From an uncultured Verrucomicrobiae bacterium (lineage in GTDB: Bacteria > Verrucomicrobiota > Verrucomicrobiia > Limisphaerales > Palsa-1400), in assembly GCA_963707025.1 (NCBI GenBank), contig CAVPOM010000005.1, positions 608,217 to 672,216 of the forward strand: a stretch of DNA of 64,000 nucleotides, given 5' to 3'. Shown here piece after piece: positions 1 through 64,000 of the stretch (position 1 is the first letter of the stretch; each line of letters begins with the position of its first letter). Below the pieces are notes generated by a model. That model had not been told where the DNA came from. It saw only the letters and a program-made list of their open reading frames with translations, and did not search any database. The position numbers and the translations under genes were made by a program.

Positions 1-1105
1 TGGAACGGTCGCGTCCATGTCAACATTCACTTGGACAGCTAGAAATGGCGCGTGGGCACCGCAGTGCATCTTCAGAAACGGCAAGTTTTATATTTATGTT
101 CCTGTGGCCCAAAAGAACGGCGGCATGGCCATCGGCGTAGCGGTTTCAACCAATGCCTTCGGACCGTTTGTGGATGCCATCGGAAAACCCTTGATTGCCA
201 ACAGCCGGGAAGACATCGATCCCACCGTGTACATTGATGATGACGGGCAGGCCTACCTGTATTGGGGAAATCCCAACCTTTGGTATGTGAAATTGAATGA
301 GGATATGATTGCTTATTCGGGCAGCATCGTCAAGGAACCCACGAAACCGAGGAATTACCAGGAAGGCCCATGGTTCTATCGGCGAAATAACAAATACTAC
401 ATGGCGTATGCGTCCACTTGCTGTCCTGAAGGCATTGGGTATTGCATGAGCGACAGCCCCACCGGCCCCTGGACGTATGAGGGAATGATCATGGACCCAA
501 ACCGCGCCTCGTCCGGGAACCATCCGGGAATCATTGACTACAAGGGGAGTTCATACGTTTTCGGCTTCAATTACTTTCTGAATCTCGCTCTGACGCCCAC
601 GCACCGTGAAAGGCGTTCGGTATGTGTGGCGAAAATGACCTATAATGCCGACGGCACGATTCCGACGGTTCCATGGTGGACCCCGGAGGGCGTTCCACAA
701 ATCGGCACTTGCAATCCGTATGTTCAAACTGATGCGGCGACCGTCTGCTGGGAAACGGGTGTCAAAACGATGAGCCGGGGCGGCGACAAGCTGGGCGTCT
801 ATGTCTCGGCCGATACCAACGGCGCTTACATCAAGGTCAAGGGTGTGGATTTCGGCGGCAAGGGGGCGGCGAAATTCCTCGCCAGCGTGGCCAGTGCCAC
901 TAATGGCAGCGCGATCGAGCTGCGGCTCGACGGTGAAACCGGCACGTTGATCGGAACCCTCGAAGTCAAGCCCACCGGAGCCGTGGACAAATGGGAGGCG
1001 CAATCGTGCCCCGCAAGCGGCGCAAAGGGCGTCCACGATCTGTATTTGAAATTCACTGGTGGCAGTTCGCCGTTGATGAACTTCGACTGGTGGAAGTTCG
1101 AGTAA
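1..1105 (+). CDS. GH43 glycoside hydrolase (xylosidase/arabinofuranosidase) with C-terminal CBM6; 5'-partial
   Basis: WAP, IDPTVYIDDDGQAYLYWG and YQEGPW GH43 motifs; C-terminal VDFG...IELRLD...GVHDLYLKF...NFDWWKF CBM6. The frame stays open to the window start (GTVASMSTF). Confidence 0.9.
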   Translation, partial: GTVASMSTFTWTARNGAWAPQCIFRNGKFYIYVPVAQKNGGMAIGVAVSTNAFGPFVDAIGKPLIANSREDIDPTVYIDDDGQAYLYWGNPNLWYVKLNEDMIAYSGSIVKEPTKPRNYQEGPWFYRRNNKYYMAYASTCCPEGIGYCMSDSPTGPWTYEGMIMDPNRASSGNHPGIIDYKGSSYVFGFNYFLNLALTPTHRERRSVCVAKMTYNADGTIPTVPWWTPEGVPQIGTCNPYVQTDAATVCWETGVKTMSRGGDKLGVYVSADTNGAYIKVKGVDFGGKGAAKFLASVASATNGSAIELRLDGETGTLIGTLEVKPTGAVDKWEAQSCPASGAKGVHDLYLKFTGGSSPLMNFDWWKFE

Positions 1106-1126
1106 ATAGAAGCAAATGAGTCTAAT

Positions 1127-2551
1127 ATGATCGGATATATTCAACTCTTAATATTCTCTGTGCTAACGGCGACTACTGTCCAAGCCGAGCCAACCTTCTG
1201 GTCGTGGGCAAAGACCCCGCCGATGGGTTGGAACTCGTGGGACTGTTTCGGCGCCGGCGTCTGGGAATCAAATGTGATTGAAAACGCCGATTACATGGCG
1301 CACTTCCTCAAGCCGCACGGCTGGGACATTATCACGATTGACATCCAGTGGTATGAGCCGCTCGCGCACACGACCGCGTATCGCCGTGGCGCCGTGCTGG
1401 AGATGGATGGGAACGGACGATTGTTGCCGGCCACGAATCGTTTCCCGATGACGGCGGCGACACACTCGTTCAAACCGATTGCAGATTATTTACATTCGAA
1501 AGCTCTCAAATTCGGTCTGCACCTGTTGCGCGGCATTCCGCGGCGGGCCGTGGCCACAAAGCTGCCCGTCCTTGGAACCTCCTACACCGCCGCCGACATC
1601 GCCAACACGAATTCCATCTGTGCATGGAACGGCGACATGTATGGCGTGGACATGACCAAACCCGGCGCGCAGGAATATTACGATTCCGTGTTCGCCCTGT
1701 TTGCATCTTGGGGCCTGGATTATGTGAAAGTGGATGACCTCTCCTCGCCATACCACAAGGACGAGATTGAAGGCATCCGCAAGGCAATTGATCACTCGGG
1801 CCGGGCGATTGTTTTTTCAACTTCGCCGGGCGCAACCCCCGTGAATCAAGGACCACACATCGAGACACACGCGAACCTGTGGCGGGTCAGCAACGATTTT
1901 TGGGATGACTGGCGCTCGCTCTACGCCCAGTTCGCGCGGCTAAACAGTTGGACGCCCTTCCGCGGCTCCGGCCACTGGCCCGACGCCGACATGCTGCCGC
2001 TCGGCAACGTTCGGGCGTGGCAGACACGGGACAACTGGACGCATTTCACCAAGGACGAACAGTTCACGCTGATGACCCTCTGGTGCATCGCCCGCTCCCC
2101 GTTGATCCTGGGCGGCAACCTGCCGAAGAACGATGACTTCACCCTCGCGCTCCTGACCAACGATGAATTGCTCGCGGTAAACCAGAACTCCGCGAACAAC
2201 CGACAACTCTTAAACACCAATAATATGGTTGCATGGATTGCGGACGTGCCGGGGTCGAAAGACAAATATGTTGCGCTCTTCAACACCTCCCCTGCGCCCG
2301 TTTCTGGCGGTCGGCGCGGTGGCGGCTTCGGTGGGCTGGGTGCAACAGCCCCGTCCTCAACAAACGCGCCGGCTGCGGACCCGCGAGTGACCGACCCCCG
2401 GGATGTTTCGGTTTCCCTGGCGGACATCGGTCTCGCCGGACCCGTCAAGATCCGTGATCTTTGGCATCATAAAGACCTCGGCACCGTCACGGGCACACTT
2501 ACGCAGGCGATTAATTCCCACGGCGCGGGCCTCTACCGGGTCCAGCCGTAG
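1127..2551 (+). CDS. GH27 alpha-galactosidase / beta-L-arabinopyranosidase, secreted
   Basis: Signal peptide; TPPMGWNSWD, DIQWY, DYVKVDD, WPDADMLPLG motifs. Confidence 0.9.
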   Translation: MIGYIQLLIFSVLTATTVQAEPTFWSWAKTPPMGWNSWDCFGAGVWESNVIENADYMAHFLKPHGWDIITIDIQWYEPLAHTTAYRRGAVLEMDGNGRLLPATNRFPMTAATHSFKPIADYLHSKALKFGLHLLRGIPRRAVATKLPVLGTSYTAADIANTNSICAWNGDMYGVDMTKPGAQEYYDSVFALFASWGLDYVKVDDLSSPYHKDEIEGIRKAIDHSGRAIVFSTSPGATPVNQGPHIETHANLWRVSNDFWDDWRSLYAQFARLNSWTPFRGSGHWPDADMLPLGNVRAWQTRDNWTHFTKDEQFTLMTLWCIARSPLILGGNLPKNDDFTLALLTNDELLAVNQNSANNRQLLNTNNMVAWIADVPGSKDKYVALFNTSPAPVSGGRRGGGFGGLGATAPSSTNAPAADPRVTDPRDVSVSLADIGLAGPVKIRDLWHHKDLGTVTGTLTQAINSHGAGLYRVQP

Positions 2552-2567
2552 AATCAGATCATATGTT

Positions 2568-4694
2568 ATGAAGACCATGAATATAATGCGCTCCTCCTTG
2601 CTTGTCGCTCTGCTGGTTTGGGCCGCCTGCCCTGCTTTTGGGCAGGTCGTTTTGACACCCAAGATTCCCCCTGCCGCGGCAAAACACTGGACGGCCGACA
2701 ACGGCAACGGCACTTACTCCAACCCCCTGTTCTATGAGGAGTTCGAGGACCCCGACGTCATCCGTGTCGGCGAAGATTATTGCCTCGCCGGCACCACCAT
2801 GCACATGAATCCCGCGGTTCAGATCATGCATTCCAAGGACCTGGTGAACTGGGAACTGGCCGGCTATTGCACGAACAAGCTCGATCTTGGCCCGGTCTAT
2901 CGCCTTGAAGGCGGTAATATCTATGGCCGTGGCATCTGGGCGCCCTGCATACGCTATCACAAAGGTCTTTTCTACATTTTCGCAAACGTCAACGGCGCCG
3001 GCTTGATGGTTTACCGTTCCAAGTCCATTCAGGGTCCATGGGAGTGGAACCAGTTGCCCGGCAGACATGATATATCAGTCCTCTTCGATGACGATGAGAA
3101 GATCTACGTCATCTCCGGTAACAACAACCCTTATCCTATTGACGAGATCGCACCGGACCTCAAGTCCTTCATCCCCAATGCCCGCCACCAGCTCGTGGTC
3201 CCGCCGGACCAACGGATGGGGGAAGGCCACCATCTCTACAAGATCAAGGGCAAGTATTACGACATTTCGGCCATCCCCGGCGGGGCAGTCAACCAGGTGA
3301 TTGCCAAGGCAGACTCTATTGATGGCCCTTGGACCGTCACGACCATGGTCGAGAGTGAATCGCTGGGCGTGACCTCCGTGGCACCGGCGAGGGCCCAACC
3401 GAACGACCGCGGCCTGTGGCTGCACCAAGGTGGCATGTGCGATACGCCCTCGGGCGAATGGTGGAGTATCATCATGTCGGACCATGGCAGCGCTGGCCGG
3501 ATGGTGTCGCTGGTTCCCATCACTTGGGACAACGACTTCCCGCTCATCGGCCTGCCAGGCAACCTTCGCAAGGCACCCAATACCTGGCTCAAGCCCAACA
3601 CTGGGTTTACTCAGGCTCCCAGGCCGGCATTTGTCCATGACGACAACTTTGACAGTGGCAAGCTGAACCCGCTGTGGCAGTGGAATCACGTTCCGGACGA
3701 TTCCAAGTGGTCTCTGACTGAAAGGCCGGGTGTGCTTCGTCTGCATTCCTTGCCAGCCACTAGTTTCTGGACTGCCCGCAACAGCCTTTGCCAGCGGCCG
3801 CCGGGGCCCGAGTCCATCATGACTGTCGAAATGGACACGGCCGGCATGGTTGCTGGCGACACGGCGGGTTTGGCGCTGTTGAGCACTCCCTATGCCTGGA
3901 TTGGCGTGGTGAAAACCGCCGAAGGCGCCACGCTCCAGATGTTCCAAGGCTCAGGTGGTGGCGGGCGCCGTGGCGGGGCCGCTGCTCCGAGCAGTACGCC
4001 TGCCCTGGGTCCGACCAATCCCCCGAGCCACCTGTGGTTGCGTGTCGCTTGCAACTTTGACACGGACGGGGCCATCTTCAGTTGGAGTGCCGATGGCAAG
4101 CAGTTCACACCTCTGGGCAAGCCCTTCACCATGACCTTCCAGTTGACTACATTCCAGGGTGTTCGTCCAGCTCTGTTCAACTTCAACACCTCAGACCAGC
4201 CCGGTGGCTATGCCGACTTTGATAACTACGTCGTGGACGAGCCTCGCGCCTGCGGCATCGAGCGAGAAATTCCCATGGGCAAGACCATCACGCTGACCAG
4301 CGGCGCTGACGGCAGCTTCTTGGCCGCCGATGCCCAAAGCAATGTCTTGGTCAATGTGGCGGCAGATTCAGCCGAGACAACGACACCCAATGTGTGTTTT
4401 CAAGTCGTTGATCTCGGCAAGGGGCGCGTTGCATTGAAGGTTGCCAACGGCCGGTTCGTCTCTGCCCCTGAAGAGGGAGTCACATTGAAGGATCTCGCGG
4501 GCAATGCACCGGGTGACGCGGAGTCGTTCCAATGGATCAACCTGATGCGCGGCGACACCATGCTCATGTCGCTTGTCAACCATCGCTATTTGGCCACCCA
4601 ACCCAACAACCCCGGACCGGTCACAGTTTCTGCTGCCGGCCCGCGCCCGGCCCGCAAGGGCGGCGCTGAGTTCCAGTGGAAAACAGCCGAATGA
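2568..4694 (+). CDS. GH43 beta-xylosidase-like protein with C-terminal beta-sandwich and fascin/beta-trefoil-like domain
   Basis: ADNGNGTYSNP..DPDVIRVG, IWAP, EGHH, WQWNH motifs; start placed at ATG 2568 ahead of the signal peptide. Confidence 0.88.
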   Translation: MKTMNIMRSSLLVALLVWAACPAFGQVVLTPKIPPAAAKHWTADNGNGTYSNPLFYEEFEDPDVIRVGEDYCLAGTTMHMNPAVQIMHSKDLVNWELAGYCTNKLDLGPVYRLEGGNIYGRGIWAPCIRYHKGLFYIFANVNGAGLMVYRSKSIQGPWEWNQLPGRHDISVLFDDDEKIYVISGNNNPYPIDEIAPDLKSFIPNARHQLVVPPDQRMGEGHHLYKIKGKYYDISAIPGGAVNQVIAKADSIDGPWTVTTMVESESLGVTSVAPARAQPNDRGLWLHQGGMCDTPSGEWWSIIMSDHGSAGRMVSLVPITWDNDFPLIGLPGNLRKAPNTWLKPNTGFTQAPRPAFVHDDNFDSGKLNPLWQWNHVPDDSKWSLTERPGVLRLHSLPATSFWTARNSLCQRPPGPESIMTVEMDTAGMVAGDTAGLALLSTPYAWIGVVKTAEGATLQMFQGSGGGGRRGGAAAPSSTPALGPTNPPSHLWLRVACNFDTDGAIFSWSADGKQFTPLGKPFTMTFQLTTFQGVRPALFNFNTSDQPGGYADFDNYVVDEPRACGIEREIPMGKTITLTSGADGSFLAADAQSNVLVNVAADSAETTTPNVCFQVVDLGKGRVALKVANGRFVSAPEEGVTLKDLAGNAPGDAESFQWINLMRGDTMLMSLVNHRYLATQPNNPGPVTVSAAGPRPARKGGAEFQWKTAE

Positions 4695-4871
4695 AATACT
4701 GCCGCAGTTTCAAACTGGTTCACCCATCAAACCCCCATCAACGATCATCACAGACCAATACCAAACGGTTCCATCAAAAGGAATATTATGAACGTCATCA
4801 ACTCCACCCTCCGGCAAGTGACAACTTGCCTTTTCCACAGACACAGCCTTGCTCCTCACTTGAAATCCCCC

Positions 4872-7014
4872 ATGAATCCTCCCTTCCATCTGGTTTCTCG
4901 CCGTGTCCTCTTCGGGCTGGCTGCCCTGAGCGCGGTCCTGGTCTTCACCAGCCAAGTATCCGCCGCCGACCCTGGCAAGATCGTCGTCCAAGTTGACAAA
5001 CCCGGCGCGAAAATCAGCCCGACATTCTACGGCCTGATGACCGAGGAAATCAATTACTCCTACGATGGCGGCCTCTACGGGGAGCTGATCCAGAACCGCA
5101 TCTTCAAGAATGCTCCTCGCGGCGGACGCGGCGGACGCGAAGGCGGCGGTCCGAGGGCCACCAACACCGCGCCAGCAGTTCCAGCGCCTGTGGCGATCCC
5201 TCACTGGTCCGTGCTCAATTCCGAGGGCGCAAAGGGAGTAGTCTCCCTGGACACGAACGATCCGATCAACACGGTTGCGCTGACCACCAGCCTCAAGCTG
5301 GACATCACCTCCGTTGGCCGCCGCCAGCGCGTCGGCGTGGCCAACGACGGCTACTGGGGCATCCCGGTTCGGCCCAACACCACCTACCGGGCTTCGTTTT
5401 TTGCCAAAGCTTCGAAGGGCTTTTCGTGGCCATTGACCGTCAATATCGAATCCAATGACGGCCAGACCACATTCGCCTCCGCCACTTTGAGCGGCGTCAA
5501 AAATAAGTGGCAGAAATACACCGTCACCCTCAAGACCGGTGACGTTCCAGCCCACCGCCGCCGCGCGCTTCGTCATTTCCGCCGCTTCCAAGGGCACGCT
5601 GAACTTCAACCTCGTGTCTCTGTTCCCGCCGACCTACAAGGATCGCCTCAATGGCGACCGCATGGATATCAGCCAACTTCTGGCCGACATGAAGCCGACC
5701 TTCCTGCGCTTCCCTGGCGGCAACTATGTTGAAGGCAATGATTATGCAAATCGCTGGGATTGGCCCCGGACGATCGGGCCGATCGAGGAGCGCCCCACGC
5801 ACATGAGCCCGTGGGGCTATCGCTCGACGGATGGCATGGGACTTCTGGAGTACCTCGAATGGTGCGAGGACCTGAACATGGAGCCGGTCCTGGCGGTCTT
5901 CGCCGCCTACACGCTCAACCGCCAGAGCTATCCCGGTGAGTACGACCGGTTCGCGCAGGAGGCAGTGGACGAAATTGAATATGCCACCGGCGGTGTGAGC
6001 ACCAAATGGGGCGCGCAGCGCGCGAAGGGCGGCCACCCAAAACCCTTCAAACTGACCTATGTCGAAGTCGGCAACGAGGATCCGGGTGGCGGCAGAGGGG
6101 GTCAGCGGGCGACCTACCCTGATCGCTTCCCCCTCTTCTATCTCGCCATCAAGGCCGAGTTTCCCAACATACAGGTCATCTCCACCACACGCAGCGGTTT
6201 TGGCAACTACAGCCCCGATGTCATTGACGAGCATTATTATATGAACTACAACAGCGCGCTGGTCAACGCCCACATGTATGACAACCGCCCGCGCACGACC
6301 ACGAACGGCACGCCGGTTCCCAGGATCTTCGTGGGCGAATGGGCCACGCGCGACAATAACAACTCCATCCCCACGCCCACATTCCATGCAGCCCTGACCG
6401 ACGCCGCGTTTCTCACCGGCTTGGAGCGCAATGCCGACCTGGTCATCATGTCCTGCTACGCGCCTCTGTTCGTCAACGTGAGCCAGATCAGCGGCCCCGC
6501 CTCCTCGATGCAGTGGGCCACCGATTTGATCGGCTACAACACCCTGACCTCCTTCGGCTCGCCCTCCTACTACGTGCAGAAGATGTTTTACAACAACAAG
6601 GGCGATGTCGTGCTCCCGATTTCGCTAACGCCGCAGATCGAGCCGGCTCCCGTCGCCACGAACGCCGAGGCGGCCGGCGGGCCGGGCGGCTTTGGCGGGC
6701 GCGGGCGCGGCCCGACTACCCCGCCGCAGACCCTGTTTGCCTCCTCGTCACTCGATGAGGCCACCGGTGATGTGATCCTTAAAGTCATCAACGCGGTGGA
6801 AACGCCGCAGCAAATGGAAATCAGCCTGGAAGGCGCGCCGGTGATCGGCAAAACGGCCAGGATGGAAGTGCTCACCGGTGGTCTGACGGAGGTGAACAGC
6901 ATCGCTGAGCCGGTGAAAGTTGCTCCTAAGAGTTCCACCATCGCCGCGAGCGCGAAGTTTGTGTGCGAATTCTCAGAGCATTCGGTTACAGTGATCCGCT
7001 TTTCGACGAAATAA
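4872..7014 (+). pseudogene. GH51 alpha-L-arabinofuranosidase split by a single +1 frameshift near 5547
   Basis: N-part GLMTEEINYSYDGGLYGELIQNR; C-part FLRFPGGNYVEG, EVGNE, VGEWA, ERNADLV. Removing one base in GTTCCAG joins the two frames (DVQPTAAARF). Confidence 0.85.
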
Positions 7015-7121
7015 CCACCCATCACTGAAGGAAAATCCCATGAGCCAGCACGTTGTTCCGGACTTTCCCCCCTTGCTGAAGAGATGAGGCAATGCCTCCA
7101 ACCAATCAACAGACAAATCCC

Positions 7122-8672
7122 ATGAGAATCCTCCTCCTCACCGCAGCTATTCTTCCCCTGGCCGCGCCCGTGTGGGCTCTCGACGGCCAAGTTGGAATTC
7201 ACGACCCCTCCACTGTAATCCAATGCGACGGCAAGTACTACGCATTCGGCACCGGCAGCGGAGGCTTGATCTCCGACGACGGTTGGACCTGGCGCAGCGG
7301 CGCCGTGCGTCCCGGCGGCGGAGTGGCCCCCGACGTCATCCACATCGGGGATCGCTACCTTGTGGCTTATGCCGGAAGCGGGGTCCACACGATGTGGACC
7401 AAGACTCTTGACCCCAACTCGCCCGACTTCGAATTTCACGACGACACCGTCGTCGCCACGGGTGACTTGGATTGCAATGCGATTGACCCGGGTTTCATGC
7501 TGGACCCCACTGACGGCAGGCTGTGGCTGACATACGGGTCGTATATTGGCTACATCCGGCTGGTCGAACTCGACCGCAAGACCGGCAAGCGCGTCAACCC
7601 GAACGACCAGCCCGTCAATATTGCCATCAATTGCGAAGCTTCGGACATGATTTATCACGAGGGTTGGTATTACCTCCTGGCCGACCACGGCTCCTGCTGC
7701 GCCGGGGCGGCCTCGGGCTACAACATCCGCGTGGGCCGCGCGATAAAGGTGACCGGCCCCTTCTTCGACAACATGGGCGTTGATATGCTCCAAGGCGGCG
7801 GCAAGCTCTTCGTCGGCTCCAGCGGCCGCGTCGTCGGTCCCGGCCATTTCGGCCTGCTCGACTTGGGCGACGGCGTGCAAAAATTCTCCTGTCATTATGA
7901 AGCGGACCTGGATCGGGGCGGCGCCAGCGTGCTCGATATCCGGCCGCTGCTATGGAAAGACGGCTGGCCCGTTGCCGGTGACAACTTCAAGGAAGGCACT
8001 TATGAAATCGAATCAATCCGAACCGGCACGGCACTGGAACTTGCCGTGGAAGGTGTCCCGGTTGGTGGCGCACGCGGCAGAGGAGCCCGCGGCGCGGGGG
8101 TTGGCAGACGAGGCGCCCCCGGCGGCGGAACCAATGGACCCGCCGGAAGCGGCGGCCAAATCGCCCCCGGTGGCCTCGGTGAAACCAACGCAGCCGGTGG
8201 ACTCGGTGCGCGCGGCGGCGGAGGGGGCGGACGAGGTATGTTCGGTGGCCAGGGTGGCGTCATTCCGCCACAGGATGTCGCCCAGGTCTCGACGAATTGG
8301 CCGGCCGGCAACATTGACACGCGCATGGCCAACTACATGGACCAAGCCCAGCAGAAATGGGCCGCTACCGCCGTCACCCATGCCGGCGGTTATCCCGGCT
8401 CCCCGTATTTCAAAATCACCATCGCCGGCACGGATCGCGCGCTGGCCGCGACCGGGGACGGAGAATTGGTTGTGCTCCCCTCCTTTACCGGCGAACCACA
8501 ACAGCTCTGGCGGCTTGATCAGCTTGCCGACGGCTCCTGGCGCATCATGCCCAAGTCTGTTCCGAATACCAAAGAACCGCTGGCACTCTCGGCCATCGGC
8601 AGCAGTTTCGCAACGCTGGCCAAATTCAATCCCGACAGCGACAAGCAACGCTGGCTGTTCAAAGCTCCATGA
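7122..8672 (+). CDS. GH43 endo-arabinanase-like protein with C-terminal ricin-type beta-trefoil
   Basis: IHDPST, APDVI, NAIDP, GPGHFG motifs; QxW repeats in the C-terminus. Confidence 0.85.
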   Translation: MRILLLTAAILPLAAPVWALDGQVGIHDPSTVIQCDGKYYAFGTGSGGLISDDGWTWRSGAVRPGGGVAPDVIHIGDRYLVAYAGSGVHTMWTKTLDPNSPDFEFHDDTVVATGDLDCNAIDPGFMLDPTDGRLWLTYGSYIGYIRLVELDRKTGKRVNPNDQPVNIAINCEASDMIYHEGWYYLLADHGSCCAGAASGYNIRVGRAIKVTGPFFDNMGVDMLQGGGKLFVGSSGRVVGPGHFGLLDLGDGVQKFSCHYEADLDRGGASVLDIRPLLWKDGWPVAGDNFKEGTYEIESIRTGTALELAVEGVPVGGARGRGARGAGVGRRGAPGGGTNGPAGSGGQIAPGGLGETNAAGGLGARGGGGGGRGMFGGQGGVIPPQDVAQVSTNWPAGNIDTRMANYMDQAQQKWAATAVTHAGGYPGSPYFKITIAGTDRALAATGDGELVVLPSFTGEPQQLWRLDQLADGSWRIMPKSVPNTKEPLALSAIGSSFATLAKFNPDSDKQRWLFKAP

Positions 8673-8731
8673 ACACCTGTTGAAAACCGGAATCCACACT
8701 TGAAAATCCAAATTCTCGCAAACGGCCTCAT

Positions 8732-9427
8732 ATGACCACTCTTCGCACCATCCTGATCCCGGCATCCGCCGTCCTGGCCGCCACCGTACTGTTGACCTCC
8801 GCCGCTGCTCAAGGCGTGCCGGCTCAGGCTCCCGTCACGCTTACGCCCCCAGACTCCCCAACCAAGGCACCCAGCCCGGAGGGTTTCCTGCAGCGCTGGA
8901 TCATCCTGGATCCAATCCGCGTCAGCGGAGTCACCCAGAGCGCCGTCCAGGCGGCGGTCAAGAAAGAGTACTTTCCCAACCAGTTCACCGTCATTCCGCA
9001 CGACGGCGACAAGGTGACTGCTGGCGACGCGGAACTCACCTGGCACGCTGTGGATACCAAGGACTACAACGTGAACCTCTATCACTTCGCCTATGCGCTG
9101 AACAAGCCGTCGTCCGGCGTCCTGTTTTGGGCCGTCACCATCGTCAACTGCCCGGAAGAAATGCGCGGTGTTCGTCTGGCCATCGGTTCCAACGACGCTT
9201 CTGTCTGGTGGGTCAACGGCCAGGAGGTCATTGGCATCTACGGTGACCGCCAGACCGTCATCGACGACGGGGTCTCGAAAAAACTCACGCTCAAAAAGGG
9301 ACCTAATGTGATACGTTGCGCAGTCCACAACCAAGGCGGCGCGACCGACTTTTGCGCCCGGTTTCTCGACGGGGATGACAAGCCGCTAAAGGGATTCACC
9401 CTGAGTGTGGGTGACGTCGGGAAGTAA
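8732..9427 (+). CDS. Secreted beta-sandwich hypothetical protein (possibly carbohydrate-binding)
   Basis: Signal peptide; LAIGSNDASVWWVNG...LKKGPN pattern typical of PA14/galactose-binding-like folds. Confidence 0.6.
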   Translation: MTTLRTILIPASAVLAATVLLTSAAAQGVPAQAPVTLTPPDSPTKAPSPEGFLQRWIILDPIRVSGVTQSAVQAAVKKEYFPNQFTVIPHDGDKVTAGDAELTWHAVDTKDYNVNLYHFAYALNKPSSGVLFWAVTIVNCPEEMRGVRLAIGSNDASVWWVNGQEVIGIYGDRQTVIDDGVSKKLTLKKGPNVIRCAVHNQGGATDFCARFLDGDDKPLKGFTLSVGDVGK

Positions 9428-9431
9428 GCCT

Positions 9432-10323
9432 GTGAAGACAGGAAGACTGCAGGTTGCGCTGATTACCCTGCTGGGCTGCGGAGTCTGTGCCGGGAAGGAT
9501 TCCTGCCTTGATTGTCACCGCATCATGGAAGGTATGATCCCAACCAAATTCTGGCGAACCTCTACATCGCCATCACCTACTATCAGTACCCCAATTTCAT
9601 GTTTTCGTTCGGCGGCGGCGGAACGGAGGATTATTCGATTGTGCCCTGCACCCTCGCCTACATGTTTCTGCAAAGTTACCAAACCAACCTTCACCTTTTC
9701 CCCAATTGGCCAGCGAACCAGAATGCTTTTTTCGGCAATTTGAACGCCTGCAACGGGTTTTTGGTCTCCAGCGCCATGACCAATGGCTTGATCTCCTGCG
9801 TGCAAATCACCAGCACAGCCGGTCATTTATTGAATCTGGCCAAACGCTGGCCGCAGACACCTTGAGCCTGAAAGCGCGCTTGGCGAGCGACGCCTCCGGC
9901 GGCAATATCGAACTGCGTCTGGGCACGACCAACGGCCCGCTGATTGGCGTCCTCACGGTGACAAACACCGGCGGGTGGCAAACCTGGACGACGGTGAGCA
10001 CGGCGTTGACGAATGCCAGTGGTGTCCAGAACCTGGTGCTGCGGTTTGTGGGCGGGAGTGGGTATTTGTTGAACGTGGAATGGCTGGGGTTCACCCCGAT
10101 CTCGTCGGCGCCGGTGCAACTGGGCTGGCAACGCAGCGGCTGGCAATTGCAGTTCAATTGGCCCGCGGACCACACCGGATGGCGGTTGGAAGCCCAGGCC
10201 AATGCGCTTGGCGCCGGCCTGGGCACGAATTGGCTGACGGTTCCAAGCTCAACCTCAACAAACACTGTTTCCATTCCCATCACCACCAATGACAGCGCCT
10301 TTTTCCGGCTCGTTTACCCTTGA
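9432..10323 (+). pseudogene. Mosaic remnant: cytochrome c N-terminus + GH95-like C-terminal fragment + partial CBM6 + C-terminal domain
   Basis: Signal peptide then CLDCH; MFLQSY..LHLFPNWP..GFLVSS fragment; IELRLG..TGGWQTW CBM6 half; ends FFRLVYP. The pieces lie in different frames. Confidence 0.6.
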
Positions 10324-10543
10324 ACTCCGGTGGCGTCAGTCTGGTTTGCGTCCGGCTCGGTTCTTGTCACGTCCTATACGTTCGAGAAAAATCCTGCTTC
10401 GAAGGAATCTCCGTGCAAAAGCCGTTCTTCGGCCGGCCTACAGCGGTTGGACAAGGATGGAGGTCTCCCGAGGGATATACGGATATATTGCAACTCCCGA
10501 CCCGAACTTGACTGAACGCTTTTTTCCGGCAGTATGGCGTGTC

Positions 10544-13500
10544 ATGCGCTGCGTCGTTGTTGCACCGGTCAATCGCGGATTTTGTGTCCTTGCCGCGTTA
10601 CTGACGTGTGGATTGTGCGCCGCAGTGGCAGCAGCGGAGAAGCCCGCCAGCCCGGCGCAAGCGGAATTGCTCACCAACTTATTCCAGCTCCGGCGTTGTG
10701 CCCATCAAGAGCAAGCAGTTGTCCATCCCTTCCGAATCGCGGCGGATGTCTGCGACGTCGATTCTGCAGGCGGTGTGTTAGTCCTCCGCGATCTTTCCGG
10801 CGTGGAGTTCATTCGGTTGGATCTCCAAGGCCGCGCCATTGAAGCGGGAGCAACTGTGTGTCTGGAAGGAAAAGGATGCGGTTTGAAGCCGAAGAGCTTC
10901 GGACTGGCCGTTGTTCCCGGAATGGTTGTGGATAACGACGGTCTCCATAGAATGACAGTTGAATCCGGCGCGGCCTTTCTCCGTGCCGGCGTCAACCCGA
11001 TTACGGTTCAGTGGTTCAACCACACCGGAGACTTTGGCTTGAGCGTGGAATATGAAGGACCGGGCTTGCCACAGCAACGAATACAAGGCGCCGTTCTGTC
11101 AAGAGCGAACACTAATCCCGCGACAAGCACCGCCAATTTTTCCGCCGGACTCGATTATCGGTGTTACCAAGGCGCCTGGGGTAACCTGCCGGATTTCGGG
11201 ATGCTCCATCCGGTAAAGACCGGAGTTGCTACCAACTTCGATCTCGATGTTCGAACACGGAACGAAGCTGTGGGGCTGGAATTCAACGGCTTTATCACCA
11301 TTCCACGCGATGGCTTATACACATTCCATCTCGCGTCTGACGACGGAAGCCGACTATTTGTCGGCGAGTCGTCCTTGGACGTTCGCGTCTTGAGCCAAGG
11401 CTCTCCGCCGACTGCGATTGAGGAATTACCTGCAACCGATGTCCAGAGGAAAAGCCGTCCCTGGGTTACCCTTGAAGGGACGGTTGACTTCGTCGGCGTC
11501 CGGGGCGCCGGTGGGGAACTTCAGATTCGAGTCGGAAACGATGAAATCCGGGTGGATATTTTCGAGAGCGGCGATTTCGTTCCCAACTTCCCGTCGGGCA
11601 CCAAAGTTCGGGTTACCGGAGTTTATCAGGATATCGTCACAGAGGATGGCTCATGGGTCCCGGGGTTATTGCTGGTTTCGAGTTGGAAAGATGTCCGTCC
11701 TGCCCTCGCTTCCTCTGAACGGCGTTCAGCAAAGGCGATCGGTGATCGAGCGACATTGAACCCATCGGCATTTGATACGGATTCGGCGCCAAATGGGATC
11801 CCGGCAATCCGGACCATAGCGGAAATCAAGATGCTTCCCTCCGACCTGGCCAAGCAGCAGCTTCCCGTATCGATCCGCGGAGTTGTAACTGCTTTTCTCT
11901 TCCAGGGTGCAGTCGTCCAGGATTCCACAAGGGGCATTTATGTTTATCTGCAGGATTTGGATAAGTCCGAACCGCTGAAGTGTGGGGAATTCTACCAGAT
12001 CGACGGAGTTACGGGCCCGGGTATGTTCGCGCCGGTGATTGTTGCCCGCAGGATAAGTCACCTCGGGTCCGGTCAATGGCCGCAGCCGCTGCACGCGACG
12101 TGGGCTCAGCTTGTGAACGGAAGCCTGGATACCCAATACGTAGAAATTGATGGCGTTGTCACTGCCGTCAAGGATCAGAGCGTGTTGCTGTTCACCGAGG
12201 GCGGGAAGATTACGCTGGATCTGAGTGACTTTCGGACTGGAGTCCTCGGCGGCTACGTGAACGCACTTATTCGGATTCGCGGCTGTATTCTTGCTGCATT
12301 CAATGAGCAAACGCGCGAGCTTGAACCGCGATTGCTTCGTATCGTGGATGGCGCCGTGGATGTCATTCAGCCAGCGCCCCATGATCTTTTTGACGTGCCG
12401 CAAAAGAGCATCGGTGCGCTTCTGCTCTACGATCCGAAAGCGGCGTCGTTCAGGCTCCTGAAAGTGAGCGGCCAAATTATCTATGGTCGGGCAGGAGAGT
12501 ATTTCCTGACCGACGGCACAAATGGCATGCATGTGACAACCAGCAATTCTGATCATTTTGCAATCGGCGAACTGGTGGACGCGGTCGGTTTTCTCGATCT
12601 CGGAGGTCCTGCTGCCGGACTCAAGGAGGCGGTGCTGCGTAAGACCGGCCTCGCTCCCTTGCCCGCGCCAACAAAGCTCAATCCGAATCACCTGCTGGCG
12701 GCCAACTGCGCCGACACGCTGGTCCAGCTGGACGCTACGCTGATGAATGAATGGGTGGATGGCTCCGAACACGTCCTGGAGCTCCAGTCAGGGTTTCTTG
12801 CGTTCAGGGCGCGGATCAACAGCCGTGGGCAATCCACCGCGTTGCCACCGCCCGGGAGCCGACTGGAATTGACCGGCGTCTATGTGCCTAAAGGTAATCG
12901 TCCAAGCGACGGTGATGTAACCGGCTTTGAGTTGCTGCTTTACTCGCCGTCGGGCGTTCGCGTTCTGGCAACTCCTCCTTGGTGGACTTTGAAGCGCGTG
13001 CTCATCCTTGCAGTAATCCTTGCCGCGCTGCTCTGCGCTGTTGTGGTTTGGAACAAAGAACTGAAGCGGAAGGTTCAAGAACGCGGCCGCCAATTGGAAA
13101 CCGAAATTCGCAGTCGCCAAGGGGCCGAATTGCGGCACGCCGCCGAAGAGGAACGCTCGCGAATTGCGCGCGACCTGCATGACGAACTTGGAACGGGTCT
13201 CACTGAAGTAAGCTTGCTGGCCAGCGCCGGACTGGGTGAATTCCGGGACATGGAGAAGAATGACGACCGCTTCCACGTCATTGCAGAGAAAGCCCGCGCT
13301 CTTGTGTCGGGGCTTGACGTTATTGTTTGGGCGATTGATCCAAAACGTAATTCACTGCAATCCTTTGCCGACTACCTGGGGAGCTATGCCGAGGAGCTTC
13401 TATCCGCATCGAATATCGTTTGCCGGCTTAGGATTCCAATCGAGTGCGACCCGGTCAATCTGACCGGAACCGCGCGGCACAGCCTGTTCCTTGCCATCAA

Positions 13501-13759
13501 AGAAGCTTTGAACAATGTCATCCGCCACGCGTCCGCAACGCAAGTGGAGCTGCAGATGACGCAATTCGAAAATCGCCTCGAAATCGTCATCGCCGACAAT
13601 GGCCGCGGCTTCGATTGGAACGCCATTCGGCCTGGTAATGGTCTGACGAATATTCGTGAGCGCTTGGAAGCGTTGTGCGGCCAGTGCCAGATCGAATCAC
13701 AACCCGGAAAAGGGACCACAGTCAAATGCGCTGTGCCCTTGCCCCACGATCCAAGGTAG
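10544..13759 (+). CDS. Membrane sensor histidine kinase (HisKA_3) with extracytoplasmic PA14 and OB-fold-like repeats
   Basis: ERSRIARDLHDELG H-box, EALNNVIRHA, DNGRGF, GNGL; TM helix after PPWWTL; SDDGSRL and VVDNDGLH PA14 motifs. Start codon uncertain. Confidence 0.9.
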   Translation: MRCVVVAPVNRGFCVLAALLTCGLCAAVAAAEKPASPAQAELLTNLFQLRRCAHQEQAVVHPFRIAADVCDVDSAGGVLVLRDLSGVEFIRLDLQGRAIEAGATVCLEGKGCGLKPKSFGLAVVPGMVVDNDGLHRMTVESGAAFLRAGVNPITVQWFNHTGDFGLSVEYEGPGLPQQRIQGAVLSRANTNPATSTANFSAGLDYRCYQGAWGNLPDFGMLHPVKTGVATNFDLDVRTRNEAVGLEFNGFITIPRDGLYTFHLASDDGSRLFVGESSLDVRVLSQGSPPTAIEELPATDVQRKSRPWVTLEGTVDFVGVRGAGGELQIRVGNDEIRVDIFESGDFVPNFPSGTKVRVTGVYQDIVTEDGSWVPGLLLVSSWKDVRPALASSERRSAKAIGDRATLNPSAFDTDSAPNGIPAIRTIAEIKMLPSDLAKQQLPVSIRGVVTAFLFQGAVVQDSTRGIYVYLQDLDKSEPLKCGEFYQIDGVTGPGMFAPVIVARRISHLGSGQWPQPLHATWAQLVNGSLDTQYVEIDGVVTAVKDQSVLLFTEGGKITLDLSDFRTGVLGGYVNALIRIRGCILAAFNEQTRELEPRLLRIVDGAVDVIQPAPHDLFDVPQKSIGALLLYDPKAASFRLLKVSGQIIYGRAGEYFLTDGTNGMHVTTSNSDHFAIGELVDAVGFLDLGGPAAGLKEAVLRKTGLAPLPAPTKLNPNHLLAANCADTLVQLDATLMNEWVDGSEHVLELQSGFLAFRARINSRGQSTALPPPGSRLELTGVYVPKGNRPSDGDVTGFELLLYSPSGVRVLATPPWWTLKRVLILAVILAALLCAVVVWNKELKRKVQERGRQLETEIRSRQGAELRHAAEEERSRIARDLHDELGTGLTEVSLLASAGLGEFRDMEKNDDRFHVIAEKARALVSGLDVIVWAIDPKRNSLQSFADYLGSYAEELLSASNIVCRLRIPIECDPVNLTGTARHSLFLAIKEALNNVIRHASATQVELQMTQFENRLEIVIADNGRGFDWNAIRPGNGLTNIRERLEALCGQCQIESQPGKGTTVKCAVPLPHDPR

Positions 13760-13790
13760 GTTGCGAATCTGAGAAATCTCACGACATCAC

Positions 13791-14414
13791 ATGACCACAG
13801 TTGCCATTATCGAAGACAACGATACGATGCGCAAAATGCTCGTAGAGCTGATTAACAGCGAGGCGGATTACCGTTGCGTCTGCGCGTGCTCGACTTCCAA
13901 AGAGGCTCTCATTGAGGTGCCGAAACACCAGCCCAATGTTGCGTTGATGGACATTCACCTGCCGGACGAGTCCGGAATAGCCTGCACGGCGGAATTAACC
14001 GAGAAGATGCCCGAGCTTCAGGTCATCATGGTGACCGTTTACAAAGAGACCGACCTCATCTTTCAAGCGCTCAAAGCCGGCGCCTGCGGGTATATCCTCA
14101 AACGTTTCCGCCCGGGGGAAATCATCCAAGCCATCGCCGAAGTGCGGGCAGGCGGCGCGCCCATGACGAGCGAGATCGCGCGCATGATCGTGCGGTCTTT
14201 TCGCGCGCCGTCGGCTGCACCCGACCCAAACGGTTTGACGGCCCGCGAAGCGGAGATCCTCATGCTGCTCGCGGAAGGACTCTCGAACAAAGAGATTGCG
14301 CAAAGAGCGAATATCAGTGCCGGGACCGTTCGCATCCATTTAGGAAACATGTTCAAGAAGCTTCACGTTCGCAGCCGAACCGAAGCAGCCGTCAAATACT
14401 CGCGCAAGAATTAG
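13791..14414 (+). CDS. NarL/LuxR-family response regulator
   Basis: REC domain (IIEDN, MDIHLP, GACGYILK) plus LuxR HTH (LTAREAEIL..GLSNKEIA). Confidence 0.95.
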   Translation: MTTVAIIEDNDTMRKMLVELINSEADYRCVCACSTSKEALIEVPKHQPNVALMDIHLPDESGIACTAELTEKMPELQVIMVTVYKETDLIFQALKAGACGYILKRFRPGEIIQAIAEVRAGGAPMTSEIARMIVRSFRAPSAAPDPNGLTAREAEILMLLAEGLSNKEIAQRANISAGTVRIHLGNMFKKLHVRSRTEAAVKYSRKN

Positions 14415-14476
14415 CACGGAGCCGCCGGCGCTCCAAACAAGACCATCGGCGCTGCCAACGGGGTAACCGGGTCGAA

Positions 14477-14506
14477 TATGACATGTGTCATACGCCATAT
14501 GTCGGA
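14477..14506. promoter_or_regulatory. Two overlapping 7-2-7 inverted repeats, candidate response regulator operator
   Basis: TATGACA-TG-TGTCATA (perfect) and TACGCCA-TA-TGTCGGA upstream of the LamG gene. Confidence 0.55.
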
Positions 14507-14643
14507 TTTCATTTGCTCCCGATTCCCGCTAGTCTCTGCCTGAAATCCAACTTGTTAGGTAAGGCTTCGTGAGTACCTATGGCCGTGCTTGCGCGACGAA
14601 ACTGATGCCCTTGAGTTGGAAAAAAGTACTGAACATTAAGCTT

Positions 14644-17600
14644 ATGAATCCAAACAACCCAAGACTTGCTCCATCCTCCCGAAACTCACAGGCACGGTTC
14701 CGTTTGCTTCCCTTCACGGCCAGCCGAGTCGGCAAGCTTGCCGCCTGCCTCATACTGGGCGTCGCGGCGCTCTCGCAATCGGCCCGCTCTCAGCCGCCCA
14801 GTTACGCGGCATCGGCCTTGTCCAATAAGCCGGTTGCTTTTTGGCAGTTGAATGAAGCCAACGGAGCTACGCAGGCTAAGGATTCCAGCCCCAACGGACT
14901 CAATGGGACCTATGGAGTGGATGCTGTACTGGGCGTCTTTTTTGCGCCCTATACTCCTTACCTTGGATTTGCAATCAACCAAACTGCGCTGCTATGTACG
15001 GCCGGCGATTTAACTTCGGTGGCCACAATTCCGCCTTTGAATTTGAACACCAACGCCGTGACCATCGCCATGTGGATCAATCCCACTGCCGAGGTAAGCA
15101 CCGGCTTTACGGGATTGCTCATGACCCGAACCTCCGGAGGCGACGCGGCTGGCTTTGGGTTTGGGGGAAGCTCGAACAGCCTCGGCATGGTCGAACTGGG
15201 TTACACTTGGAACACGAACAACGCCGCGACGTACAACTTCAATTCGGGGCTTTATCCGCTGGTCGCCCAATGGCAGTTTGTGGCCTTGGTGGTCCAATCA
15301 AATTCGGCGACCATCTATCTGTATTACGTTGATTACTCCGGGAATACGCAATTGCAGTCGGCCGTCAATCCCATTGCGCACGGCCCCGAAGCGTTCAGTT
15401 TCAGCGACGGAGTGAACGGATTGATTTTGCTGGGCTCCGATGTGAACGGGACTACCGTCGCTGCGGCCAACAACGTGTTCCCCGGTGAAATTTCCGATGC
15501 GGCCGTGTATAAATCGGCCCTCTCTTCCGACCAGATTCTGGCCTTGTTCGCCGCGGGCGTCGGCGTGGAGGGATTTGCGCCAGAGATAACCGGGCAGCCC
15601 CAATCCGAATACGTCGTGTCGGGCGCACCGGCACACCTGACGGCCACTGGCATCAACGGCACCACCAACATTTCGTTTCAGTGGCAGTTGAACGGCACCA
15701 ATGTCAATGCCCTGGCGGACAGCGCCAATTTCACCGGCGCCACAAGTTCGAACGTATTGACTATTCTCAGTGCAACGCTGGCCGATGCGGGTACTTATCA
15801 GTTGATTCTCACGAACACTTATGGCACGAACTACAGCAGCAATGCGGTTCTTGTCATTCAGGCTCCGGCCTTGGTGGGTGAATGGCTTACCAATGGCATT
15901 TTGGCCGATGTTTCGGGCTATTCGCCGGCCGGCACCCACGACGGTTACGACATCGTTGGCAATGGCGCCTTTTTGTTCACCAATGATGTGCCGGTCGGCA
16001 AGGCCGGTCAATCGATTTGGTTCACCAATCTTACCGGCATCGCCATCAGTAACTCGTCCACATTGGACGGGACGACCTACACCAACACTTTCGATAACGT
16101 CATCAACAACGCTTTCACCGTCTCATGCTGGGGGAAGGGTTTGCCGGGAAGTTGGAATCCGTTTGTGTCCAAGTGGGGTGAAGGCAGGCCCTACAGTTCG
16201 CCCGACGGCGGCTTTCAGCTCCGCACGGACGGTAATGGCAATGATTCGTGCTTCACCGTTCGCTGCGAACAAAGGGGCACGCTCCTCTTTGGGAACGCGG
16301 CCGACGCTATTGATGACATGGCCACCACAACCGTTCCCACCGCGGATGGCAAATGGCACTTCTATGCCGGCACTTACGACGCCGGGACGGGCATCCGCAG
16401 CCTGTGGGTGGACGCGATCCTGGCCGCCCAGGAGAGCAACAACGTGCTTTATGACCTGGCCCCGTATTCACACCTTTGCATCGGCGCCAAAGACAGCTCT
16501 CCGGGCAACACCTTTGGCCAGTACACCAGCAACCTGCTGGTTTACGACGTGCGCATCTATAACTACGCGCTCGCCCAATCCAATGTTCTGAAATTGTATG
16601 GCGCAGTTCCGGCAGTGATCAACGGGCAGCCGCCTTCCGCTTACCCCTTCGCGGGCCAATCGGCAACGATAGGAGCCGTTGTCGGCGGCACCCAACCCAT
16701 TACGTATCAGTGGACGTTGAACGGCACCCCTGTCAACCTCCTGCCTGACGCCGCCAATTTCACCGGCGCCACAAATTCGAACGTATTGACGATTGCCAGT
16801 GCGTCGGCGGCCGACCAGGGTGTGTATGTGTTGGCTATCACGAACGCCTTCGGATGGGCAATCAGCAGCAATGCGGTCCTGACACTTTCCGTTCCGAGCC
16901 TGGTGGGTGAATGGTTTAACGGACCAGCCATCCTGAACGATGTTTCGGGCTATTCGCCCACGAACACACACGACGGTTTCGCCACCGGCGCTCAGAGCTA
17001 TGCGTTCACAACTGATGTGCCGGCCTACAGATCCGGAAACTCGCTTAGTTTCGGAGCCTCCAGTGCATCGGGCATCTCCATCAGTAACTCATCCACAGGT
17101 TACCCGGGCTACACCAACACGTTCGATAACCAGGTGTACACCTATCTCACCGTCTCGATGTGGGTGAAAGGCACTTTCGCCGCGTATTCCTCCGCCGGCT
17201 GGCCGGCCTTCGCAGTCAAGAATGGTGAAAGTGGCGGATGGCAGCTGCGCGGTGACCAATGGGCCGCGCCCGGTTGGACCGTTCGAGACAATAACGCGGG
17301 CACGATGTTCAATGGCCAAAACGGGGGGTGGGACGGTAACGACGATATGTCCGCGAATGCTGGTTTTGATGGCAAATGGCATCTCTATACCGGCACATAC
17401 AACTCCCTATCGGGCTATCGCGCCCTGTATATTGATGGCCAACCTACTGTTTACGAGACCGGCAACAAGCCATATATCACGGCCACGGCTTCACACGTCA
17501 CTATCAACGGCGAAGACTCTGGCAATGGCAATTATAATTTCACCACGCCCGCGTTTGAATACTACGACCTGCGCATCTATAACTACGAACTCAGTGCTGC

Positions 17601-18834
17601 CCAGGCTTCGGATCTCTACAACATTCTGCCCCCTGGCACTCCGGCACAAATAGGCATCCAGCCGCCAGCCAGCATCAGCACCACTTGTCAGGGTGTAACT
17701 GTTCAGATCCGTGCCGCTAGTGGTGGCAGCCCACCGGTTACCAATCAGTGGCAGTTCAACGGCACCAACTTGGTGGACGGCAACTATGGCGGCGTCATTA
17801 TTAGCGGCTCAAGTTCGAACGTCCTGACGATCGCCGATGTGACGACGAACTACCAGGGTGTATATGACTTGGTTGCCACGAACGCGTTTGGCGGGCAAGT
17901 CAGCAGCAATGCGACTCTCACCATTGGTGTTTTGCCCACTGCGCCCGCACCGCCGGGGACACTCGTGGGTGCATGGCTTACCGGAGCAGCGACTCTGGCC
18001 GACACTTCGCGCTATTCGCCGGCGGGGACACACGACGCTTGGCAAACGGCCGGCAGCACCTCTTGGACCAATGACCTGCCGCCCATGGCCACGCCGGGCG
18101 GTTCCTCGCTGTATTTCACCAACGCCGGTCTGGCGATTAGCAATTCCTCCACGCTGGATCCCGGCTACACCAGCACGTTCGATGCCGCCATCACCAACAG
18201 TATGACCGTCATGTGCTGGGCGAAGGGTTGGCCGGGCACATGGAATCCGTGGGTGTCCAAGTATGGTGAAAACGGTGCGGGCTGGCAGCTCCGCGTCAAT
18301 GCTTCGGACACTGCGTGTTGGACCATTCGCGGCACGGGTGGCAATGAGGATATGGGAGCGCCCAATAGCAGCGATGACGGCGGTTGGCACAGCTATGTCG
18401 GCACTTACGACGTGCCGTCGGGTATCCGCAGCCTCTATATAGACGGAGTGCTGGCCGTTACGCAGACCGGCCAGGGACCATATAACGAGTCCACTCCCTC
18501 GCAGCTTATGATTGGCGCCAAAGACAGCGGTGGCAACAAGTTTGGCAACTACTACACCGGCGAAATCTACGGCGTGTACATTTACGACACCGCACTCAGC
18601 GCAGCCCAAGTTAACGGCGTCTTAATAACGCCGCCGCCGCCACTGCCGTCGTTTAATGGCCTGCCAGGCATCACAACAGGCCCCAGTGGCCCTGAATTCG
18701 TGCTGACGTGGGTAGGCGGCAGGTTGCTCGGAGCGACGAACGTGACTGGCCCGTGGACGCCAACCGGGGCAACATCGCCTTACACGAACTTCATGACAAA
18801 TACGCACATGTTCTTCCAATTGGTTAATCCGTAA
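14644..18834 (+). CDS. Large exported protein with four LamG-like jellyroll domains alternating with Ig-like domains
   Basis: Repeated W(H/Q)x(Y/V)xxTY..DVRIYNYAL LamG motifs, YQW.LNG..D.G.Y Ig motifs, signal peptide, ends FFQLVNP. Confidence 0.85.
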   Translation: MNPNNPRLAPSSRNSQARFRLLPFTASRVGKLAACLILGVAALSQSARSQPPSYAASALSNKPVAFWQLNEANGATQAKDSSPNGLNGTYGVDAVLGVFFAPYTPYLGFAINQTALLCTAGDLTSVATIPPLNLNTNAVTIAMWINPTAEVSTGFTGLLMTRTSGGDAAGFGFGGSSNSLGMVELGYTWNTNNAATYNFNSGLYPLVAQWQFVALVVQSNSATIYLYYVDYSGNTQLQSAVNPIAHGPEAFSFSDGVNGLILLGSDVNGTTVAAANNVFPGEISDAAVYKSALSSDQILALFAAGVGVEGFAPEITGQPQSEYVVSGAPAHLTATGINGTTNISFQWQLNGTNVNALADSANFTGATSSNVLTILSATLADAGTYQLILTNTYGTNYSSNAVLVIQAPALVGEWLTNGILADVSGYSPAGTHDGYDIVGNGAFLFTNDVPVGKAGQSIWFTNLTGIAISNSSTLDGTTYTNTFDNVINNAFTVSCWGKGLPGSWNPFVSKWGEGRPYSSPDGGFQLRTDGNGNDSCFTVRCEQRGTLLFGNAADAIDDMATTTVPTADGKWHFYAGTYDAGTGIRSLWVDAILAAQESNNVLYDLAPYSHLCIGAKDSSPGNTFGQYTSNLLVYDVRIYNYALAQSNVLKLYGAVPAVINGQPPSAYPFAGQSATIGAVVGGTQPITYQWTLNGTPVNLLPDAANFTGATNSNVLTIASASAADQGVYVLAITNAFGWAISSNAVLTLSVPSLVGEWFNGPAILNDVSGYSPTNTHDGFATGAQSYAFTTDVPAYRSGNSLSFGASSASGISISNSSTGYPGYTNTFDNQVYTYLTVSMWVKGTFAAYSSAGWPAFAVKNGESGGWQLRGDQWAAPGWTVRDNNAGTMFNGQNGGWDGNDDMSANAGFDGKWHLYTGTYNSLSGYRALYIDGQPTVYETGNKPYITATASHVTINGEDSGNGNYNFTTPAFEYYDLRIYNYELSAAQASDLYNILPPGTPAQIGIQPPASISTTCQGVTVQIRAASGGSPPVTNQWQFNGTNLVDGNYGGVIISGSSSNVLTIADVTTNYQGVYDLVATNAFGGQVSSNATLTIGVLPTAPAPPGTLVGAWLTGAATLADTSRYSPAGTHDAWQTAGSTSWTNDLPPMATPGGSSLYFTNAGLAISNSSTLDPGYTSTFDAAITNSMTVMCWAKGWPGTWNPWVSKYGENGAGWQLRVNASDTACWTIRGTGGNEDMGAPNSSDDGGWHSYVGTYDVPSGIRSLYIDGVLAVTQTGQGPYNESTPSQLMIGAKDSGGNKFGNYYTGEIYGVYIYDTALSAAQVNGVLITPPPPLPSFNGLPGITTGPSGPEFVLTWVGGRLLGATNVTGPWTPTGATSPYTNFMTNTHMFFQLVNP

Positions 18835-18865
18835 GGCAGACGCTTGTAATTGAGATCTAAATCAC

Positions 18866-18901
18866 AGAGGCAGAGGTTTTCACCTCTGCCTCTTCTTTTT
18901 T
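18866..18901 (+). terminator. Rho-independent terminator
   Basis: 12-bp stem AGAGGCAGAGGT/ACCTCTGCCTCT, 4-nt loop, T-run. Confidence 0.85.
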
Positions 18902-19143
18902 GTCACCCTTCGGTGGTCATGGCGGTTTTTGGAATGACTTCTTGAATTGAAAACGGCCTGGTTTCCAGCCTGCAAGAAACCGCGATGCGCCCCGTCTTCT
19001 GCGCGGGACAAAATAATCCTCGACCGAATCCCGCCTCGCCATTATCATACCCGCATCAATGTGGACCGTTTTCCGAGAGTGTTTCCGGTTCTGCGCGCGT
19101 GAGAAGAAATGGTGGTTGCACTTGACAGCATGTTTTGAACGTT

Positions 19144-21600
19144 ATGAGCTGCCGGAAACCAAAGCGTAACTCCCCCAAGGGTCCCGCCGTGCCATTATCC
19201 AGGAGAAAACTTTGGCGTTTCCGGCTGATGGCACTAATCGGAGTGCCGCTGCTCTTCTTCGGCCTGCTGGAATTGGGTCTCCGCCTGGCCGGTTTTGGAT
19301 ACCCAACCGCATTCCTGCTGAAATCCTCCAACCACGGTGAAAACACCTTTGTGCAGAACAACCAGTTTGGCTGGCGTTTTTTTGGCCCACGCGCGACCCG
19401 CGTGCCGGAGGCAATTTCCATCCCGCGCGAGAAACCGCCCGGCACCGTTCGGATTTTTGTCTTTGGCGAATCCGCCGCCTATGGCGATCCGCAACCTCGC
19501 TTCGGCCTGCCCCGCATGTTGGAAGCCATGCTTGACTTGCGGCATCCCGACAAAAAGTTTGAAGTGCTCAACGCCGCCATGACCGGCATCAATTCGCACG
19601 TCATCCTGCCCCTGGCCCGCGACTGCGCGGAGGCCCGCGGGGACGTTTGGGTGATTTACATGGGAAACAATGAAGTCATCGGGCCGTTCGGCGCCGGGAC
19701 GGTCTTTGGCAGCCAAACGATGCCGCTGCCATTGATCCGCGCCGGGCTCGCGCTCAAAGCGACACGGACCGGCCAGTTGCTCGGCGCATTGCAGGGAGCG
19801 TCGGAGAAAACCGCCGCCGGGAAAGACGAATGGAAGGGCATGAGGATGTTCGTCAAATACAAACTGGCGGGTTCCGACCCGCGCCTCGGCGCGGTCTATG
19901 ATAATTTCGGGCACAATCTGAAAGACATCATCGCCGCTGGCCAAAACAGCGGCGCGAAAATCGTATTAAGCACGGTGGCGGTAAACCTGAAGGACTGCGC
20001 CCCATTCGCGTCGCTGCACCGCCACGATCTTTCGGAATCCCGGCTCAATGACTGGCAACGCTTCTTTGATGCCGGCGTGAAAGCCCAGGTGGGCGGGAAT
20101 TTTCGGCAGGCGGCCACGGACTATGATCAGGCGGAACAAACCGACGAAAGCTTTGCGGAGTTGCGTTTCCGCCGCGGCCAATGCGATCTGGCGATGAATG
20201 ATGCCGGGTCGGCCCAAAAGGAATTTGCCGCCGCGCGCGATCTGGATGCCTTGCGTTTTCGATGTGACAGCCGGCTCAATGTCATCATCCGGCAGCAGGC
20301 GGTGGGCGATGCGGTGCTGGCCGACGGTGAACGGACGCTGGCGGAGGCGAGTCCAGACGGCATTCCCGGCGCCGAATTATTTTATGAACACGTCCATCTC
20401 ACATTTCAGGGCAACTATGTTCTTGCCCGCGCCATCGCGGAAAAAGTGGAAAGAACATTGAGGCTTCCGGAAAGCGCGCCTTGGCCGGACATGGCCGAAT
20501 GCGCGCGACGCCTCGGCCACACGCCGCGCGACACGCAAGCGGCCCTGTCAGTCCTGTTCGGGCGCCTTGGGGACGTTCCCTTCACGTTTCAAGCCAACCA
20601 CGACGAGCAGATGCGCCGTCTGACCGAAGCCGCGCGCGAATTGCCGCCGCCCGATTCGGCCGCGTCGCTTCGCGGGGCGCAATCCGCCGCCGAGGCCGCG
20701 CTGGCGCGGTGGCCCGACGATGCCGCGCTGTGGAAACAACTGAGTGAAATCAAGCAGGCGGAGGGGGATTACGCCGGGGGGGTTGCCGCGGCTCAACGTT
20801 CGCTCGACCAGACGCCCAGCAGCGCCGAGTGCTGGCTGCTTTACGGCACTCTGCTGGCGCACGAAGACAAATACGAGGATGCAGCCGCGGCCTTTAAGCG
20901 GGTGTTTGCGCTCGATCCGCGAGCCGTTTGGGGCAGGCTCAACCTCGCTTCGTGCCTGGAGAAACTTGGCCGCCGCGACGAGGCTCTGGTCGAGTTCAAA
21001 CGCACGCTTGCCCTGAAACCGGATTATGGCACGGCCTGGCTGTTGCTGGGTCAACTCTATGAAGAAATGGGGCGCACCAACGACGCGGGACAATGCTTCA
21101 ACACGGCGTTGACCAATCGCGTCAACCAGACGGACGACCTGGCCGCGCTGGCGCGCTTTTGCTTCAGCCGCCGCTGGTTTGGACTGGCCGTCACCAATTT
21201 TGCCGCCGCCATTGAGCTTAGCCCGTCGGATCCCGGCTTGCACATGGAAGCCGGACGGGCGCTGTCGGCGCTCGGCCAGCATGACGAGGCAGCGCGGCAA
21301 TATCAGTCGGCCGTTGAGCTGGAGCCCGGTCAGCCTCAACCGCACATACAACTGGGTTTTGAACTTGGTCGTCTTGGGAAGCCCGCTCTGGCCGAGCCGG
21401 AGTTTCGCCAAGCCCTGCGACTTGATCCCAATTTAATTGAGGCGCGTGTGGACTTGGGCATCGCCTTATACGAACAGGAAAAGCTTGATGATGCCCTCAA
21501 ACAATTTGAGGACGTTCTTCAGCGCAACCCCAAGGATGCAACCGCCCTGCGCTATGCCCAGCTATTGCGGAGTCGGACACCTTTGCCCGCAGCCCGATAG
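19144..21600 (+). CDS. Membrane-anchored SGNH-like domain + TPR protein
   Basis: N-terminal TM helix; FGESAAYG, GNNE, EHVH SGNH-like blocks; multiple C-terminal TPRs. Confidence 0.75.
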   Translation: MSCRKPKRNSPKGPAVPLSRRKLWRFRLMALIGVPLLFFGLLELGLRLAGFGYPTAFLLKSSNHGENTFVQNNQFGWRFFGPRATRVPEAISIPREKPPGTVRIFVFGESAAYGDPQPRFGLPRMLEAMLDLRHPDKKFEVLNAAMTGINSHVILPLARDCAEARGDVWVIYMGNNEVIGPFGAGTVFGSQTMPLPLIRAGLALKATRTGQLLGALQGASEKTAAGKDEWKGMRMFVKYKLAGSDPRLGAVYDNFGHNLKDIIAAGQNSGAKIVLSTVAVNLKDCAPFASLHRHDLSESRLNDWQRFFDAGVKAQVGGNFRQAATDYDQAEQTDESFAELRFRRGQCDLAMNDAGSAQKEFAAARDLDALRFRCDSRLNVIIRQQAVGDAVLADGERTLAEASPDGIPGAELFYEHVHLTFQGNYVLARAIAEKVERTLRLPESAPWPDMAECARRLGHTPRDTQAALSVLFGRLGDVPFTFQANHDEQMRRLTEAARELPPPDSAASLRGAQSAAEAALARWPDDAALWKQLSEIKQAEGDYAGGVAAAQRSLDQTPSSAECWLLYGTLLAHEDKYEDAAAAFKRVFALDPRAVWGRLNLASCLEKLGRRDEALVEFKRTLALKPDYGTAWLLLGQLYEEMGRTNDAGQCFNTALTNRVNQTDDLAALARFCFSRRWFGLAVTNFAAAIELSPSDPGLHMEAGRALSALGQHDEAARQYQSAVELEPGQPQPHIQLGFELGRLGKPALAEPEFRQALRLDPNLIEARVDLGIALYEQEKLDDALKQFEDVLQRNPKDATALRYAQLLRSRTPLPAAR

Positions 21601-21673
21601 ATGGCGAACGCGCGCCCTTTAACGCAGCGGAAAGACGTTGACGGAGTGATATTAACAGGTACAATGCACAGCG

Positions 21674-24600
21674 ATGCACTTCCCAATGAAGAGGCGGCTT
21701 TCTGCCACTGTGGTCTTCTCCATCCGGGTGGCCTTGGTCTTGGGCGCGATGGCGTCCGGTGCTCCTCTTGACGCCCAAACGGACCCTGTCATCACCAATC
21801 TTGCACAGCTCACACCGGCTCTCGGTCGTGAAAATCCTATAGTGCGGGACATCAAGCTGGATGCAACAGTCTTCGCCTGCAACACGAACTCCGGCGCGTT
21901 GGTCGTGCAGGATGAAAGCGGCGCCGAACTTCTCGAAATGGACGGCCTCGGGCAAGTGCTTCAGCCCGGGGACAAAATCCGAATCCAGTTCTCGCGGTGT
22001 TTCTTCCGTCGCAGCGATCTCGGGATTTTCGTCTCCGCCGCCCCAACGGTTGACAACGACGGAACTCATAGCGCAAGAACATGTAGCGGTGAATATCGGC
22101 TGAAGGCGGGCCGATTTCCTCTTCGAGTAGACTGGTTCAATCAGTACGGCGCGGCTGCTTTGGAGGTTTTCTGTTCGGCAACCAATTCTGCGCCGCAGGG
22201 GGCCGCAACGGGTGCCGAGGTGACGGCAGCTATGATCCACGTGCTTCGCGCGGAATGTTATGAAGGGAACTGGCTCAGGCTGCCAAATTTTCAACTGCTG
22301 CGACCGGCAAAAGTCGGGAATGTCACTAATTTCGACATTGCGTTCCGGACTCGCGACGAGTTGGCTGGAATCCGGTTCTACGGTTACGTTGATATTCCAC
22401 AAAGCGGTAGGTATCGTTTCGCTCTGCGCTCGGACGACGGCAGCCAATTATGGGTTGGAGATGCTGCGGTGCCTTTAGAGAAACTCGGCACGAACTCCCC
22501 GCCGCTCGCCCCAACGGCCGCAAACGGCGAACCGATGAACAACCTGGATGAACGACGACTGGCGACGGTGGAAGGACGTGTCGGTTTTGTTTCGCGTATT
22601 GGAAAAGGATTGCGCTTTGAAATGCTCTCGGACCTGAATCGCGTGTCCGTGGCGATGGCCGATGCAGGGTCTCTGGAACAAGAAAGCCTTTTAAATGCTT
22701 ACGTGCGGGTATCGGGTGTTGCGTCGGGGGTTTTAATTGGAGATCACCGAGTGGTGCTCGGCAGTCTTACTGCGGCAAGCTCGAAGGAACTGACGATCAT
22801 CGAAAATGCTCCCGGAAAGGGAAAGCTGCCTCCGCTGCTGACAACCATGCTGCAAGTTCAAAGTCTCACGACGAACGATGCCGCGCGCGAACTGCCGGTA
22901 AAAATTCGCGGGGTTGTCACCGCGGTCGCATTTGGACTGGGACGTTGGATTGCAATTCAGGACGATACGCACGGAGGTTTTGTTCGGATCAACGTGATAT
23001 CGAATGACGTCCCGAAGGTCGGCGAATTCTGGGAAATCATGGGCCACACGCAGCTGGGGGACTTTGCCCCGATCATTGTGGCAACAAAGGGCACGTTGCT
23101 CGGCGAAGGCCAGCTTCCCGAACCGGCGCACCCGACGTGGGATCAATTGCTCAATGGCAGCATGGATGTTCAATGGACCGAACTGCAAGGCGTGGTCACT
23201 GGAGTACACAGTAATTGGATTTCGCTTCTCCTCCCAGAAGGACGGCAAGAAATTAGAATGGAGGGGTGGGGTGAATCTGAGTTAAAGGAGTTCTATAATT
23301 CAGTCGTCCGCATCCACGGCGCTCTGTTTGCGACCTGGAATGCCCAGACTCACGAAGTTCGGGTCGGCAGCATCGAGTTTCGCAATGCCTCGGTGGCGGT
23401 GGACAAACCGGCCAGCGCCAATCCGTTCGATGTGCCGGAAAAAACCCCGCGCGGCCTGTTTCTCTTCGACGCCAAAGCCACGTTGTTTCAGCAAGTGAAG
23501 GTTCGCGGCCAAGTTACCTACGCCGATTCAGAGTGCGTCTTCATCGAACGCGGCGCGGGAATACAAGTTTTTCCGGCCAGCAGTGTGACGCTCAGCCTGG
23601 GCGACATCGTGGAAGCGGTTGGGTATCCGAAACTGTCCGGCGCATCCCCGGTCCTGCGGGAAGCGCTGATGCGCAAGATACAAGACGGTGTGCTTCCGAG
23701 TCCTCGCCTGGTCTCTGATTCGGAATTGGCACAGGAACGACTGGCTGCAACGCGAATTCGCATCGAAGGAAACCTCCTCGCGCAACACCGTGAAGACAGC
23801 TGGTTGGTTCTGCAAATGCAAACTCATACGCACCTTTTTCTCGCCCGCATCACCTCCGTTGATTCCCTGAGTTCGTTGCGGCCGGGAAGCGAGCTGTCGC
23901 TGACCGGAATTTACACTTTGCCTGGAAACGACGCGTCGCATTTCGAATTGCTCCTCAATGCGCCGGGCGACATCGTGGTCCTGTCCGAGCCGTCCTGGTG
24001 GACGCTCCGGCGTCTGCTTTGCGCGGCCGGTGCAATGATGGTGACATTGGCAGTCGCCGCTGTTTGGATTACAGCGCTGCGACGCCAGGTCGCCCAACGA
24101 ACCCACCAACTTCAGCGCGAAATCCGCGAGCGCGAACGCGCCGAACGCCAGCAGGCGATCGAAGCGGAACGCTCCCGCATTGCCCGCGACCTTCATGACG
24201 ATCTTGGTTCCAGCCTGACCGAAATCAATGTACTCGCCAGCACCGGCCAGCGGCCCCCTCAAGGAAACAGCGCGCATGCTGCGTTGTTCAAAGCGATTGC
24301 GGACAAAGCGCGAAGCCTTATCGTGGCACTCGATGGCATCGTATGGGCGGTTGACCCCGAGGACAATTCATTGCAGTCGCTCGCTGATTATCTTAGCGGT
24401 TACACTCGCGAATATTTATCCAAGTGGGATATTGCGTGCCGGTTTAAGATTCCCATCACACTCCCGGACGTTAAACTCGATGGCGAAACCCGGCACGAGT
24501 TGCTCATGGTCGTAAAAGAGATTTTGAACAATATTGTCCGCCACGCCGAAGCCAGCGGAGTCGAATTCCAGATGAATCTCGTGGATGACATTCTGGAAAT

Positions 24601-24808
24601 AGCGATTGCCGACAACGGGAGAGGTTTTGACACGGCCACCGAGGCTGACGGACACGGATTGAAAAACCTTCCTGCCCGGCTGAAGAAAGTGGGCGGCAGT
24701 TGCCGTATCGAATCCCTCTCCGCCATAGGCACGACCGTCTGCATGCATCTTCCTCTGCCTACGGCCCTCGCCAGTCGAGACGAAGAAGCAAATACGACGT
24801 TTGTTTGA
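21674..24808 (+). CDS. Second PA14-type membrane sensor histidine kinase (paralog of 10544..13759)
   Basis: ERSRIARDLHDDLG, NNIVRHA, DNGRGF; VDNDGTH and SDDGSQL; same domain order as the first kinase. Confidence 0.9.
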   Translation: MHFPMKRRLSATVVFSIRVALVLGAMASGAPLDAQTDPVITNLAQLTPALGRENPIVRDIKLDATVFACNTNSGALVVQDESGAELLEMDGLGQVLQPGDKIRIQFSRCFFRRSDLGIFVSAAPTVDNDGTHSARTCSGEYRLKAGRFPLRVDWFNQYGAAALEVFCSATNSAPQGAATGAEVTAAMIHVLRAECYEGNWLRLPNFQLLRPAKVGNVTNFDIAFRTRDELAGIRFYGYVDIPQSGRYRFALRSDDGSQLWVGDAAVPLEKLGTNSPPLAPTAANGEPMNNLDERRLATVEGRVGFVSRIGKGLRFEMLSDLNRVSVAMADAGSLEQESLLNAYVRVSGVASGVLIGDHRVVLGSLTAASSKELTIIENAPGKGKLPPLLTTMLQVQSLTTNDAARELPVKIRGVVTAVAFGLGRWIAIQDDTHGGFVRINVISNDVPKVGEFWEIMGHTQLGDFAPIIVATKGTLLGEGQLPEPAHPTWDQLLNGSMDVQWTELQGVVTGVHSNWISLLLPEGRQEIRMEGWGESELKEFYNSVVRIHGALFATWNAQTHEVRVGSIEFRNASVAVDKPASANPFDVPEKTPRGLFLFDAKATLFQQVKVRGQVTYADSECVFIERGAGIQVFPASSVTLSLGDIVEAVGYPKLSGASPVLREALMRKIQDGVLPSPRLVSDSELAQERLAATRIRIEGNLLAQHREDSWLVLQMQTHTHLFLARITSVDSLSSLRPGSELSLTGIYTLPGNDASHFELLLNAPGDIVVLSEPSWWTLRRLLCAAGAMMVTLAVAAVWITALRRQVAQRTHQLQREIRERERAERQQAIEAERSRIARDLHDDLGSSLTEINVLASTGQRPPQGNSAHAALFKAIADKARSLIVALDGIVWAVDPEDNSLQSLADYLSGYTREYLSKWDIACRFKIPITLPDVKLDGETRHELLMVVKEILNNIVRHAEASGVEFQMNLVDDILEIAIADNGRGFDTATEADGHGLKNLPARLKKVGGSCRIESLSAIGTTVCMHLPLPTALASRDEEANTTFV

Positions 24809-24930
24809 TTTGTTGAAACGACCGATGTCCTGTACAATGACAAACAATCGCCTAAAATGTCCTTCAAACTCGTTTGCACAAAACTATGTTGACACCGTCC
24901 TTACCGAGTCGGAATCCCAATTCAAGTTTG

Positions 24931-25593
24931 ATGACCAAAATCGCCATTGTCGAAGATAACACGACCTTTCGCCAGTATCTCGCGGATTTGATAAGTGCGG
25001 CTCCGGATCTCACCTGCGTCTGCGCCTGCGGGTCCGCGGAAGAGGCGCTGGTCGAAATCCCCTCGAAGCGTCCGGACGTGGTGCTGATGGACATTCATCT
25101 TCCTGGCGAATCGGGCATCGCCTGCACCGCGCGACTGCGCGTAAAAATGCCCGACCTGCAAATCATCATGCTGACCGTTTACAAGGACATCAAGACGATC
25201 TTCGAGGCTCTGAAGGTGGGCGCTTGCGGTTACGTGTTAAAGCGGGCAGACGAAATGGAAATTCTCCTCGCCATTGCCGAGGTGCGGGCAGGCGGTGCGC
25301 CGATGACGAGTGAAATCGCGCGCATGGTTGTGCGATCCTTCATGGAACCGCCAACCACTCCGCTGTCGGAGACCGTACAACTCTCGGCGCGCGAAACGGA
25401 AATTCTGGCCGTATTGGCCGAAGGTCTGTCGAACAAGGAAATCGGCGCGCGATTGCATATCACCTCCGCCACCGTCCGCACCCACTTGATGCACATTTAC
25501 GAAAAGTTGCACGTCCGCTGCCGCACAGAAGCCGCGGGGAAATACCTTCGACAACTCCATCCGGCGGTTCCGGGTCTCCAGGGACGCAGGTGA
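24931..25593 (+). CDS. NarL/LuxR-family response regulator
   Basis: REC + LuxR HTH; closely similar to 13791..14414 (shared GGAPMTSEIARM). Confidence 0.95.
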   Translation: MTKIAIVEDNTTFRQYLADLISAAPDLTCVCACGSAEEALVEIPSKRPDVVLMDIHLPGESGIACTARLRVKMPDLQIIMLTVYKDIKTIFEALKVGACGYVLKRADEMEILLAIAEVRAGGAPMTSEIARMVVRSFMEPPTTPLSETVQLSARETEILAVLAEGLSNKEIGARLHITSATVRTHLMHIYEKLHVRCRTEAAGKYLRQLHPAVPGLQGRR

Positions 25594-25825
25594 GAAGCAA
25601 ATCACGCATAAAACGACGTTCTGAACGTAATCAGGCCCTGCCAGCATGATCCCGCACGACGGCGGCACAAACCCGCAGACCCATTCCGAGGTCCGCGGCC
25701 GGCATACGACGTTTGGCTGATACCAACCGGCCTGCATTTCTGCTACGGTGACCATCAAATCAGCCCGAAATGTCAGCAGACCTGACGATATCGGCCTTGA
25801 CGAACGCACAACATAGTCCAATTGA

Positions 25826-26725
25826 ATGAAACCTCGACACAGTTCTTGTGGACTGCCCTGGCACCCGGAATCCCGGCCTCGGGCAGTGTGCGGCTTTACT
25901 TTGATCGAACTGCTCGTGGTCATCGCCATCATCGCCATTCTGGCGGCCTTGTTGCTCCCGGTTCTGGCCAACGCCAAAAAGAAAGCCCAGGAAACTTACT
26001 GCCGGAACAATGAAAAGCAGTTTGTCCTGGGTTTGACAATGTATGCGGACGACTACCGCAATGTGGTGTTGCCATTTTTTCTGGATGCAAACGGTGACGA
26101 TGCCGGCGGCTATTATGGATGGCCCACCCTGTCTCAAGGGAATGATTTTCCAGGTGTGAGTCAGGCGGCGGCCCTGGAAAACGCCAAAGAGGCACTGACG
26201 AACAGCATCCTCTACCCCTACGTCAAGAACGTGAATAGTTTCCATTGCCCGGGCGATACGCGCATCTCCCGGCCCACCGGCGGGGGCGGATTTGCCTTCT
26301 GCACTTATTCCAAGACGCAGAACTACGGCGGCGAATCCTACGATAGTTATTGGGGTCAGGGCGCCACCATTAACAAAGCGTCCGACATTACGGCTCCCTC
26401 CATGACCTTTGCAGAGGTGGAGGATACTGACTGGCGCGGATTTGACGAGGGAACCTTCGTCTTGAATGGCGTGGTGGGCACCACCCCCTGGGTGTTCACC
26501 CCGGAGGATCCGCTGGGCATGTATCATGTCAATGTGAATGTTTGGGGCTTCGTGGACGGCCATGTGGAGAGTCATAAATGGACCTACCAATCGGCCATCA
26601 CGGCCGGCCTGGAAGCCTCCACGGGACAAAACACGGCGGGCCAGTGGATGCTCCCCAATGGAGGCGCCTCGGCCAAGGATTACCAGTACATTCAAAACCG
26701 CTGGCGATTTCCAGGGTGGCATTGA
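25826..26725 (+). CDS. Prepilin-type N-terminal cleavage/methylation domain protein (DUF1559-like)
   Basis: [23 protein letters not shown] leader, FHCPGD, C-terminal H-X9-DG ([13 protein letters not shown]). Confidence 0.9.
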
Positions 26726-26851
26726 CGGACGGACTTGTGAGCTTTTCAACCGTGCTTTGACTGATGCGGAAGTGCATGACATTTATACGGAAGGGAAACG
26801 GCTGGAGCCCTAACCACCGGCTGAATTTCTCCAAATGACCAAGAACACTCT

Positions 26852-28255
26852 ATGAAAACACTATTCTCACTTCTCCCGCTTGCTTCCATGTTGGCGGGCC
26901 AGCTATGCCCCGCCCAAACCAATAAACCGGCGGACGACTGGAAACCAGCGACATCCAACCAGCAGGGCAAACAGTATCCCCAGGTCAACTCGGAAAGGCG
27001 CATCCGCGCCCGCGTCGTCGCGCCGCAAGCCACGAGCGTCTTGTTCGATATCAGCGCCGTAAAATACCCCCTGACCAAGGGCGAAGACGGCGCCTGGATC
27101 GGCGTCACGCAGCCCCAGGACGAAGGTTTCCACTACTACCAGATATGGGTTGATGGCGCTGCGGTTCCGGACCCCGGCAGCCTGTACTTCTACGGCGCCA
27201 GCCGCTGGGGCAGCGGCATCGAAATCCCCGCCGAGGACCAGGACTTCTACGCCCTCAAGAACGTGCCCCATGGCCAGTTGCGGGAGGTCCACTACTTTTC
27301 CAAAACCAGCAGTTCGACCCGTCGCTGCTTCGTTTACACCCCGCCCGATTATGACAAGAATCCGAACACGCGCTTCCCGGTGCTCTATCTGCAGCACGGC
27401 GCGGGCGAAGATGAAACCGGTTGGGGCAACCAGGGCCATGCCAACCTGATCATGGACAACCTGATTGCCGATGGCAAAGCCAAGCCCTTCATCATTGTGA
27501 TGGAAAACGGCCTCAACGCCGGTGGTGCTGGCGGCGGTGGTCGGCGAGGCGGCGGTCGCGGCGTTGCGGCTCCGGCTGCCGCACCTCCCGCCAACACCAA
27601 CCTGCACGTTGTGGTGGTCCAGGCCGATGCTGCGGACGCGCCGGCTGGTGCGGCTCCTGGCGGCGCGACGAACAGCGCTCCGACTCGCGGCGGTCGTGGC
27701 GGTTTCGGCGGCTTTAACTTCACCGCCTTCGAGCAAGTTCTCACTGATGACCTAATCCCGTATATTGACAGCAACTTTCGCACTATTGCAGATCAGCCCC
27801 ACCGGGCGATGGCCGGCCTCTCCATGGGCGGCATGCAGACCCGAACGATTACCATGGCCCACCTCGACACGTTCTCCCACATAGGTATTTTCAGCGGCGG
27901 CAGCATCGGCACGAACGACATCACCGACATGGCGGCCTTCCAGCAGAAGGTCAAACTCGTGTTCGTCAGCTACGGCAGCCGCGAACTTGACTCCGGCAAC
28001 CGCAGAGGCGGAGGCCCTCCAGGCGCGGCTCCTGGCGGCGCTCCTGCTGGCGATACAAACGCGGCCCCGGCTCGCGGCGGGCGCGGCGGCCGTGGGGGCT
28101 TTGGCGGCTTTGGCGGCGACCCCAAGGCGAACGCCGACGCGCTCAAAGAGGCTGGCATCAACAGTCACTACTACATATCTCCGCTGACTGCTCACGAATG
28201 GCAGTCCTGGCGGCGCAGCCTGTTTCAATTTGCCCCGCTGCTTTTCCAGGATTGA
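26852..28255 (+). CDS. CE1-like esterase (feruloyl/acetylxylan) with N-terminal CBM48-like domain
   Basis: VYTPPDY, YLQHGAGEDE, AGLSMGG nucleophile, HEWQSWR. Confidence 0.88.
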   Translation: MKTLFSLLPLASMLAGQLCPAQTNKPADDWKPATSNQQGKQYPQVNSERRIRARVVAPQATSVLFDISAVKYPLTKGEDGAWIGVTQPQDEGFHYYQIWVDGAAVPDPGSLYFYGASRWGSGIEIPAEDQDFYALKNVPHGQLREVHYFSKTSSSTRRCFVYTPPDYDKNPNTRFPVLYLQHGAGEDETGWGNQGHANLIMDNLIADGKAKPFIIVMENGLNAGGAGGGGRRGGGRGVAAPAAAPPANTNLHVVVVQADAADAPAGAAPGGATNSAPTRGGRGGFGGFNFTAFEQVLTDDLIPYIDSNFRTIADQPHRAMAGLSMGGMQTRTITMAHLDTFSHIGIFSGGSIGTNDITDMAAFQQKVKLVFVSYGSRELDSGNRRGGGPPGAAPGGAPAGDTNAAPARGGRGGRGGFGGFGGDPKANADALKEAGINSHYYISPLTAHEWQSWRRSLFQFAPLLFQD

Positions 28256-28302
28256 TTGCCCAGGCTGTCAACCACGCCCCATTATTAATTCTCAACTAAT
28301 GA

Positions 28303-31014
<2,712 letters not shown>

Positions 31015-31161
31015 GCGAACCACGAAGAACCGCTGTTTGGGAGAAGCAACCGCTCACCAGCGGCGGCACCGTCAGATTTTGACTCATGACTCGGATAGGA
31101 GCAAATCTTGGCGACCAAACAAACTCCCCGCCAAAACCAATTGAATCCAAACCCCACACTC

Positions 31162-32442
31162 ATGAAGACCCGCATCCCAATCATCAACTCTCACTTCAGC
31201 CTGCTGACCTCCGCCTTTCTGGCAATTGGTGCAACGGCACGGTCCGCCGACACGTCCACCCTCAAGGACGCCTACAAAGACCAGTTCTATGTTGGCGTGG
31301 CCATCAACCGCACCATCGCGATGAGCGTAGCGGTCCGCGCGGACAACGTCAACCGAAACCAGGAACAGGTCAACAAAGACATCTCTCTCGTCAAGGAACA
31401 GTTCAACCAGATTTCTCCGGAGAACGACCTGAAGTGGGCACTCATCCATCCGCAGGAAGGCCCGGACGGCTATAATTTCGGCCCGGCTGACGCTTACGTG
31501 AACTTCGGCCTGAGCAATCACATGTATATCGTGGGTCACACACTCGTCTGGCACGGCCAGACACCCAACTGGGTATTCGCCGGAACGAATCTCCCGCCGG
31601 GAGACACCAACGCCGCCGCCAGCGCCGTTACGGACGCGAATCCGCCCGGGACAAACGCGCCAGGGCGTGGAAGAGCAGGCCGTGGTTTCGGCGGCGGCTT
31701 CGGTCGTGGCGGTCTTAGCGGACCGCGCGCGTCGCGCGACGAGTTGCTCCAGCGGATGCGCGATCACATTCACACCGTCGTTGGCCGCTACAAGAGCAAG
31801 ATCAAGGTCTGGGACGTGGTAAACGAGGCCATCGCCGACGGGGGCACGAACATCCTGCGAAGCTCACCCTGGGAGCAGATCATCGGGCCGGACTTCATCG
31901 CCAAGGCTTTTGAATACGCCCACGAAGCCGATCCTCAAGCGATCCTCCGCTACAACGACTATGGATTGGAGAATCCGGCCAAGCGCCGCAAACTGATTAC
32001 TTTGATCAAGTCACTACAGGAGCAACACGTTCCGGTGATGGCCATTGGTTCGCAAACCCACGTCAGCGTTTCTTCGCCGAGCTTTGAGCAGGAAGACCAA
32101 GCGTTGACGGAATTGGAGACACTCGGCTTGCCCATTCATATTACGGAATTCAACGTCAACAGCGCGCAGGGCGGCCAGCGCAGTACAGGCGCGGACATCG
32201 CCAACAATGCCGCGACCACCCAGGGCGGCCTGGTGGATGCAGCCAACCAGCGGCTGGCCGACGCCTACGCGGGTCTTTTCCGGGCGTTCATCAAGCACGA
32301 CAAATCCGTGAGGGTGATCACATTCTGGGGCGTGAATGACGGGGTTTCCTGGCGCGCCCAAGGCCGTCCGCTGTTGTTCGACGCCAATGACCAACCCAAG
32401 CCAGCCTTTGACGCCGTTATCGCTGAGGTGAAGAAGCGCTGA
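31162..32442 (+). CDS. GH10 endo-1,4-beta-xylanase
   Basis: PENDLKW, GHTLVWH, WDVVNE, YNDY, HITE, TFWG motifs. Confidence 0.92.
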   Translation: MKTRIPIINSHFSLLTSAFLAIGATARSADTSTLKDAYKDQFYVGVAINRTIAMSVAVRADNVNRNQEQVNKDISLVKEQFNQISPENDLKWALIHPQEGPDGYNFGPADAYVNFGLSNHMYIVGHTLVWHGQTPNWVFAGTNLPPGDTNAAASAVTDANPPGTNAPGRGRAGRGFGGGFGRGGLSGPRASRDELLQRMRDHIHTVVGRYKSKIKVWDVVNEAIADGGTNILRSSPWEQIIGPDFIAKAFEYAHEADPQAILRYNDYGLENPAKRRKLITLIKSLQEQHVPVMAIGSQTHVSVSSPSFEQEDQALTELETLGLPIHITEFNVNSAQGGQRSTGADIANNAATTQGGLVDAANQRLADAYAGLFRAFIKHDKSVRVITFWGVNDGVSWRAQGRPLLFDANDQPKPAFDAVIAEVKKR

Positions 32443-32615
32443 AAAGTGACCGACTCGCCACAAAACGCAGCACCTGGGCCGCTTTTGTCCCTGAATCTCC
32501 TGCCACTCAAGTTCTTCGGGACTTCAAGTTCCCGGAGACTGGGTGCGGATCACATAAAACATTTCACAGAAAGAATCTTGCGCCGCCACTCTAAATTCTA
32601 TCGAATCGAACCATC

Positions 32616-33470
32616 ATGAAAATAATACCGCGATTGCTCGCGCTCGCCGGATTGCTCTTGTTCAGTGTGAACGCCTTTTCTCAGGATACGAACTTGTTCA
32701 TTTTCCTGTGCTTTGGACAGTCAAACATGGAGGGCTTTCCTGGAGTTGAAGAACAGGACAAAGCGCCGGTGGAGGATCGTTTTCAAGCCCTGGCCGCTGT
32801 TGATTTTCCAAGCTTGGGCAGGAAAAAGGGTAATTGGTATTCCGCCGGCCCTCCGTTGTGCCGGCCCTCTACCGGTCTTTGCCCGGCCGATTATTTTGGG
32901 AGAACGATGGTTTCCAATCTTCCTCCAAACATCAAGGTAGGCATCGTCAATGTTTCCGTAGCCGGCTGCAAAATCGAACTGTTCGATAAGACCAATTATC
33001 AGTCGTACGCTTCAACAGCAGCCCCGTGGATGAAAAACATCATCAACACCTACGGCGGAAATCCTTACGCATACCTTGTCGAGATGGGAAGACTGGCCCA
33101 GAAAAACGGTGTCATCCGAGGGATTCTGCTGCATCAGGGAGAGTCGAACACGAACGACAAGGAATGGCCCAATAAAGTGAAGGGCATATACGACAATCTG
33201 ATCAAGGACTTGAATCTCAAGGCCGAAGACGTGCCTCTGCTCGCGGGTGAACTCGTGAATGCTGATCAGCAAGGCGCTTGTGCGAGCATGAATGCCATCA
33301 TTGACGAACTGCCCAAGACAATTCCCAACTGCTATGTCGTTTCCTCAAAAGGTTGCACCTGCCGTCCGGACCATTTGCATTTCACTCCGGCCGGCTACCG
33401 GGAGTTCGGAAAGCGATATGCCGAGAAGACGCTTTCAGCCCTGGGTTACAAGACGGCCGCCCGCAATTGA
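32616..33470 (+). CDS. CE6-like acetylxylan esterase / sialate O-acetylesterase (SGNH)
   Basis: GQSNMEG, HQGESN, DHLHF motifs; signal peptide. Confidence 0.88.
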   Translation: MKIIPRLLALAGLLLFSVNAFSQDTNLFIFLCFGQSNMEGFPGVEEQDKAPVEDRFQALAAVDFPSLGRKKGNWYSAGPPLCRPSTGLCPADYFGRTMVSNLPPNIKVGIVNVSVAGCKIELFDKTNYQSYASTAAPWMKNIINTYGGNPYAYLVEMGRLAQKNGVIRGILLHQGESNTNDKEWPNKVKGIYDNLIKDLNLKAEDVPLLAGELVNADQQGACASMNAIIDELPKTIPNCYVVSSKGCTCRPDHLHFTPAGYREFGKRYAEKTLSALGYKTAARN

Positions 33471-34212
33471 CTTGAAGCAACGCCAAAACACCTTTTCCCG
33501 TTCGGATGTAAGGCAATTGAATAGTTTCCCTCCCGGAAACACCAATTTATCGCCGGCAATTCTCGCACATACCACCCTCGTCTTGATTCACTTTTCCTAA
33601 GTAATTTATTATCAATTCTTTACGAATATATTTAGCAATAAAAGTGGAATCCTATTCTTCAGGCGAAAGGTTCTGAATTATGCAATGTCGTCTTACGCTT
33701 TTCGAGGCAGATTGCCGCCGTCATCCAGCATGCTGAACCGCATGCATTCGTCCTCACCGCCCCCACGAGCAGGAACCGGTTTAACCGGCTAATAACTTTC
33801 TACGCTGCTTTGGCAGTCACTTGCCTGTTCGGCCATTTTCCAATGCGAGCGCGGATGGCTTTTCCATAGCTTCACTTTGCACGTCGTCCCCACGACCGTG
33901 AAGAGGTAGGCGTTGAAGGCGAGACTCCATTTCCCTCGCCTGGCGGTGCGGAAAACCACCACGGTTGGTCTGGAGGTGTCACCGGTCACTTCAAAACCAG
34001 CCAGCCGGGGTCGAATCAAAACCGGCCACTCTGAGGTGCTTTATTCATATCAGGTTTCTTGATGCGGGCAAGGGGCTTTTCAATTTCTTCACGCCTGCTG
34101 GATGGAAGCGGGTTGGGAGAAGGCCGCCCGCGGGAGAGGAATTGGGCTGCGGTTTCGGGCTTGCAGATCACATCGGGAGTTGAATAATTCGATCGGAAAC
34201 CGCACAACACCC

Positions 34213-35676
34213 ATGAAGATGCTCGCCCTGTTAAGTCCACGATTCTTCCGAGGCACCGTCCTGATCCTGTTCTGCCTGATGCTGGCAGGGTGTTCCACTC
34301 CCACTTCGCGTCCTTCCCAAGCGAATGCTGCCACTGCCGGGATGCCCGAGGCGGGGAGTCCTGATTTGCTCTTTCTGCGTGCTTCGCCGTATTCCCGGCT
34401 CCTGGTGGAGGTGGACGCCGTGGAAGGTTGTGTGCCGAAAGATAGCGACCTTCAAAACCTCCGGGATTTTCTTTCCAAATACTGCGACAAGCCCGATGGG
34501 ATTGAGATCGTGCGCAGTGATGTGATTCCGGCCAAAGCCGCGAAGGGGCTTTCATCGAGGGCGCTTGCGCGCAAATATCTCAACGGGCCAGGTCCGACGA
34601 ACGCTTCGTCAACGGCATTTCTGTATGTGCTTTACTTTGACGACACGCTGGGCAAATACCCGGCCCTCACCCGGTTCCTGCACCGCGGCGCGATTCCGCA
34701 AACCGACTCACCCTATCCGGCGATTTATTTGAACACACACTTTTCCCTTGGAATTAACCTGAACGGAATTCTGCTGCATGAAGTGGGGCATAATCTCGGC
34801 CTGGTGAGCCGGTCCACCCACGCTCTTGGCGGCCACTGCCTTAACTGGGGGTGCCTGATGGGCACAGACGTTGACTACCTGCTCGAGTTCCGCTGGCTGC
34901 CCGGCATGGGGCAAAGTACACTTTGCCCGGAATGCGTGGCCGAATTGAAAGAGCGCGCAACGCAACCGCCCCCGGCGAACTTGCGCTTCGTGGGGCCAGT
35001 GCTGGTTCGGTCGGAGGCTGGCTACCATGTCCTGAGTCTGCCCGGTGATCGCAACCGGCTGCTGCTAGGGGACCAGACCGGAGAAGTGATCGAAAAAAGC
35101 TGCCAGGCGTTTGCCGCCAGTGTCCGCGCGGAACAGGATGACGGCGGCGAATCCTTTCGGGTGGATTGCGTTGCTCCGGGCGAATTGTTCGGAGATCCAG
35201 TGAAGGTGAGTCATACAATCGATCGCCTCAAGAATGATCCTTCCGAACTCTTACGGGACGTTGGTCCCAAAAGTCTGCTGCGGGCCTGCTACGGCCGGTA
35301 TCACGCTATCGGTCAATATTCCAATGCCGTCGCCACACTCCAGCAAGCCATCCTCATCAATTCAGAGGATGACTGGAGTTACAACCAGCTCGCGTGGATG
35401 GAGGCCACATGTTCCGACGCGTCGGTTCGGAACGGCCAGGCAGCCGTCACCGCCGCGACCAAGGCGTGTGAATTGACGAAATGGAAGAATTGGGAGTTCA
35501 TTGACACTCTAGCCGCCGCGTGCGCCGAGGCCACCGATTTCAAACACGCCATCCAGTACCAGGAACGGGCGCTCGGCGCCGGCCACCCAACGGCTTCGGA
35601 ACAGAAGGACATGCGAGCGCGTCTCTCGCTCTACCAGGATTCACGGCCCTTCCGGGAAAAACCGGACAAACCTTGA
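34213..35676 (+). CDS. Lipoprotein zinc metallopeptidase-like protein with C-terminal TPR
   Basis: LAGC lipobox; HEVGHNLGL..H...HC...CLM; NQLAW..DTLAAA TPR tail. Confidence 0.7.
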   Translation: MKMLALLSPRFFRGTVLILFCLMLAGCSTPTSRPSQANAATAGMPEAGSPDLLFLRASPYSRLLVEVDAVEGCVPKDSDLQNLRDFLSKYCDKPDGIEIVRSDVIPAKAAKGLSSRALARKYLNGPGPTNASSTAFLYVLYFDDTLGKYPALTRFLHRGAIPQTDSPYPAIYLNTHFSLGINLNGILLHEVGHNLGLVSRSTHALGGHCLNWGCLMGTDVDYLLEFRWLPGMGQSTLCPECVAELKERATQPPPANLRFVGPVLVRSEAGYHVLSLPGDRNRLLLGDQTGEVIEKSCQAFAASVRAEQDDGGESFRVDCVAPGELFGDPVKVSHTIDRLKNDPSELLRDVGPKSLLRACYGRYHAIGQYSNAVATLQQAILINSEDDWSYNQLAWMEATCSDASVRNGQAAVTAATKACELTKWKNWEFIDTLAAACAEATDFKHAIQYQERALGAGHPTASEQKDMRARLSLYQDSRPFREKPDKP

Positions 35677-35857
35677 ATCTGCGGGACATCGAGCCTCTAC
35701 GGGCAAAGGGGTCCCACCTTTGACAGTTTTGCAGTTTATCACCGATTGTTCCGACGTTCGGAGCCCGAGGGCAAGGTGGCCGATTCGAGGCGAAGATCGA
35801 GCGTTTTCTATAATCGTGAGCAGCGAAATAAAACGAGCAGAACCGGTAGCGAGCCAT

Positions 35858-36280
35858 TCAGCTCGCCGGTTCTGCGGTCGAAGGTTCGTTGGACTTGGAT
35901 TTGATCGTTTTGATTTTGTCCTCCTTTCCGGCAATGGCGGCGTGGTCTTTAAGCCGGTAGCTCCGCCCGGTAATGGCAATGGTCTGGGCGTGGTGCAGGA
36001 AACGATCCAGGATCGCCCCGGCCGTGGGCACGTCGCCCAAAAGTTTGCCCCATTCCTCCAAGGGCCGGTTGCTGGTCATGATGGTGGACCGGTTTTCATA
36101 CCGGCGCATGATCACCTCAAAAAGGTGCTCCCCGGAGTTCTTGGGCAACTGCTTCAGGCCAAAATCGTCAATTATTAAAAGCTCCGGGTTGAGGTAGCGC
36201 CGCAGTGTTCGGTCCTGCTGGCTGAAGGCTTCGTCCTTCATGAAGTCGCGCACCAGGTCAAAGATTGAGCGGTAGAGAAT
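35858..36280 (-). pseudogene. istB: IS21 helper ATPase IstB, 5'-truncated
   Basis: LLIIDDFG Walker B, TSNRP..W, AILDRFLHHA..GRSYR; Walker A and N-terminus absent. Confidence 0.85.
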
Positions 36281-36284
36281 CTAC

Positions 36285-36359
36285 CCGGCGCAAAACGCAT
36301 CCACAACATTGCCGGAAAACCTTTCGGGTTTAATCGAAAGGGTCACCTTCCACAACGAG
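36285..36359 (+). pseudogene. 5' remnant of a RecD2-like helicase gene
   Basis: Reads PENLSGLIERVTFHNE, matching the RecD2 N-terminal motif, then breaks off at a palindrome. Confidence 0.6.
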
Positions 36360-36385
36360 TTATGTTGAAATCAACATAACTCGTT
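36354..36385. repeat. Perfect 15-bp inverted repeat with dif-like arms
   Basis: AACGAGTTATGTTGA-AA-TCAACATAACTCGTT. Confidence 0.85.
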
Positions 36386-36723
36386 TAATGTGAAGCGTTT
36401 GAAAATGTGGAGTGATTGATGCAACGGCCTATGAAACGGGGAGGCAGCCCCGTTTCCACTTAACATTTTTACGGAGCGGTACGAAATGGCTTCCGATCAC
36501 CAACGAAAGGAACCGACATGCTTATTCCTGCGCCGGAGGGCTTGGGCGAACGCCGACCGGCTCCGGTTCGCCTGGTATGGCCAAACCGTTTTGCCAACAT
36601 CAACTTTCCCGTCCTTAGGGGACCGATTATAAGATGGTTGTGACCATCAGCGGCAGTTAACGCGAAGTGGACAAGCCCATTCGCAATTCCGGGGAATGTT
36701 GGTCCTGCACGTCCATTTTCCCG

Positions 36724-37836
36724 TCAGGTTGATGAGCTTTCGGTCTTGGATGCGACAAACCAGTGACGCGTCTGATTGCAGAAGCTGCAGACTGAAAGCA
36801 TCACGGGCACTTCCACCAGCACGCCTACAACGGTGGCCAAGGCCGCACCGGAGTTCGCGCCGAACAAGGTGATGGCGACTGCGACCGCGAGCTCGAAAAA
36901 GTTGCTTGCACCGATAAGCGCGCCGGGTGCGGCGACGTTGTGTTCAACGCGAAGAACGCGCATGAGCAAATAGGTCAGACAGGAGTTGAAATAGACCTGG
37001 ATGATGATGGGCACGGCAATGAGCAGGACGGAAATCCAGCGTTTGGTCAGGTTGTCGGACTGGAAAGCGAAGATGAGAACCAGCGTGAGCAAGAGGGCGC
37101 CAATCATCACCGGGTGAAATTTTGGCAGGAAGCTTTCTTCGAACCATTGTTTTCCGTGGGATTTAAGCAGCGTGGTGCGCGTGAGCCAACCGGCCGTGAG
37201 CGGGATGACGATGAAGACCACGACGGAGGTGATGAGGACCTTCGGCGGGACAACCACATGAGCAACGCCGCACAAAAACATGACGATGGGCGCAAACGCC
37301 ACGAGCATGATGAGGTCGTTCACCGCCACTTGCACCAGCGTGTAAACCGGGTCGCCGTCGGTGAGATAAGACCAGACGAACACCATCGCCGTGCATGGCG
37401 CGGCGGCCAGGATGATCAGGCCGGCGGTGTATTCCTTGGCCAGTTCAGGCGTGATCCAGGCGGAGAAAACATGCTGCATGAACAACCACGCCAGCAGCGC
37501 CATGGTGAACGGTTTCACCAGCCAGTTGACGAACAATGTCACCATCAGTCCCTTGGGCCGCTTTGCGATACCGCCGATGGCGCTGAAATCCACTTTGAGC
37601 ATCATCGGGTAAATCATCAGCCAAAGCAGCACACCAATGGGCACGTTCACCTGTGAGCCTTGGCTGAACTCCAGTTTGCTCAGGCTGGAGGTCACAGCCG
37701 GCAGCAGTTTGCCGAAAGCGATCCCCACGACCATGCAGACCAACACCCACACGGTGAGGTACCGCTCGAAGAAGGCGAGGCGTTTGGGTGCCGTTCGAAC
37801 CTGTTCGCCAGTGGCAGCAGCAACGGAGTGGTTCAT
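36724..37836 (-). CDS. acr3: Acr3 arsenite efflux transporter
   Basis: FFERYLTVWV, MIYPMM, NWLVKPF, APCTAMVFVW, SNFFELAVA, GVLVEVPVM. Confidence 0.95.
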   Translation of the reverse strand: MNHSVAAATGEQVRTAPKRLAFFERYLTVWVLVCMVVGIAFGKLLPAVTSSLSKLEFSQGSQVNVPIGVLLWLMIYPMMLKVDFSAIGGIAKRPKGLMVTLFVNWLVKPFTMALLAWLFMQHVFSAWITPELAKEYTAGLIILAAAPCTAMVFVWSYLTDGDPVYTLVQVAVNDLIMLVAFAPIVMFLCGVAHVVVPPKVLITSVVVFIVIPLTAGWLTRTTLLKSHGKQWFEESFLPKFHPVMIGALLLTLVLIFAFQSDNLTKRWISVLLIAVPIIIQVYFNSCLTYLLMRVLRVEHNVAAPGALIGASNFFELAVAVAITLFGANSGAALATVVGVLVEVPVMLSVCSFCNQTRHWFVASKTESSST

Positions 37837-37861
37837 TGGATTTTCGCGCTGGTGGCGTGGA

Positions 37862-38083
37862 CTAACCGCAACAGCTTCCCGGTTTGCAGCCGCAGGAGGA
37901 ACCGGAATCGGCGCTGCCCTTGGAGTTGAGCGTGCCGAAGCCGCCGAGCACCACTCGACGAATGGGTTCGCCACTCTCGGGGTGTTTGGTGAGGGGCGCG
38001 TCCTTCATGCTCTGTTTGATTTCGAAGTAACGGGGTTTTTCGCCTGCTTTCTGGTGGATCGGTTCGTAAACATAGGTAGTCAT
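37862..38083 (-). CDS. FmdB-like small protein with Cys-rich tail
   Basis: MTTYVYE..FEIKQSMKDAPLTKHPESG; ends CGCKPGSCCG; in operon. Confidence 0.7.
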   Translation of the reverse strand: MTTYVYEPIHQKAGEKPRYFEIKQSMKDAPLTKHPESGEPIRRVVLGGFGTLNSKGSADSGSSCGCKPGSCCG

Positions 38084-38084
38084 A

Positions 38085-39887
<1,803 letters not shown>

Positions 39888-39910
39888 GGTGCTGTCCTCG
39901 TGTGTTAAAG

Positions 39911-41398
39911 TCAGCCGCAGCACTTGCCGGAAGAGGGGGCGTCGGAGGCTGTTTGCGAGCCGCAGCAGGCATCTGGCTCAAATGAGGGCTTGCTCAGGGT
40001 GGATCCAATCAACCGATCGGCCAGCTTGAGTATGGCTTGGTGCGGCGAGTCCTTAACCTTGGCGCCCATTTCTACTGCGCGGGCCATGTCGGCTTTGGAC
40101 ACGCCGAGTTGCCGGGCTTCACGGTAGTGATATTTAAGGCAAGGCTCGCAGTTGGCGGCGATGGCCGCGCCAATGGCCACCATTTCGTTGACGGCCGATG
40201 AAAAGATGCTGGGTGCGCCTTGATTCAGCCCAACCCAGGTCGCCAGTTCATCGCGTTCGGGGTAGCGCCCAATGGACATTACGTGGCCGCCGGCCAGGAC
40301 CATCGGCAAGGCGGCTTCGCCCCGGTCGGTGAGAGTTTGCTTCACTTGCTCATTCTCGACAAATGCCGCCGGGCTTTGGGAAAGATTGAAGCGCTCCACG
40401 TCTGCCCCGTGCTCTTGAAGCCATTTCAGATCGGCGGCGAATCGCACCAGCGCCGGGTCAACCTCCGGGCCGCAGGTGCCGCTAGAGCAGCACATGGCGG
40501 GGTCGTAAACTTCCAGCCGCACGGTGGGTCTGGGAGATGTGGTTTTGCTTGGTTTGCGGGCGGTGATTTCCAAGCTCGTGATGTATTCGCCTGGCTTCGT
40601 CCCGGCGGGCAGGGCGGCGATGATTCTTTGGTAGAGCGGATCTTGCCAGTCCACCATGCCGTCAATGTAACCGGATTTGGGATTAAGAACGATGTCACTC
40701 AAGCCGGCTTCCTTGGCCATGCGCTCGGTTTCGGAGACGAGAACCGCGCCCGCAACGCAACCGACCAGAGCCTCCACTATTTTGAGAATGGCCGGTGGCA
40801 ACGGTTTGAGCAGCGCGAGGTCGGAAACAGCAACCCGGCCGCTTGGCTTGAGCACGCGCGCCATTTCAAGCCAGACTTGCGGTTTGTCAGGTGAGAGATT
40901 GATCACGCAGTTGGAAATGATGGCGTCAACGCTGGTATCAGCCACAGGGAGATGCTCGATCTCTCCCAGGCGGAACTCGACGTTGTCCAGGCCTGTGGTT
41001 TGCCGGTAGGATTCTGCGTTCTTGCGCGCTTTGGCCAGCATCTCGGCGGTCATATCCACGCCGATGGCGCGCCCGGCGGCCTCAACCTTCTTGCCGGCGA
41101 TGAATACGTCAAAGCCGCCCCCGCTGCCAAGATCCAGCACGACCTCACCAGGTCGAAGCGAAGCCAGAGCATTGGGATTGCCGCAGGAAAGGCCCATGTT
41201 GGTCCCTTCGGGCAGCGCGGCCAATTCTTCAACTGAATAGCCGACATGACGGGCCAATTGTTCCGGGTCGGCAGCGGAACCGCACGAGCTTGGCGTCGAG
41301 CCGCAGCATGAGCCGCCGCTCTTGGCGATCTTGCCATAACCCTCGCGGATAGCCGCACGCATGGCCTCCGGTTCGTCAGTAAGTTTGGATTTGTTCAT
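39911..41398 (-). CDS. arsM: ArsM arsenite methyltransferase fused to ArsD chaperone and a CMD/AhpD-like domain
   Basis: GLSCGNP, LDLGSGGG, ISNCVINL, GCVAGA (ArsM); YDPAMCCSSGTCGPEVD (ArsD); AIAANCEPCLKYH (CMD). Confidence 0.88.
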   Translation of the reverse strand: MNKSKLTDEPEAMRAAIREGYGKIAKSGGSCCGSTPSSCGSAADPEQLARHVGYSVEELAALPEGTNMGLSCGNPNALASLRPGEVVLDLGSGGGFDVFIAGKKVEAAGRAIGVDMTAEMLAKARKNAESYRQTTGLDNVEFRLGEIEHLPVADTSVDAIISNCVINLSPDKPQVWLEMARVLKPSGRVAVSDLALLKPLPPAILKIVEALVGCVAGAVLVSETERMAKEAGLSDIVLNPKSGYIDGMVDWQDPLYQRIIAALPAGTKPGEYITSLEITARKPSKTTSPRPTVRLEVYDPAMCCSSGTCGPEVDPALVRFAADLKWLQEHGADVERFNLSQSPAAFVENEQVKQTLTDRGEAALPMVLAGGHVMSIGRYPERDELATWVGLNQGAPSIFSSAVNEMVAIGAAIAANCEPCLKYHYREARQLGVSKADMARAVEMGAKVKDSPHQAILKLADRLIGSTLSKPSFEPDACCGSQTASDAPSSGKCCG

Positions 41399-41413
41399 AT
41401 ATGAAATTCACGA

Positions 41414-41887
41414 TTAGCTCGGCCTGTCTGCACGAGCTTCTGGCGCGTCCACAATCTGCGCCAGCGTCTCAACCACGCTCTGCACGCACCCCATGCAGGT
41501 TTTGTGGAGAAGGTCGTGCTCTTTAAAGTATCGTTGCCCCTCCTCTGTCCTGAGATCACAGCCGTCGAGTAAGACACGACACAAACAAGAGCCATGTCGT
41601 TGCTCAAACCGTGCCATCAAATCCAGCGTCTTTTGGTAAGTTTCCTCGGTGGCCGAGCGATCCTGCCGGCTGCCGCGGCCATATTTCAGGCCCAGCGCCA
41701 GAATCCCGCCCGTGACCGCGCCGCAGACCTCCCCCCGACGTCCCATGCCGGCTCCCAACCCGGTGGCCAGCTTGAGCGAGATCTCGCCATCGAGCCCCAG
41801 CTCGGGACCAAACGCATACAAGACCGACTGGGCGCAATTGTAACCCGCCAAAAACTTTTCCATCGCCACCTCGTTCTTTGTCTTCAT
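41414..41887 (-). CDS. C_GCAxxG_C_C family putative redox protein
   Basis: GYNCAQSV, GEVCGAVTG, GSCLCR, C-terminal Cys. Confidence 0.85.
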   Translation of the reverse strand: MKTKNEVAMEKFLAGYNCAQSVLYAFGPELGLDGEISLKLATGLGAGMGRRGEVCGAVTGGILALGLKYGRGSRQDRSATEETYQKTLDLMARFEQRHGSCLCRVLLDGCDLRTEEGQRYFKEHDLLHKTCMGCVQSVVETLAQIVDAPEARADRPS

Positions 41888-41903
41888 CCTCTTTTTCTCC
41901 GGC

Positions 41904-42365
41904 TTATTGGATTTTGGGGTTTAGATCTCGGTTATCGGAATTCAATGAGCGTGGGAGCGTCTCCACAAACGCTCGGATCTGATCCCGCACTCGTCGGTAA
42001 ACCGCCAGCTTCTCCTCGCCATCGGGCATGTCTTCTGTCAGCTTCGGCGGGTCCTCAAAACCGATATGCAGGACCTTTGCCTTGCCGGGAAGAATTGGGC
42101 AATTCTCGCTCGCGTGGCCGCACACGGTCACGACGTAATCGAATCGCACCGATCCTGTCTCTGCGGTCGTCTTCGAATATTGCTTTGAGATATCCACCCC
42201 TGCTTCCGACATGACTTTGACCGCGTGCGGGTTCATGCCGTGTTTTTCGATCCCCGCAGAATAGGATTCGAGCACGTCGCTTTTCAGGTGGCGCGCCCAG
42301 CCCTCGGCCATCTGGCTGCGGCAGGAGTTTCCAGTGCAGAGGAACAGGATTTTTATCTTCGACAT
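41904..42365 (-). CDS. arsC: Arsenate reductase, LMW-PTP (thioredoxin-coupled) type
   Basis: [24 protein letters not shown]. Confidence 0.92.
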
Positions 42366-42724
42366 TGGCGTTTGCATAATTCAACGGGGTCCATGCCCAG
42401 GACTTTCTTGAGGCGCGCGGCGTCTTCGGCGATGCGCGGATCCTCGGCGAGCGACTTGGCCACCCAGCGAATCGCTTCGCGGGCAGGCGCCGAAGCCCCT
42501 TTCGCGGGCAGCGAGTAGTAAATCCAGCGGCCGTCCTTGCGTAATTCGACCAGGCCGGCCCGGTAGAGAATGGACAAGTGCTTGGAGATGGTGGACGCGG
42601 CCAAACCGAACAGTTCGGTGATTTGGCAGACACACAGCTCGCCGCCCTGCAACGCCAGCAGCACCCGGACGCGGTTCTCGTCAGCCAGCGCCTTGGTCAT
42701 CGCCATGAACTCGCGCATGTTCAT
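42353..42724 (-). CDS. arsR: ArsR/SmtB repressor
   Basis: [31 protein letters not shown]. Confidence 0.93.
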
Positions 42725-42732
42725 ATAGTATA

Positions 42733-42778
42733 TTTCGTCATACAACGAAACAATAGGCGATTAATCTTTCCCTGTCAA
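42733..42778 (-). promoter_or_regulatory. Sigma-70 promoter of the ars operon with adjacent inverted repeat (candidate ArsR operator)
   Basis: TTGACA (42778-42773) - 17 bp - TATTGT (42755-42750); IR TTTCGT-N6-ACGAAA at 42733-42750. Confidence 0.7.
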
Positions 42779-43059
42779 TCTCCCCTCAGGTTTCTTCGGG
42801 CCGCAGCCGCCGCAGCCGCAAACCATAGTGCCCGGGCGGCAAATCAATCACCGGCCCTTCGACCTCAAGCAAACCCACTTCCTTTGCCCAACAAGGATGC
42901 GCGGCGCTTGACCCTGTGGGTGGCAGGCATGGTCGTCCTGCTGTCGGTGGTGATGGATCGCGAGGGGGCCATCGTGGCAACGGGAGTAAAATTGGGATTA
43001 ATGGCGAAGTAAAGAAGAGGGCGAACACGCCGCGAAACGGAAGTTCCTGCGCCACCACT

Positions 43060-43290
43060 GGAGTTCTGGCAAGGTTGCCGTCAGGTTTGCGGCCCGTTAC
43101 GATGTCTGTCCTGGTGCTCTTACAATCCCAAACCGTGATTTCCTTTCCGGCTCGGTCAAGGGCAGGTTGCGGTTCGCCGTCATAGGCGAGCACCGCGTCG
43201 CGGCATTGGATATTATCAAATTTTTTCAGGACGGGTTCGCGGGGCGGCGTCTGGCCACGTGTGCGGAAATGCCATTGCAGATATGTTTGC
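43060..43290 (-). pseudogene. Internal fragment of a MmeI-like (type IIL) DNA methyltransferase
   Basis: YLQWHFRTRG..EPVLKKFDNIQCRDAVLAYD..TVWD..VTGR, recalled from MmeI-like RM enzymes; no start codon or catalytic motifs. Confidence 0.5.
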
Positions 43291-43463
43291 GCGAGCGGCT
43301 GCCATCGGCGGCCACACGACGGGTCCAGCCTTTGCAATTGCAGGAAGTGGTTCCATCCGCATACTGCAATGTCTGGTAACTGACGTTGGGATTGGAGTCG
43401 GACGGAAAGGTCCAGACTCTGCTGATGATCTTGCTCATGTTGGTGGGTGGGGTGCTTCTCCTT

Positions 43464-43700
43464 TCAATTTTTGACGAAGGCGACATCCTCGGCGCCCAAG
43501 CCAACGCCTACATCCTCCGCCCATGCCTCCGTTTCGGCCGGCCAGGGATGACCCTTCACAGGATAAGCCCAGTACGTGATCGGGGCGGTCGGCGGCAGAT
43601 TGGTTGCCGGAACAATGACAATCAGGGTGTTGGCGGGCAGGATGCGCCGTTCGCCCGGGTTGCCGTGCATGGTTTCACAAGTGGTTCGCGCCATTTGCAT
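43464..43700 (-). CDS. Hypothetical protein
   Basis: Short ORF with AAGGA RBS within the minus-strand cluster. Confidence 0.45.
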   Translation of the reverse strand: MQMARTTCETMHGNPGERRILPANTLIVIVPATNLPPTAPITYWAYPVKGHPWPAETEAWAEDVGVGLGAEDVAFVKN

Positions 43701-44019
43701 CGTTGGTGTTTTCCTTTCTCTGGGTGGCTGTGCAAGATTCAGGCGCCCTGGCAGCGGCCTCCCTCGCGGCCTGGTCGCTGTCATATCGTTCACAGGCGTC
43801 ACAGCGCTGGATTTCGTATTGTGGGGCCTGATCGTTGCCCACATTGCATTGCAGCCAGCCCACGCCATCGCAGGCTTCGCATGGTGACTCGGCAGCCGAT
43901 TCGACCTCGATTTCATCCCGGGTGGCGATGAGTTGAGCGGCCAGGCCAAACGGTTCGGTCCAGAGGCAGCGGGCTGTGCCGTCCGCAGCAAAGGTGATGA
44001 CGTGATTTGTTGTGTTCAT
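43675..44019 (-). CDS. Hypothetical protein with CxxC pairs, possibly chimeric
   Basis: CEACDG...CDACE zinc-finger-like pairs. Confidence 0.45.
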   Translation of the reverse strand: MNTTNHVITFAADGTARCLWTEPFGLAAQLIATRDEIEVESAAESPCEACDGVGWLQCNVGNDQAPQYEIQRCDACERYDSDQAAREAAARAPESCTATQRKENTNDANGANHL

Positions 44020-44254
44020 GGATTTTTCATGGGCATAAAGCTCTGTGAATAATGTTTTACAGAACTGCGGTGAGGACTGGTTGTTTCCGGCGCCAACGTT
44101 TGAAATTGCACCGGGTTTTGAGCGTAAACGGGTCTTGCAGGCGTTTCTACGATCCGAAGGTGTTCGCCCAAGGCGAAGGGGGCGGTTGTTTATACGGCCT
44201 CCTGGACGGGTGCCGGCATCAGCCGCCAGTTCTTATGCAATTGTTTTATGGAAC

Positions 44255-46497
44255 CTGGCCAGCAGCAGCAAAAGAGAGACAACGATGCCTGGCTCCAGGC
44301 ACTTGTCGGGGCACAGCGGGGGCTGGATTCTAATTGGCCCGCTAATCCAGAGAATATCCGCAAATGAGACTTTGAGACCCGCGAGACCCGTGAGCGGATA
44401 ATTCCTGCGTGACGCCAGAAGTAACACCCACCTTTACGGAATTCTGACCAAAACCGGGCCTGGGAACTGCTTTTACGGCAAACCCCTATTCAGCGTTCGT
44501 TGCCGGCCACACGTTGAGTTGGGTCGTGCCTTGGCGGAGATTATCGAACGGCCCGGCCGAAAGTTTTGCTCCATGTCGCTGCTTCCCAAAATAATCGGTG
44601 TTGACGCGAATCTGGCTGCCGTCAGGCTGGTCGTAGGCAGCATTCGGGATGGCTGCCCGGCCCAGCAATTTCGTGGTCACGGGCTGGCGCGCCCGCCCCT
44701 GGTTCCAAGCCGGGTCGAACTTCATTTGAAGCCGCCAGCCGCCGGCTTCCCGGACAAGTTTGAGCATGGGATCAAAGTCCGTTTTGAGAAGCGGGTTGAT
44801 TTCATGCTTCGACGCTTTGGCGCCCTTTAAAAAGACATTCCCATCCATCCAGACAGGCAACCGTGCCGCATCGTATGGGCTCAGATCACCGCGCCCCAGA
44901 AACAGATTGTTGTAGAAGCGGTCATCACCGCACGGGTTGTTGTGCAGTCCCGCAAGTTCGGTGGAATGCGCCTTGAGGAACGGCGTCATGCGGCCGTCGA
45001 AAGGATTCACCATGATGCCCCCCGCGATCAGGTTGTGAACAAAGGCCCCGCCCTGTGACACGTCAAGCAATGTCGTGCGCGACAGGAAGATATTGTTGTC
45101 CACCAGAAATGGGCCGTGATCCACCTCGAAGAAAACATCCTGGTCCGGATTGTCGTGGAGCAGATTGCCGCTGACCCGGGCGCCTTGCGCCATCCAGTCC
45201 AGCCAGATTCCGCGGCAGGTTCGATAGATGTGGTTGTGGCTGATTTCGACATCAATGGCTCCATGGAACTTGATGCCCGCCATCTCGGCTCCTGAGAACA
45301 GCCGCCGGACGTGAATGTCATGGATGGTGTTGCCGGTCACCGTGCTGAACGAGCAGCCCAGGCTTCCCACGATGCCGGCCTGTTCGCAATGCGAGATGTC
45401 GTTGCCGCGGACGATGTGGTGGCCAATGTTGGCCTTGTTCCAGCCGTCTGCCAGGGCGCGCTCGATGGTTTTGACGTAACCCCCGGCGCTGTTGGCGGAA
45501 GTGTTGTCAAACTGGTCGCCATACTTTCCCAGCGAGATGCCGGAGCAAATCGAGTGGCTGATCGTATTGCTCTCGATGATCCAGCCCTTGCTCCAATGCG
45601 GGCCAATCAACCCAATCTGCTCCGCCGTCGGCGGCGACCAGGGCGTGGCCGCCTGCCGCAGGATGAAACCGCGCACGGTGATGAAGTTGATGCCGGTCTG
45701 CTCCGGGTAAAAGACCGTCCGCCGCACATTGATCTCCACCAGTTGTTCGTTCGGGTTGACCTCCTTGAATTGCGCCCAGAGGGTGGTGTTCGTCGCGCCC
45801 ACCTCCCCAAACCACAGCGCGTTGGTGGCCGCGGGCTTCAAAACCTCGTCCAGCTTGGCCGCTTCCGTCAGCCACTCGCCGTTGAGATAGACCGCTCCGG
45901 TGTGATATGCACGGCCTTTGGGATCAAACCAGTCGCCGTGGATCAGGTCGCTGTAGGGATTAAAGCCGCCGAAGAGCGCATTGGGCAACGTCGCCTGCCA
46001 AACATTCTCCTGAACTGCCACCCAGTTCGTGACGACTTCCGACCCTCTGATCTCGACCCGCTCGCCCGGCGCGGCCTGATAAATGATCCGCCTCCGGTCG
46101 GACTGGCCGCCGCGTGGCGGATTGATGCGTTCCCGGTAAATGCCGGCATGCACAGAAATGGCATCGCCCGGTTGGGCGAGATTGGCCGCCTGCTGAATCG
46201 TTCGAAACGGCTTTGCCCGCGTTCCCTCATTGTTATCGTCTCCCTGAACCGATACGTGAAACTCACTTGCGGCTGCAGTGGTGACCGCCATTCCAATTGA
46301 AAAAAGATGCAGGAGGATATGTTTGATCTTCATTGGGTCCCTTTAACCTTTACCAAAACCAACCCTGTGGAAAGCGAAAAGCTTTTAAGGGACAAATGAA
46401 ATTCGCTCACCAAGCCAGACGCGCTTCTTCAGCCGGACACGTCTCTTCCTGGCTGGTTGTTGTATTGTTGCGGTGAAATCTGGCCAGCAGCAGCAAA
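44255..46497. repeat. 18-bp direct repeats flanking the GH120 gene
   Basis: CTGGCCAGCAGCAGCAAA at 44255-44272 and 46480-46497. Confidence 0.75.
44486..46333 (-). CDS. GH120 beta-xylosidase-like right-handed beta-helix protein, secreted
   Basis: FHVS..GDD..GT..KPF.TI, WSPPTAEQIGLIGPHWSKGWIIE, GIKFHGAIDV, WLDWMAQG. Confidence 0.85.
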   Translation of the reverse strand: MKIKHILLHLFSIGMAVTTAAASEFHVSVQGDDNNEGTRAKPFRTIQQAANLAQPGDAISVHAGIYRERINPPRGGQSDRRRIIYQAAPGERVEIRGSEVVTNWVAVQENVWQATLPNALFGGFNPYSDLIHGDWFDPKGRAYHTGAVYLNGEWLTEAAKLDEVLKPAATNALWFGEVGATNTTLWAQFKEVNPNEQLVEINVRRTVFYPEQTGINFITVRGFILRQAATPWSPPTAEQIGLIGPHWSKGWIIESNTISHSICSGISLGKYGDQFDNTSANSAGGYVKTIERALADGWNKANIGHHIVRGNDISHCEQAGIVGSLGCSFSTVTGNTIHDIHVRRLFSGAEMAGIKFHGAIDVEISHNHIYRTCRGIWLDWMAQGARVSGNLLHDNPDQDVFFEVDHGPFLVDNNIFLSRTTLLDVSQGGAFVHNLIAGGIMVNPFDGRMTPFLKAHSTELAGLHNNPCGDDRFYNNLFLGRGDLSPYDAARLPVWMDGNVFLKGAKASKHEINPLLKTDFDPMLKLVREAGGWRLQMKFDPAWNQGRARQPVTTKLLGRAAIPNAAYDQPDGSQIRVNTDYFGKQRHGAKLSAGPFDNLRQGTTQLNVWPATNAE

Positions 46498-46525
46498 GCC
46501 AGGCATCATTACCCGGCTTTGCTGC
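46486..46525. terminator. Hairpin, probable terminator
   Basis: AGCAGCAAAGCC/GGCTTTGCTGCT 12-bp stem just downstream of the minus-strand gene ending at 46540. Confidence 0.55.
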
Positions 46526-46539
46526 TCTGGTTTGGGCAC

Positions 46540-46767
46540 TCAACCGTGACTTTGCTCCTTGGCGATTTCATCCGGCTGCCGCATGAGGAAGGGCAGGTAT
46601 GGTTCGGGCGAGTTGGGCCAGATTTCAGCCGGGGTGAGGATTGCTCCTGTGCCGGCCTCTTCATAATCAGTCTGGTCGCCAGCCACGAATTCCAGCCCGG
46701 TCCATTTCCCCAAGTCCGTATCGTAGGTTTGAATGACAAACCCAGTGGTGATTTTGTTGATTTTCAT
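46540..46767 (-). CDS. Hypothetical protein
   Basis: ATGA-coupled to the upstream ORF. Confidence 0.6.
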   Translation of the reverse strand: MKINKITTGFVIQTYDTDLGKWTGLEFVAGDQTDYEEAGTGAILTPAEIWPNSPEPYLPFLMRQPDEIAKEQSHG

Positions 46768-47012
46768 GGCTCGGAGTCCTCTTTTACGCGCTCCACCCCG
46801 GCAAACCGACCGCCGCGCTCAATGGCGATCTCGCGGGTTGTCTTGATGCAGAACCTGCGGATGGTGCGCAGTGGCAGACGGTCCGCCTTACATGTTGCCG
46901 GTTGAGTTGAATCGTGGACGTGGTTTCCGGCCGAATAAACGACCCGGCCGCCAATCCATACCTCGTAGCCATTGCGGCTGTATTCGCCGTGAACGAGTGG
47001 CGGTTTTTTCAT
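46764..47012 (-). CDS. Hypothetical protein
   Basis: ATGA-coupled on both sides. Confidence 0.6.
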   Translation of the reverse strand: MKKPPLVHGEYSRNGYEVWIGGRVVYSAGNHVHDSTQPATCKADRLPLRTIRRFCIKTTREIAIERGGRFAGVERVKEDSEP

Positions 47013-47203
47013 CCGCCAACCCTTTGCTGGTTGGTTTTCCGGGCCGATTGGTGATATTCGGGTTTCTTTGTCTTGCGCCCGACCGCCCCCAGGGCCTCTT
47101 CCAGGAACTGGGTGGCCTTTTCACAGTTCGGGCCTTTAAACCCAACTGCGTCAATCTGGATTTCTCCCGACGCCCCGATGATGATTTCAATGGTTCTGTT
47201 CAT
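47009..47203 (-). CDS. DUF2997 family protein
   Basis: IEIII...GEIQIDAVGFKGPNCEKATQFLEEALG...KPEY. Confidence 0.75.
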   Translation of the reverse strand: MNRTIEIIIGASGEIQIDAVGFKGPNCEKATQFLEEALGAVGRKTKKPEYHQSARKTNQQRVGG

Positions 47204-47581
47204 TTACACCCCCATGAGAACGAGTTTGATGGAGCCGTTCTGTGGTGGCCGCCGAAGCACGGACAGCCCCTTCTTCCTGGCTTCAATCGTGGTCTTGTGG
47301 ACCCCGTAAAGCTGGAGGAGCTTGCCGTATCCCTGGCCGACCTCCTTCTCCACATGCCCTTCCCACATATCCGCCGTCAGGCCGAAGGTGCCGTCCGGTT
47401 GTTTGTTCACGGCGATGTCATACGGGCCTTTGAGCCGGATGACAAAATCGCCCTTGGTTTTGTTTTCATAATAGCCCCGGGCCTGGGCGTTTTGGAGCAG
47501 GGTCAACCCCAACTCCTGGCACGCGGAATGGAGGGCTGCGATGTCCTTGATTTGTGTTTTGATTTCAGTGAAGTGACTCAT
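47204..47581 (-). CDS. DUF1257 (Ycf35-like) protein
   Basis: MSHFTEIKTQIKD..AL..A..ELG, LLQLYG, GSIKL. Confidence 0.8.
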   Translation of the reverse strand: MSHFTEIKTQIKDIAALHSACQELGLTLLQNAQARGYYENKTKGDFVIRLKGPYDIAVNKQPDGTFGLTADMWEGHVEKEVGQGYGKLLQLYGVHKTTIEARKKGLSVLRRPPQNGSIKLVLMGV

Positions 47582-47627
47582 TGTGTATTTTTGTCCTTTC
47601 TTGGTTGATGATTTAATGATTGACGTT

Positions 47628-47960
47628 TTATGGCCGGCAGGGTGTTCCTTCCACGGCATCGTCCTCGGCGTGTCGGTTGCAGCGGATGCAGCACTGGGTG
47701 TGCAGACTGAAGATGTGCTCCTGTCCGACCAGTTGTTCCAGAGTGGTGTCGGTGGAAAATTCCGTGGCCACACCCTGGACAAAGACCCGCTCATTAGTGG
47801 AGCCATTTTCCCAGGCCGGCGCGGCTTCCACGTTCTCGAATTTGCCTTTGCGCAGAGCCTTCCTGATTTTGCGGAGGGCGGCCTTTCCGCTTTTGGCCTC
47901 CACGACAAAGTCAGCGAAACAGGCGATGTCATGGGCATACGAACAGACGAATTTGGGCAT
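47628..47960 (-). CDS. Hypothetical protein
   Basis: ORF in the co-oriented cluster; C-terminal CxxC. Confidence 0.5.
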   Translation of the reverse strand: MPKFVCSYAHDIACFADFVVEAKSGKAALRKIRKALRKGKFENVEAAPAWENGSTNERVFVQGVATEFSTDTTLEQLVGQEHIFSLHTQCCIRCNRHAEDDAVEGTPCRP

Positions 47961-47986
47961 ATTGATCCGGGGTTGAGAACAGGGTG

Positions 47987-48409
47987 TCAGGCGGCTTGCT
48001 GGCGCAGCCAATCAGACGTGTTCATGGTTTTGATTTCCTTGGCCGTGATGAGAGCAGCGCCGCCACCATAAGCGTCAATGCGCGGCTTGCTGCAATCATT
48101 CGACCACTCGAAGGCCACCCGGCCTTGAGGATCGAACTTCTCCAACAAATGCTGAATGAAGGCGCAGAGCGCATCTATCCCGCCATAATCGGAATGCAGC
48201 CAAAGTCCCCATTTGCCCTGGCCGCTTTCGGCGTCGGTTTCGAACTGCCAGTCTTCGTTCACTTCCTGGATTGAATCGGGAAGCTTCTCGGAAGGTTCAT
48301 CGCCTTGCTGGACGCGGCTGGCATTGGCAGCCAGATCGAGCGCGTACCGTTGCGCGGCTTCATTGGGCAGCGGCAAGACCATGCTGAATTCGGTGAAATA
48401 ATCGGCCAT
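47987..48409 (-). CDS. Hypothetical protein
   Basis: AAGGA RBS; MADYFTEFS...EWSNDCSKPRIDAYGGGA. Confidence 0.65.
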   Translation of the reverse strand: MADYFTEFSMVLPLPNEAAQRYALDLAANASRVQQGDEPSEKLPDSIQEVNEDWQFETDAESGQGKWGLWLHSDYGGIDALCAFIQHLLEKFDPQGRVAFEWSNDCSKPRIDAYGGGAALITAKEIKTMNTSDWLRQQAA

Positions 48410-48679
48410 GATATTTTCCTTTTTGTTGATGGTTGTTGTGACTGTCGAAAATGGAACGTCCATTATGGAACCAAGGCGCAATGCAGTTTTCCGGCAGTTC
48501 CTGTGCTCGATGGGGGTTGACCATTCTCGGCTTTATCCTTGTAGAATGCGAATTGGCGGTTTATGTTGACGTCAAGTCTTTTTGCTTATGAACAATTGGC
48601 GACGTTCGGATTCGGTTGGCGGATCAGATTCAATAAACAAGCCGGGCGTTGCATAAAGAAGGCGGCTGCACAATCCCTT

Positions 48680-48904
48680 ATGAAACAACTAATTTCCCTC
48701 CCAGACAGTGCGGAGATCGGACTGCTCCGCAGCCGGCTGGAGGCCGCGGGCATCGAATGCGAGATGCGTAATGAGTTTTCAACTCAAAGCATGTACGGCG
48801 GCGCTTTTTATCCAGAGATCTGGGTTCTGAAAGATGAGAAGTTTGCTGAAGCGAGCAAGCTGTTGGCGTCGTGCCGGCCAGCCCCGCTACCAGATGCTCA
48901 TTGA
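48680..48904 (+). CDS. DUF2007 family (putative signal-transducing) protein
   Basis: EIGLLRSRLEAAGIECEMRNE...PEIWV. Confidence 0.7.
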   Translation: MKQLISLPDSAEIGLLRSRLEAAGIECEMRNEFSTQSMYGGAFYPEIWVLKDEKFAEASKLLASCRPAPLPDAH

Positions 48905-48987
48905 TGTCTAGTTGAATTGCTGGAGGGTCAGATGGAATGGAGCCGGGCCGGGCCTTTGACAGCACGACCCAACCCCACCCCGAATGT

Positions 48988-49387
48988 TCACGCGGCCAGA
49001 TTGAATTTCCGCCGCCCCATCTCGCCAAACCGCTGGACTAGTTCGGTGGCATTTTCCCGGGCCATTTGGTTGGCCTGATCCCGCAGCCGTGAGAGGCCGT
49101 TGACGAGCTTGGCCCTGGCCGAGGCGCTGTCCCTGTATTCCTCCGCCGTCCTGGTGAGCAGTTCCCGGCGCACCTGCTGCAACCGCTGCTCCATTTCGGT
49201 GTCGTTGACAAAGTTCATTTGTTTGAACTCGTCAATGAACCGGACCAGGCGGTTGAGTGTTTTCTGTGCCGAGGGTGACTTTGACACAACCCAGGACCGG
49301 CAGACTGGATCTTTTTGATGCGATTTTAGAAAGACCGGGCAGGACGGCTTTCAAGTCCGCCACGGGGATTTCGACATTTGTTTTCAT
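48988..49387 (-). pseudogene. Deletion chimera: beta-clamp (DnaN)-like N-terminus joined out of frame to a DUF3150-like C-terminus
   Basis: MKTNVEIPVADLKAVLPGLSKIASKRSSLPVLGCVKV, then in another frame LNRLVRFIDEFKQMNF...GRRKFNLAA. Confidence 0.5.
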
Positions 49388-49480
49388 TGATTCCTTTCGT
49401 TTAAAACAAGCGCCAGCCCCACCTCCACGGTGAAGACTGGCGCTTTGGGTGAGTGTCTCCCATGGGAGACACGGGTTGTT

Positions 49481-49669
49481 TTACAGGATGGTTTTGCCTT
49501 TGGACGGATGCCGTTGGACTTGGTTGCGAATGAATTCCTTGAGGTTTCCTTCGCACTTGAGGAAGAACTCGCCGCCGACCCGGGTGAACTTGTGCGCCCG
49601 CCTCTTGGCCATTTCCAACGCGAATTCCTTGACGTGTTTGCGGTTGATCAACCGGACTTTGACAATCAT
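49481..49669 (-). CDS. Small basic hypothetical protein
   Basis: ATGA overlap with the ligase stop; LINRKHVKEFAL..HKFTRVG..HPSKGKTI. Confidence 0.55.
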   Translation of the reverse strand: MIVKVRLINRKHVKEFALEMAKRRAHKFTRVGGEFFLKCEGNLKEFIRNQVQRHPSKGKTIL

Positions 49670-50760
49670 CCCTCGTCCTCCTCCCCTTTGAACTTCAACT
49701 GGGAGACAACGCATTCGTGCTGCTCCACGTCCGTGCGCACGCCCAGGTAAACCGGCTGATACAGGGCGTTGCTCTCCTTGAAGGCGTAGAGGTAACGGAC
49801 CTCCACCACCGCGCCGACCAGCGGCATCGGATGATTGGGCGGGATGGTGACGTTGCCACACGGAATCCATCCCTTTCCGTTCAGCAAGCGCACTTCCACA
49901 CTGCGTTGAGCGTTGACCTTGGCCACAACCGCAGACAAGGTGGCGCAGAATTTGTATTTCAACTGAGGGCCGCCGCTATTGGGCCGGCCCGGCGTATAAG
50001 GCGCGTCCAAGCCGCTTGAGCACCACTCCTTCCCGTTTGTCCTGTTGCAGTTGTTTGAAGAGGAGCGCCTTCCTGGCCGGGGTGAACGCGCTTTCGACCC
50101 GCTCCAGATGAGTCAGGTGATCAGGCTCAAGCACCTTCATCAGGCGCTCCCAGCGATCCTCGTAGGGACGGCTTCGCAGGTCCTCCTCTCCCAGTTGCAG
50201 CAGGTCAAAGACGTACAGGACATCACCAACGCACTCCCCATCCAGGATGAGATCGCCGGAGATTTGGCCGACTTGATGAACGATGGGAGAAGGCAACCCG
50301 ATCAACAGGCCCTTGCGATTGATCCCGTGAACGGCCGCGCCCTGCTTTTGCAGCAGGGTGCGCCGGCCGTCCTTCTTTTCCTGCAAACACCAGGCCGGGT
50401 CTTTGATGAGCCGTTGGACCTCCTCCTCTGCAATCGGGTTGAGCAATTGAGGGAGTATTCCTGTGACCCGCTCTGCCTTGGCCGTATGCTGATACGGCGT
50501 CCCGTCTTCCCCGGGCGTGTACCCTTTGGCTGTTTTCTCCCGCACCAGCTTGTCGTAGATCCCCTTGGCCGTGTCATAATCCACCGGGGTTGATGTTTTG
50601 GTGCCGGTGTTCATAGTGGAACCTCTGCGCCCATACGCGAAGTTGACGACGAATAATTCCCCGCTGGGTTCAATGCTGCACTGATACACCTTGTCCGAGG
50701 AACCCTCCCGGTAATACAGGGTGATGGATTCCGCCTGGGCGGATTCATAATTGCGTTCAT
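49666..50760 (-). pseudogene. WGR-domain ATP-dependent DNA ligase with two frameshifts
   Basis: LYYREGSSDKVY, YGRRG (WGR); QEKKDGRR, LDGE, FDLL, EGVVLK, LKYKF ligase motifs; frameshifts near 50745 and 50010. Confidence 0.8.
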
Positions 50761-50894
50761 ATTTTCCTTTCTCTTGTTGATGGTTTATCTTGTTGACTGC
50801 AAATGGGCCTGCCGATAAATGGGCATGGGAAATTGCTGAAACGCTTGCTTCCGTGCTGGCGGCGGGATTAGGCTCGGTTCACAGCAAAGAACCT

Positions 50895-51182
50895 ATGAAA
50901 ATCACCGACCAGCACAGGAAAAAACTCTGCCACTTGCTCCACCACGCTTTGGTCGAGATGCGGCTGTTGGGTTGGGCCGGAAAATCAGAGCAGGCGGCGG
51001 ATTTGGCAGACGCGTTCCATGAACTGCCCAAGGATATGTGGCGGGAGGACTTCAGCCTGGAATTCTTCCGGGAGGCGTTTTTGAAAGATTACCGGCAGAA
51101 ATATCCCGAAGAAACAGTGATCAACTACGCGGCCGCCATTGATGAAATGCTGGCGGGGGGAGAAGATTACCGGATGAATTGA
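50895..51182 (+). CDS. Hypothetical protein
   Basis: 95-aa helical ORF adjoining the kinase gene. Confidence 0.55.
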   Translation: MKITDQHRKKLCHLLHHALVEMRLLGWAGKSEQAADLADAFHELPKDMWREDFSLEFFREAFLKDYRQKYPEETVINYAAAIDEMLAGGEDYRMN

Positions 51183-51211
51183 CCCACGGAGCTTTCTTGG
51201 ACGAGCAGACC

Positions 51212-51955
51212 ATGCAGAACCGTGAAATACAATTCCCAGTCTCATTAGAGGTCACGGAGCAGCAGATCGATCTCTCCGCCCTCACCCAAAGGCAACGCGA
51301 GTTCTATTTGGATCTCCTTTCCGAAATCGCGGACATTTACAAAACCACCAACAAATCCAGGGTTGTTGTGGGGATCGCCGGCCCGACAGGAGCGGGCAAG
51401 TCAGTGGTTGCCGTTCTGCTTAAGGATTTGGCGAAGCAGGCCGGCTTGCCGTTTGCCTTGGAGTCCATCACCATCGATGCCTATCATTATCCGAACAGCT
51501 ATTTGCATTCCCATTTCGCGGAGGGCGAACCATTGAAGAGGGTGAAGGGGCGCTTCGACACCTATGATGCCAAAGGGCTGGCCAGGGATCTTAAAGCCTT
51601 TGGCGGAGGGGAACGCGTCTCCTTTCCCACCTACTCGCGCAAATTGCACGATCCGGTAAAGGACGGCATTGTGGTGGATACTGAAAAAGCGCTCCTGATT
51701 GTCGAAGGTCTTTGGCTTCTCTATGATAAAGCTGGCTGGGAAGCAGTCGGCTCGCTGTTGGATTATGCCATCTTCATTGATGCAGACCGGGAGAGGGTAA
51801 AGCAATCCGTTCTCAAACGCCACATGAAGGGAGGAAGGACGTTGGAGGATGCATCAAATTATTACGAACTGGTGGACGCCAAGAACTCTGAGTTAGTGCT
51901 TACGACCAGGCACAGAGCGAACAAGGTCATTCCGCCCTATTATTCAGTGAAGTAA
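51212..51955 (+). CDS. P-loop kinase of the pantothenate/uridine kinase-like (YggC/FrcK) family
   Basis: VGIAGPTGAGKS, IDAYH, KGRFDTYD, FPTYSRKLHDP, IVEGLWLL. Confidence 0.8.
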   Translation: MQNREIQFPVSLEVTEQQIDLSALTQRQREFYLDLLSEIADIYKTTNKSRVVVGIAGPTGAGKSVVAVLLKDLAKQAGLPFALESITIDAYHYPNSYLHSHFAEGEPLKRVKGRFDTYDAKGLARDLKAFGGGERVSFPTYSRKLHDPVKDGIVVDTEKALLIVEGLWLLYDKAGWEAVGSLLDYAIFIDADRERVKQSVLKRHMKGGRTLEDASNYYELVDAKNSELVLTTRHRANKVIPPYYSVK

Positions 51956-52063
51956 AATCCGATCTTTGCGTTTCGCACTCCACCTGATAAAGAGTGAGAG
52001 CCGGACCAGGACGAACCCAATCCGGCCCTCGCGTTGATGTTCTATCGCTGGATGGTGAGGAGG

Positions 52064-52339
52064 TTACCACTTATTGATGACGCACAATTCGCCATCCACC
52101 GGGCTGATTTCCAGGCGCTCGTTTTCAACGCCCTCCGTGTCGTAATCGAGCACGGTGACGTTAAGGTTGGGTGGCAGGTTCAACACTTCATGGACCAATC
52201 CGCCCTCCATGATGACGAAGATCTCGCGCTTGCGGGATTTTGTGACCTTCCCGAGCAGCCGTGTTTTCAATGTATCCGGCCGAGGGAGCACGCCGGGAGC
52301 AGGCACAAAAGTTGCAGACAGGTGGAAAAGCCCGGTCAA
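52064..52339 (-). CDS. Hypothetical protein, probably a 5'-truncated mobile-element gene
   Basis: IFVIMEGGLV..V.VLDYDTEG motif; start unclear. Confidence 0.4.
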   Translation of the reverse strand: MTGLFHLSATFVPAPGVLPRPDTLKTRLLGKVTKSRKREIFVIMEGGLVHEVLNLPPNLNVTVLDYDTEGVENERLEISPVDGELCVINKW

Positions 52340-52405
52340 TCGACGACTGACTCCGACGGTTAGTTAGGGCGCAGGCTGCGAGGCGAGGTTTGACAACTGG
52401 AGAAT

Positions 52406-52972
52406 TTACCCGGTTGTTTGGGCGGCTCTCATTTCACGGATGAGCCAGGCACGGGCGTGGGTCCAGTAATATTTCGCGGTGCGTTCGGAGAGGCCCAGGG
52501 CTTGGGCGGCTTCAATGTTGGTCATGCCCACAAAACAACGCAGCTTGACCACCTCAGCCTGAACGGCATGGACGGCGGCGAGCTTGTCGAGCGCCTCATT
52601 CACGGCGAGGAGTTGGTCGTCGTCACCGGGTCCGGCAATTTCAATATTTTCAAGGTCCACCCGCTGCTGGTCTCCTCCGTGACGCAGGGCTTTTTTTCGG
52701 CGAGCCTTGTCGATGAGGATGCGGCGCATCGCCTCCGCGGCGGCGCCGAAGAAATGAGCCCGGCCAGAGAAGTTGGGATTTGTGTCGCCCACTAACCGCA
52801 GCCAGGCTTCATGCACCAGCGCGGTGGGCTGCAATGTCTGGTTGGGCGATTCGTTCGCCATGCGGGCCGCCGCCAACTTGCGCAACTCCTCATAGACCAA
52901 CGGCAGCAGTTTATCGGCGGCCTTGGGATCGCCGTGTTCGATGGACTCAAGTATGCGAGTAACGTCGCTCAA
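52406..52972 (-). CDS. ECF sigma factor, TIGR02999 (PVC-type) family
   Basis: SDVTRIL..GDPKAA..LLPLVYEELR..LQPTALVHEAWLRL..EAMRRILID..W..ARAWL. Confidence 0.92.
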   Translation of the reverse strand: MSDVTRILESIEHGDPKAADKLLPLVYEELRKLAAARMANESPNQTLQPTALVHEAWLRLVGDTNPNFSGRAHFFGAAAEAMRRILIDKARRKKALRHGGDQQRVDLENIEIAGPGDDDQLLAVNEALDKLAAVHAVQAEVVKLRCFVGMTNIEAAQALGLSERTAKYYWTHARAWLIREMRAAQTTG

Positions 52973-53071
52973 CAACGAAAATCGTTATCAGATTCTTCAT
53001 TGTTGCGCCAGACTTTAGAAGCCGGGACAGGATCATTCTTTATGACCTATGCCCGGGTCCAACACCTTGGA

Positions 53072-54472
53072 TTACTGCGATGATCGGACGCGGTAGAATC
53101 GACTGGGATAATTCGTCCACTGCGGATCGCTGAAATGGCTCGTGCCGCCGGTCAGGGTGTTGGTGCTCACCGGCATCCAGACCGGATTGGCCAGATTCGT
53201 GGCGGCTTCCACCACGATGACCGCGGTGGCAGGGCCGGTGAGGTTGAATCCGAATTGACCGGCGGTGACTCTCATCGCCGTGGCCTGCGGATTCCACAAC
53301 ACCGCCGGGACGCCTCCAAACGTCGAACCCCAGCCTGTCGTGCCAGCCAGGTAATAGACAGTGGCAGGGTCACTGCAGAAAGCGTATCCATTATCTGGCG
53401 GTGCGTTCCCCAGAAAATAGGCGGACGTCAGGTTGTAGCAGTATTCGAACGCAAGATACCCGATGTTGGTAACGCTGGCGGGGATGGTCACGCTTGTCAG
53501 GCTGGAGCAGACGGCAAACGCACCATCCCCGATGCTGGTGACGCTATTGGGGATGGTCACGCTCGTCAGTCTTTCGCAGGCGTCAAACGCATCATTCCCA
53601 ATGCTGGTGACGCTGTTGGGAATGGTCACGCTCGTCAGGCTGATGCAGTAAGCGAACGCATAAGGCATGATGCTGGTAACGCTGTTGGGGATGGCCACGC
53701 TCGTCAGGCTTTGGCAGTTGTCAAACGCATCATTCCCAATGCTGGTGACACTGTTGGGAATGATCACATTTGTCAGGCCGTAGCAGTCGGCAAAAGCATT
53801 AGTCCCGATGCTGGTGACGCCGTTGGGGATGGTGTAACTTCCGCCCAGACCGCCGGGAAATTGCAGCAGTGTCGCTTGCGCCTTGTCAAACAAAACTCCG
53901 TTCGTACTGCTGTAAGCCGGGTTGGCCGCATCCACGGTGATGTTCGTCAGGCCGGTGCAGTCGAAAAACGCCTGAACTCCGATGCTGGTGACGCTGTTGG
54001 GAATGGTGTAACTTCCGCCCAGACCGCCGGGAAATTGCAGCAGTGTCGCTTGCGCCTTGTCAAACAAAACTCCGTTCATACTGCTGTAAGCCGGGTTGGC
54101 CGCATCCACGGTGATGCTCGTCAGGCTGGTGCAGTCGCCAAACGCCCCAGCCCCGATGCTGGTGACGCTGTTGGGGATGGTCACGCTCGCCAGCCTGTGA
54201 CACCCTGCGAACGCCCCAGCCCCGATGCTGGTGACGGGATAACCGTCATAGATGTTACTAATGACGACATTGGAAACGGCGTTCGGACTGTTTGTGACAT
54301 AAGCGGTATTACCGGACACCGCGTAGTTGACTTGCGCCTGAACCAGCGCGGGCAGCGCCAGCAACGCGGACAGGATGAGCAAGACTGAAGACCAGCCAGC
54401 ACGCGAACGCACGGCTGTCTTTCGAGAAGGGTTTAGATCATTCATAATGGTCTCTATACGGGCAGTTTTCAT
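53072..54472 (-). CDS. BspA-type leucine-rich repeat (LRR_5) exported protein
   Basis: Repeats of LTSVTIPNSVTSIG.xAF; signal peptide; ends RFYRVRSSQ. Confidence 0.88.
   Translation of the reverse strand: MKTARIETIMNDLNPSRKTAVRSRAGWSSVLLILSALLALPALVQAQVNYAVSGNTAYVTNSPNAVSNVVISNIYDGYPVTSIGAGAFAGCHRLASVTIPNSVTSIGAGAFGDCTSLTSITVDAANPAYSSMNGVLFDKAQATLLQFPGGLGGSYTIPNSVTSIGVQAFFDCTGLTNITVDAANPAYSSTNGVLFDKAQATLLQFPGGLGGSYTIPNGVTSIGTNAFADCYGLTNVIIPNSVTSIGNDAFDNCQSLTSVAIPNSVTSIMPYAFAYCISLTSVTIPNSVTSIGNDAFDACERLTSVTIPNSVTSIGDGAFAVCSSLTSVTIPASVTNIGYLAFEYCYNLTSAYFLGNAPPDNGYAFCSDPATVYYLAGTTGWGSTFGGVPAVLWNPQATAMRVTAGQFGFNLTGPATAVIVVEAATNLANPVWMPVSTNTLTGGTSHFSDPQWTNYPSRFYRVRSSQ
53807..54155. repeat. Near-identical 174-bp tandem duplication inside the LRR gene
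   Basis: The unit ITVDAANPAYSS.NGVLFDKAQATLLQFPGGLGGSYTIPN occurs twice with few substitutions. Confidence 0.85.
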
Positions 54473-54506
54473 TTTTCGTGCTTGAGTTGATGTGCTCACC
54501 ATTGAC

Positions 54507-54535
54507 CAGTGCGAAATTCCGGGGCCAAAGGTACA
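54507..54535 (-). promoter_or_regulatory. Candidate ECF sigma promoter upstream of the LRR gene
   Basis: TGTACCTTTG-N9-TTTCGCACTG, matching the copy at 57765-57793. Confidence 0.55.
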
Positions 54536-54662
54536 GTTCATTCTTGAAGAAAGTGATGAATCACGAACGAACCGTGAAATCACCCGGAGATGCTTGAAGA
54601 AAGCCGTTTTGGCGTGGTGCCGATACCGCCGCCAAGGTTGATGAGGAACGGCTATTGAAAAG

Positions 54663-57600
54663 TCACTTCTGCAACGGCGGTTCGGCAACCGGCACGGAGG
54701 GGCCCTTAAGGCGGAGCGCCAGCATTTCCTCTCGGAGCTTAAGAGCCTCCTCCCGACGGCCAGCCTCGTCGTAGGAATCCGCCAGGTTGTTCATCGCCAT
54801 GAGCGTGCTGGGATGTTCCGGGCCGAACACCTTGCGGAGGAGCGGGAGCACCTGCTCCCGCAGCTTGAGCGCCTCGCCACGACGGCCAGCGTCGTTATAG
54901 GAACTCGCCAGGTTGCCCATTGCGCCGAGCGTGTCGGGATGTTCCGAGCCGAGCACCTTGCGACTGAGCGTCAGCGCCTCTTCCCTCAGCTTGAGAGCCT
55001 CGTCTTTGCGGTTGGCGTCGTCGTAGAAATTCCCGAGGGCCAGGGTGGCCATGATCGTGTCGGGATGTTCCGGGCCACTCACCTTGCGGCGGAGTGAGAG
55101 CACTTGCTCACCCAGCTTGAGGGCTTCGTCAAGACGGCCAGCGTCGTGATAGGAAATCGCCAGATTGCCCATTGCGCTGATCGTATCGGGATGTTCCGGG
55201 CCGACCACTTTTTGGTAAAGCCTCAGCATCTCCTCCTTCAGTTTAATCGCCTCCCCCAGGCGGCCGAGCGAGCCATAGTAACGTGCCAGGTTATTCATCG
55301 CACCGAGCGTGTCGGGGTGTTCCGGGCCGAATGCTTTTTGACAAAGCCTCAGCGCCTCCTGACTCAGCTTGAGCGCCTCGTCTTTGCGGCCGGTCCCGTC
55401 GTAAGAATACGCCAGGTTGATCATCGCCGCGATCGTGTCGGGATGTTCCGGGTCGAGCGCCTTGCGGGTGAGCTGGAGCGTCTTCTCCCTCAGCTTGAGC
55501 GCCTCGTCTTTGCGGCCGGCCTCGTCATAAGATTTCGCCAGGCTGGTCATCGCTATGAGCGTGGTGGGGTGTTCCGGACCGTCCACTTTTTGGTAAAGCC
55601 TCAGCGTCTCCTCGCTCAACCTGATCGCCTCGTCTTTGCGGCCAGCGAGGCGATAGGACATCGCCAGGTTGTTCATCGCCATGAGCGTGTTGGGATGTTC
55701 CGGGCCGAGCACCTTGCGACTGAGCGTCAACATTTCTTCTCTCAGTTTGAGCGCCTCGTCTTTGCGGCCAGCGTCATCATATGAAATTGCCAGATTGTTC
55801 ATCGCCAAGAGCGTGCTGTGATGTTCCGGGCCGAGCACCTTGCGGGTGAGCGGGAGCACCTGCTCCCTCATTTTGAGCGCCTCGTCAAGACGGCCGGCGG
55901 CGTGATAGGAACTCCCCAGGTTGTTCATCGTCACGAACGTGTCGGGATGCTCCGGACCGAGCAGCTTGCGCCTGAGCGTCAGCGTTTCCTCGCTCAGCTT
56001 GATCGCCTCGTTAAGACGGCCGGCGACGTGATAGAACGTCGCCAGGCTGTTCATCGCCGCGAGCGTGTTCGTGTCGTCCAGACCGAACGTGGCGAGGTAG
56101 TAATCGCGAACTTTCTCCTGTAGAAGAATGGCCTCGGGGTAGAGTCCCAGTCCGTAGTAGGTGGAACCAAGGGTGGCTTGGAGCTTGGCCCGGCGGGCCG
56201 GCTGGGTGGCGAGGTCGGTTTCGAGTTTTTTTGCCGCCGCGCCGAGAGTTTCGGCCATTGTGATTGCGCGGCCGTTGCGGGCAGGGTCCGGACTTTGAAA
56301 CACTTCGGTCAGGAACTTGGAGACGGCTTCGGAGTCGGCCAGACGTTGTGTGGCCAAAGCTTCGTTTGCTTTGGACTCCACGAGACGTTGTTGGGCCAGG
56401 GCTTCTGCTTGCATGGCCCGTCGTGCCTGGCGATTGGCTCGGACGGCCTGCCAGGCGCTGATCGCAGTGGCGGCCATGAGCACCGCGGCCATCAGTGTTG
56501 CCACGGCGAAGGCGGTCTTGTTGCGCTGCCAGCTCTTTTGCAGCCGATAGCCGGCGCTCGGCGGCCGGGCCTGGACCGGCTCGTTTTCCATGTGGCGCTG
56601 TATGTCCATCGCCAAACCGTTGGCCGTCTCGTATCGCCGCGTCCGATCCTTATCCAGCGCTTTCATCACAATCCAGTCCAGATCCCCACGCACCAAATGA
56701 ATCAATTTGGGAGGTTCGGTCTGCCGGTGTTGGGCGATTAACGTCAGATCCGCTCCCAGCATCGTGCTCAAACAGGTGGAGGGACGCGGCGGTTCCTGCT
56801 CCCGTATCATCCGACGGATTTCATCCAGCCCGGCTTGCAACAACTTTTTGGCGTCAAACGGCGTCTGGCCCGTCAACAGTTCATAAAGCAGGACACCGAG
56901 GCTGTAAATGTCGCTGCGGGTGTCAATGTCCAGCACTCTCATCTCCGCCTGCTCCGGGCTCATGTAGGCCGGCGTCCCAACGAACTGCTCGAAGGCGGTG
57001 AAGGGGGTGTGATCAGTCAATTTGCCTTGCGTCGCCTTGGCAATTCCAAAGTCAATCACCTTGGGCACGGGCGCGCGGTCGTCCATCGTCACCAGAATGT
57101 TGGACGGTTTGATGTCCCGGTGAATGATGCCTTTCTGGTGGGCGTGCTGAATGGCCCGGCAAACTTGAATGAACAGGTCCAGCCGTTCCCGGGTGGAAAG
57201 ATTGTTCTGGTCGCAGTAATCGGTGATTTTGATGCCACGCACCAGTTCCATGACGAAATAGGGTCGTCCGGCATCCGTCGCGCCGGCGTCCAGCACCTTC
57301 GCAATGTTGGGATGGTCCATCAACGCCAGCGCCTGCCGCTCGGCTTCAAAACGGGCGATGACATTCTTGGTGTCCATGCCCAGCTTGATGACCTTGAGGG
57401 CAACCCGGCGGCGAACCGGCTCTTCCTGTTCGGCCATATAGACCACCCCGCAACCGCCTTCGCCAATTTGTTGGAGCAGTTTGTAGCGGCCAATCCGGTC
57501 GCCGGGTTTCTCGGCGGGTATCATTGGAGGACGGACGGTTTTGCCTTCTCCGGGCAAAACTGCGGCCGAGCCTTCAAGGCAGGCGCAAGATTCTTCGCTG

Positions 57601-57740
57601 GCTTGAAGCAGGGCTGCCACGCGCTGACGCAGTGCGGGGTCGCCGGCGCACGCTTGGTCAAGATATGCGGCGCGCTCCGCGGGTGGCAATTCCAGCGCCG
57701 TGTTGAACACCTCAATTTCGTGTTCCGATGGCTGAGGCAT
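54663..57740 (-). CDS. Hanks-type Ser/Thr protein kinase with TM helix and about 11 42-aa TPR repeats
   Basis: IGEGGCG, VALK, HRDIKPSN, DFG, YMSPEQ; repeated LGPEHPDTL.AMNNLA. Confidence 0.93.
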   Translation of the reverse strand: MPQPSEHEIEVFNTALELPPAERAAYLDQACAGDPALRQRVAALLQASEESCACLEGSAAVLPGEGKTVRPPMIPAEKPGDRIGRYKLLQQIGEGGCGVVYMAEQEEPVRRRVALKVIKLGMDTKNVIARFEAERQALALMDHPNIAKVLDAGATDAGRPYFVMELVRGIKITDYCDQNNLSTRERLDLFIQVCRAIQHAHQKGIIHRDIKPSNILVTMDDRAPVPKVIDFGIAKATQGKLTDHTPFTAFEQFVGTPAYMSPEQAEMRVLDIDTRSDIYSLGVLLYELLTGQTPFDAKKLLQAGLDEIRRMIREQEPPRPSTCLSTMLGADLTLIAQHRQTEPPKLIHLVRGDLDWIVMKALDKDRTRRYETANGLAMDIQRHMENEPVQARPPSAGYRLQKSWQRNKTAFAVATLMAAVLMAATAISAWQAVRANRQARRAMQAEALAQQRLVESKANEALATQRLADSEAVSKFLTEVFQSPDPARNGRAITMAETLGAAAKKLETDLATQPARRAKLQATLGSTYYGLGLYPEAILLQEKVRDYYLATFGLDDTNTLAAMNSLATFYHVAGRLNEAIKLSEETLTLRRKLLGPEHPDTFVTMNNLGSSYHAAGRLDEALKMREQVLPLTRKVLGPEHHSTLLAMNNLAISYDDAGRKDEALKLREEMLTLSRKVLGPEHPNTLMAMNNLAMSYRLAGRKDEAIRLSEETLRLYQKVDGPEHPTTLIAMTSLAKSYDEAGRKDEALKLREKTLQLTRKALDPEHPDTIAAMINLAYSYDGTGRKDEALKLSQEALRLCQKAFGPEHPDTLGAMNNLARYYGSLGRLGEAIKLKEEMLRLYQKVVGPEHPDTISAMGNLAISYHDAGRLDEALKLGEQVLSLRRKVSGPEHPDTIMATLALGNFYDDANRKDEALKLREEALTLSRKVLGSEHPDTLGAMGNLASSYNDAGRRGEALKLREQVLPLLRKVFGPEHPSTLMAMNNLADSYDEAGRREEALKLREEMLALRLKGPSVPVAEPPLQK

Positions 57741-57764
57741 AGGCTAAGCTGATCATTCACCGTT

Positions 57765-57793
57765 CAGTGCGAAAAAAACAGCGCAAAAGGACA
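57765..57793 (-). promoter_or_regulatory. Candidate ECF sigma promoter upstream of the kinase gene
   Basis: TGTCCTTTTG-N9-TTTCGCACTG. Confidence 0.55.
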
Positions 57794-58233
57794 AAAAAAG
57801 TTTTCCCATCCCGTGGAGGTAAAAATGACCGAGGAAGTATTTTTTCGAGAACTGGAGCATCGGAATGTCCACAACTCAGGGCGGTTAAGCGTGATCAGGT
57901 CCAGCTTACTCAAGCCGCCGTCGGGAGAGCATTATGCTTCCAGTTGGCCTGGGCCCACGCCGCTGGCGTGAAATCCCTAATCTGGGTGATCTTGGCGGCA
58001 GGCAAGCGGGAGAACAAATCTTTCAAATAATCGAAGGGGTTGATCCCATGGCGCCGACAACTGCCGAGCAACGTGTAAATCACCGCGCTACGTTCGCCAG
58101 CTTCGGGATGGCCTATGAACAAAAAGTTCTTTTTGCCCAGAGCGGATGGGCGAATTGAGCTGGACCCCTATTTTTAGACCACAGGTAAGTTTCGATTTTT
58201 GCCGGTTTGCTGTAGATAAGAAAGAGCAGACTT

Positions 58234-58524
58234 ATGAAAGCAAAACGGAAAAGACACAGTGCGGCCTTCAAGGCCAAAGTGGGATTCGAAGCCCTGGTGG
58301 GGCTGAAGACGGTCGCGCAATTGGCGCGAGAGTATGCGGTGCATCCGGCGCAGGTCACGCAGTGGCGGGCGACGATTCGGGATCACATGCCCGAATTGTT
58401 TGAGCCCGGGCAACCCCGCACGGAGGATCAGGAACAGTTGATTGCCCAACTGCATGAGAAGATTGGCCAACTGACGGTGGACTTGGACTGGCTTAAAAAA
58501 AAGTCCAGGCAACTGGGGCTTTAA
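58234..58524 (+). CDS. IS3 transposase OrfA
   Basis: RKRHSAAFKAKV HTH; ends at an A8G slippery site. Confidence 0.9.
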   Translation: MKAKRKRHSAAFKAKVGFEALVGLKTVAQLAREYAVHPAQVTQWRATIRDHMPELFEPGQPRTEDQEQLIAQLHEKIGQLTVDLDWLKKKSRQLGL

Positions 58525-58556
58525 CATGTTTAATCGCTCCCGATCCGCAGCTCAGC

Positions 58557-59411
58557 GTGCGGCGCCAGTGCGAGCTGCTGGCGGTGTGCCGTGGCAGTTA
58601 TTATTACCAGTGCTGTCCGGAGACAGAGGAGAACCTGGCGCTGATGCGGCGGTTGGACCAGATGCATTTGGACCACCCGGTTTATGGCAGCCGCAAACTG
58701 ACCGTGCTGTTGCGCCGGGAGGGTTTGACCATCAATCGCAAACGGGTGGTGCGGCTGCTGCGGTTGATGGGGATCGAGGCGATTTACGCCAAGCCCAAGA
58801 CGAGTCTGCGGGAGATGGGGCACCAGATTTATCCGTATCTGTTACGCAATTTGGCAGTGACGGGACCGGATCAGGTTTGGTGTTCGGACATTACGTATGT
58901 GCCTATGGCAACTGGGTTTATGTATTTGGTGGCGGTGATGGATTGGTGGAGTCGTTACGTGCTGGGATGGCGCTTGAGCAACACGTTGGAGGCGGACTTT
59001 TGTGTGGACGCTTGGGAGGCGGCGTTGCGGGCGGGGCGTCAGGCGCCGTTGATTTCCAATACCGACCAGGGATCGCAGTTCACCTCCCCGATGTTTATCG
59101 ATGCGGTGGAATCGGCGGGGGTGGACGTGAGCATGGACGGACGGGGTTGCTGGATGGACAACCGGTTTATCGAGCGGCTGTGGCGGAGCGCCAAGTATGA
59201 GGACATTTATTTGCAAGACTATGGCGACGGGTTGGCGGCAGGGCGCGGACTGGGCCGGTGGTTTGACGGCTACAACCGGGAACGACCGCACCAGGCGTTG
59301 GGCTATGCGACGCCGGCGGACGCGTATTTTGATCCCGGCACGCATGGAGCCCAACCGGCCAAATGGGAAGCGATGCAACCTGCCAGAGGCAGGAGCGATC
59401 GCAGCACTTGA
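58557..59411 (+). CDS. IS3 transposase OrfB (DDE integrase core), reached by -1 frameshift
   Basis: WCSDITY, TDQGSQF, IERLWRSAKYE. Confidence 0.9.
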   Translation: MRRQCELLAVCRGSYYYQCCPETEENLALMRRLDQMHLDHPVYGSRKLTVLLRREGLTINRKRVVRLLRLMGIEAIYAKPKTSLREMGHQIYPYLLRNLAVTGPDQVWCSDITYVPMATGFMYLVAVMDWWSRYVLGWRLSNTLEADFCVDAWEAALRAGRQAPLISNTDQGSQFTSPMFIDAVESAGVDVSMDGRGCWMDNRFIERLWRSAKYEDIYLQDYGDGLAAGRGLGRWFDGYNRERPHQALGYATPADAYFDPGTHGAQPAKWEAMQPARGRSDRST

Positions 59412-59879
59412 CAGAGAGGCAGGCGGCAGGAAAAGGCTTGAAATCAGACCGCCTGCGGCGGTAGAGTTGAGAACCCTAAGAAAACGGAGAGGGAGGACGG
59501 GCAGTGCTCCGCATCGCTCGTTCTCTCTTTTCGAAAGGGGTTTGAAACACGGAATGAACAGTAGTCAACTACAATTAGTAATGACAGCAATCGGCAAAAG
59601 TCGCGCTTATTTCATGCGCTCCGTGGTCTAAAGGATGGGGTCCACCTCAAATCGAGTTTTCAATTAAATTTGAATCGATCTCCAAAACCCCATCATCCAC
59701 AAAGCGCGTCAACGCTTCCCAACGTTTGAGCGCATAATCAATGGCCTTTCCCAACAGTCCTTGGGGCAATGTGCGACGACGCATAAACTCCATCGCCCGG
59801 CGCAATCGTTCCAAGACCGGACGGCTTTGCCAGTTCCGCATCGCCGCCCGCAACCGAGGACCGGCCCTCTTCTCACGCA

Positions 59880-60163
59880 GGAGGTTGCGCTGCTTGTCCG
59901 AGCAGTTCCACTTCTCCTCGAATGACCGGCGGCCATTTCCGTTGCCGGCGTTACGATTGCCATTGCCATCTGGCCCAGGCAGGAATCCCGTGTTCTGAAT
60001 GTCCCGGTCCACGTTGCTTTGGAGCGTGGCAAAGAGTTGCCCGGCTCTCATTTTCAACCTGGCTGATGTCGCTCACCTCCTTGCGGACGGTCAGCGAGTA
60101 CTGGTGTGACGAATAGCCCGGCAAACCGAGTTTTTTGGAATAATTGGCTTCGAGCACAATCAT
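59880..60163 (-). pseudogene. Mobile-element hypothetical gene, frameshifted and truncated by the IS66 remnant
   Basis: LEANYSKKLGLPGYSSHQYS continues in another frame as LQSNVDRDIQNTGFLP..WNCSDKQR and then runs into tnpC. Confidence 0.5.
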
Positions 60164-60421
60164 GGTGTGATTCTCCTTTCGTTGAAACGAAAACACCCGG
60201 TTCATCACCGGGCGCCTTGATCCGTGTTTTTGATTTACGAGCAGCCGCCATGGATCAAGAGGCGGCTTCCGTTTTGTTTGGTTGGAAATGCAGTTGCAGG
60301 GTGGGATTGGTCGGCACGACGGGCTCGCTGGCGAACTTCATGTGGGCGGCGGCGAGGACGGGATGCAAAACGGGCGGTTGACAACGGATCGGTTGTTGCA
60401 TGATTAAAAGGGTAACATTAT

Positions 60422-60736
60422 ATGCTCACGTTTGCTCAAGCGTTGGAGTTGGCCGAGACCTGGATTAGGATCGTCACGGGAGATCAGGCTATTGTGGTCA
60501 AAGAGGACACGCTCAAACGACCCTACGGGTGGGTTTTCTTTTACCAGAGTCGTAAATACTTGGCCTCTGGCGAGACGCGGGATAGGCTGGCAGGGAACGC
60601 GCCCATTTTAATTGATCGAGTGAACGCCGAGCTTCGAGTCACTGGCACGGCGCACTCGATTGAGAAGTATTTGGCGGACTACGAAGCGACGATCCCGGCG
60701 GCGCGGAAGCAAATGAGCCCACCGAAAGAGCCGTGA
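60422..60736 (+). CDS. YrhB / Imm35-like immunity protein
   Basis: YGWVFFYQS..YL.SG...LAGNAPILIDR..GTA..IE.Y. Confidence 0.8.
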   Translation: MLTFAQALELAETWIRIVTGDQAIVVKEDTLKRPYGWVFFYQSRKYLASGETRDRLAGNAPILIDRVNAELRVTGTAHSIEKYLADYEATIPAARKQMSPPKEP

Positions 60737-60746
60737 GTGCGGGATG

Positions 60747-61490
60747 TTAGGGTGTTTCGATCTGATCCTTCATACGGTAACTCCGGCCTTCCACGATCAC
60801 CGTTTCGGCGTGGTGCAGGAGCCGGTCCAGCACGGCGCTGGTCAGGGTGCTGTCGTTGTTGAAGATTTTGGGCCAGTTTTTATAGGGCTGGTTGGTCGTG
60901 ACGATGGTCGAACCGGTCTCGTAACGCTGGCTGAAGACTTGGAAGAGCAAATCGGCGCCGGTTTTATCGATCGGCAAATATCCAAGCTCGTCAATACAAA
61001 TTATGCTGGGGCTCATGTATTTCTTGAGTTCGGCTTTGAGGCGGTGGGTGGATTGGGCCGCCGCCAGAGTGTTGACGATGTTGATGGCGGTGGTGAACAG
61101 CACCGTGTGGCCGGCCAGACAGCCCTCATAGGCCAGCGCGGTCGCCAAGTGGCTCTTTCCGAGGCCGGCGCCGCCCATGAAAATGACATTGGCCTTGGCC
61201 TTGAGGAAGGAGAGGCGGAAGAGATTTTGCACTTGGGTTCGATTGATTTTCTTGGGCCAAGTCCAGTTGAACTGTTCGAGGGTTTTAATGACCGGAAAGC
61301 GCGCCGCCTGGATGCGGCGCTGGGTCGCCCGGTCCTTCCGCCGGAGGGCTTCGCCTTCGGCCAGGCGGCTTAGAAAGTCCAGTTGCGTCCAGTTTTTCTC
61401 CGCCGCCTCTTGGGCCAGGGCTTGGTGGTGCTCCTGAAAATAGGAGAGTTTGAGGTAAAACAAATGCGTCACAAGTTGATCGTCGTTCAT
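60747..61490 (-). CDS. istB: IS21 helper ATPase IstB
   Basis: ARFP..KTLEQF, GGAGLGKSHLA, IDELGY, VLDRLLHH, GRSYR; ATGA overlap with istA. Confidence 0.93.
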   Translation of the reverse strand: MNDDQLVTHLFYLKLSYFQEHHQALAQEAAEKNWTQLDFLSRLAEGEALRRKDRATQRRIQAARFPVIKTLEQFNWTWPKKINRTQVQNLFRLSFLKAKANVIFMGGAGLGKSHLATALAYEGCLAGHTVLFTTAINIVNTLAAAQSTHRLKAELKKYMSPSIICIDELGYLPIDKTGADLLFQVFSQRYETGSTIVTTNQPYKNWPKIFNNDSTLTSAVLDRLLHHAETVIVEGRSYRMKDQIETP

Positions 61491-62965
61491 GGGTTGGGTG
61501 GAGAGTCGGGTTGGTTCTTGGAGTCGTAAAGAGAGAGGTCTGGCGCGGGCAGATCCAACTCCAGCAGGTCTTGTTGCCGAGTCAGGTGCAACGCGCCGGG
61601 TTCCTCGGGCGGATGCTGGCGTTGCTGTAAAAGGTTGGCGATGTATTCGCAGGAAAAAGCCTGATAGGTGAAGGCGTCTTCCATGGCGCGAGCGACCGCT
61701 TCGACGCCATAAAGCTCGCTCAAGGCGACGATCTTCTGGACGTGATGTTTGGGATTGAGACGCCGCTGTTCCAGTTGCTGATAGTAATCGTCGGCCTTGG
61801 GGCACAGGGCCAAAAAGCGCAGGTAGAGCTTTTGCTCGCGTGCCTTTTTACGGTGCAAGAGCAAGGGCGCCACATGGTCGGGCAACTCGTAGTCCTGGTT
61901 GCGGTCGTAACGGCGCACATGTTCGGCCACCAGCTTCTCCTGGTCATAAACCAGGAGCCGGTCGGCGAACCGTTTCAAGGTGAGCTGGCTCGACGCATAC
62001 TGGCAGGGGACCGAATAACGGTTGCCATCAACGATGATGCGGAACTGACTGTTGACCCGGACGGGGCCTACGACGGCCGCCTCATAAGGCAGCGGATGGA
62101 GGGGCTTGAGGTTTTCCTGGGTGAAGAGTTCCTGGGGCGTTTTTTGGGTCTGACCGTGAACCCGGATATTGGCCACCGTGTCCAACCAATAGCGCGCCGC
62201 CGGATTAACGGCTTGAAAATCCGAGAGTTGCAGACCGTTGAGGAAGTTCTTTTTGACATATCCCACGCCATTCTCGACGCGCCCTTTTTCCTGGGGCTGA
62301 GATGGGCCACAGGCTCTGATTTGAAAACCGTGATGGTTGGCAAAATCCAAGTAACGCGGGTTGAACGTGATCGAGGTGCCGACCCGGCTCAAGACGGCGA
62401 CCTTGCAGTTATCGACCCAAACCTGGCACACCACCCCACCGAAGTATTCCAGGGCGTGCTGGTGGCAGGCCAGAAAATGCTCCATCGTTTCGGCCAGCGT
62501 GAACTCCAGATACATTTTGCGGCTGAAGGCCAGCACCATGATAAAAAAGGACAGGCGGCGCTGGGTGGATCCCACCGGGACCGAACCGGCGCATCCCCAG
62601 TCCACTTGGGCGCACTCTCCGGGTTCAAAGTGGAGCGTCAGGAAAGCCGGCCGCGGTTTGGGGCGCACCTGGCGCACGAACTCCTTGAGGATGGTGTAGC
62701 GTCCCTGGAAGCCCCGCTCCTTGAGTTGCTGGAAAATCTGCTGGGCCGAGTAAGCATGTTGTTCCAACAGGCGGACGATGTTGCCCTTGAACGGATCAAG
62801 TTTGCTGGGGCGCTGAGGGATGGCGGCGGGCTTAAAACTCTCCCGCCCGGCCCATTTGCGGACGGTGTTCAAACCCAGTTTGAGTTCGCGGGCGATCTGC
62901 CGCAGGCCCAGCTTCTTTTCGGTGAACAACTGCCGAATCTGGCAATAGGTTTGATAATCGATCAT
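61487..62965 (-). CDS. istA: IS21 transposase IstA
   Basis: HTH, SKLDPFK, PGECAQVDW, VDNCK, EKGRVENGV. Confidence 0.95.
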   Translation of the reverse strand: MIDYQTYCQIRQLFTEKKLGLRQIARELKLGLNTVRKWAGRESFKPAAIPQRPSKLDPFKGNIVRLLEQHAYSAQQIFQQLKERGFQGRYTILKEFVRQVRPKPRPAFLTLHFEPGECAQVDWGCAGSVPVGSTQRRLSFFIMVLAFSRKMYLEFTLAETMEHFLACHQHALEYFGGVVCQVWVDNCKVAVLSRVGTSITFNPRYLDFANHHGFQIRACGPSQPQEKGRVENGVGYVKKNFLNGLQLSDFQAVNPAARYWLDTVANIRVHGQTQKTPQELFTQENLKPLHPLPYEAAVVGPVRVNSQFRIIVDGNRYSVPCQYASSQLTLKRFADRLLVYDQEKLVAEHVRRYDRNQDYELPDHVAPLLLHRKKAREQKLYLRFLALCPKADDYYQQLEQRRLNPKHHVQKIVALSELYGVEAVARAMEDAFTYQAFSCEYIANLLQQRQHPPEEPGALHLTRQQDLLELDLPAPDLSLYDSKNQPDSPPNP

Positions 62966-63333
62966 GCCGCACCTCCCAGCGCCTTGCGCAAAATGTCCCC
63001 CACGCTGACCGGGCCCGACCGGTCTCCGCTGACGGGTTCCAAGCTCAGGACCTGGTAAAGAGGTTTTTCATAGGCAATCAGCCCGGCTTGGACCAATTGC
63101 TGGCGGCTGGCCGAAAGACCCACCTGATCTATTTTCAAGCGCCGCATCAGCGAGGCGTCGGAGTAGTAGCTCAGTCCCTCGACGTTGGCCACGCTGGTCA
63201 GGAACAGGTAGAGCGCCCAAGCCGCGTGATCACACCGGAGGAAGTAGTTTTCCCGCACCAGCCGGTGATTGATCCAGCTGAACTGGGGCGGGACTTTCCG
63301 GAGCCGCTCCGGATTGAGGACACGTTTTTTCAT
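62962..63333 (-). CDS. IS21-associated hypothetical protein (winged-helix-like)
   Basis: RLRKVPPQFSWI..RLV, ALYLFL..V...GLSYYSD, YQVLSL; ATGA-coupled to istA. Confidence 0.7.
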   Translation of the reverse strand: MKKRVLNPERLRKVPPQFSWINHRLVRENYFLRCDHAAWALYLFLTSVANVEGLSYYSDASLMRRLKIDQVGLSASRQQLVQAGLIAYEKPLYQVLSLEPVSGDRSGPVSVGDILRKALGGAA

Positions 63334-63822
63334 GCAATAATCTTTCAAGGTTCATGCCGGGCACCATGCCCAGAATGTCGTGTCCCTTGCTTACCAAGCG
63401 CCGGGCACTGGTGGCGATGTCGTCTTGCAAGGTACTGCCGACGAACATGGAGAGAAGCCCCACAAACAGAGGCACTTGCATCGAACAGAGGTCTGTAAGG
63501 GACAGTCGGTAGAATTTTCGCAACTTCTTGTGGCGCAGGAACTTGCTGCGAACAGCCGTCTTGTAAGGTACGGCACCGGTAGCGAGCGGTGTTTTTCCAA
63601 GCCCGGTGCTCTTTCTGCCAGTCGCGGGCTCGCTGGGCGTTCTCCCATCCCGGAAGTAATTTTCGTTCTCCGGCTTGGCCAGCCATGCCCGCATGAGCTC
63701 GCTTTTCGGGCCTTGCGGCAGTCGGGTTTGAGGCAATAGCACTGGCGTTGTCCACCCCGGTAATCGGGAAGAAAAAGTTCGTTGCAGTGCAAGCACTTGC
63801 GTCGGGGTTGCGGCGGCTTCAT
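63230..63822 (-). pseudogene. IS21-associated Cys-rich hypothetical gene with several frameshifts
   Basis: RKCLHC..F.PDYR..YC.KPDC, WLAKPEN..YF, ENAQRARDW and LQDDIA segments lie in different frames. Confidence 0.6.
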
Positions 63823-64000
63823 TGGTTCCAAAATCAAAAGGAACCAGTATCGGAAAACCGACCGAAAACGGACGAAAATCCAGCCGCAAGAAAAATCAAA
63901 GGGGGAGAAGAAGGAAAAGAGTTTGCAGCCAATCCTCCGAAGAAAAGCCACAGGAAGAAGATCCCATTCTAAACCGCCCGTTTTGCATCCATTCGACTTC

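Follow-up and report, generated by a model that had tools for sequence, protein, structure and literature searches.

Gly/Arg/Phe-rich inserts at the locus

The window analyzed here is a 64,000-nucleotide stretch of the genome of an uncultured Verrucomicrobiae bacterium (Limisphaerales; Palsa-1400), corresponding to positions 608,217-672,216 of the forward strand of contig CAVPOM010000005.1 in assembly GCA_963707025.1. Seven of its genes, all on the plus strand, carry inserts rich in Gly, Arg and Phe and were assigned by Pfam to GH27, GH43 with GH43_C2, GH51, GH43 with a ricin domain, a CE1-type esterase, a multi-domain esterase and GH10. All 12 inserts that an earlier note had listed in these seven proteins are present and, when translated, lie in frame with the genes named there, the one at 29240-29315 being weak and the one at 6080-6110 being a short replaced loop. 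Most inserts are bipartite and combine an Ala/Pro/Thr-Asn spacer with a Gly/Arg/Phe block.

The GH27 alpha-galactosidase family gene (1127-2551), which encodes a signal peptide, carries its Gly/Arg/Phe block in the C-terminal beta-sandwich (2303-2341), followed by an Ala/Pro/Thr-Asn spacer up to about position 2400. The GH43 gene (2568-4694), also with a signal peptide, has a Gly/Arg block within GH43_C2 (3948-3977). The GH51 arabinofuranosidase gene (4872-7014) is interrupted by a frameshift near 5540-5560 in the present assembly, whereas an orthologue from the same genus is a single 721-codon frame. Its first block (5115-5156) lies in a loop of 33 residues, where almost all homologues at a greater distance have 8-10; the second (6082-6108) immediately follows the GNE motif, which we take to be the acid/base motif, and forms an 11-residue loop in place of the 4-8-residue loop of homologues; the third (6676-6711) is found in the C-terminal domain. 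In the GH43 arabinanase-like gene (7122-8672), an insert of about 65 residues (8064-8258) comprises two Gly/Arg blocks (8064-8114 and 8196-8258) flanking a Thr-Asn spacer. This insert plausibly splits the ricin-type domain, as the Pfam ricin match begins downstream of it.

The CBM48-CE1 feruloyl-esterase-like gene (26852-28255) encodes a protein near PDB 6RZO, with two long inserts: 59 residues harboring two Gly/Arg blocks (27521-27715) and 47 residues (27989-28129), at sites spanning 4 and 6 residues in 6RZO, respectively. The adjacent gene (28312-31014) encodes, in Pfam order, two esterase domains, a malectin domain and a third esterase domain. It features a Gly/Arg/Phe block at a site equivalent to CE1 insert 1 (28981-29064), a weak block with one Arg and one Phe plus a Thr-Asn spacer (29248-29315), and a Gly/Arg/Phe block where the malectin-esterase linker ends (30181-30225). 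The GH10 xylanase gene (31162-32442), with a signal peptide, has an insert of about 43 residues beyond solved GH10s (31579-31719), in which a Thr-Asn/Ala/Pro spacer precedes the Gly/Arg/Phe block (31663-31713).

Contigs from two independent public runs bridge two of the inserts, with no differences across 30181-30225 and two differences and no gap across 31663-31713, which rules out an assembly artefact. Near-identical contigs were found in peat and soil runs. Among the 26 window proteins scanned, blocks are absent from the two kinases, two regulators, CE6 and GH120 proteins, in agreement with the earlier note, and from the GH43-CBM6, LamG/Ig, TPR, ars and Ser/Thr kinase proteins.

The loops occupy tolerant surface positions, termini and linkers. 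The solved homologues of CE1 and GH10 lack the inserts. An AlphaFold model of the CE1 protein, built on an 87-row alignment, predicts its inserts to be disordered: pLDDT is below 50 at residues 205-265 and 375-398, with block values of 25-48 in insert 1 and 42-58 in insert 2, and at least 90 at 299 of 447 residues. Several blocks adjoin active sites, including the GH51 block after GNE and CE1 site 1.

Genome-wide census and association with export

In this soil and peat bacterium the inserts recur throughout the genome; they characterize a Limisphaerales-like Verrucomicrobiota genus and are not a CAZyme tag. Using a home-made gene caller (77% coding density, missing genes such as the N-terminal part of GH51), 78 of 4,965 called proteins match a strict Gly/Arg rule, of which about 66 were judged by eye to be exported, 6 cytoplasmic and 6 unassigned. 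An enrichment in signal-peptide proteins, suggested by the earlier note as a genome-wide check, was indeed detected: 46 of the 894 proteins placed in the signal-peptide class by a heuristic rule match, as against 23 of 2340 in the comparison class (odds ratio 5.5, p 1e-11) and 0-3 of 894 after per-protein shuffling. Most of these 23 are mis-started exported proteins, and the six proteins of the cytoplasm class that bear RGG-x(0-4)-RGG all turned out to be exported ones, either Tat, mis-started or fragmented, as judged by eye or from orthologues. An RRM protein and ribosomal protein S5 of the same genome also satisfy the Gly/Arg rule.

Only about 26-28 of the 78 carriers are CAZymes; the others include peptidases, amidohydrolases, the secretin GspD and efflux (HlyD) adaptors. 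Carriers span Sec, Tat (among them a molybdoenzyme), lipoprotein and membrane-anchored proteins, and the block is also found in cytochrome and ankyrin proteins, in linkers, at termini and in HlyD tails. CAZymes are commoner among carriers than among random non-carriers (16/40 vs 7/40, p 0.047), as are hydrolases overall (24/40 vs 9/40, p 0.001). The strict block occurs on about 5% of exported proteins and about one-fifth of exported CAZymes; it is missing from most paralogues, of which 63 without a block were counted. None of the 63 proteins ending in F[FY]R[LV], a C-terminal tail typical of the large surface-type proteins of this genome, carries a block, although their length would lead one to expect 6.6 (Poisson p 0.001); of the other 831 proteins, 46 do (Fisher p 0.07 when counted per protein).

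The segments are short (median 18 residues) and 61 of the 78 carriers have a single one, with a median of 3 Arg within blocks per protein, and 34 of 100 segments are devoid of aromatic residues. RG-x(0-4)-RG spacing is observed in 47 carriers, RGG-x(0-4)-RGG in 27 and a triple repeat in 11.

Selection on composition and distribution among lineages

The earlier note had named GC-rich slippage with no conservation among orthologues as a refuting outcome; the blocks are instead conserved at the protein level. Across 37 orthologous segments, which form non-independent pairs fetched around pattern matches, synonymous sites are fully diverged (dS 0.53), as much as in the core, yet Gly is retained at 60% compared with 30% in neutral simulations, so that neutral GC slippage or microsatellite expansion is ruled out. 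Arg is retained at 96 of 115 sites (46-59% under neutrality) and Phe, more weakly, at 19 of 29, and dN/dS amounts to 0.25 in blocks and 0.22 in the core. Asp and Glu together account for 8 of 673 block residues and Cys, His, Trp and Lys for none. Gly, Arg and weakly Phe are kept, and selection has removed Asp, Glu, Cys, Val, His and Trp; the lack of Lys may stem from codon access, the neutral Arg-to-Lys change being only 1.5%. Apart from Arg and Ala/Ser, residues one step away from Gly are depleted, and Phe, at two steps, shows a 2.3-fold enrichment. The GH10 block averages 53% Gly, 18% Arg and 17% Phe in 112 homologues, 111 of which have an aromatic residue in it. Insert length varies freely among orthologues and perfect DNA repeats are mildly longer than expected (mean 9.1 vs 7.6 +/- 0.2 nt).

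N-glycosylation does not account for the Thr-Asn excess, because N-x-S/T without a preceding Thr is not enriched (1.05). Mobile in-frame repeats, for which the Rickettsia palindromic element is the type case, are homologous DNA of fixed length inserted in many genes; the inserts described here differ in length and sequence, use mixed codons and have a longest perfect self-repeat of median 8 nt.

A GGRGGRGG-coding DNA pattern provides a usable, if noisy, proxy for the trait, since 17 of 23 matches in the source genome are in frame in called genes, which discards out-of-frame poly-Ala as their source. Sister genera of similar GC (58-61%) yield far fewer matches, 0-8 compared with 15-30. The 15 low-GC genomes yield 0-1 and the trait is seen only in GC-rich genomes. 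It also appears in some Acidobacteriota and Planctomycetota; one phylum genome has 36 matches, mostly tandem tracts.

Within the insert-bearing clade, all 5 GH27 homologues from the same genus have the block, and both of those from genus g4, a pair whose placement the GH27 tree leaves loose, show it in eroded form. All 30 family loci of the GspD N-domain protein encode an Arg/Gly/Phe loop, and its loop 2 is Arg/Gly-rich in 6 of 6 genus g1 genomes with a different motif in the 24 other family loci. GspD was vertically inherited and its loop 2 converted to Arg/Gly in genus g1; together with the eroded GH27 block, this speaks for a trait tied to the host and independent of the fold. Host dependence is partial: of 10 close orthologous sites that lie outside genus g1, 5 still have a good block. 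Homologous loops in other lineages bear Arg even where they are not Gly-rich.

Interpretation and comparison with known systems

We tentatively propose that the loops are weak cationic and aromatic handles holding likely periplasmic proteins to a putative anionic component of the envelope, and we regard this branch of the earlier note's interpretation, anionic-polymer binding or periplasmic tethering, as the best reading. The inserts would arise where GC-rich units of 3 to 9 bases slip in frame at already variable loops, often out of a short ancestral Arg/Gly-Phe-Gly-Gly seed, and the Ala/Pro/Thr-Asn spacer would keep the block off the fold. Arg and Phe could then bind phospholipid head groups, peptidoglycan or a periplasmic glucan, which would reduce enzyme loss and raise the local concentration near transporters. 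The association with export, the selected composition and the fold-independent, host-linked pattern speak for this reading. The absence of blocks from the tail proteins, together with the presence of HlyD adaptors, GspD, a Tat molybdoenzyme and lipoproteins among carriers, points to the periplasm rather than the outside. In a simulation study, [XRGG]7 peptides failed to condense on their own and [GRGG]7 formed co-condensates only once RNA was added (bioRxiv 10.64898/2026.01.26.701751), which points to a polyanion partner. RNA in the paryphoplasm, mentioned at second hand in PMC3422733, is a lead only. The MdoG glucan pathway was rejected as a partner tracking the trait, as MdoG occurs in 26 of 31 family genomes with no such tracking. 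The sparse occurrence of the block among exported proteins and exported CAZymes argues against the tether, since a general retention device predicts otherwise. The codon-access account of the missing Lys, the partial host dependence and the blocks close to active sites, which would suit a local catalytic role equally well, also weigh against it.

Cation-pi contacts between Arg and Phe, whether or not a polyanion takes part, might instead cluster or condense the enzymes in the periplasm for joint polysaccharide attack, which we deem unlikely. The RGG/FG grammar of the blocks and their repeat spacing, the seven carriers within one xylan cluster and the enrichment of CAZymes and hydrolases agree with such co-assembly, and oligomeric host folds, as many of those of the carriers presumably are, would multiply valence. 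However, most carriers have one short segment, many segments lack an aromatic residue, seven-repeat peptides stayed uncondensed unless RNA was present in the simulation study cited above, and membrane-fixed proteins are among the carriers. The scaffold-free cellulosome analogue and shared CAZyme tag put forward in the earlier note are not supported in that form, with about one-third of carriers being CAZymes, most exported CAZymes lacking the block, membrane-anchored and Tat proteins carrying it, tail proteins devoid of it and Arg so few. The inserts resemble cellulosomal modules in that one add-on is shared across many polysaccharide-active enzymes, but they include no folded docking module or scaffoldin and reside on periplasmic-looking carriers, non-CAZymes included. 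Cohesin and dockerin (PF00963, PF00404) have no match in the 88%-complete genome, although both were detected in control genomes, nor in Pfam scans of the carriers; this lack argues against co-assembly and against homology with cellulosomes. Cellulosome-like self-assembly is less likely than the tether because 61 of 78 carriers have a single short segment.

A flexible cationic lid catching anionic substrates (glucuronoxylan, pectin or peptide carboxylates) for its own enzyme appears slightly less probable still. The GH51 block following GNE, the Arg-bearing homologous loops of other lineages and the hydrolase enrichment would fit local capture, as would CE1 blocks in what is probably the variable beta-clamp of PMC8040265. 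Blocks in linkers, termini, the secretin, HlyD tails, cytochrome and ankyrin proteins and in enzymes for neutral substrates do not, and close solved homologues function without a block. We consider equally improbable that the loops are charged, structure-free bristles aiding folding, solubility or export by preventing aggregation in an acidic, dilute periplasm where Asp and Glu are uncharged. Such an aid would suit any fold, the purging of Asp and Glu with Arg kept, and the peat and soil contigs, but the retention of Phe and the aromatic residue of GH10 blocks favor stickiness over solubility, and record titles place related-loop carriers in digesters and sediments too.

Very improbable, in our view, is a nearly neutral by-product, in which GC-rich slippage loops are purged from cytoplasmic proteins for RNA binding and tolerated outside, with selection only against residues causing misfolding. 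The mild repeat excess, the restriction to GC-rich genomes, free length variation and block-free paralogues are compatible with it, whereas the core-like synonymous divergence with Gly and Arg kept, the skew in Gly and Phe codon neighbors and the poverty of sister genera of similar GC are not; on these sequence comparisons, pure neutrality appears largely refuted. Most doubtful of all is a secretion or gating signal read by a Gly/Phe/Arg-lined type II secretin, like FG repeats at the nuclear pore: the GspD loops, block-bearing neighboring genes in the GspD cluster and N3 loops facing the pore of a solved secretin (PMC8563730) would fit, but one would hardly expect lipoproteins, adaptors anchored in the inner membrane or exo-acting enzymes of periplasmic type as cargo, and the secretin loop extends across the family, unlike the mainly genus-level enzyme trait.

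RGG regions are usually seen as modules for RNA binding and condensate formation in the cytoplasm and nucleus, and RGG-x(0-4)-RGG is their spacing definition. The blocks resemble RG/RGG (GAR) regions of FUS, hnRNP A1, nucleolin and bacterial RRM or ribosomal tails in being Gly-rich with Arg, aromatic and few acidic residues, closely spaced repeats and disorder (predicted for CE1). They differ in their location, with 2 RNA-binding proteins among the 78 carriers, in being short, mostly single loops within exported enzymes that are folded, often next to a Thr-Asn/Ala/Pro spacer, and in having no adjoining RNA-binding domain. FG nucleoporins likewise present Gly-spaced Phe in disordered chains, and the secretin of the family is predicted to contain such loops arranged in a ring; our loops differ by their one to three Phe, their Arg richness and the absence of repeat arrays, and we know of no transport receptor for them. 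The hypervariable loops of CE1 enzymes, including the flexible beta-clamp (PMC8040265), and the disordered N3 loops of secretins (PMC8563730) are comparable sites, in that the inserts also grow at loops known or inferred to be variable and disordered, but here unrelated loops converge on one composition in one lineage. Kamneva et al. (PMC3000692) proposed that insertions in periplasmic loops of Planctomycetes and Verrucomicrobia proteins are adaptive, and these positively selected indels of PVC proteins occupy periplasmic loops, as ours probably do; the main text of that article does not contain the words glycine, low complexity, signal peptide or repeat and does not describe the Gly/Arg motif. 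In the literature listings searched, we found no description of Gly/Arg inserts in bacterial exported proteins.

A bolder possibility, which we hold to be quite unlikely, is an RGG/FG sticker code for the periplasm evolved independently in several Verrucomicrobiota, Acidobacteriota and Planctomycetota lineages, whereby tagged hydrolases would join an envelope polyanion in a condensed digestive phase, for which a secretin vestibule lined with Gly/Phe/Arg loops would act as a nuclear-pore-like selective gate. A selected, repeatedly evolved periplasmic RGG would, if true, represent an unrecognized way to organize the periplasm of abundant peat and soil polysaccharide degraders and a portable tag to hold or cluster enzymes. 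Near-identical pairs with and without the loop (CE1 and 6RZO; GH10 and its own paralogue) make function testable. The inserts also interrupt domain matches and fragment assemblies, which makes such enzymes prone to mis-annotation.

Inserts within the window and their position in the folds

The twelve Gly/Arg/Phe-rich stretches described in the earlier note all translate as claimed, in seven genes whose families were confirmed by Pfam (GH27, GH43, GH51, a GH43 arabinanase, CE1, a multi-domain esterase and GH10). Their claimed absence from the kinases, regulators, CE6 and GH120 also held, and a comparable block occurs in 0 of 18 other window proteins (26 scanned in all, GH51 entered as two). The architecture is mostly bipartite, pairing a spacer of Ala/Pro/Thr-Asn with a Gly/Arg/Phe block. 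Two inserts are spanned by contigs from two independent public runs, with 0 and 2 differences, and are therefore not assembly artefacts; near homologues of GH10 carry the source labels Verrucomicrobiota and Limisphaerales. GH51 has a frameshift at window 5540-5560 and is intact in a same-genus orthologue; since several further block-bearing proteins are split in similar fashion, indel errors in this assembly are likely. Several DNA pattern matches in same-genus genomes lie at most 60 bases from contig ends, so Gly/Arg tracts likely break short-read assemblies.

The proposed fold comparison placed the inserts in surface loops. CE1 has 59 residues versus 4 in 6RZO, its closest solved homologue, at one site and 47 versus 6 at the other, and in its AlphaFold model (87 aligned homologues) the core is confident, with at least 90 at 299 of 447 residues, and both inserts score below 50. 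GH10 has about 43 additional residues relative to 4K68, all at one loop; a 9-residue loop is found at this position in its paralogue from G000 and in four similar genes from genus g10. As these loops are short in the solved homologues and the paralogue, the inserts are surface-loop additions dispensable to the folds. Some lie near active sites: one follows the GH51 GNE motif and one falls in a region of CE1 that probably corresponds to the variable β-clamp described in PMC8040265.

Genome-wide extent and export

A strict segment rule, applied to 4,965 genes from a home-made caller, returned 100 segments in 78 proteins (carriers) of the source genome (G000), in which the window is C5:608217-672216. 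Among proteins of at least 150 residues, matches occur in 46 of 894 of the signal-peptide class versus 23 of 2,340 of the cytoplasm class (odds ratio 5.5), the enrichment that the earlier note had anticipated, and in 5 of 675 of the membrane class; shuffled sequences gave 0–3 matches per 894 signal-peptide-class proteins. Judged by eye from their N-termini, the frames upstream and their orthologues, 66 carriers were classed as exported and 6 as cytoplasmic, with 6 placed in neither class. The cytoplasmic six (homoserine dehydrogenase, KatG, ribosomal S5, an aldo-keto reductase, an RRM protein and VgrG) have mostly conserved or RNA-binding motifs.

Carriers outside the window, annotated using Pfam for 70 of 71 and NCBIfam for 13 of those, include CAZyme-type proteins (GH2, GH3, GH35, GH53, GH92, GH95, GH106, GH116, GH127, lyases and CE15), four DPP-IV peptidases, M28, two amidohydrolases, both halves of the GspD secretin, two HlyD adaptors, a molybdoenzyme, a dioxygenase, a cytochrome and an ankyrin protein. 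Between 350 and 1,200 residues, CAZymes account for 16 of 40 signal-peptide carriers versus 7 of 40 non-carriers picked at random out of 419 (p 0.047); they are thus favoured, yet the strict block is missing from most exported CAZymes. The inserts do not form a cellulosome, as neither cohesin nor dockerin turned up in G000 (88% complete). The earlier interpretation is partly supported: it retains its export link, conservation and surface loops, and loses the CAZyme tag (about 26–28 of 78 carriers are CAZymes) and the cellulosome homology.

A conserved C-terminal tail of about 45 residues that ends with F[FY]R[LV], possibly a sorting domain, occurs in 63 signal-peptide proteins and 45 others genome-wide; in the three window proteins tested (9706-10323, 14569-18834 and 53072-54688) the tail has no Pfam or NCBIfam match. 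None of the 63 carries a block (6.6 expected by length; per-protein p only 0.07), and tail proteins are poor in Arg/Lys and surface-protein-like, which suggests that carriers are periplasmic. Exported proteins show a 2.2-fold enrichment of Thr-Asn, the dipeptide of the insert spacers. It reaches 18.6 per 1,000 residues in proteins with the tail, and all 112 GH10 inserts retain 2–5 copies; no enrichment was found for N-x-S/T by itself. Thr-Asn is possibly a glycosylation motif.

The GspD type II secretin is encoded by two genes (G000:C6:474169-477139, locus L104; family loci L223-L252), one for the N-domain part and one, with a separate signal peptide, for the barrel part. Among the best 30 family loci, the frame of the N-part spans 430–700 codons in 29 and all 30 have an Arg/Gly/Phe-rich first loop; the barrel part begins with a Gly-rich tail of 40–55 residues; an FG-like lining is predicted. 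Beside the secretion cluster, G000:C6:487157-488748 encodes two small helical exported proteins with long Gly/Arg/Phe tracts, kept in three other same-genus genomes; the one scanned has no family match.

Selection and distribution across lineages

In 146 Gly-rich segments from 109 proteins, defined irrespective of Arg and Phe, Arg is enriched 4.6-fold and Phe 2.3-fold, and Asp, Glu, Val, Cys and Lys stand at 0.2–0.6 of background; codons are mixed and perfect repeats in mild excess only. We compared 37 segment pairs with four same-genus genomes, with loci fetched around pattern matches; 23 segments without their own match have the same composition as the rest. Synonymous divergence in blocks (0.53) is on a par with that in the core (0.46), and dN/dS is 0.25 versus 0.22. 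In the orthologous segments, Gly makes up 60%, Arg 18% and Asp+Glu 1% (neutral expectation, 30% Gly and 8.5% Asp+Glu), and this composition over diverged synonymous sites shows conservation rather than GC slippage. Arg is retained at 96 of 115 positions (neutral, 46–59%) and Phe at 19 of 29 (38–51%); since pairs are non-independent and aligners flatter low-complexity matches, composition is the firmer result. None of the 673 residues is Cys, His, Trp or Lys; block codons give poor access to Lys, so its absence is no proof of Arg-specific chemistry. Among the best 120 GH10 hits, a ranking that favours insert-bearing ones, 119 parse to an insert of 34–58 residues, and the composition of 112 parsed blocks is 53% Gly, 18% Arg and 17% Phe. 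Across seven family orthologues, GH10 dN/dS is 0.14 in the core, 0.25 in the spacer and 0.32 in the block, with about 20% gaps: length is unconstrained and composition constrained.

The GGRGGRGG DNA pattern occurs 23 times in G000, 15–30 times in five of five same-genus genomes, 0–8 times in 19 other family genomes and 0–17 times in 16 order genomes; GC of the examined loci is similar (0.61 in the source genus g1, 0.60–0.61 in sister genera g4, g6 and g9). With a stricter pattern, at least ten matches were reached by 1 genome among 250 others of the phylum and by 5 among 121 from Acidobacteriota. Genomes behind CE1 loci gave 23 (Solibacteraceae), 17 (Bryobacterales), 15 (a Planctomycetia record) and 0–1 (15 low-GC genomes). 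Signal, Tat or anchor N-termini were seen by eye in 12 of 13 matching proteins examined from the Solibacteraceae genome and 5 of 8 from the planctomycete. At the two insert positions, CE1 homologues show putative raw material for blocks, low-GC lineages included: site 2 holds a short Arg..Gly-Phe/Trp-Gly-Gly seed, and the loops of site 1 are variable in Pro/Arg/Lys/Asp. Gain in g1 is seen in GspD, which is inherited vertically (6 of 6 have an Arg/Gly-rich loop 2, while the 24 others all have a different motif), and at the first two GH51 blocks (present in 3 of 3 close orthologues, 0 among more distant homologues). At close orthologous sites of the window gene cluster outside g1, 5 of 10 are eroded or lost and 5 kept.

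Putative function and other window genes

The trait is real, selected and convergent among exported proteins, and is a variant of a known motif class: the inserts share composition and predicted disorder with RG/RGG regions but differ in location, most carriers being exported. The result listings of full-text literature searches contained no description of such inserts; PMC3000692 reports selected indels in PVC periplasmic loops, its main text mentioning neither glycine nor low complexity.

We infer, tentatively and at somewhat less than an even chance, that the blocks are weak binders of an anionic envelope surface or polymer, a function ranked above all rivals. Co-assembly of carriers into clusters, although compatible with a tether, is unlikely: valence is low (one segment in 61 of 78 carriers; median 18 residues, 3 Arg) and, in a systematic study (bioRxiv 10.64898/2026.01.26.701751), simulated [XRGG]7 peptides did not condense without RNA, [GRGG]7 condensed with it and [FRGG]7 aggregated, which together lead us to prefer weak envelope binding. 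Substrate capture by the loops is slightly less probable still, since unrelated folds, termini and membrane-fixed proteins share the block and it follows the host lineage, making a partner supplied by the cell likelier than an enzyme-specific role; a solubility bristle under acid conditions ranks equally low. Near-neutrality of the blocks, set beside the selection shown for Gly and Arg, is improbable, and a secretion signal is the least credible reading.

Directly after the arabinanase gene, window 8732-9427 encodes a 231-residue signal-peptide protein with no match in Pfam or NCBIfam, and short frames at 9512-10323, which keep part of a CBM6 plus the C-terminal tail and lack a catalytic domain, look like a gene remnant. 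Insertion-sequence genes lie at 35720-36253 and 58234-63333. From sequence inspection, we take 36724-42745 (minus strand) to be an arsenic resistance cluster, presumably comprising Acr3, ArsA, a methyltransferase fused to ArsD-like and AhpD-like parts, ArsC and ArsR. One run at 52406-57740 (minus strand) encodes an ECF sigma factor, a TPR-containing Ser/Thr kinase and a surface protein with leucine-rich repeats.
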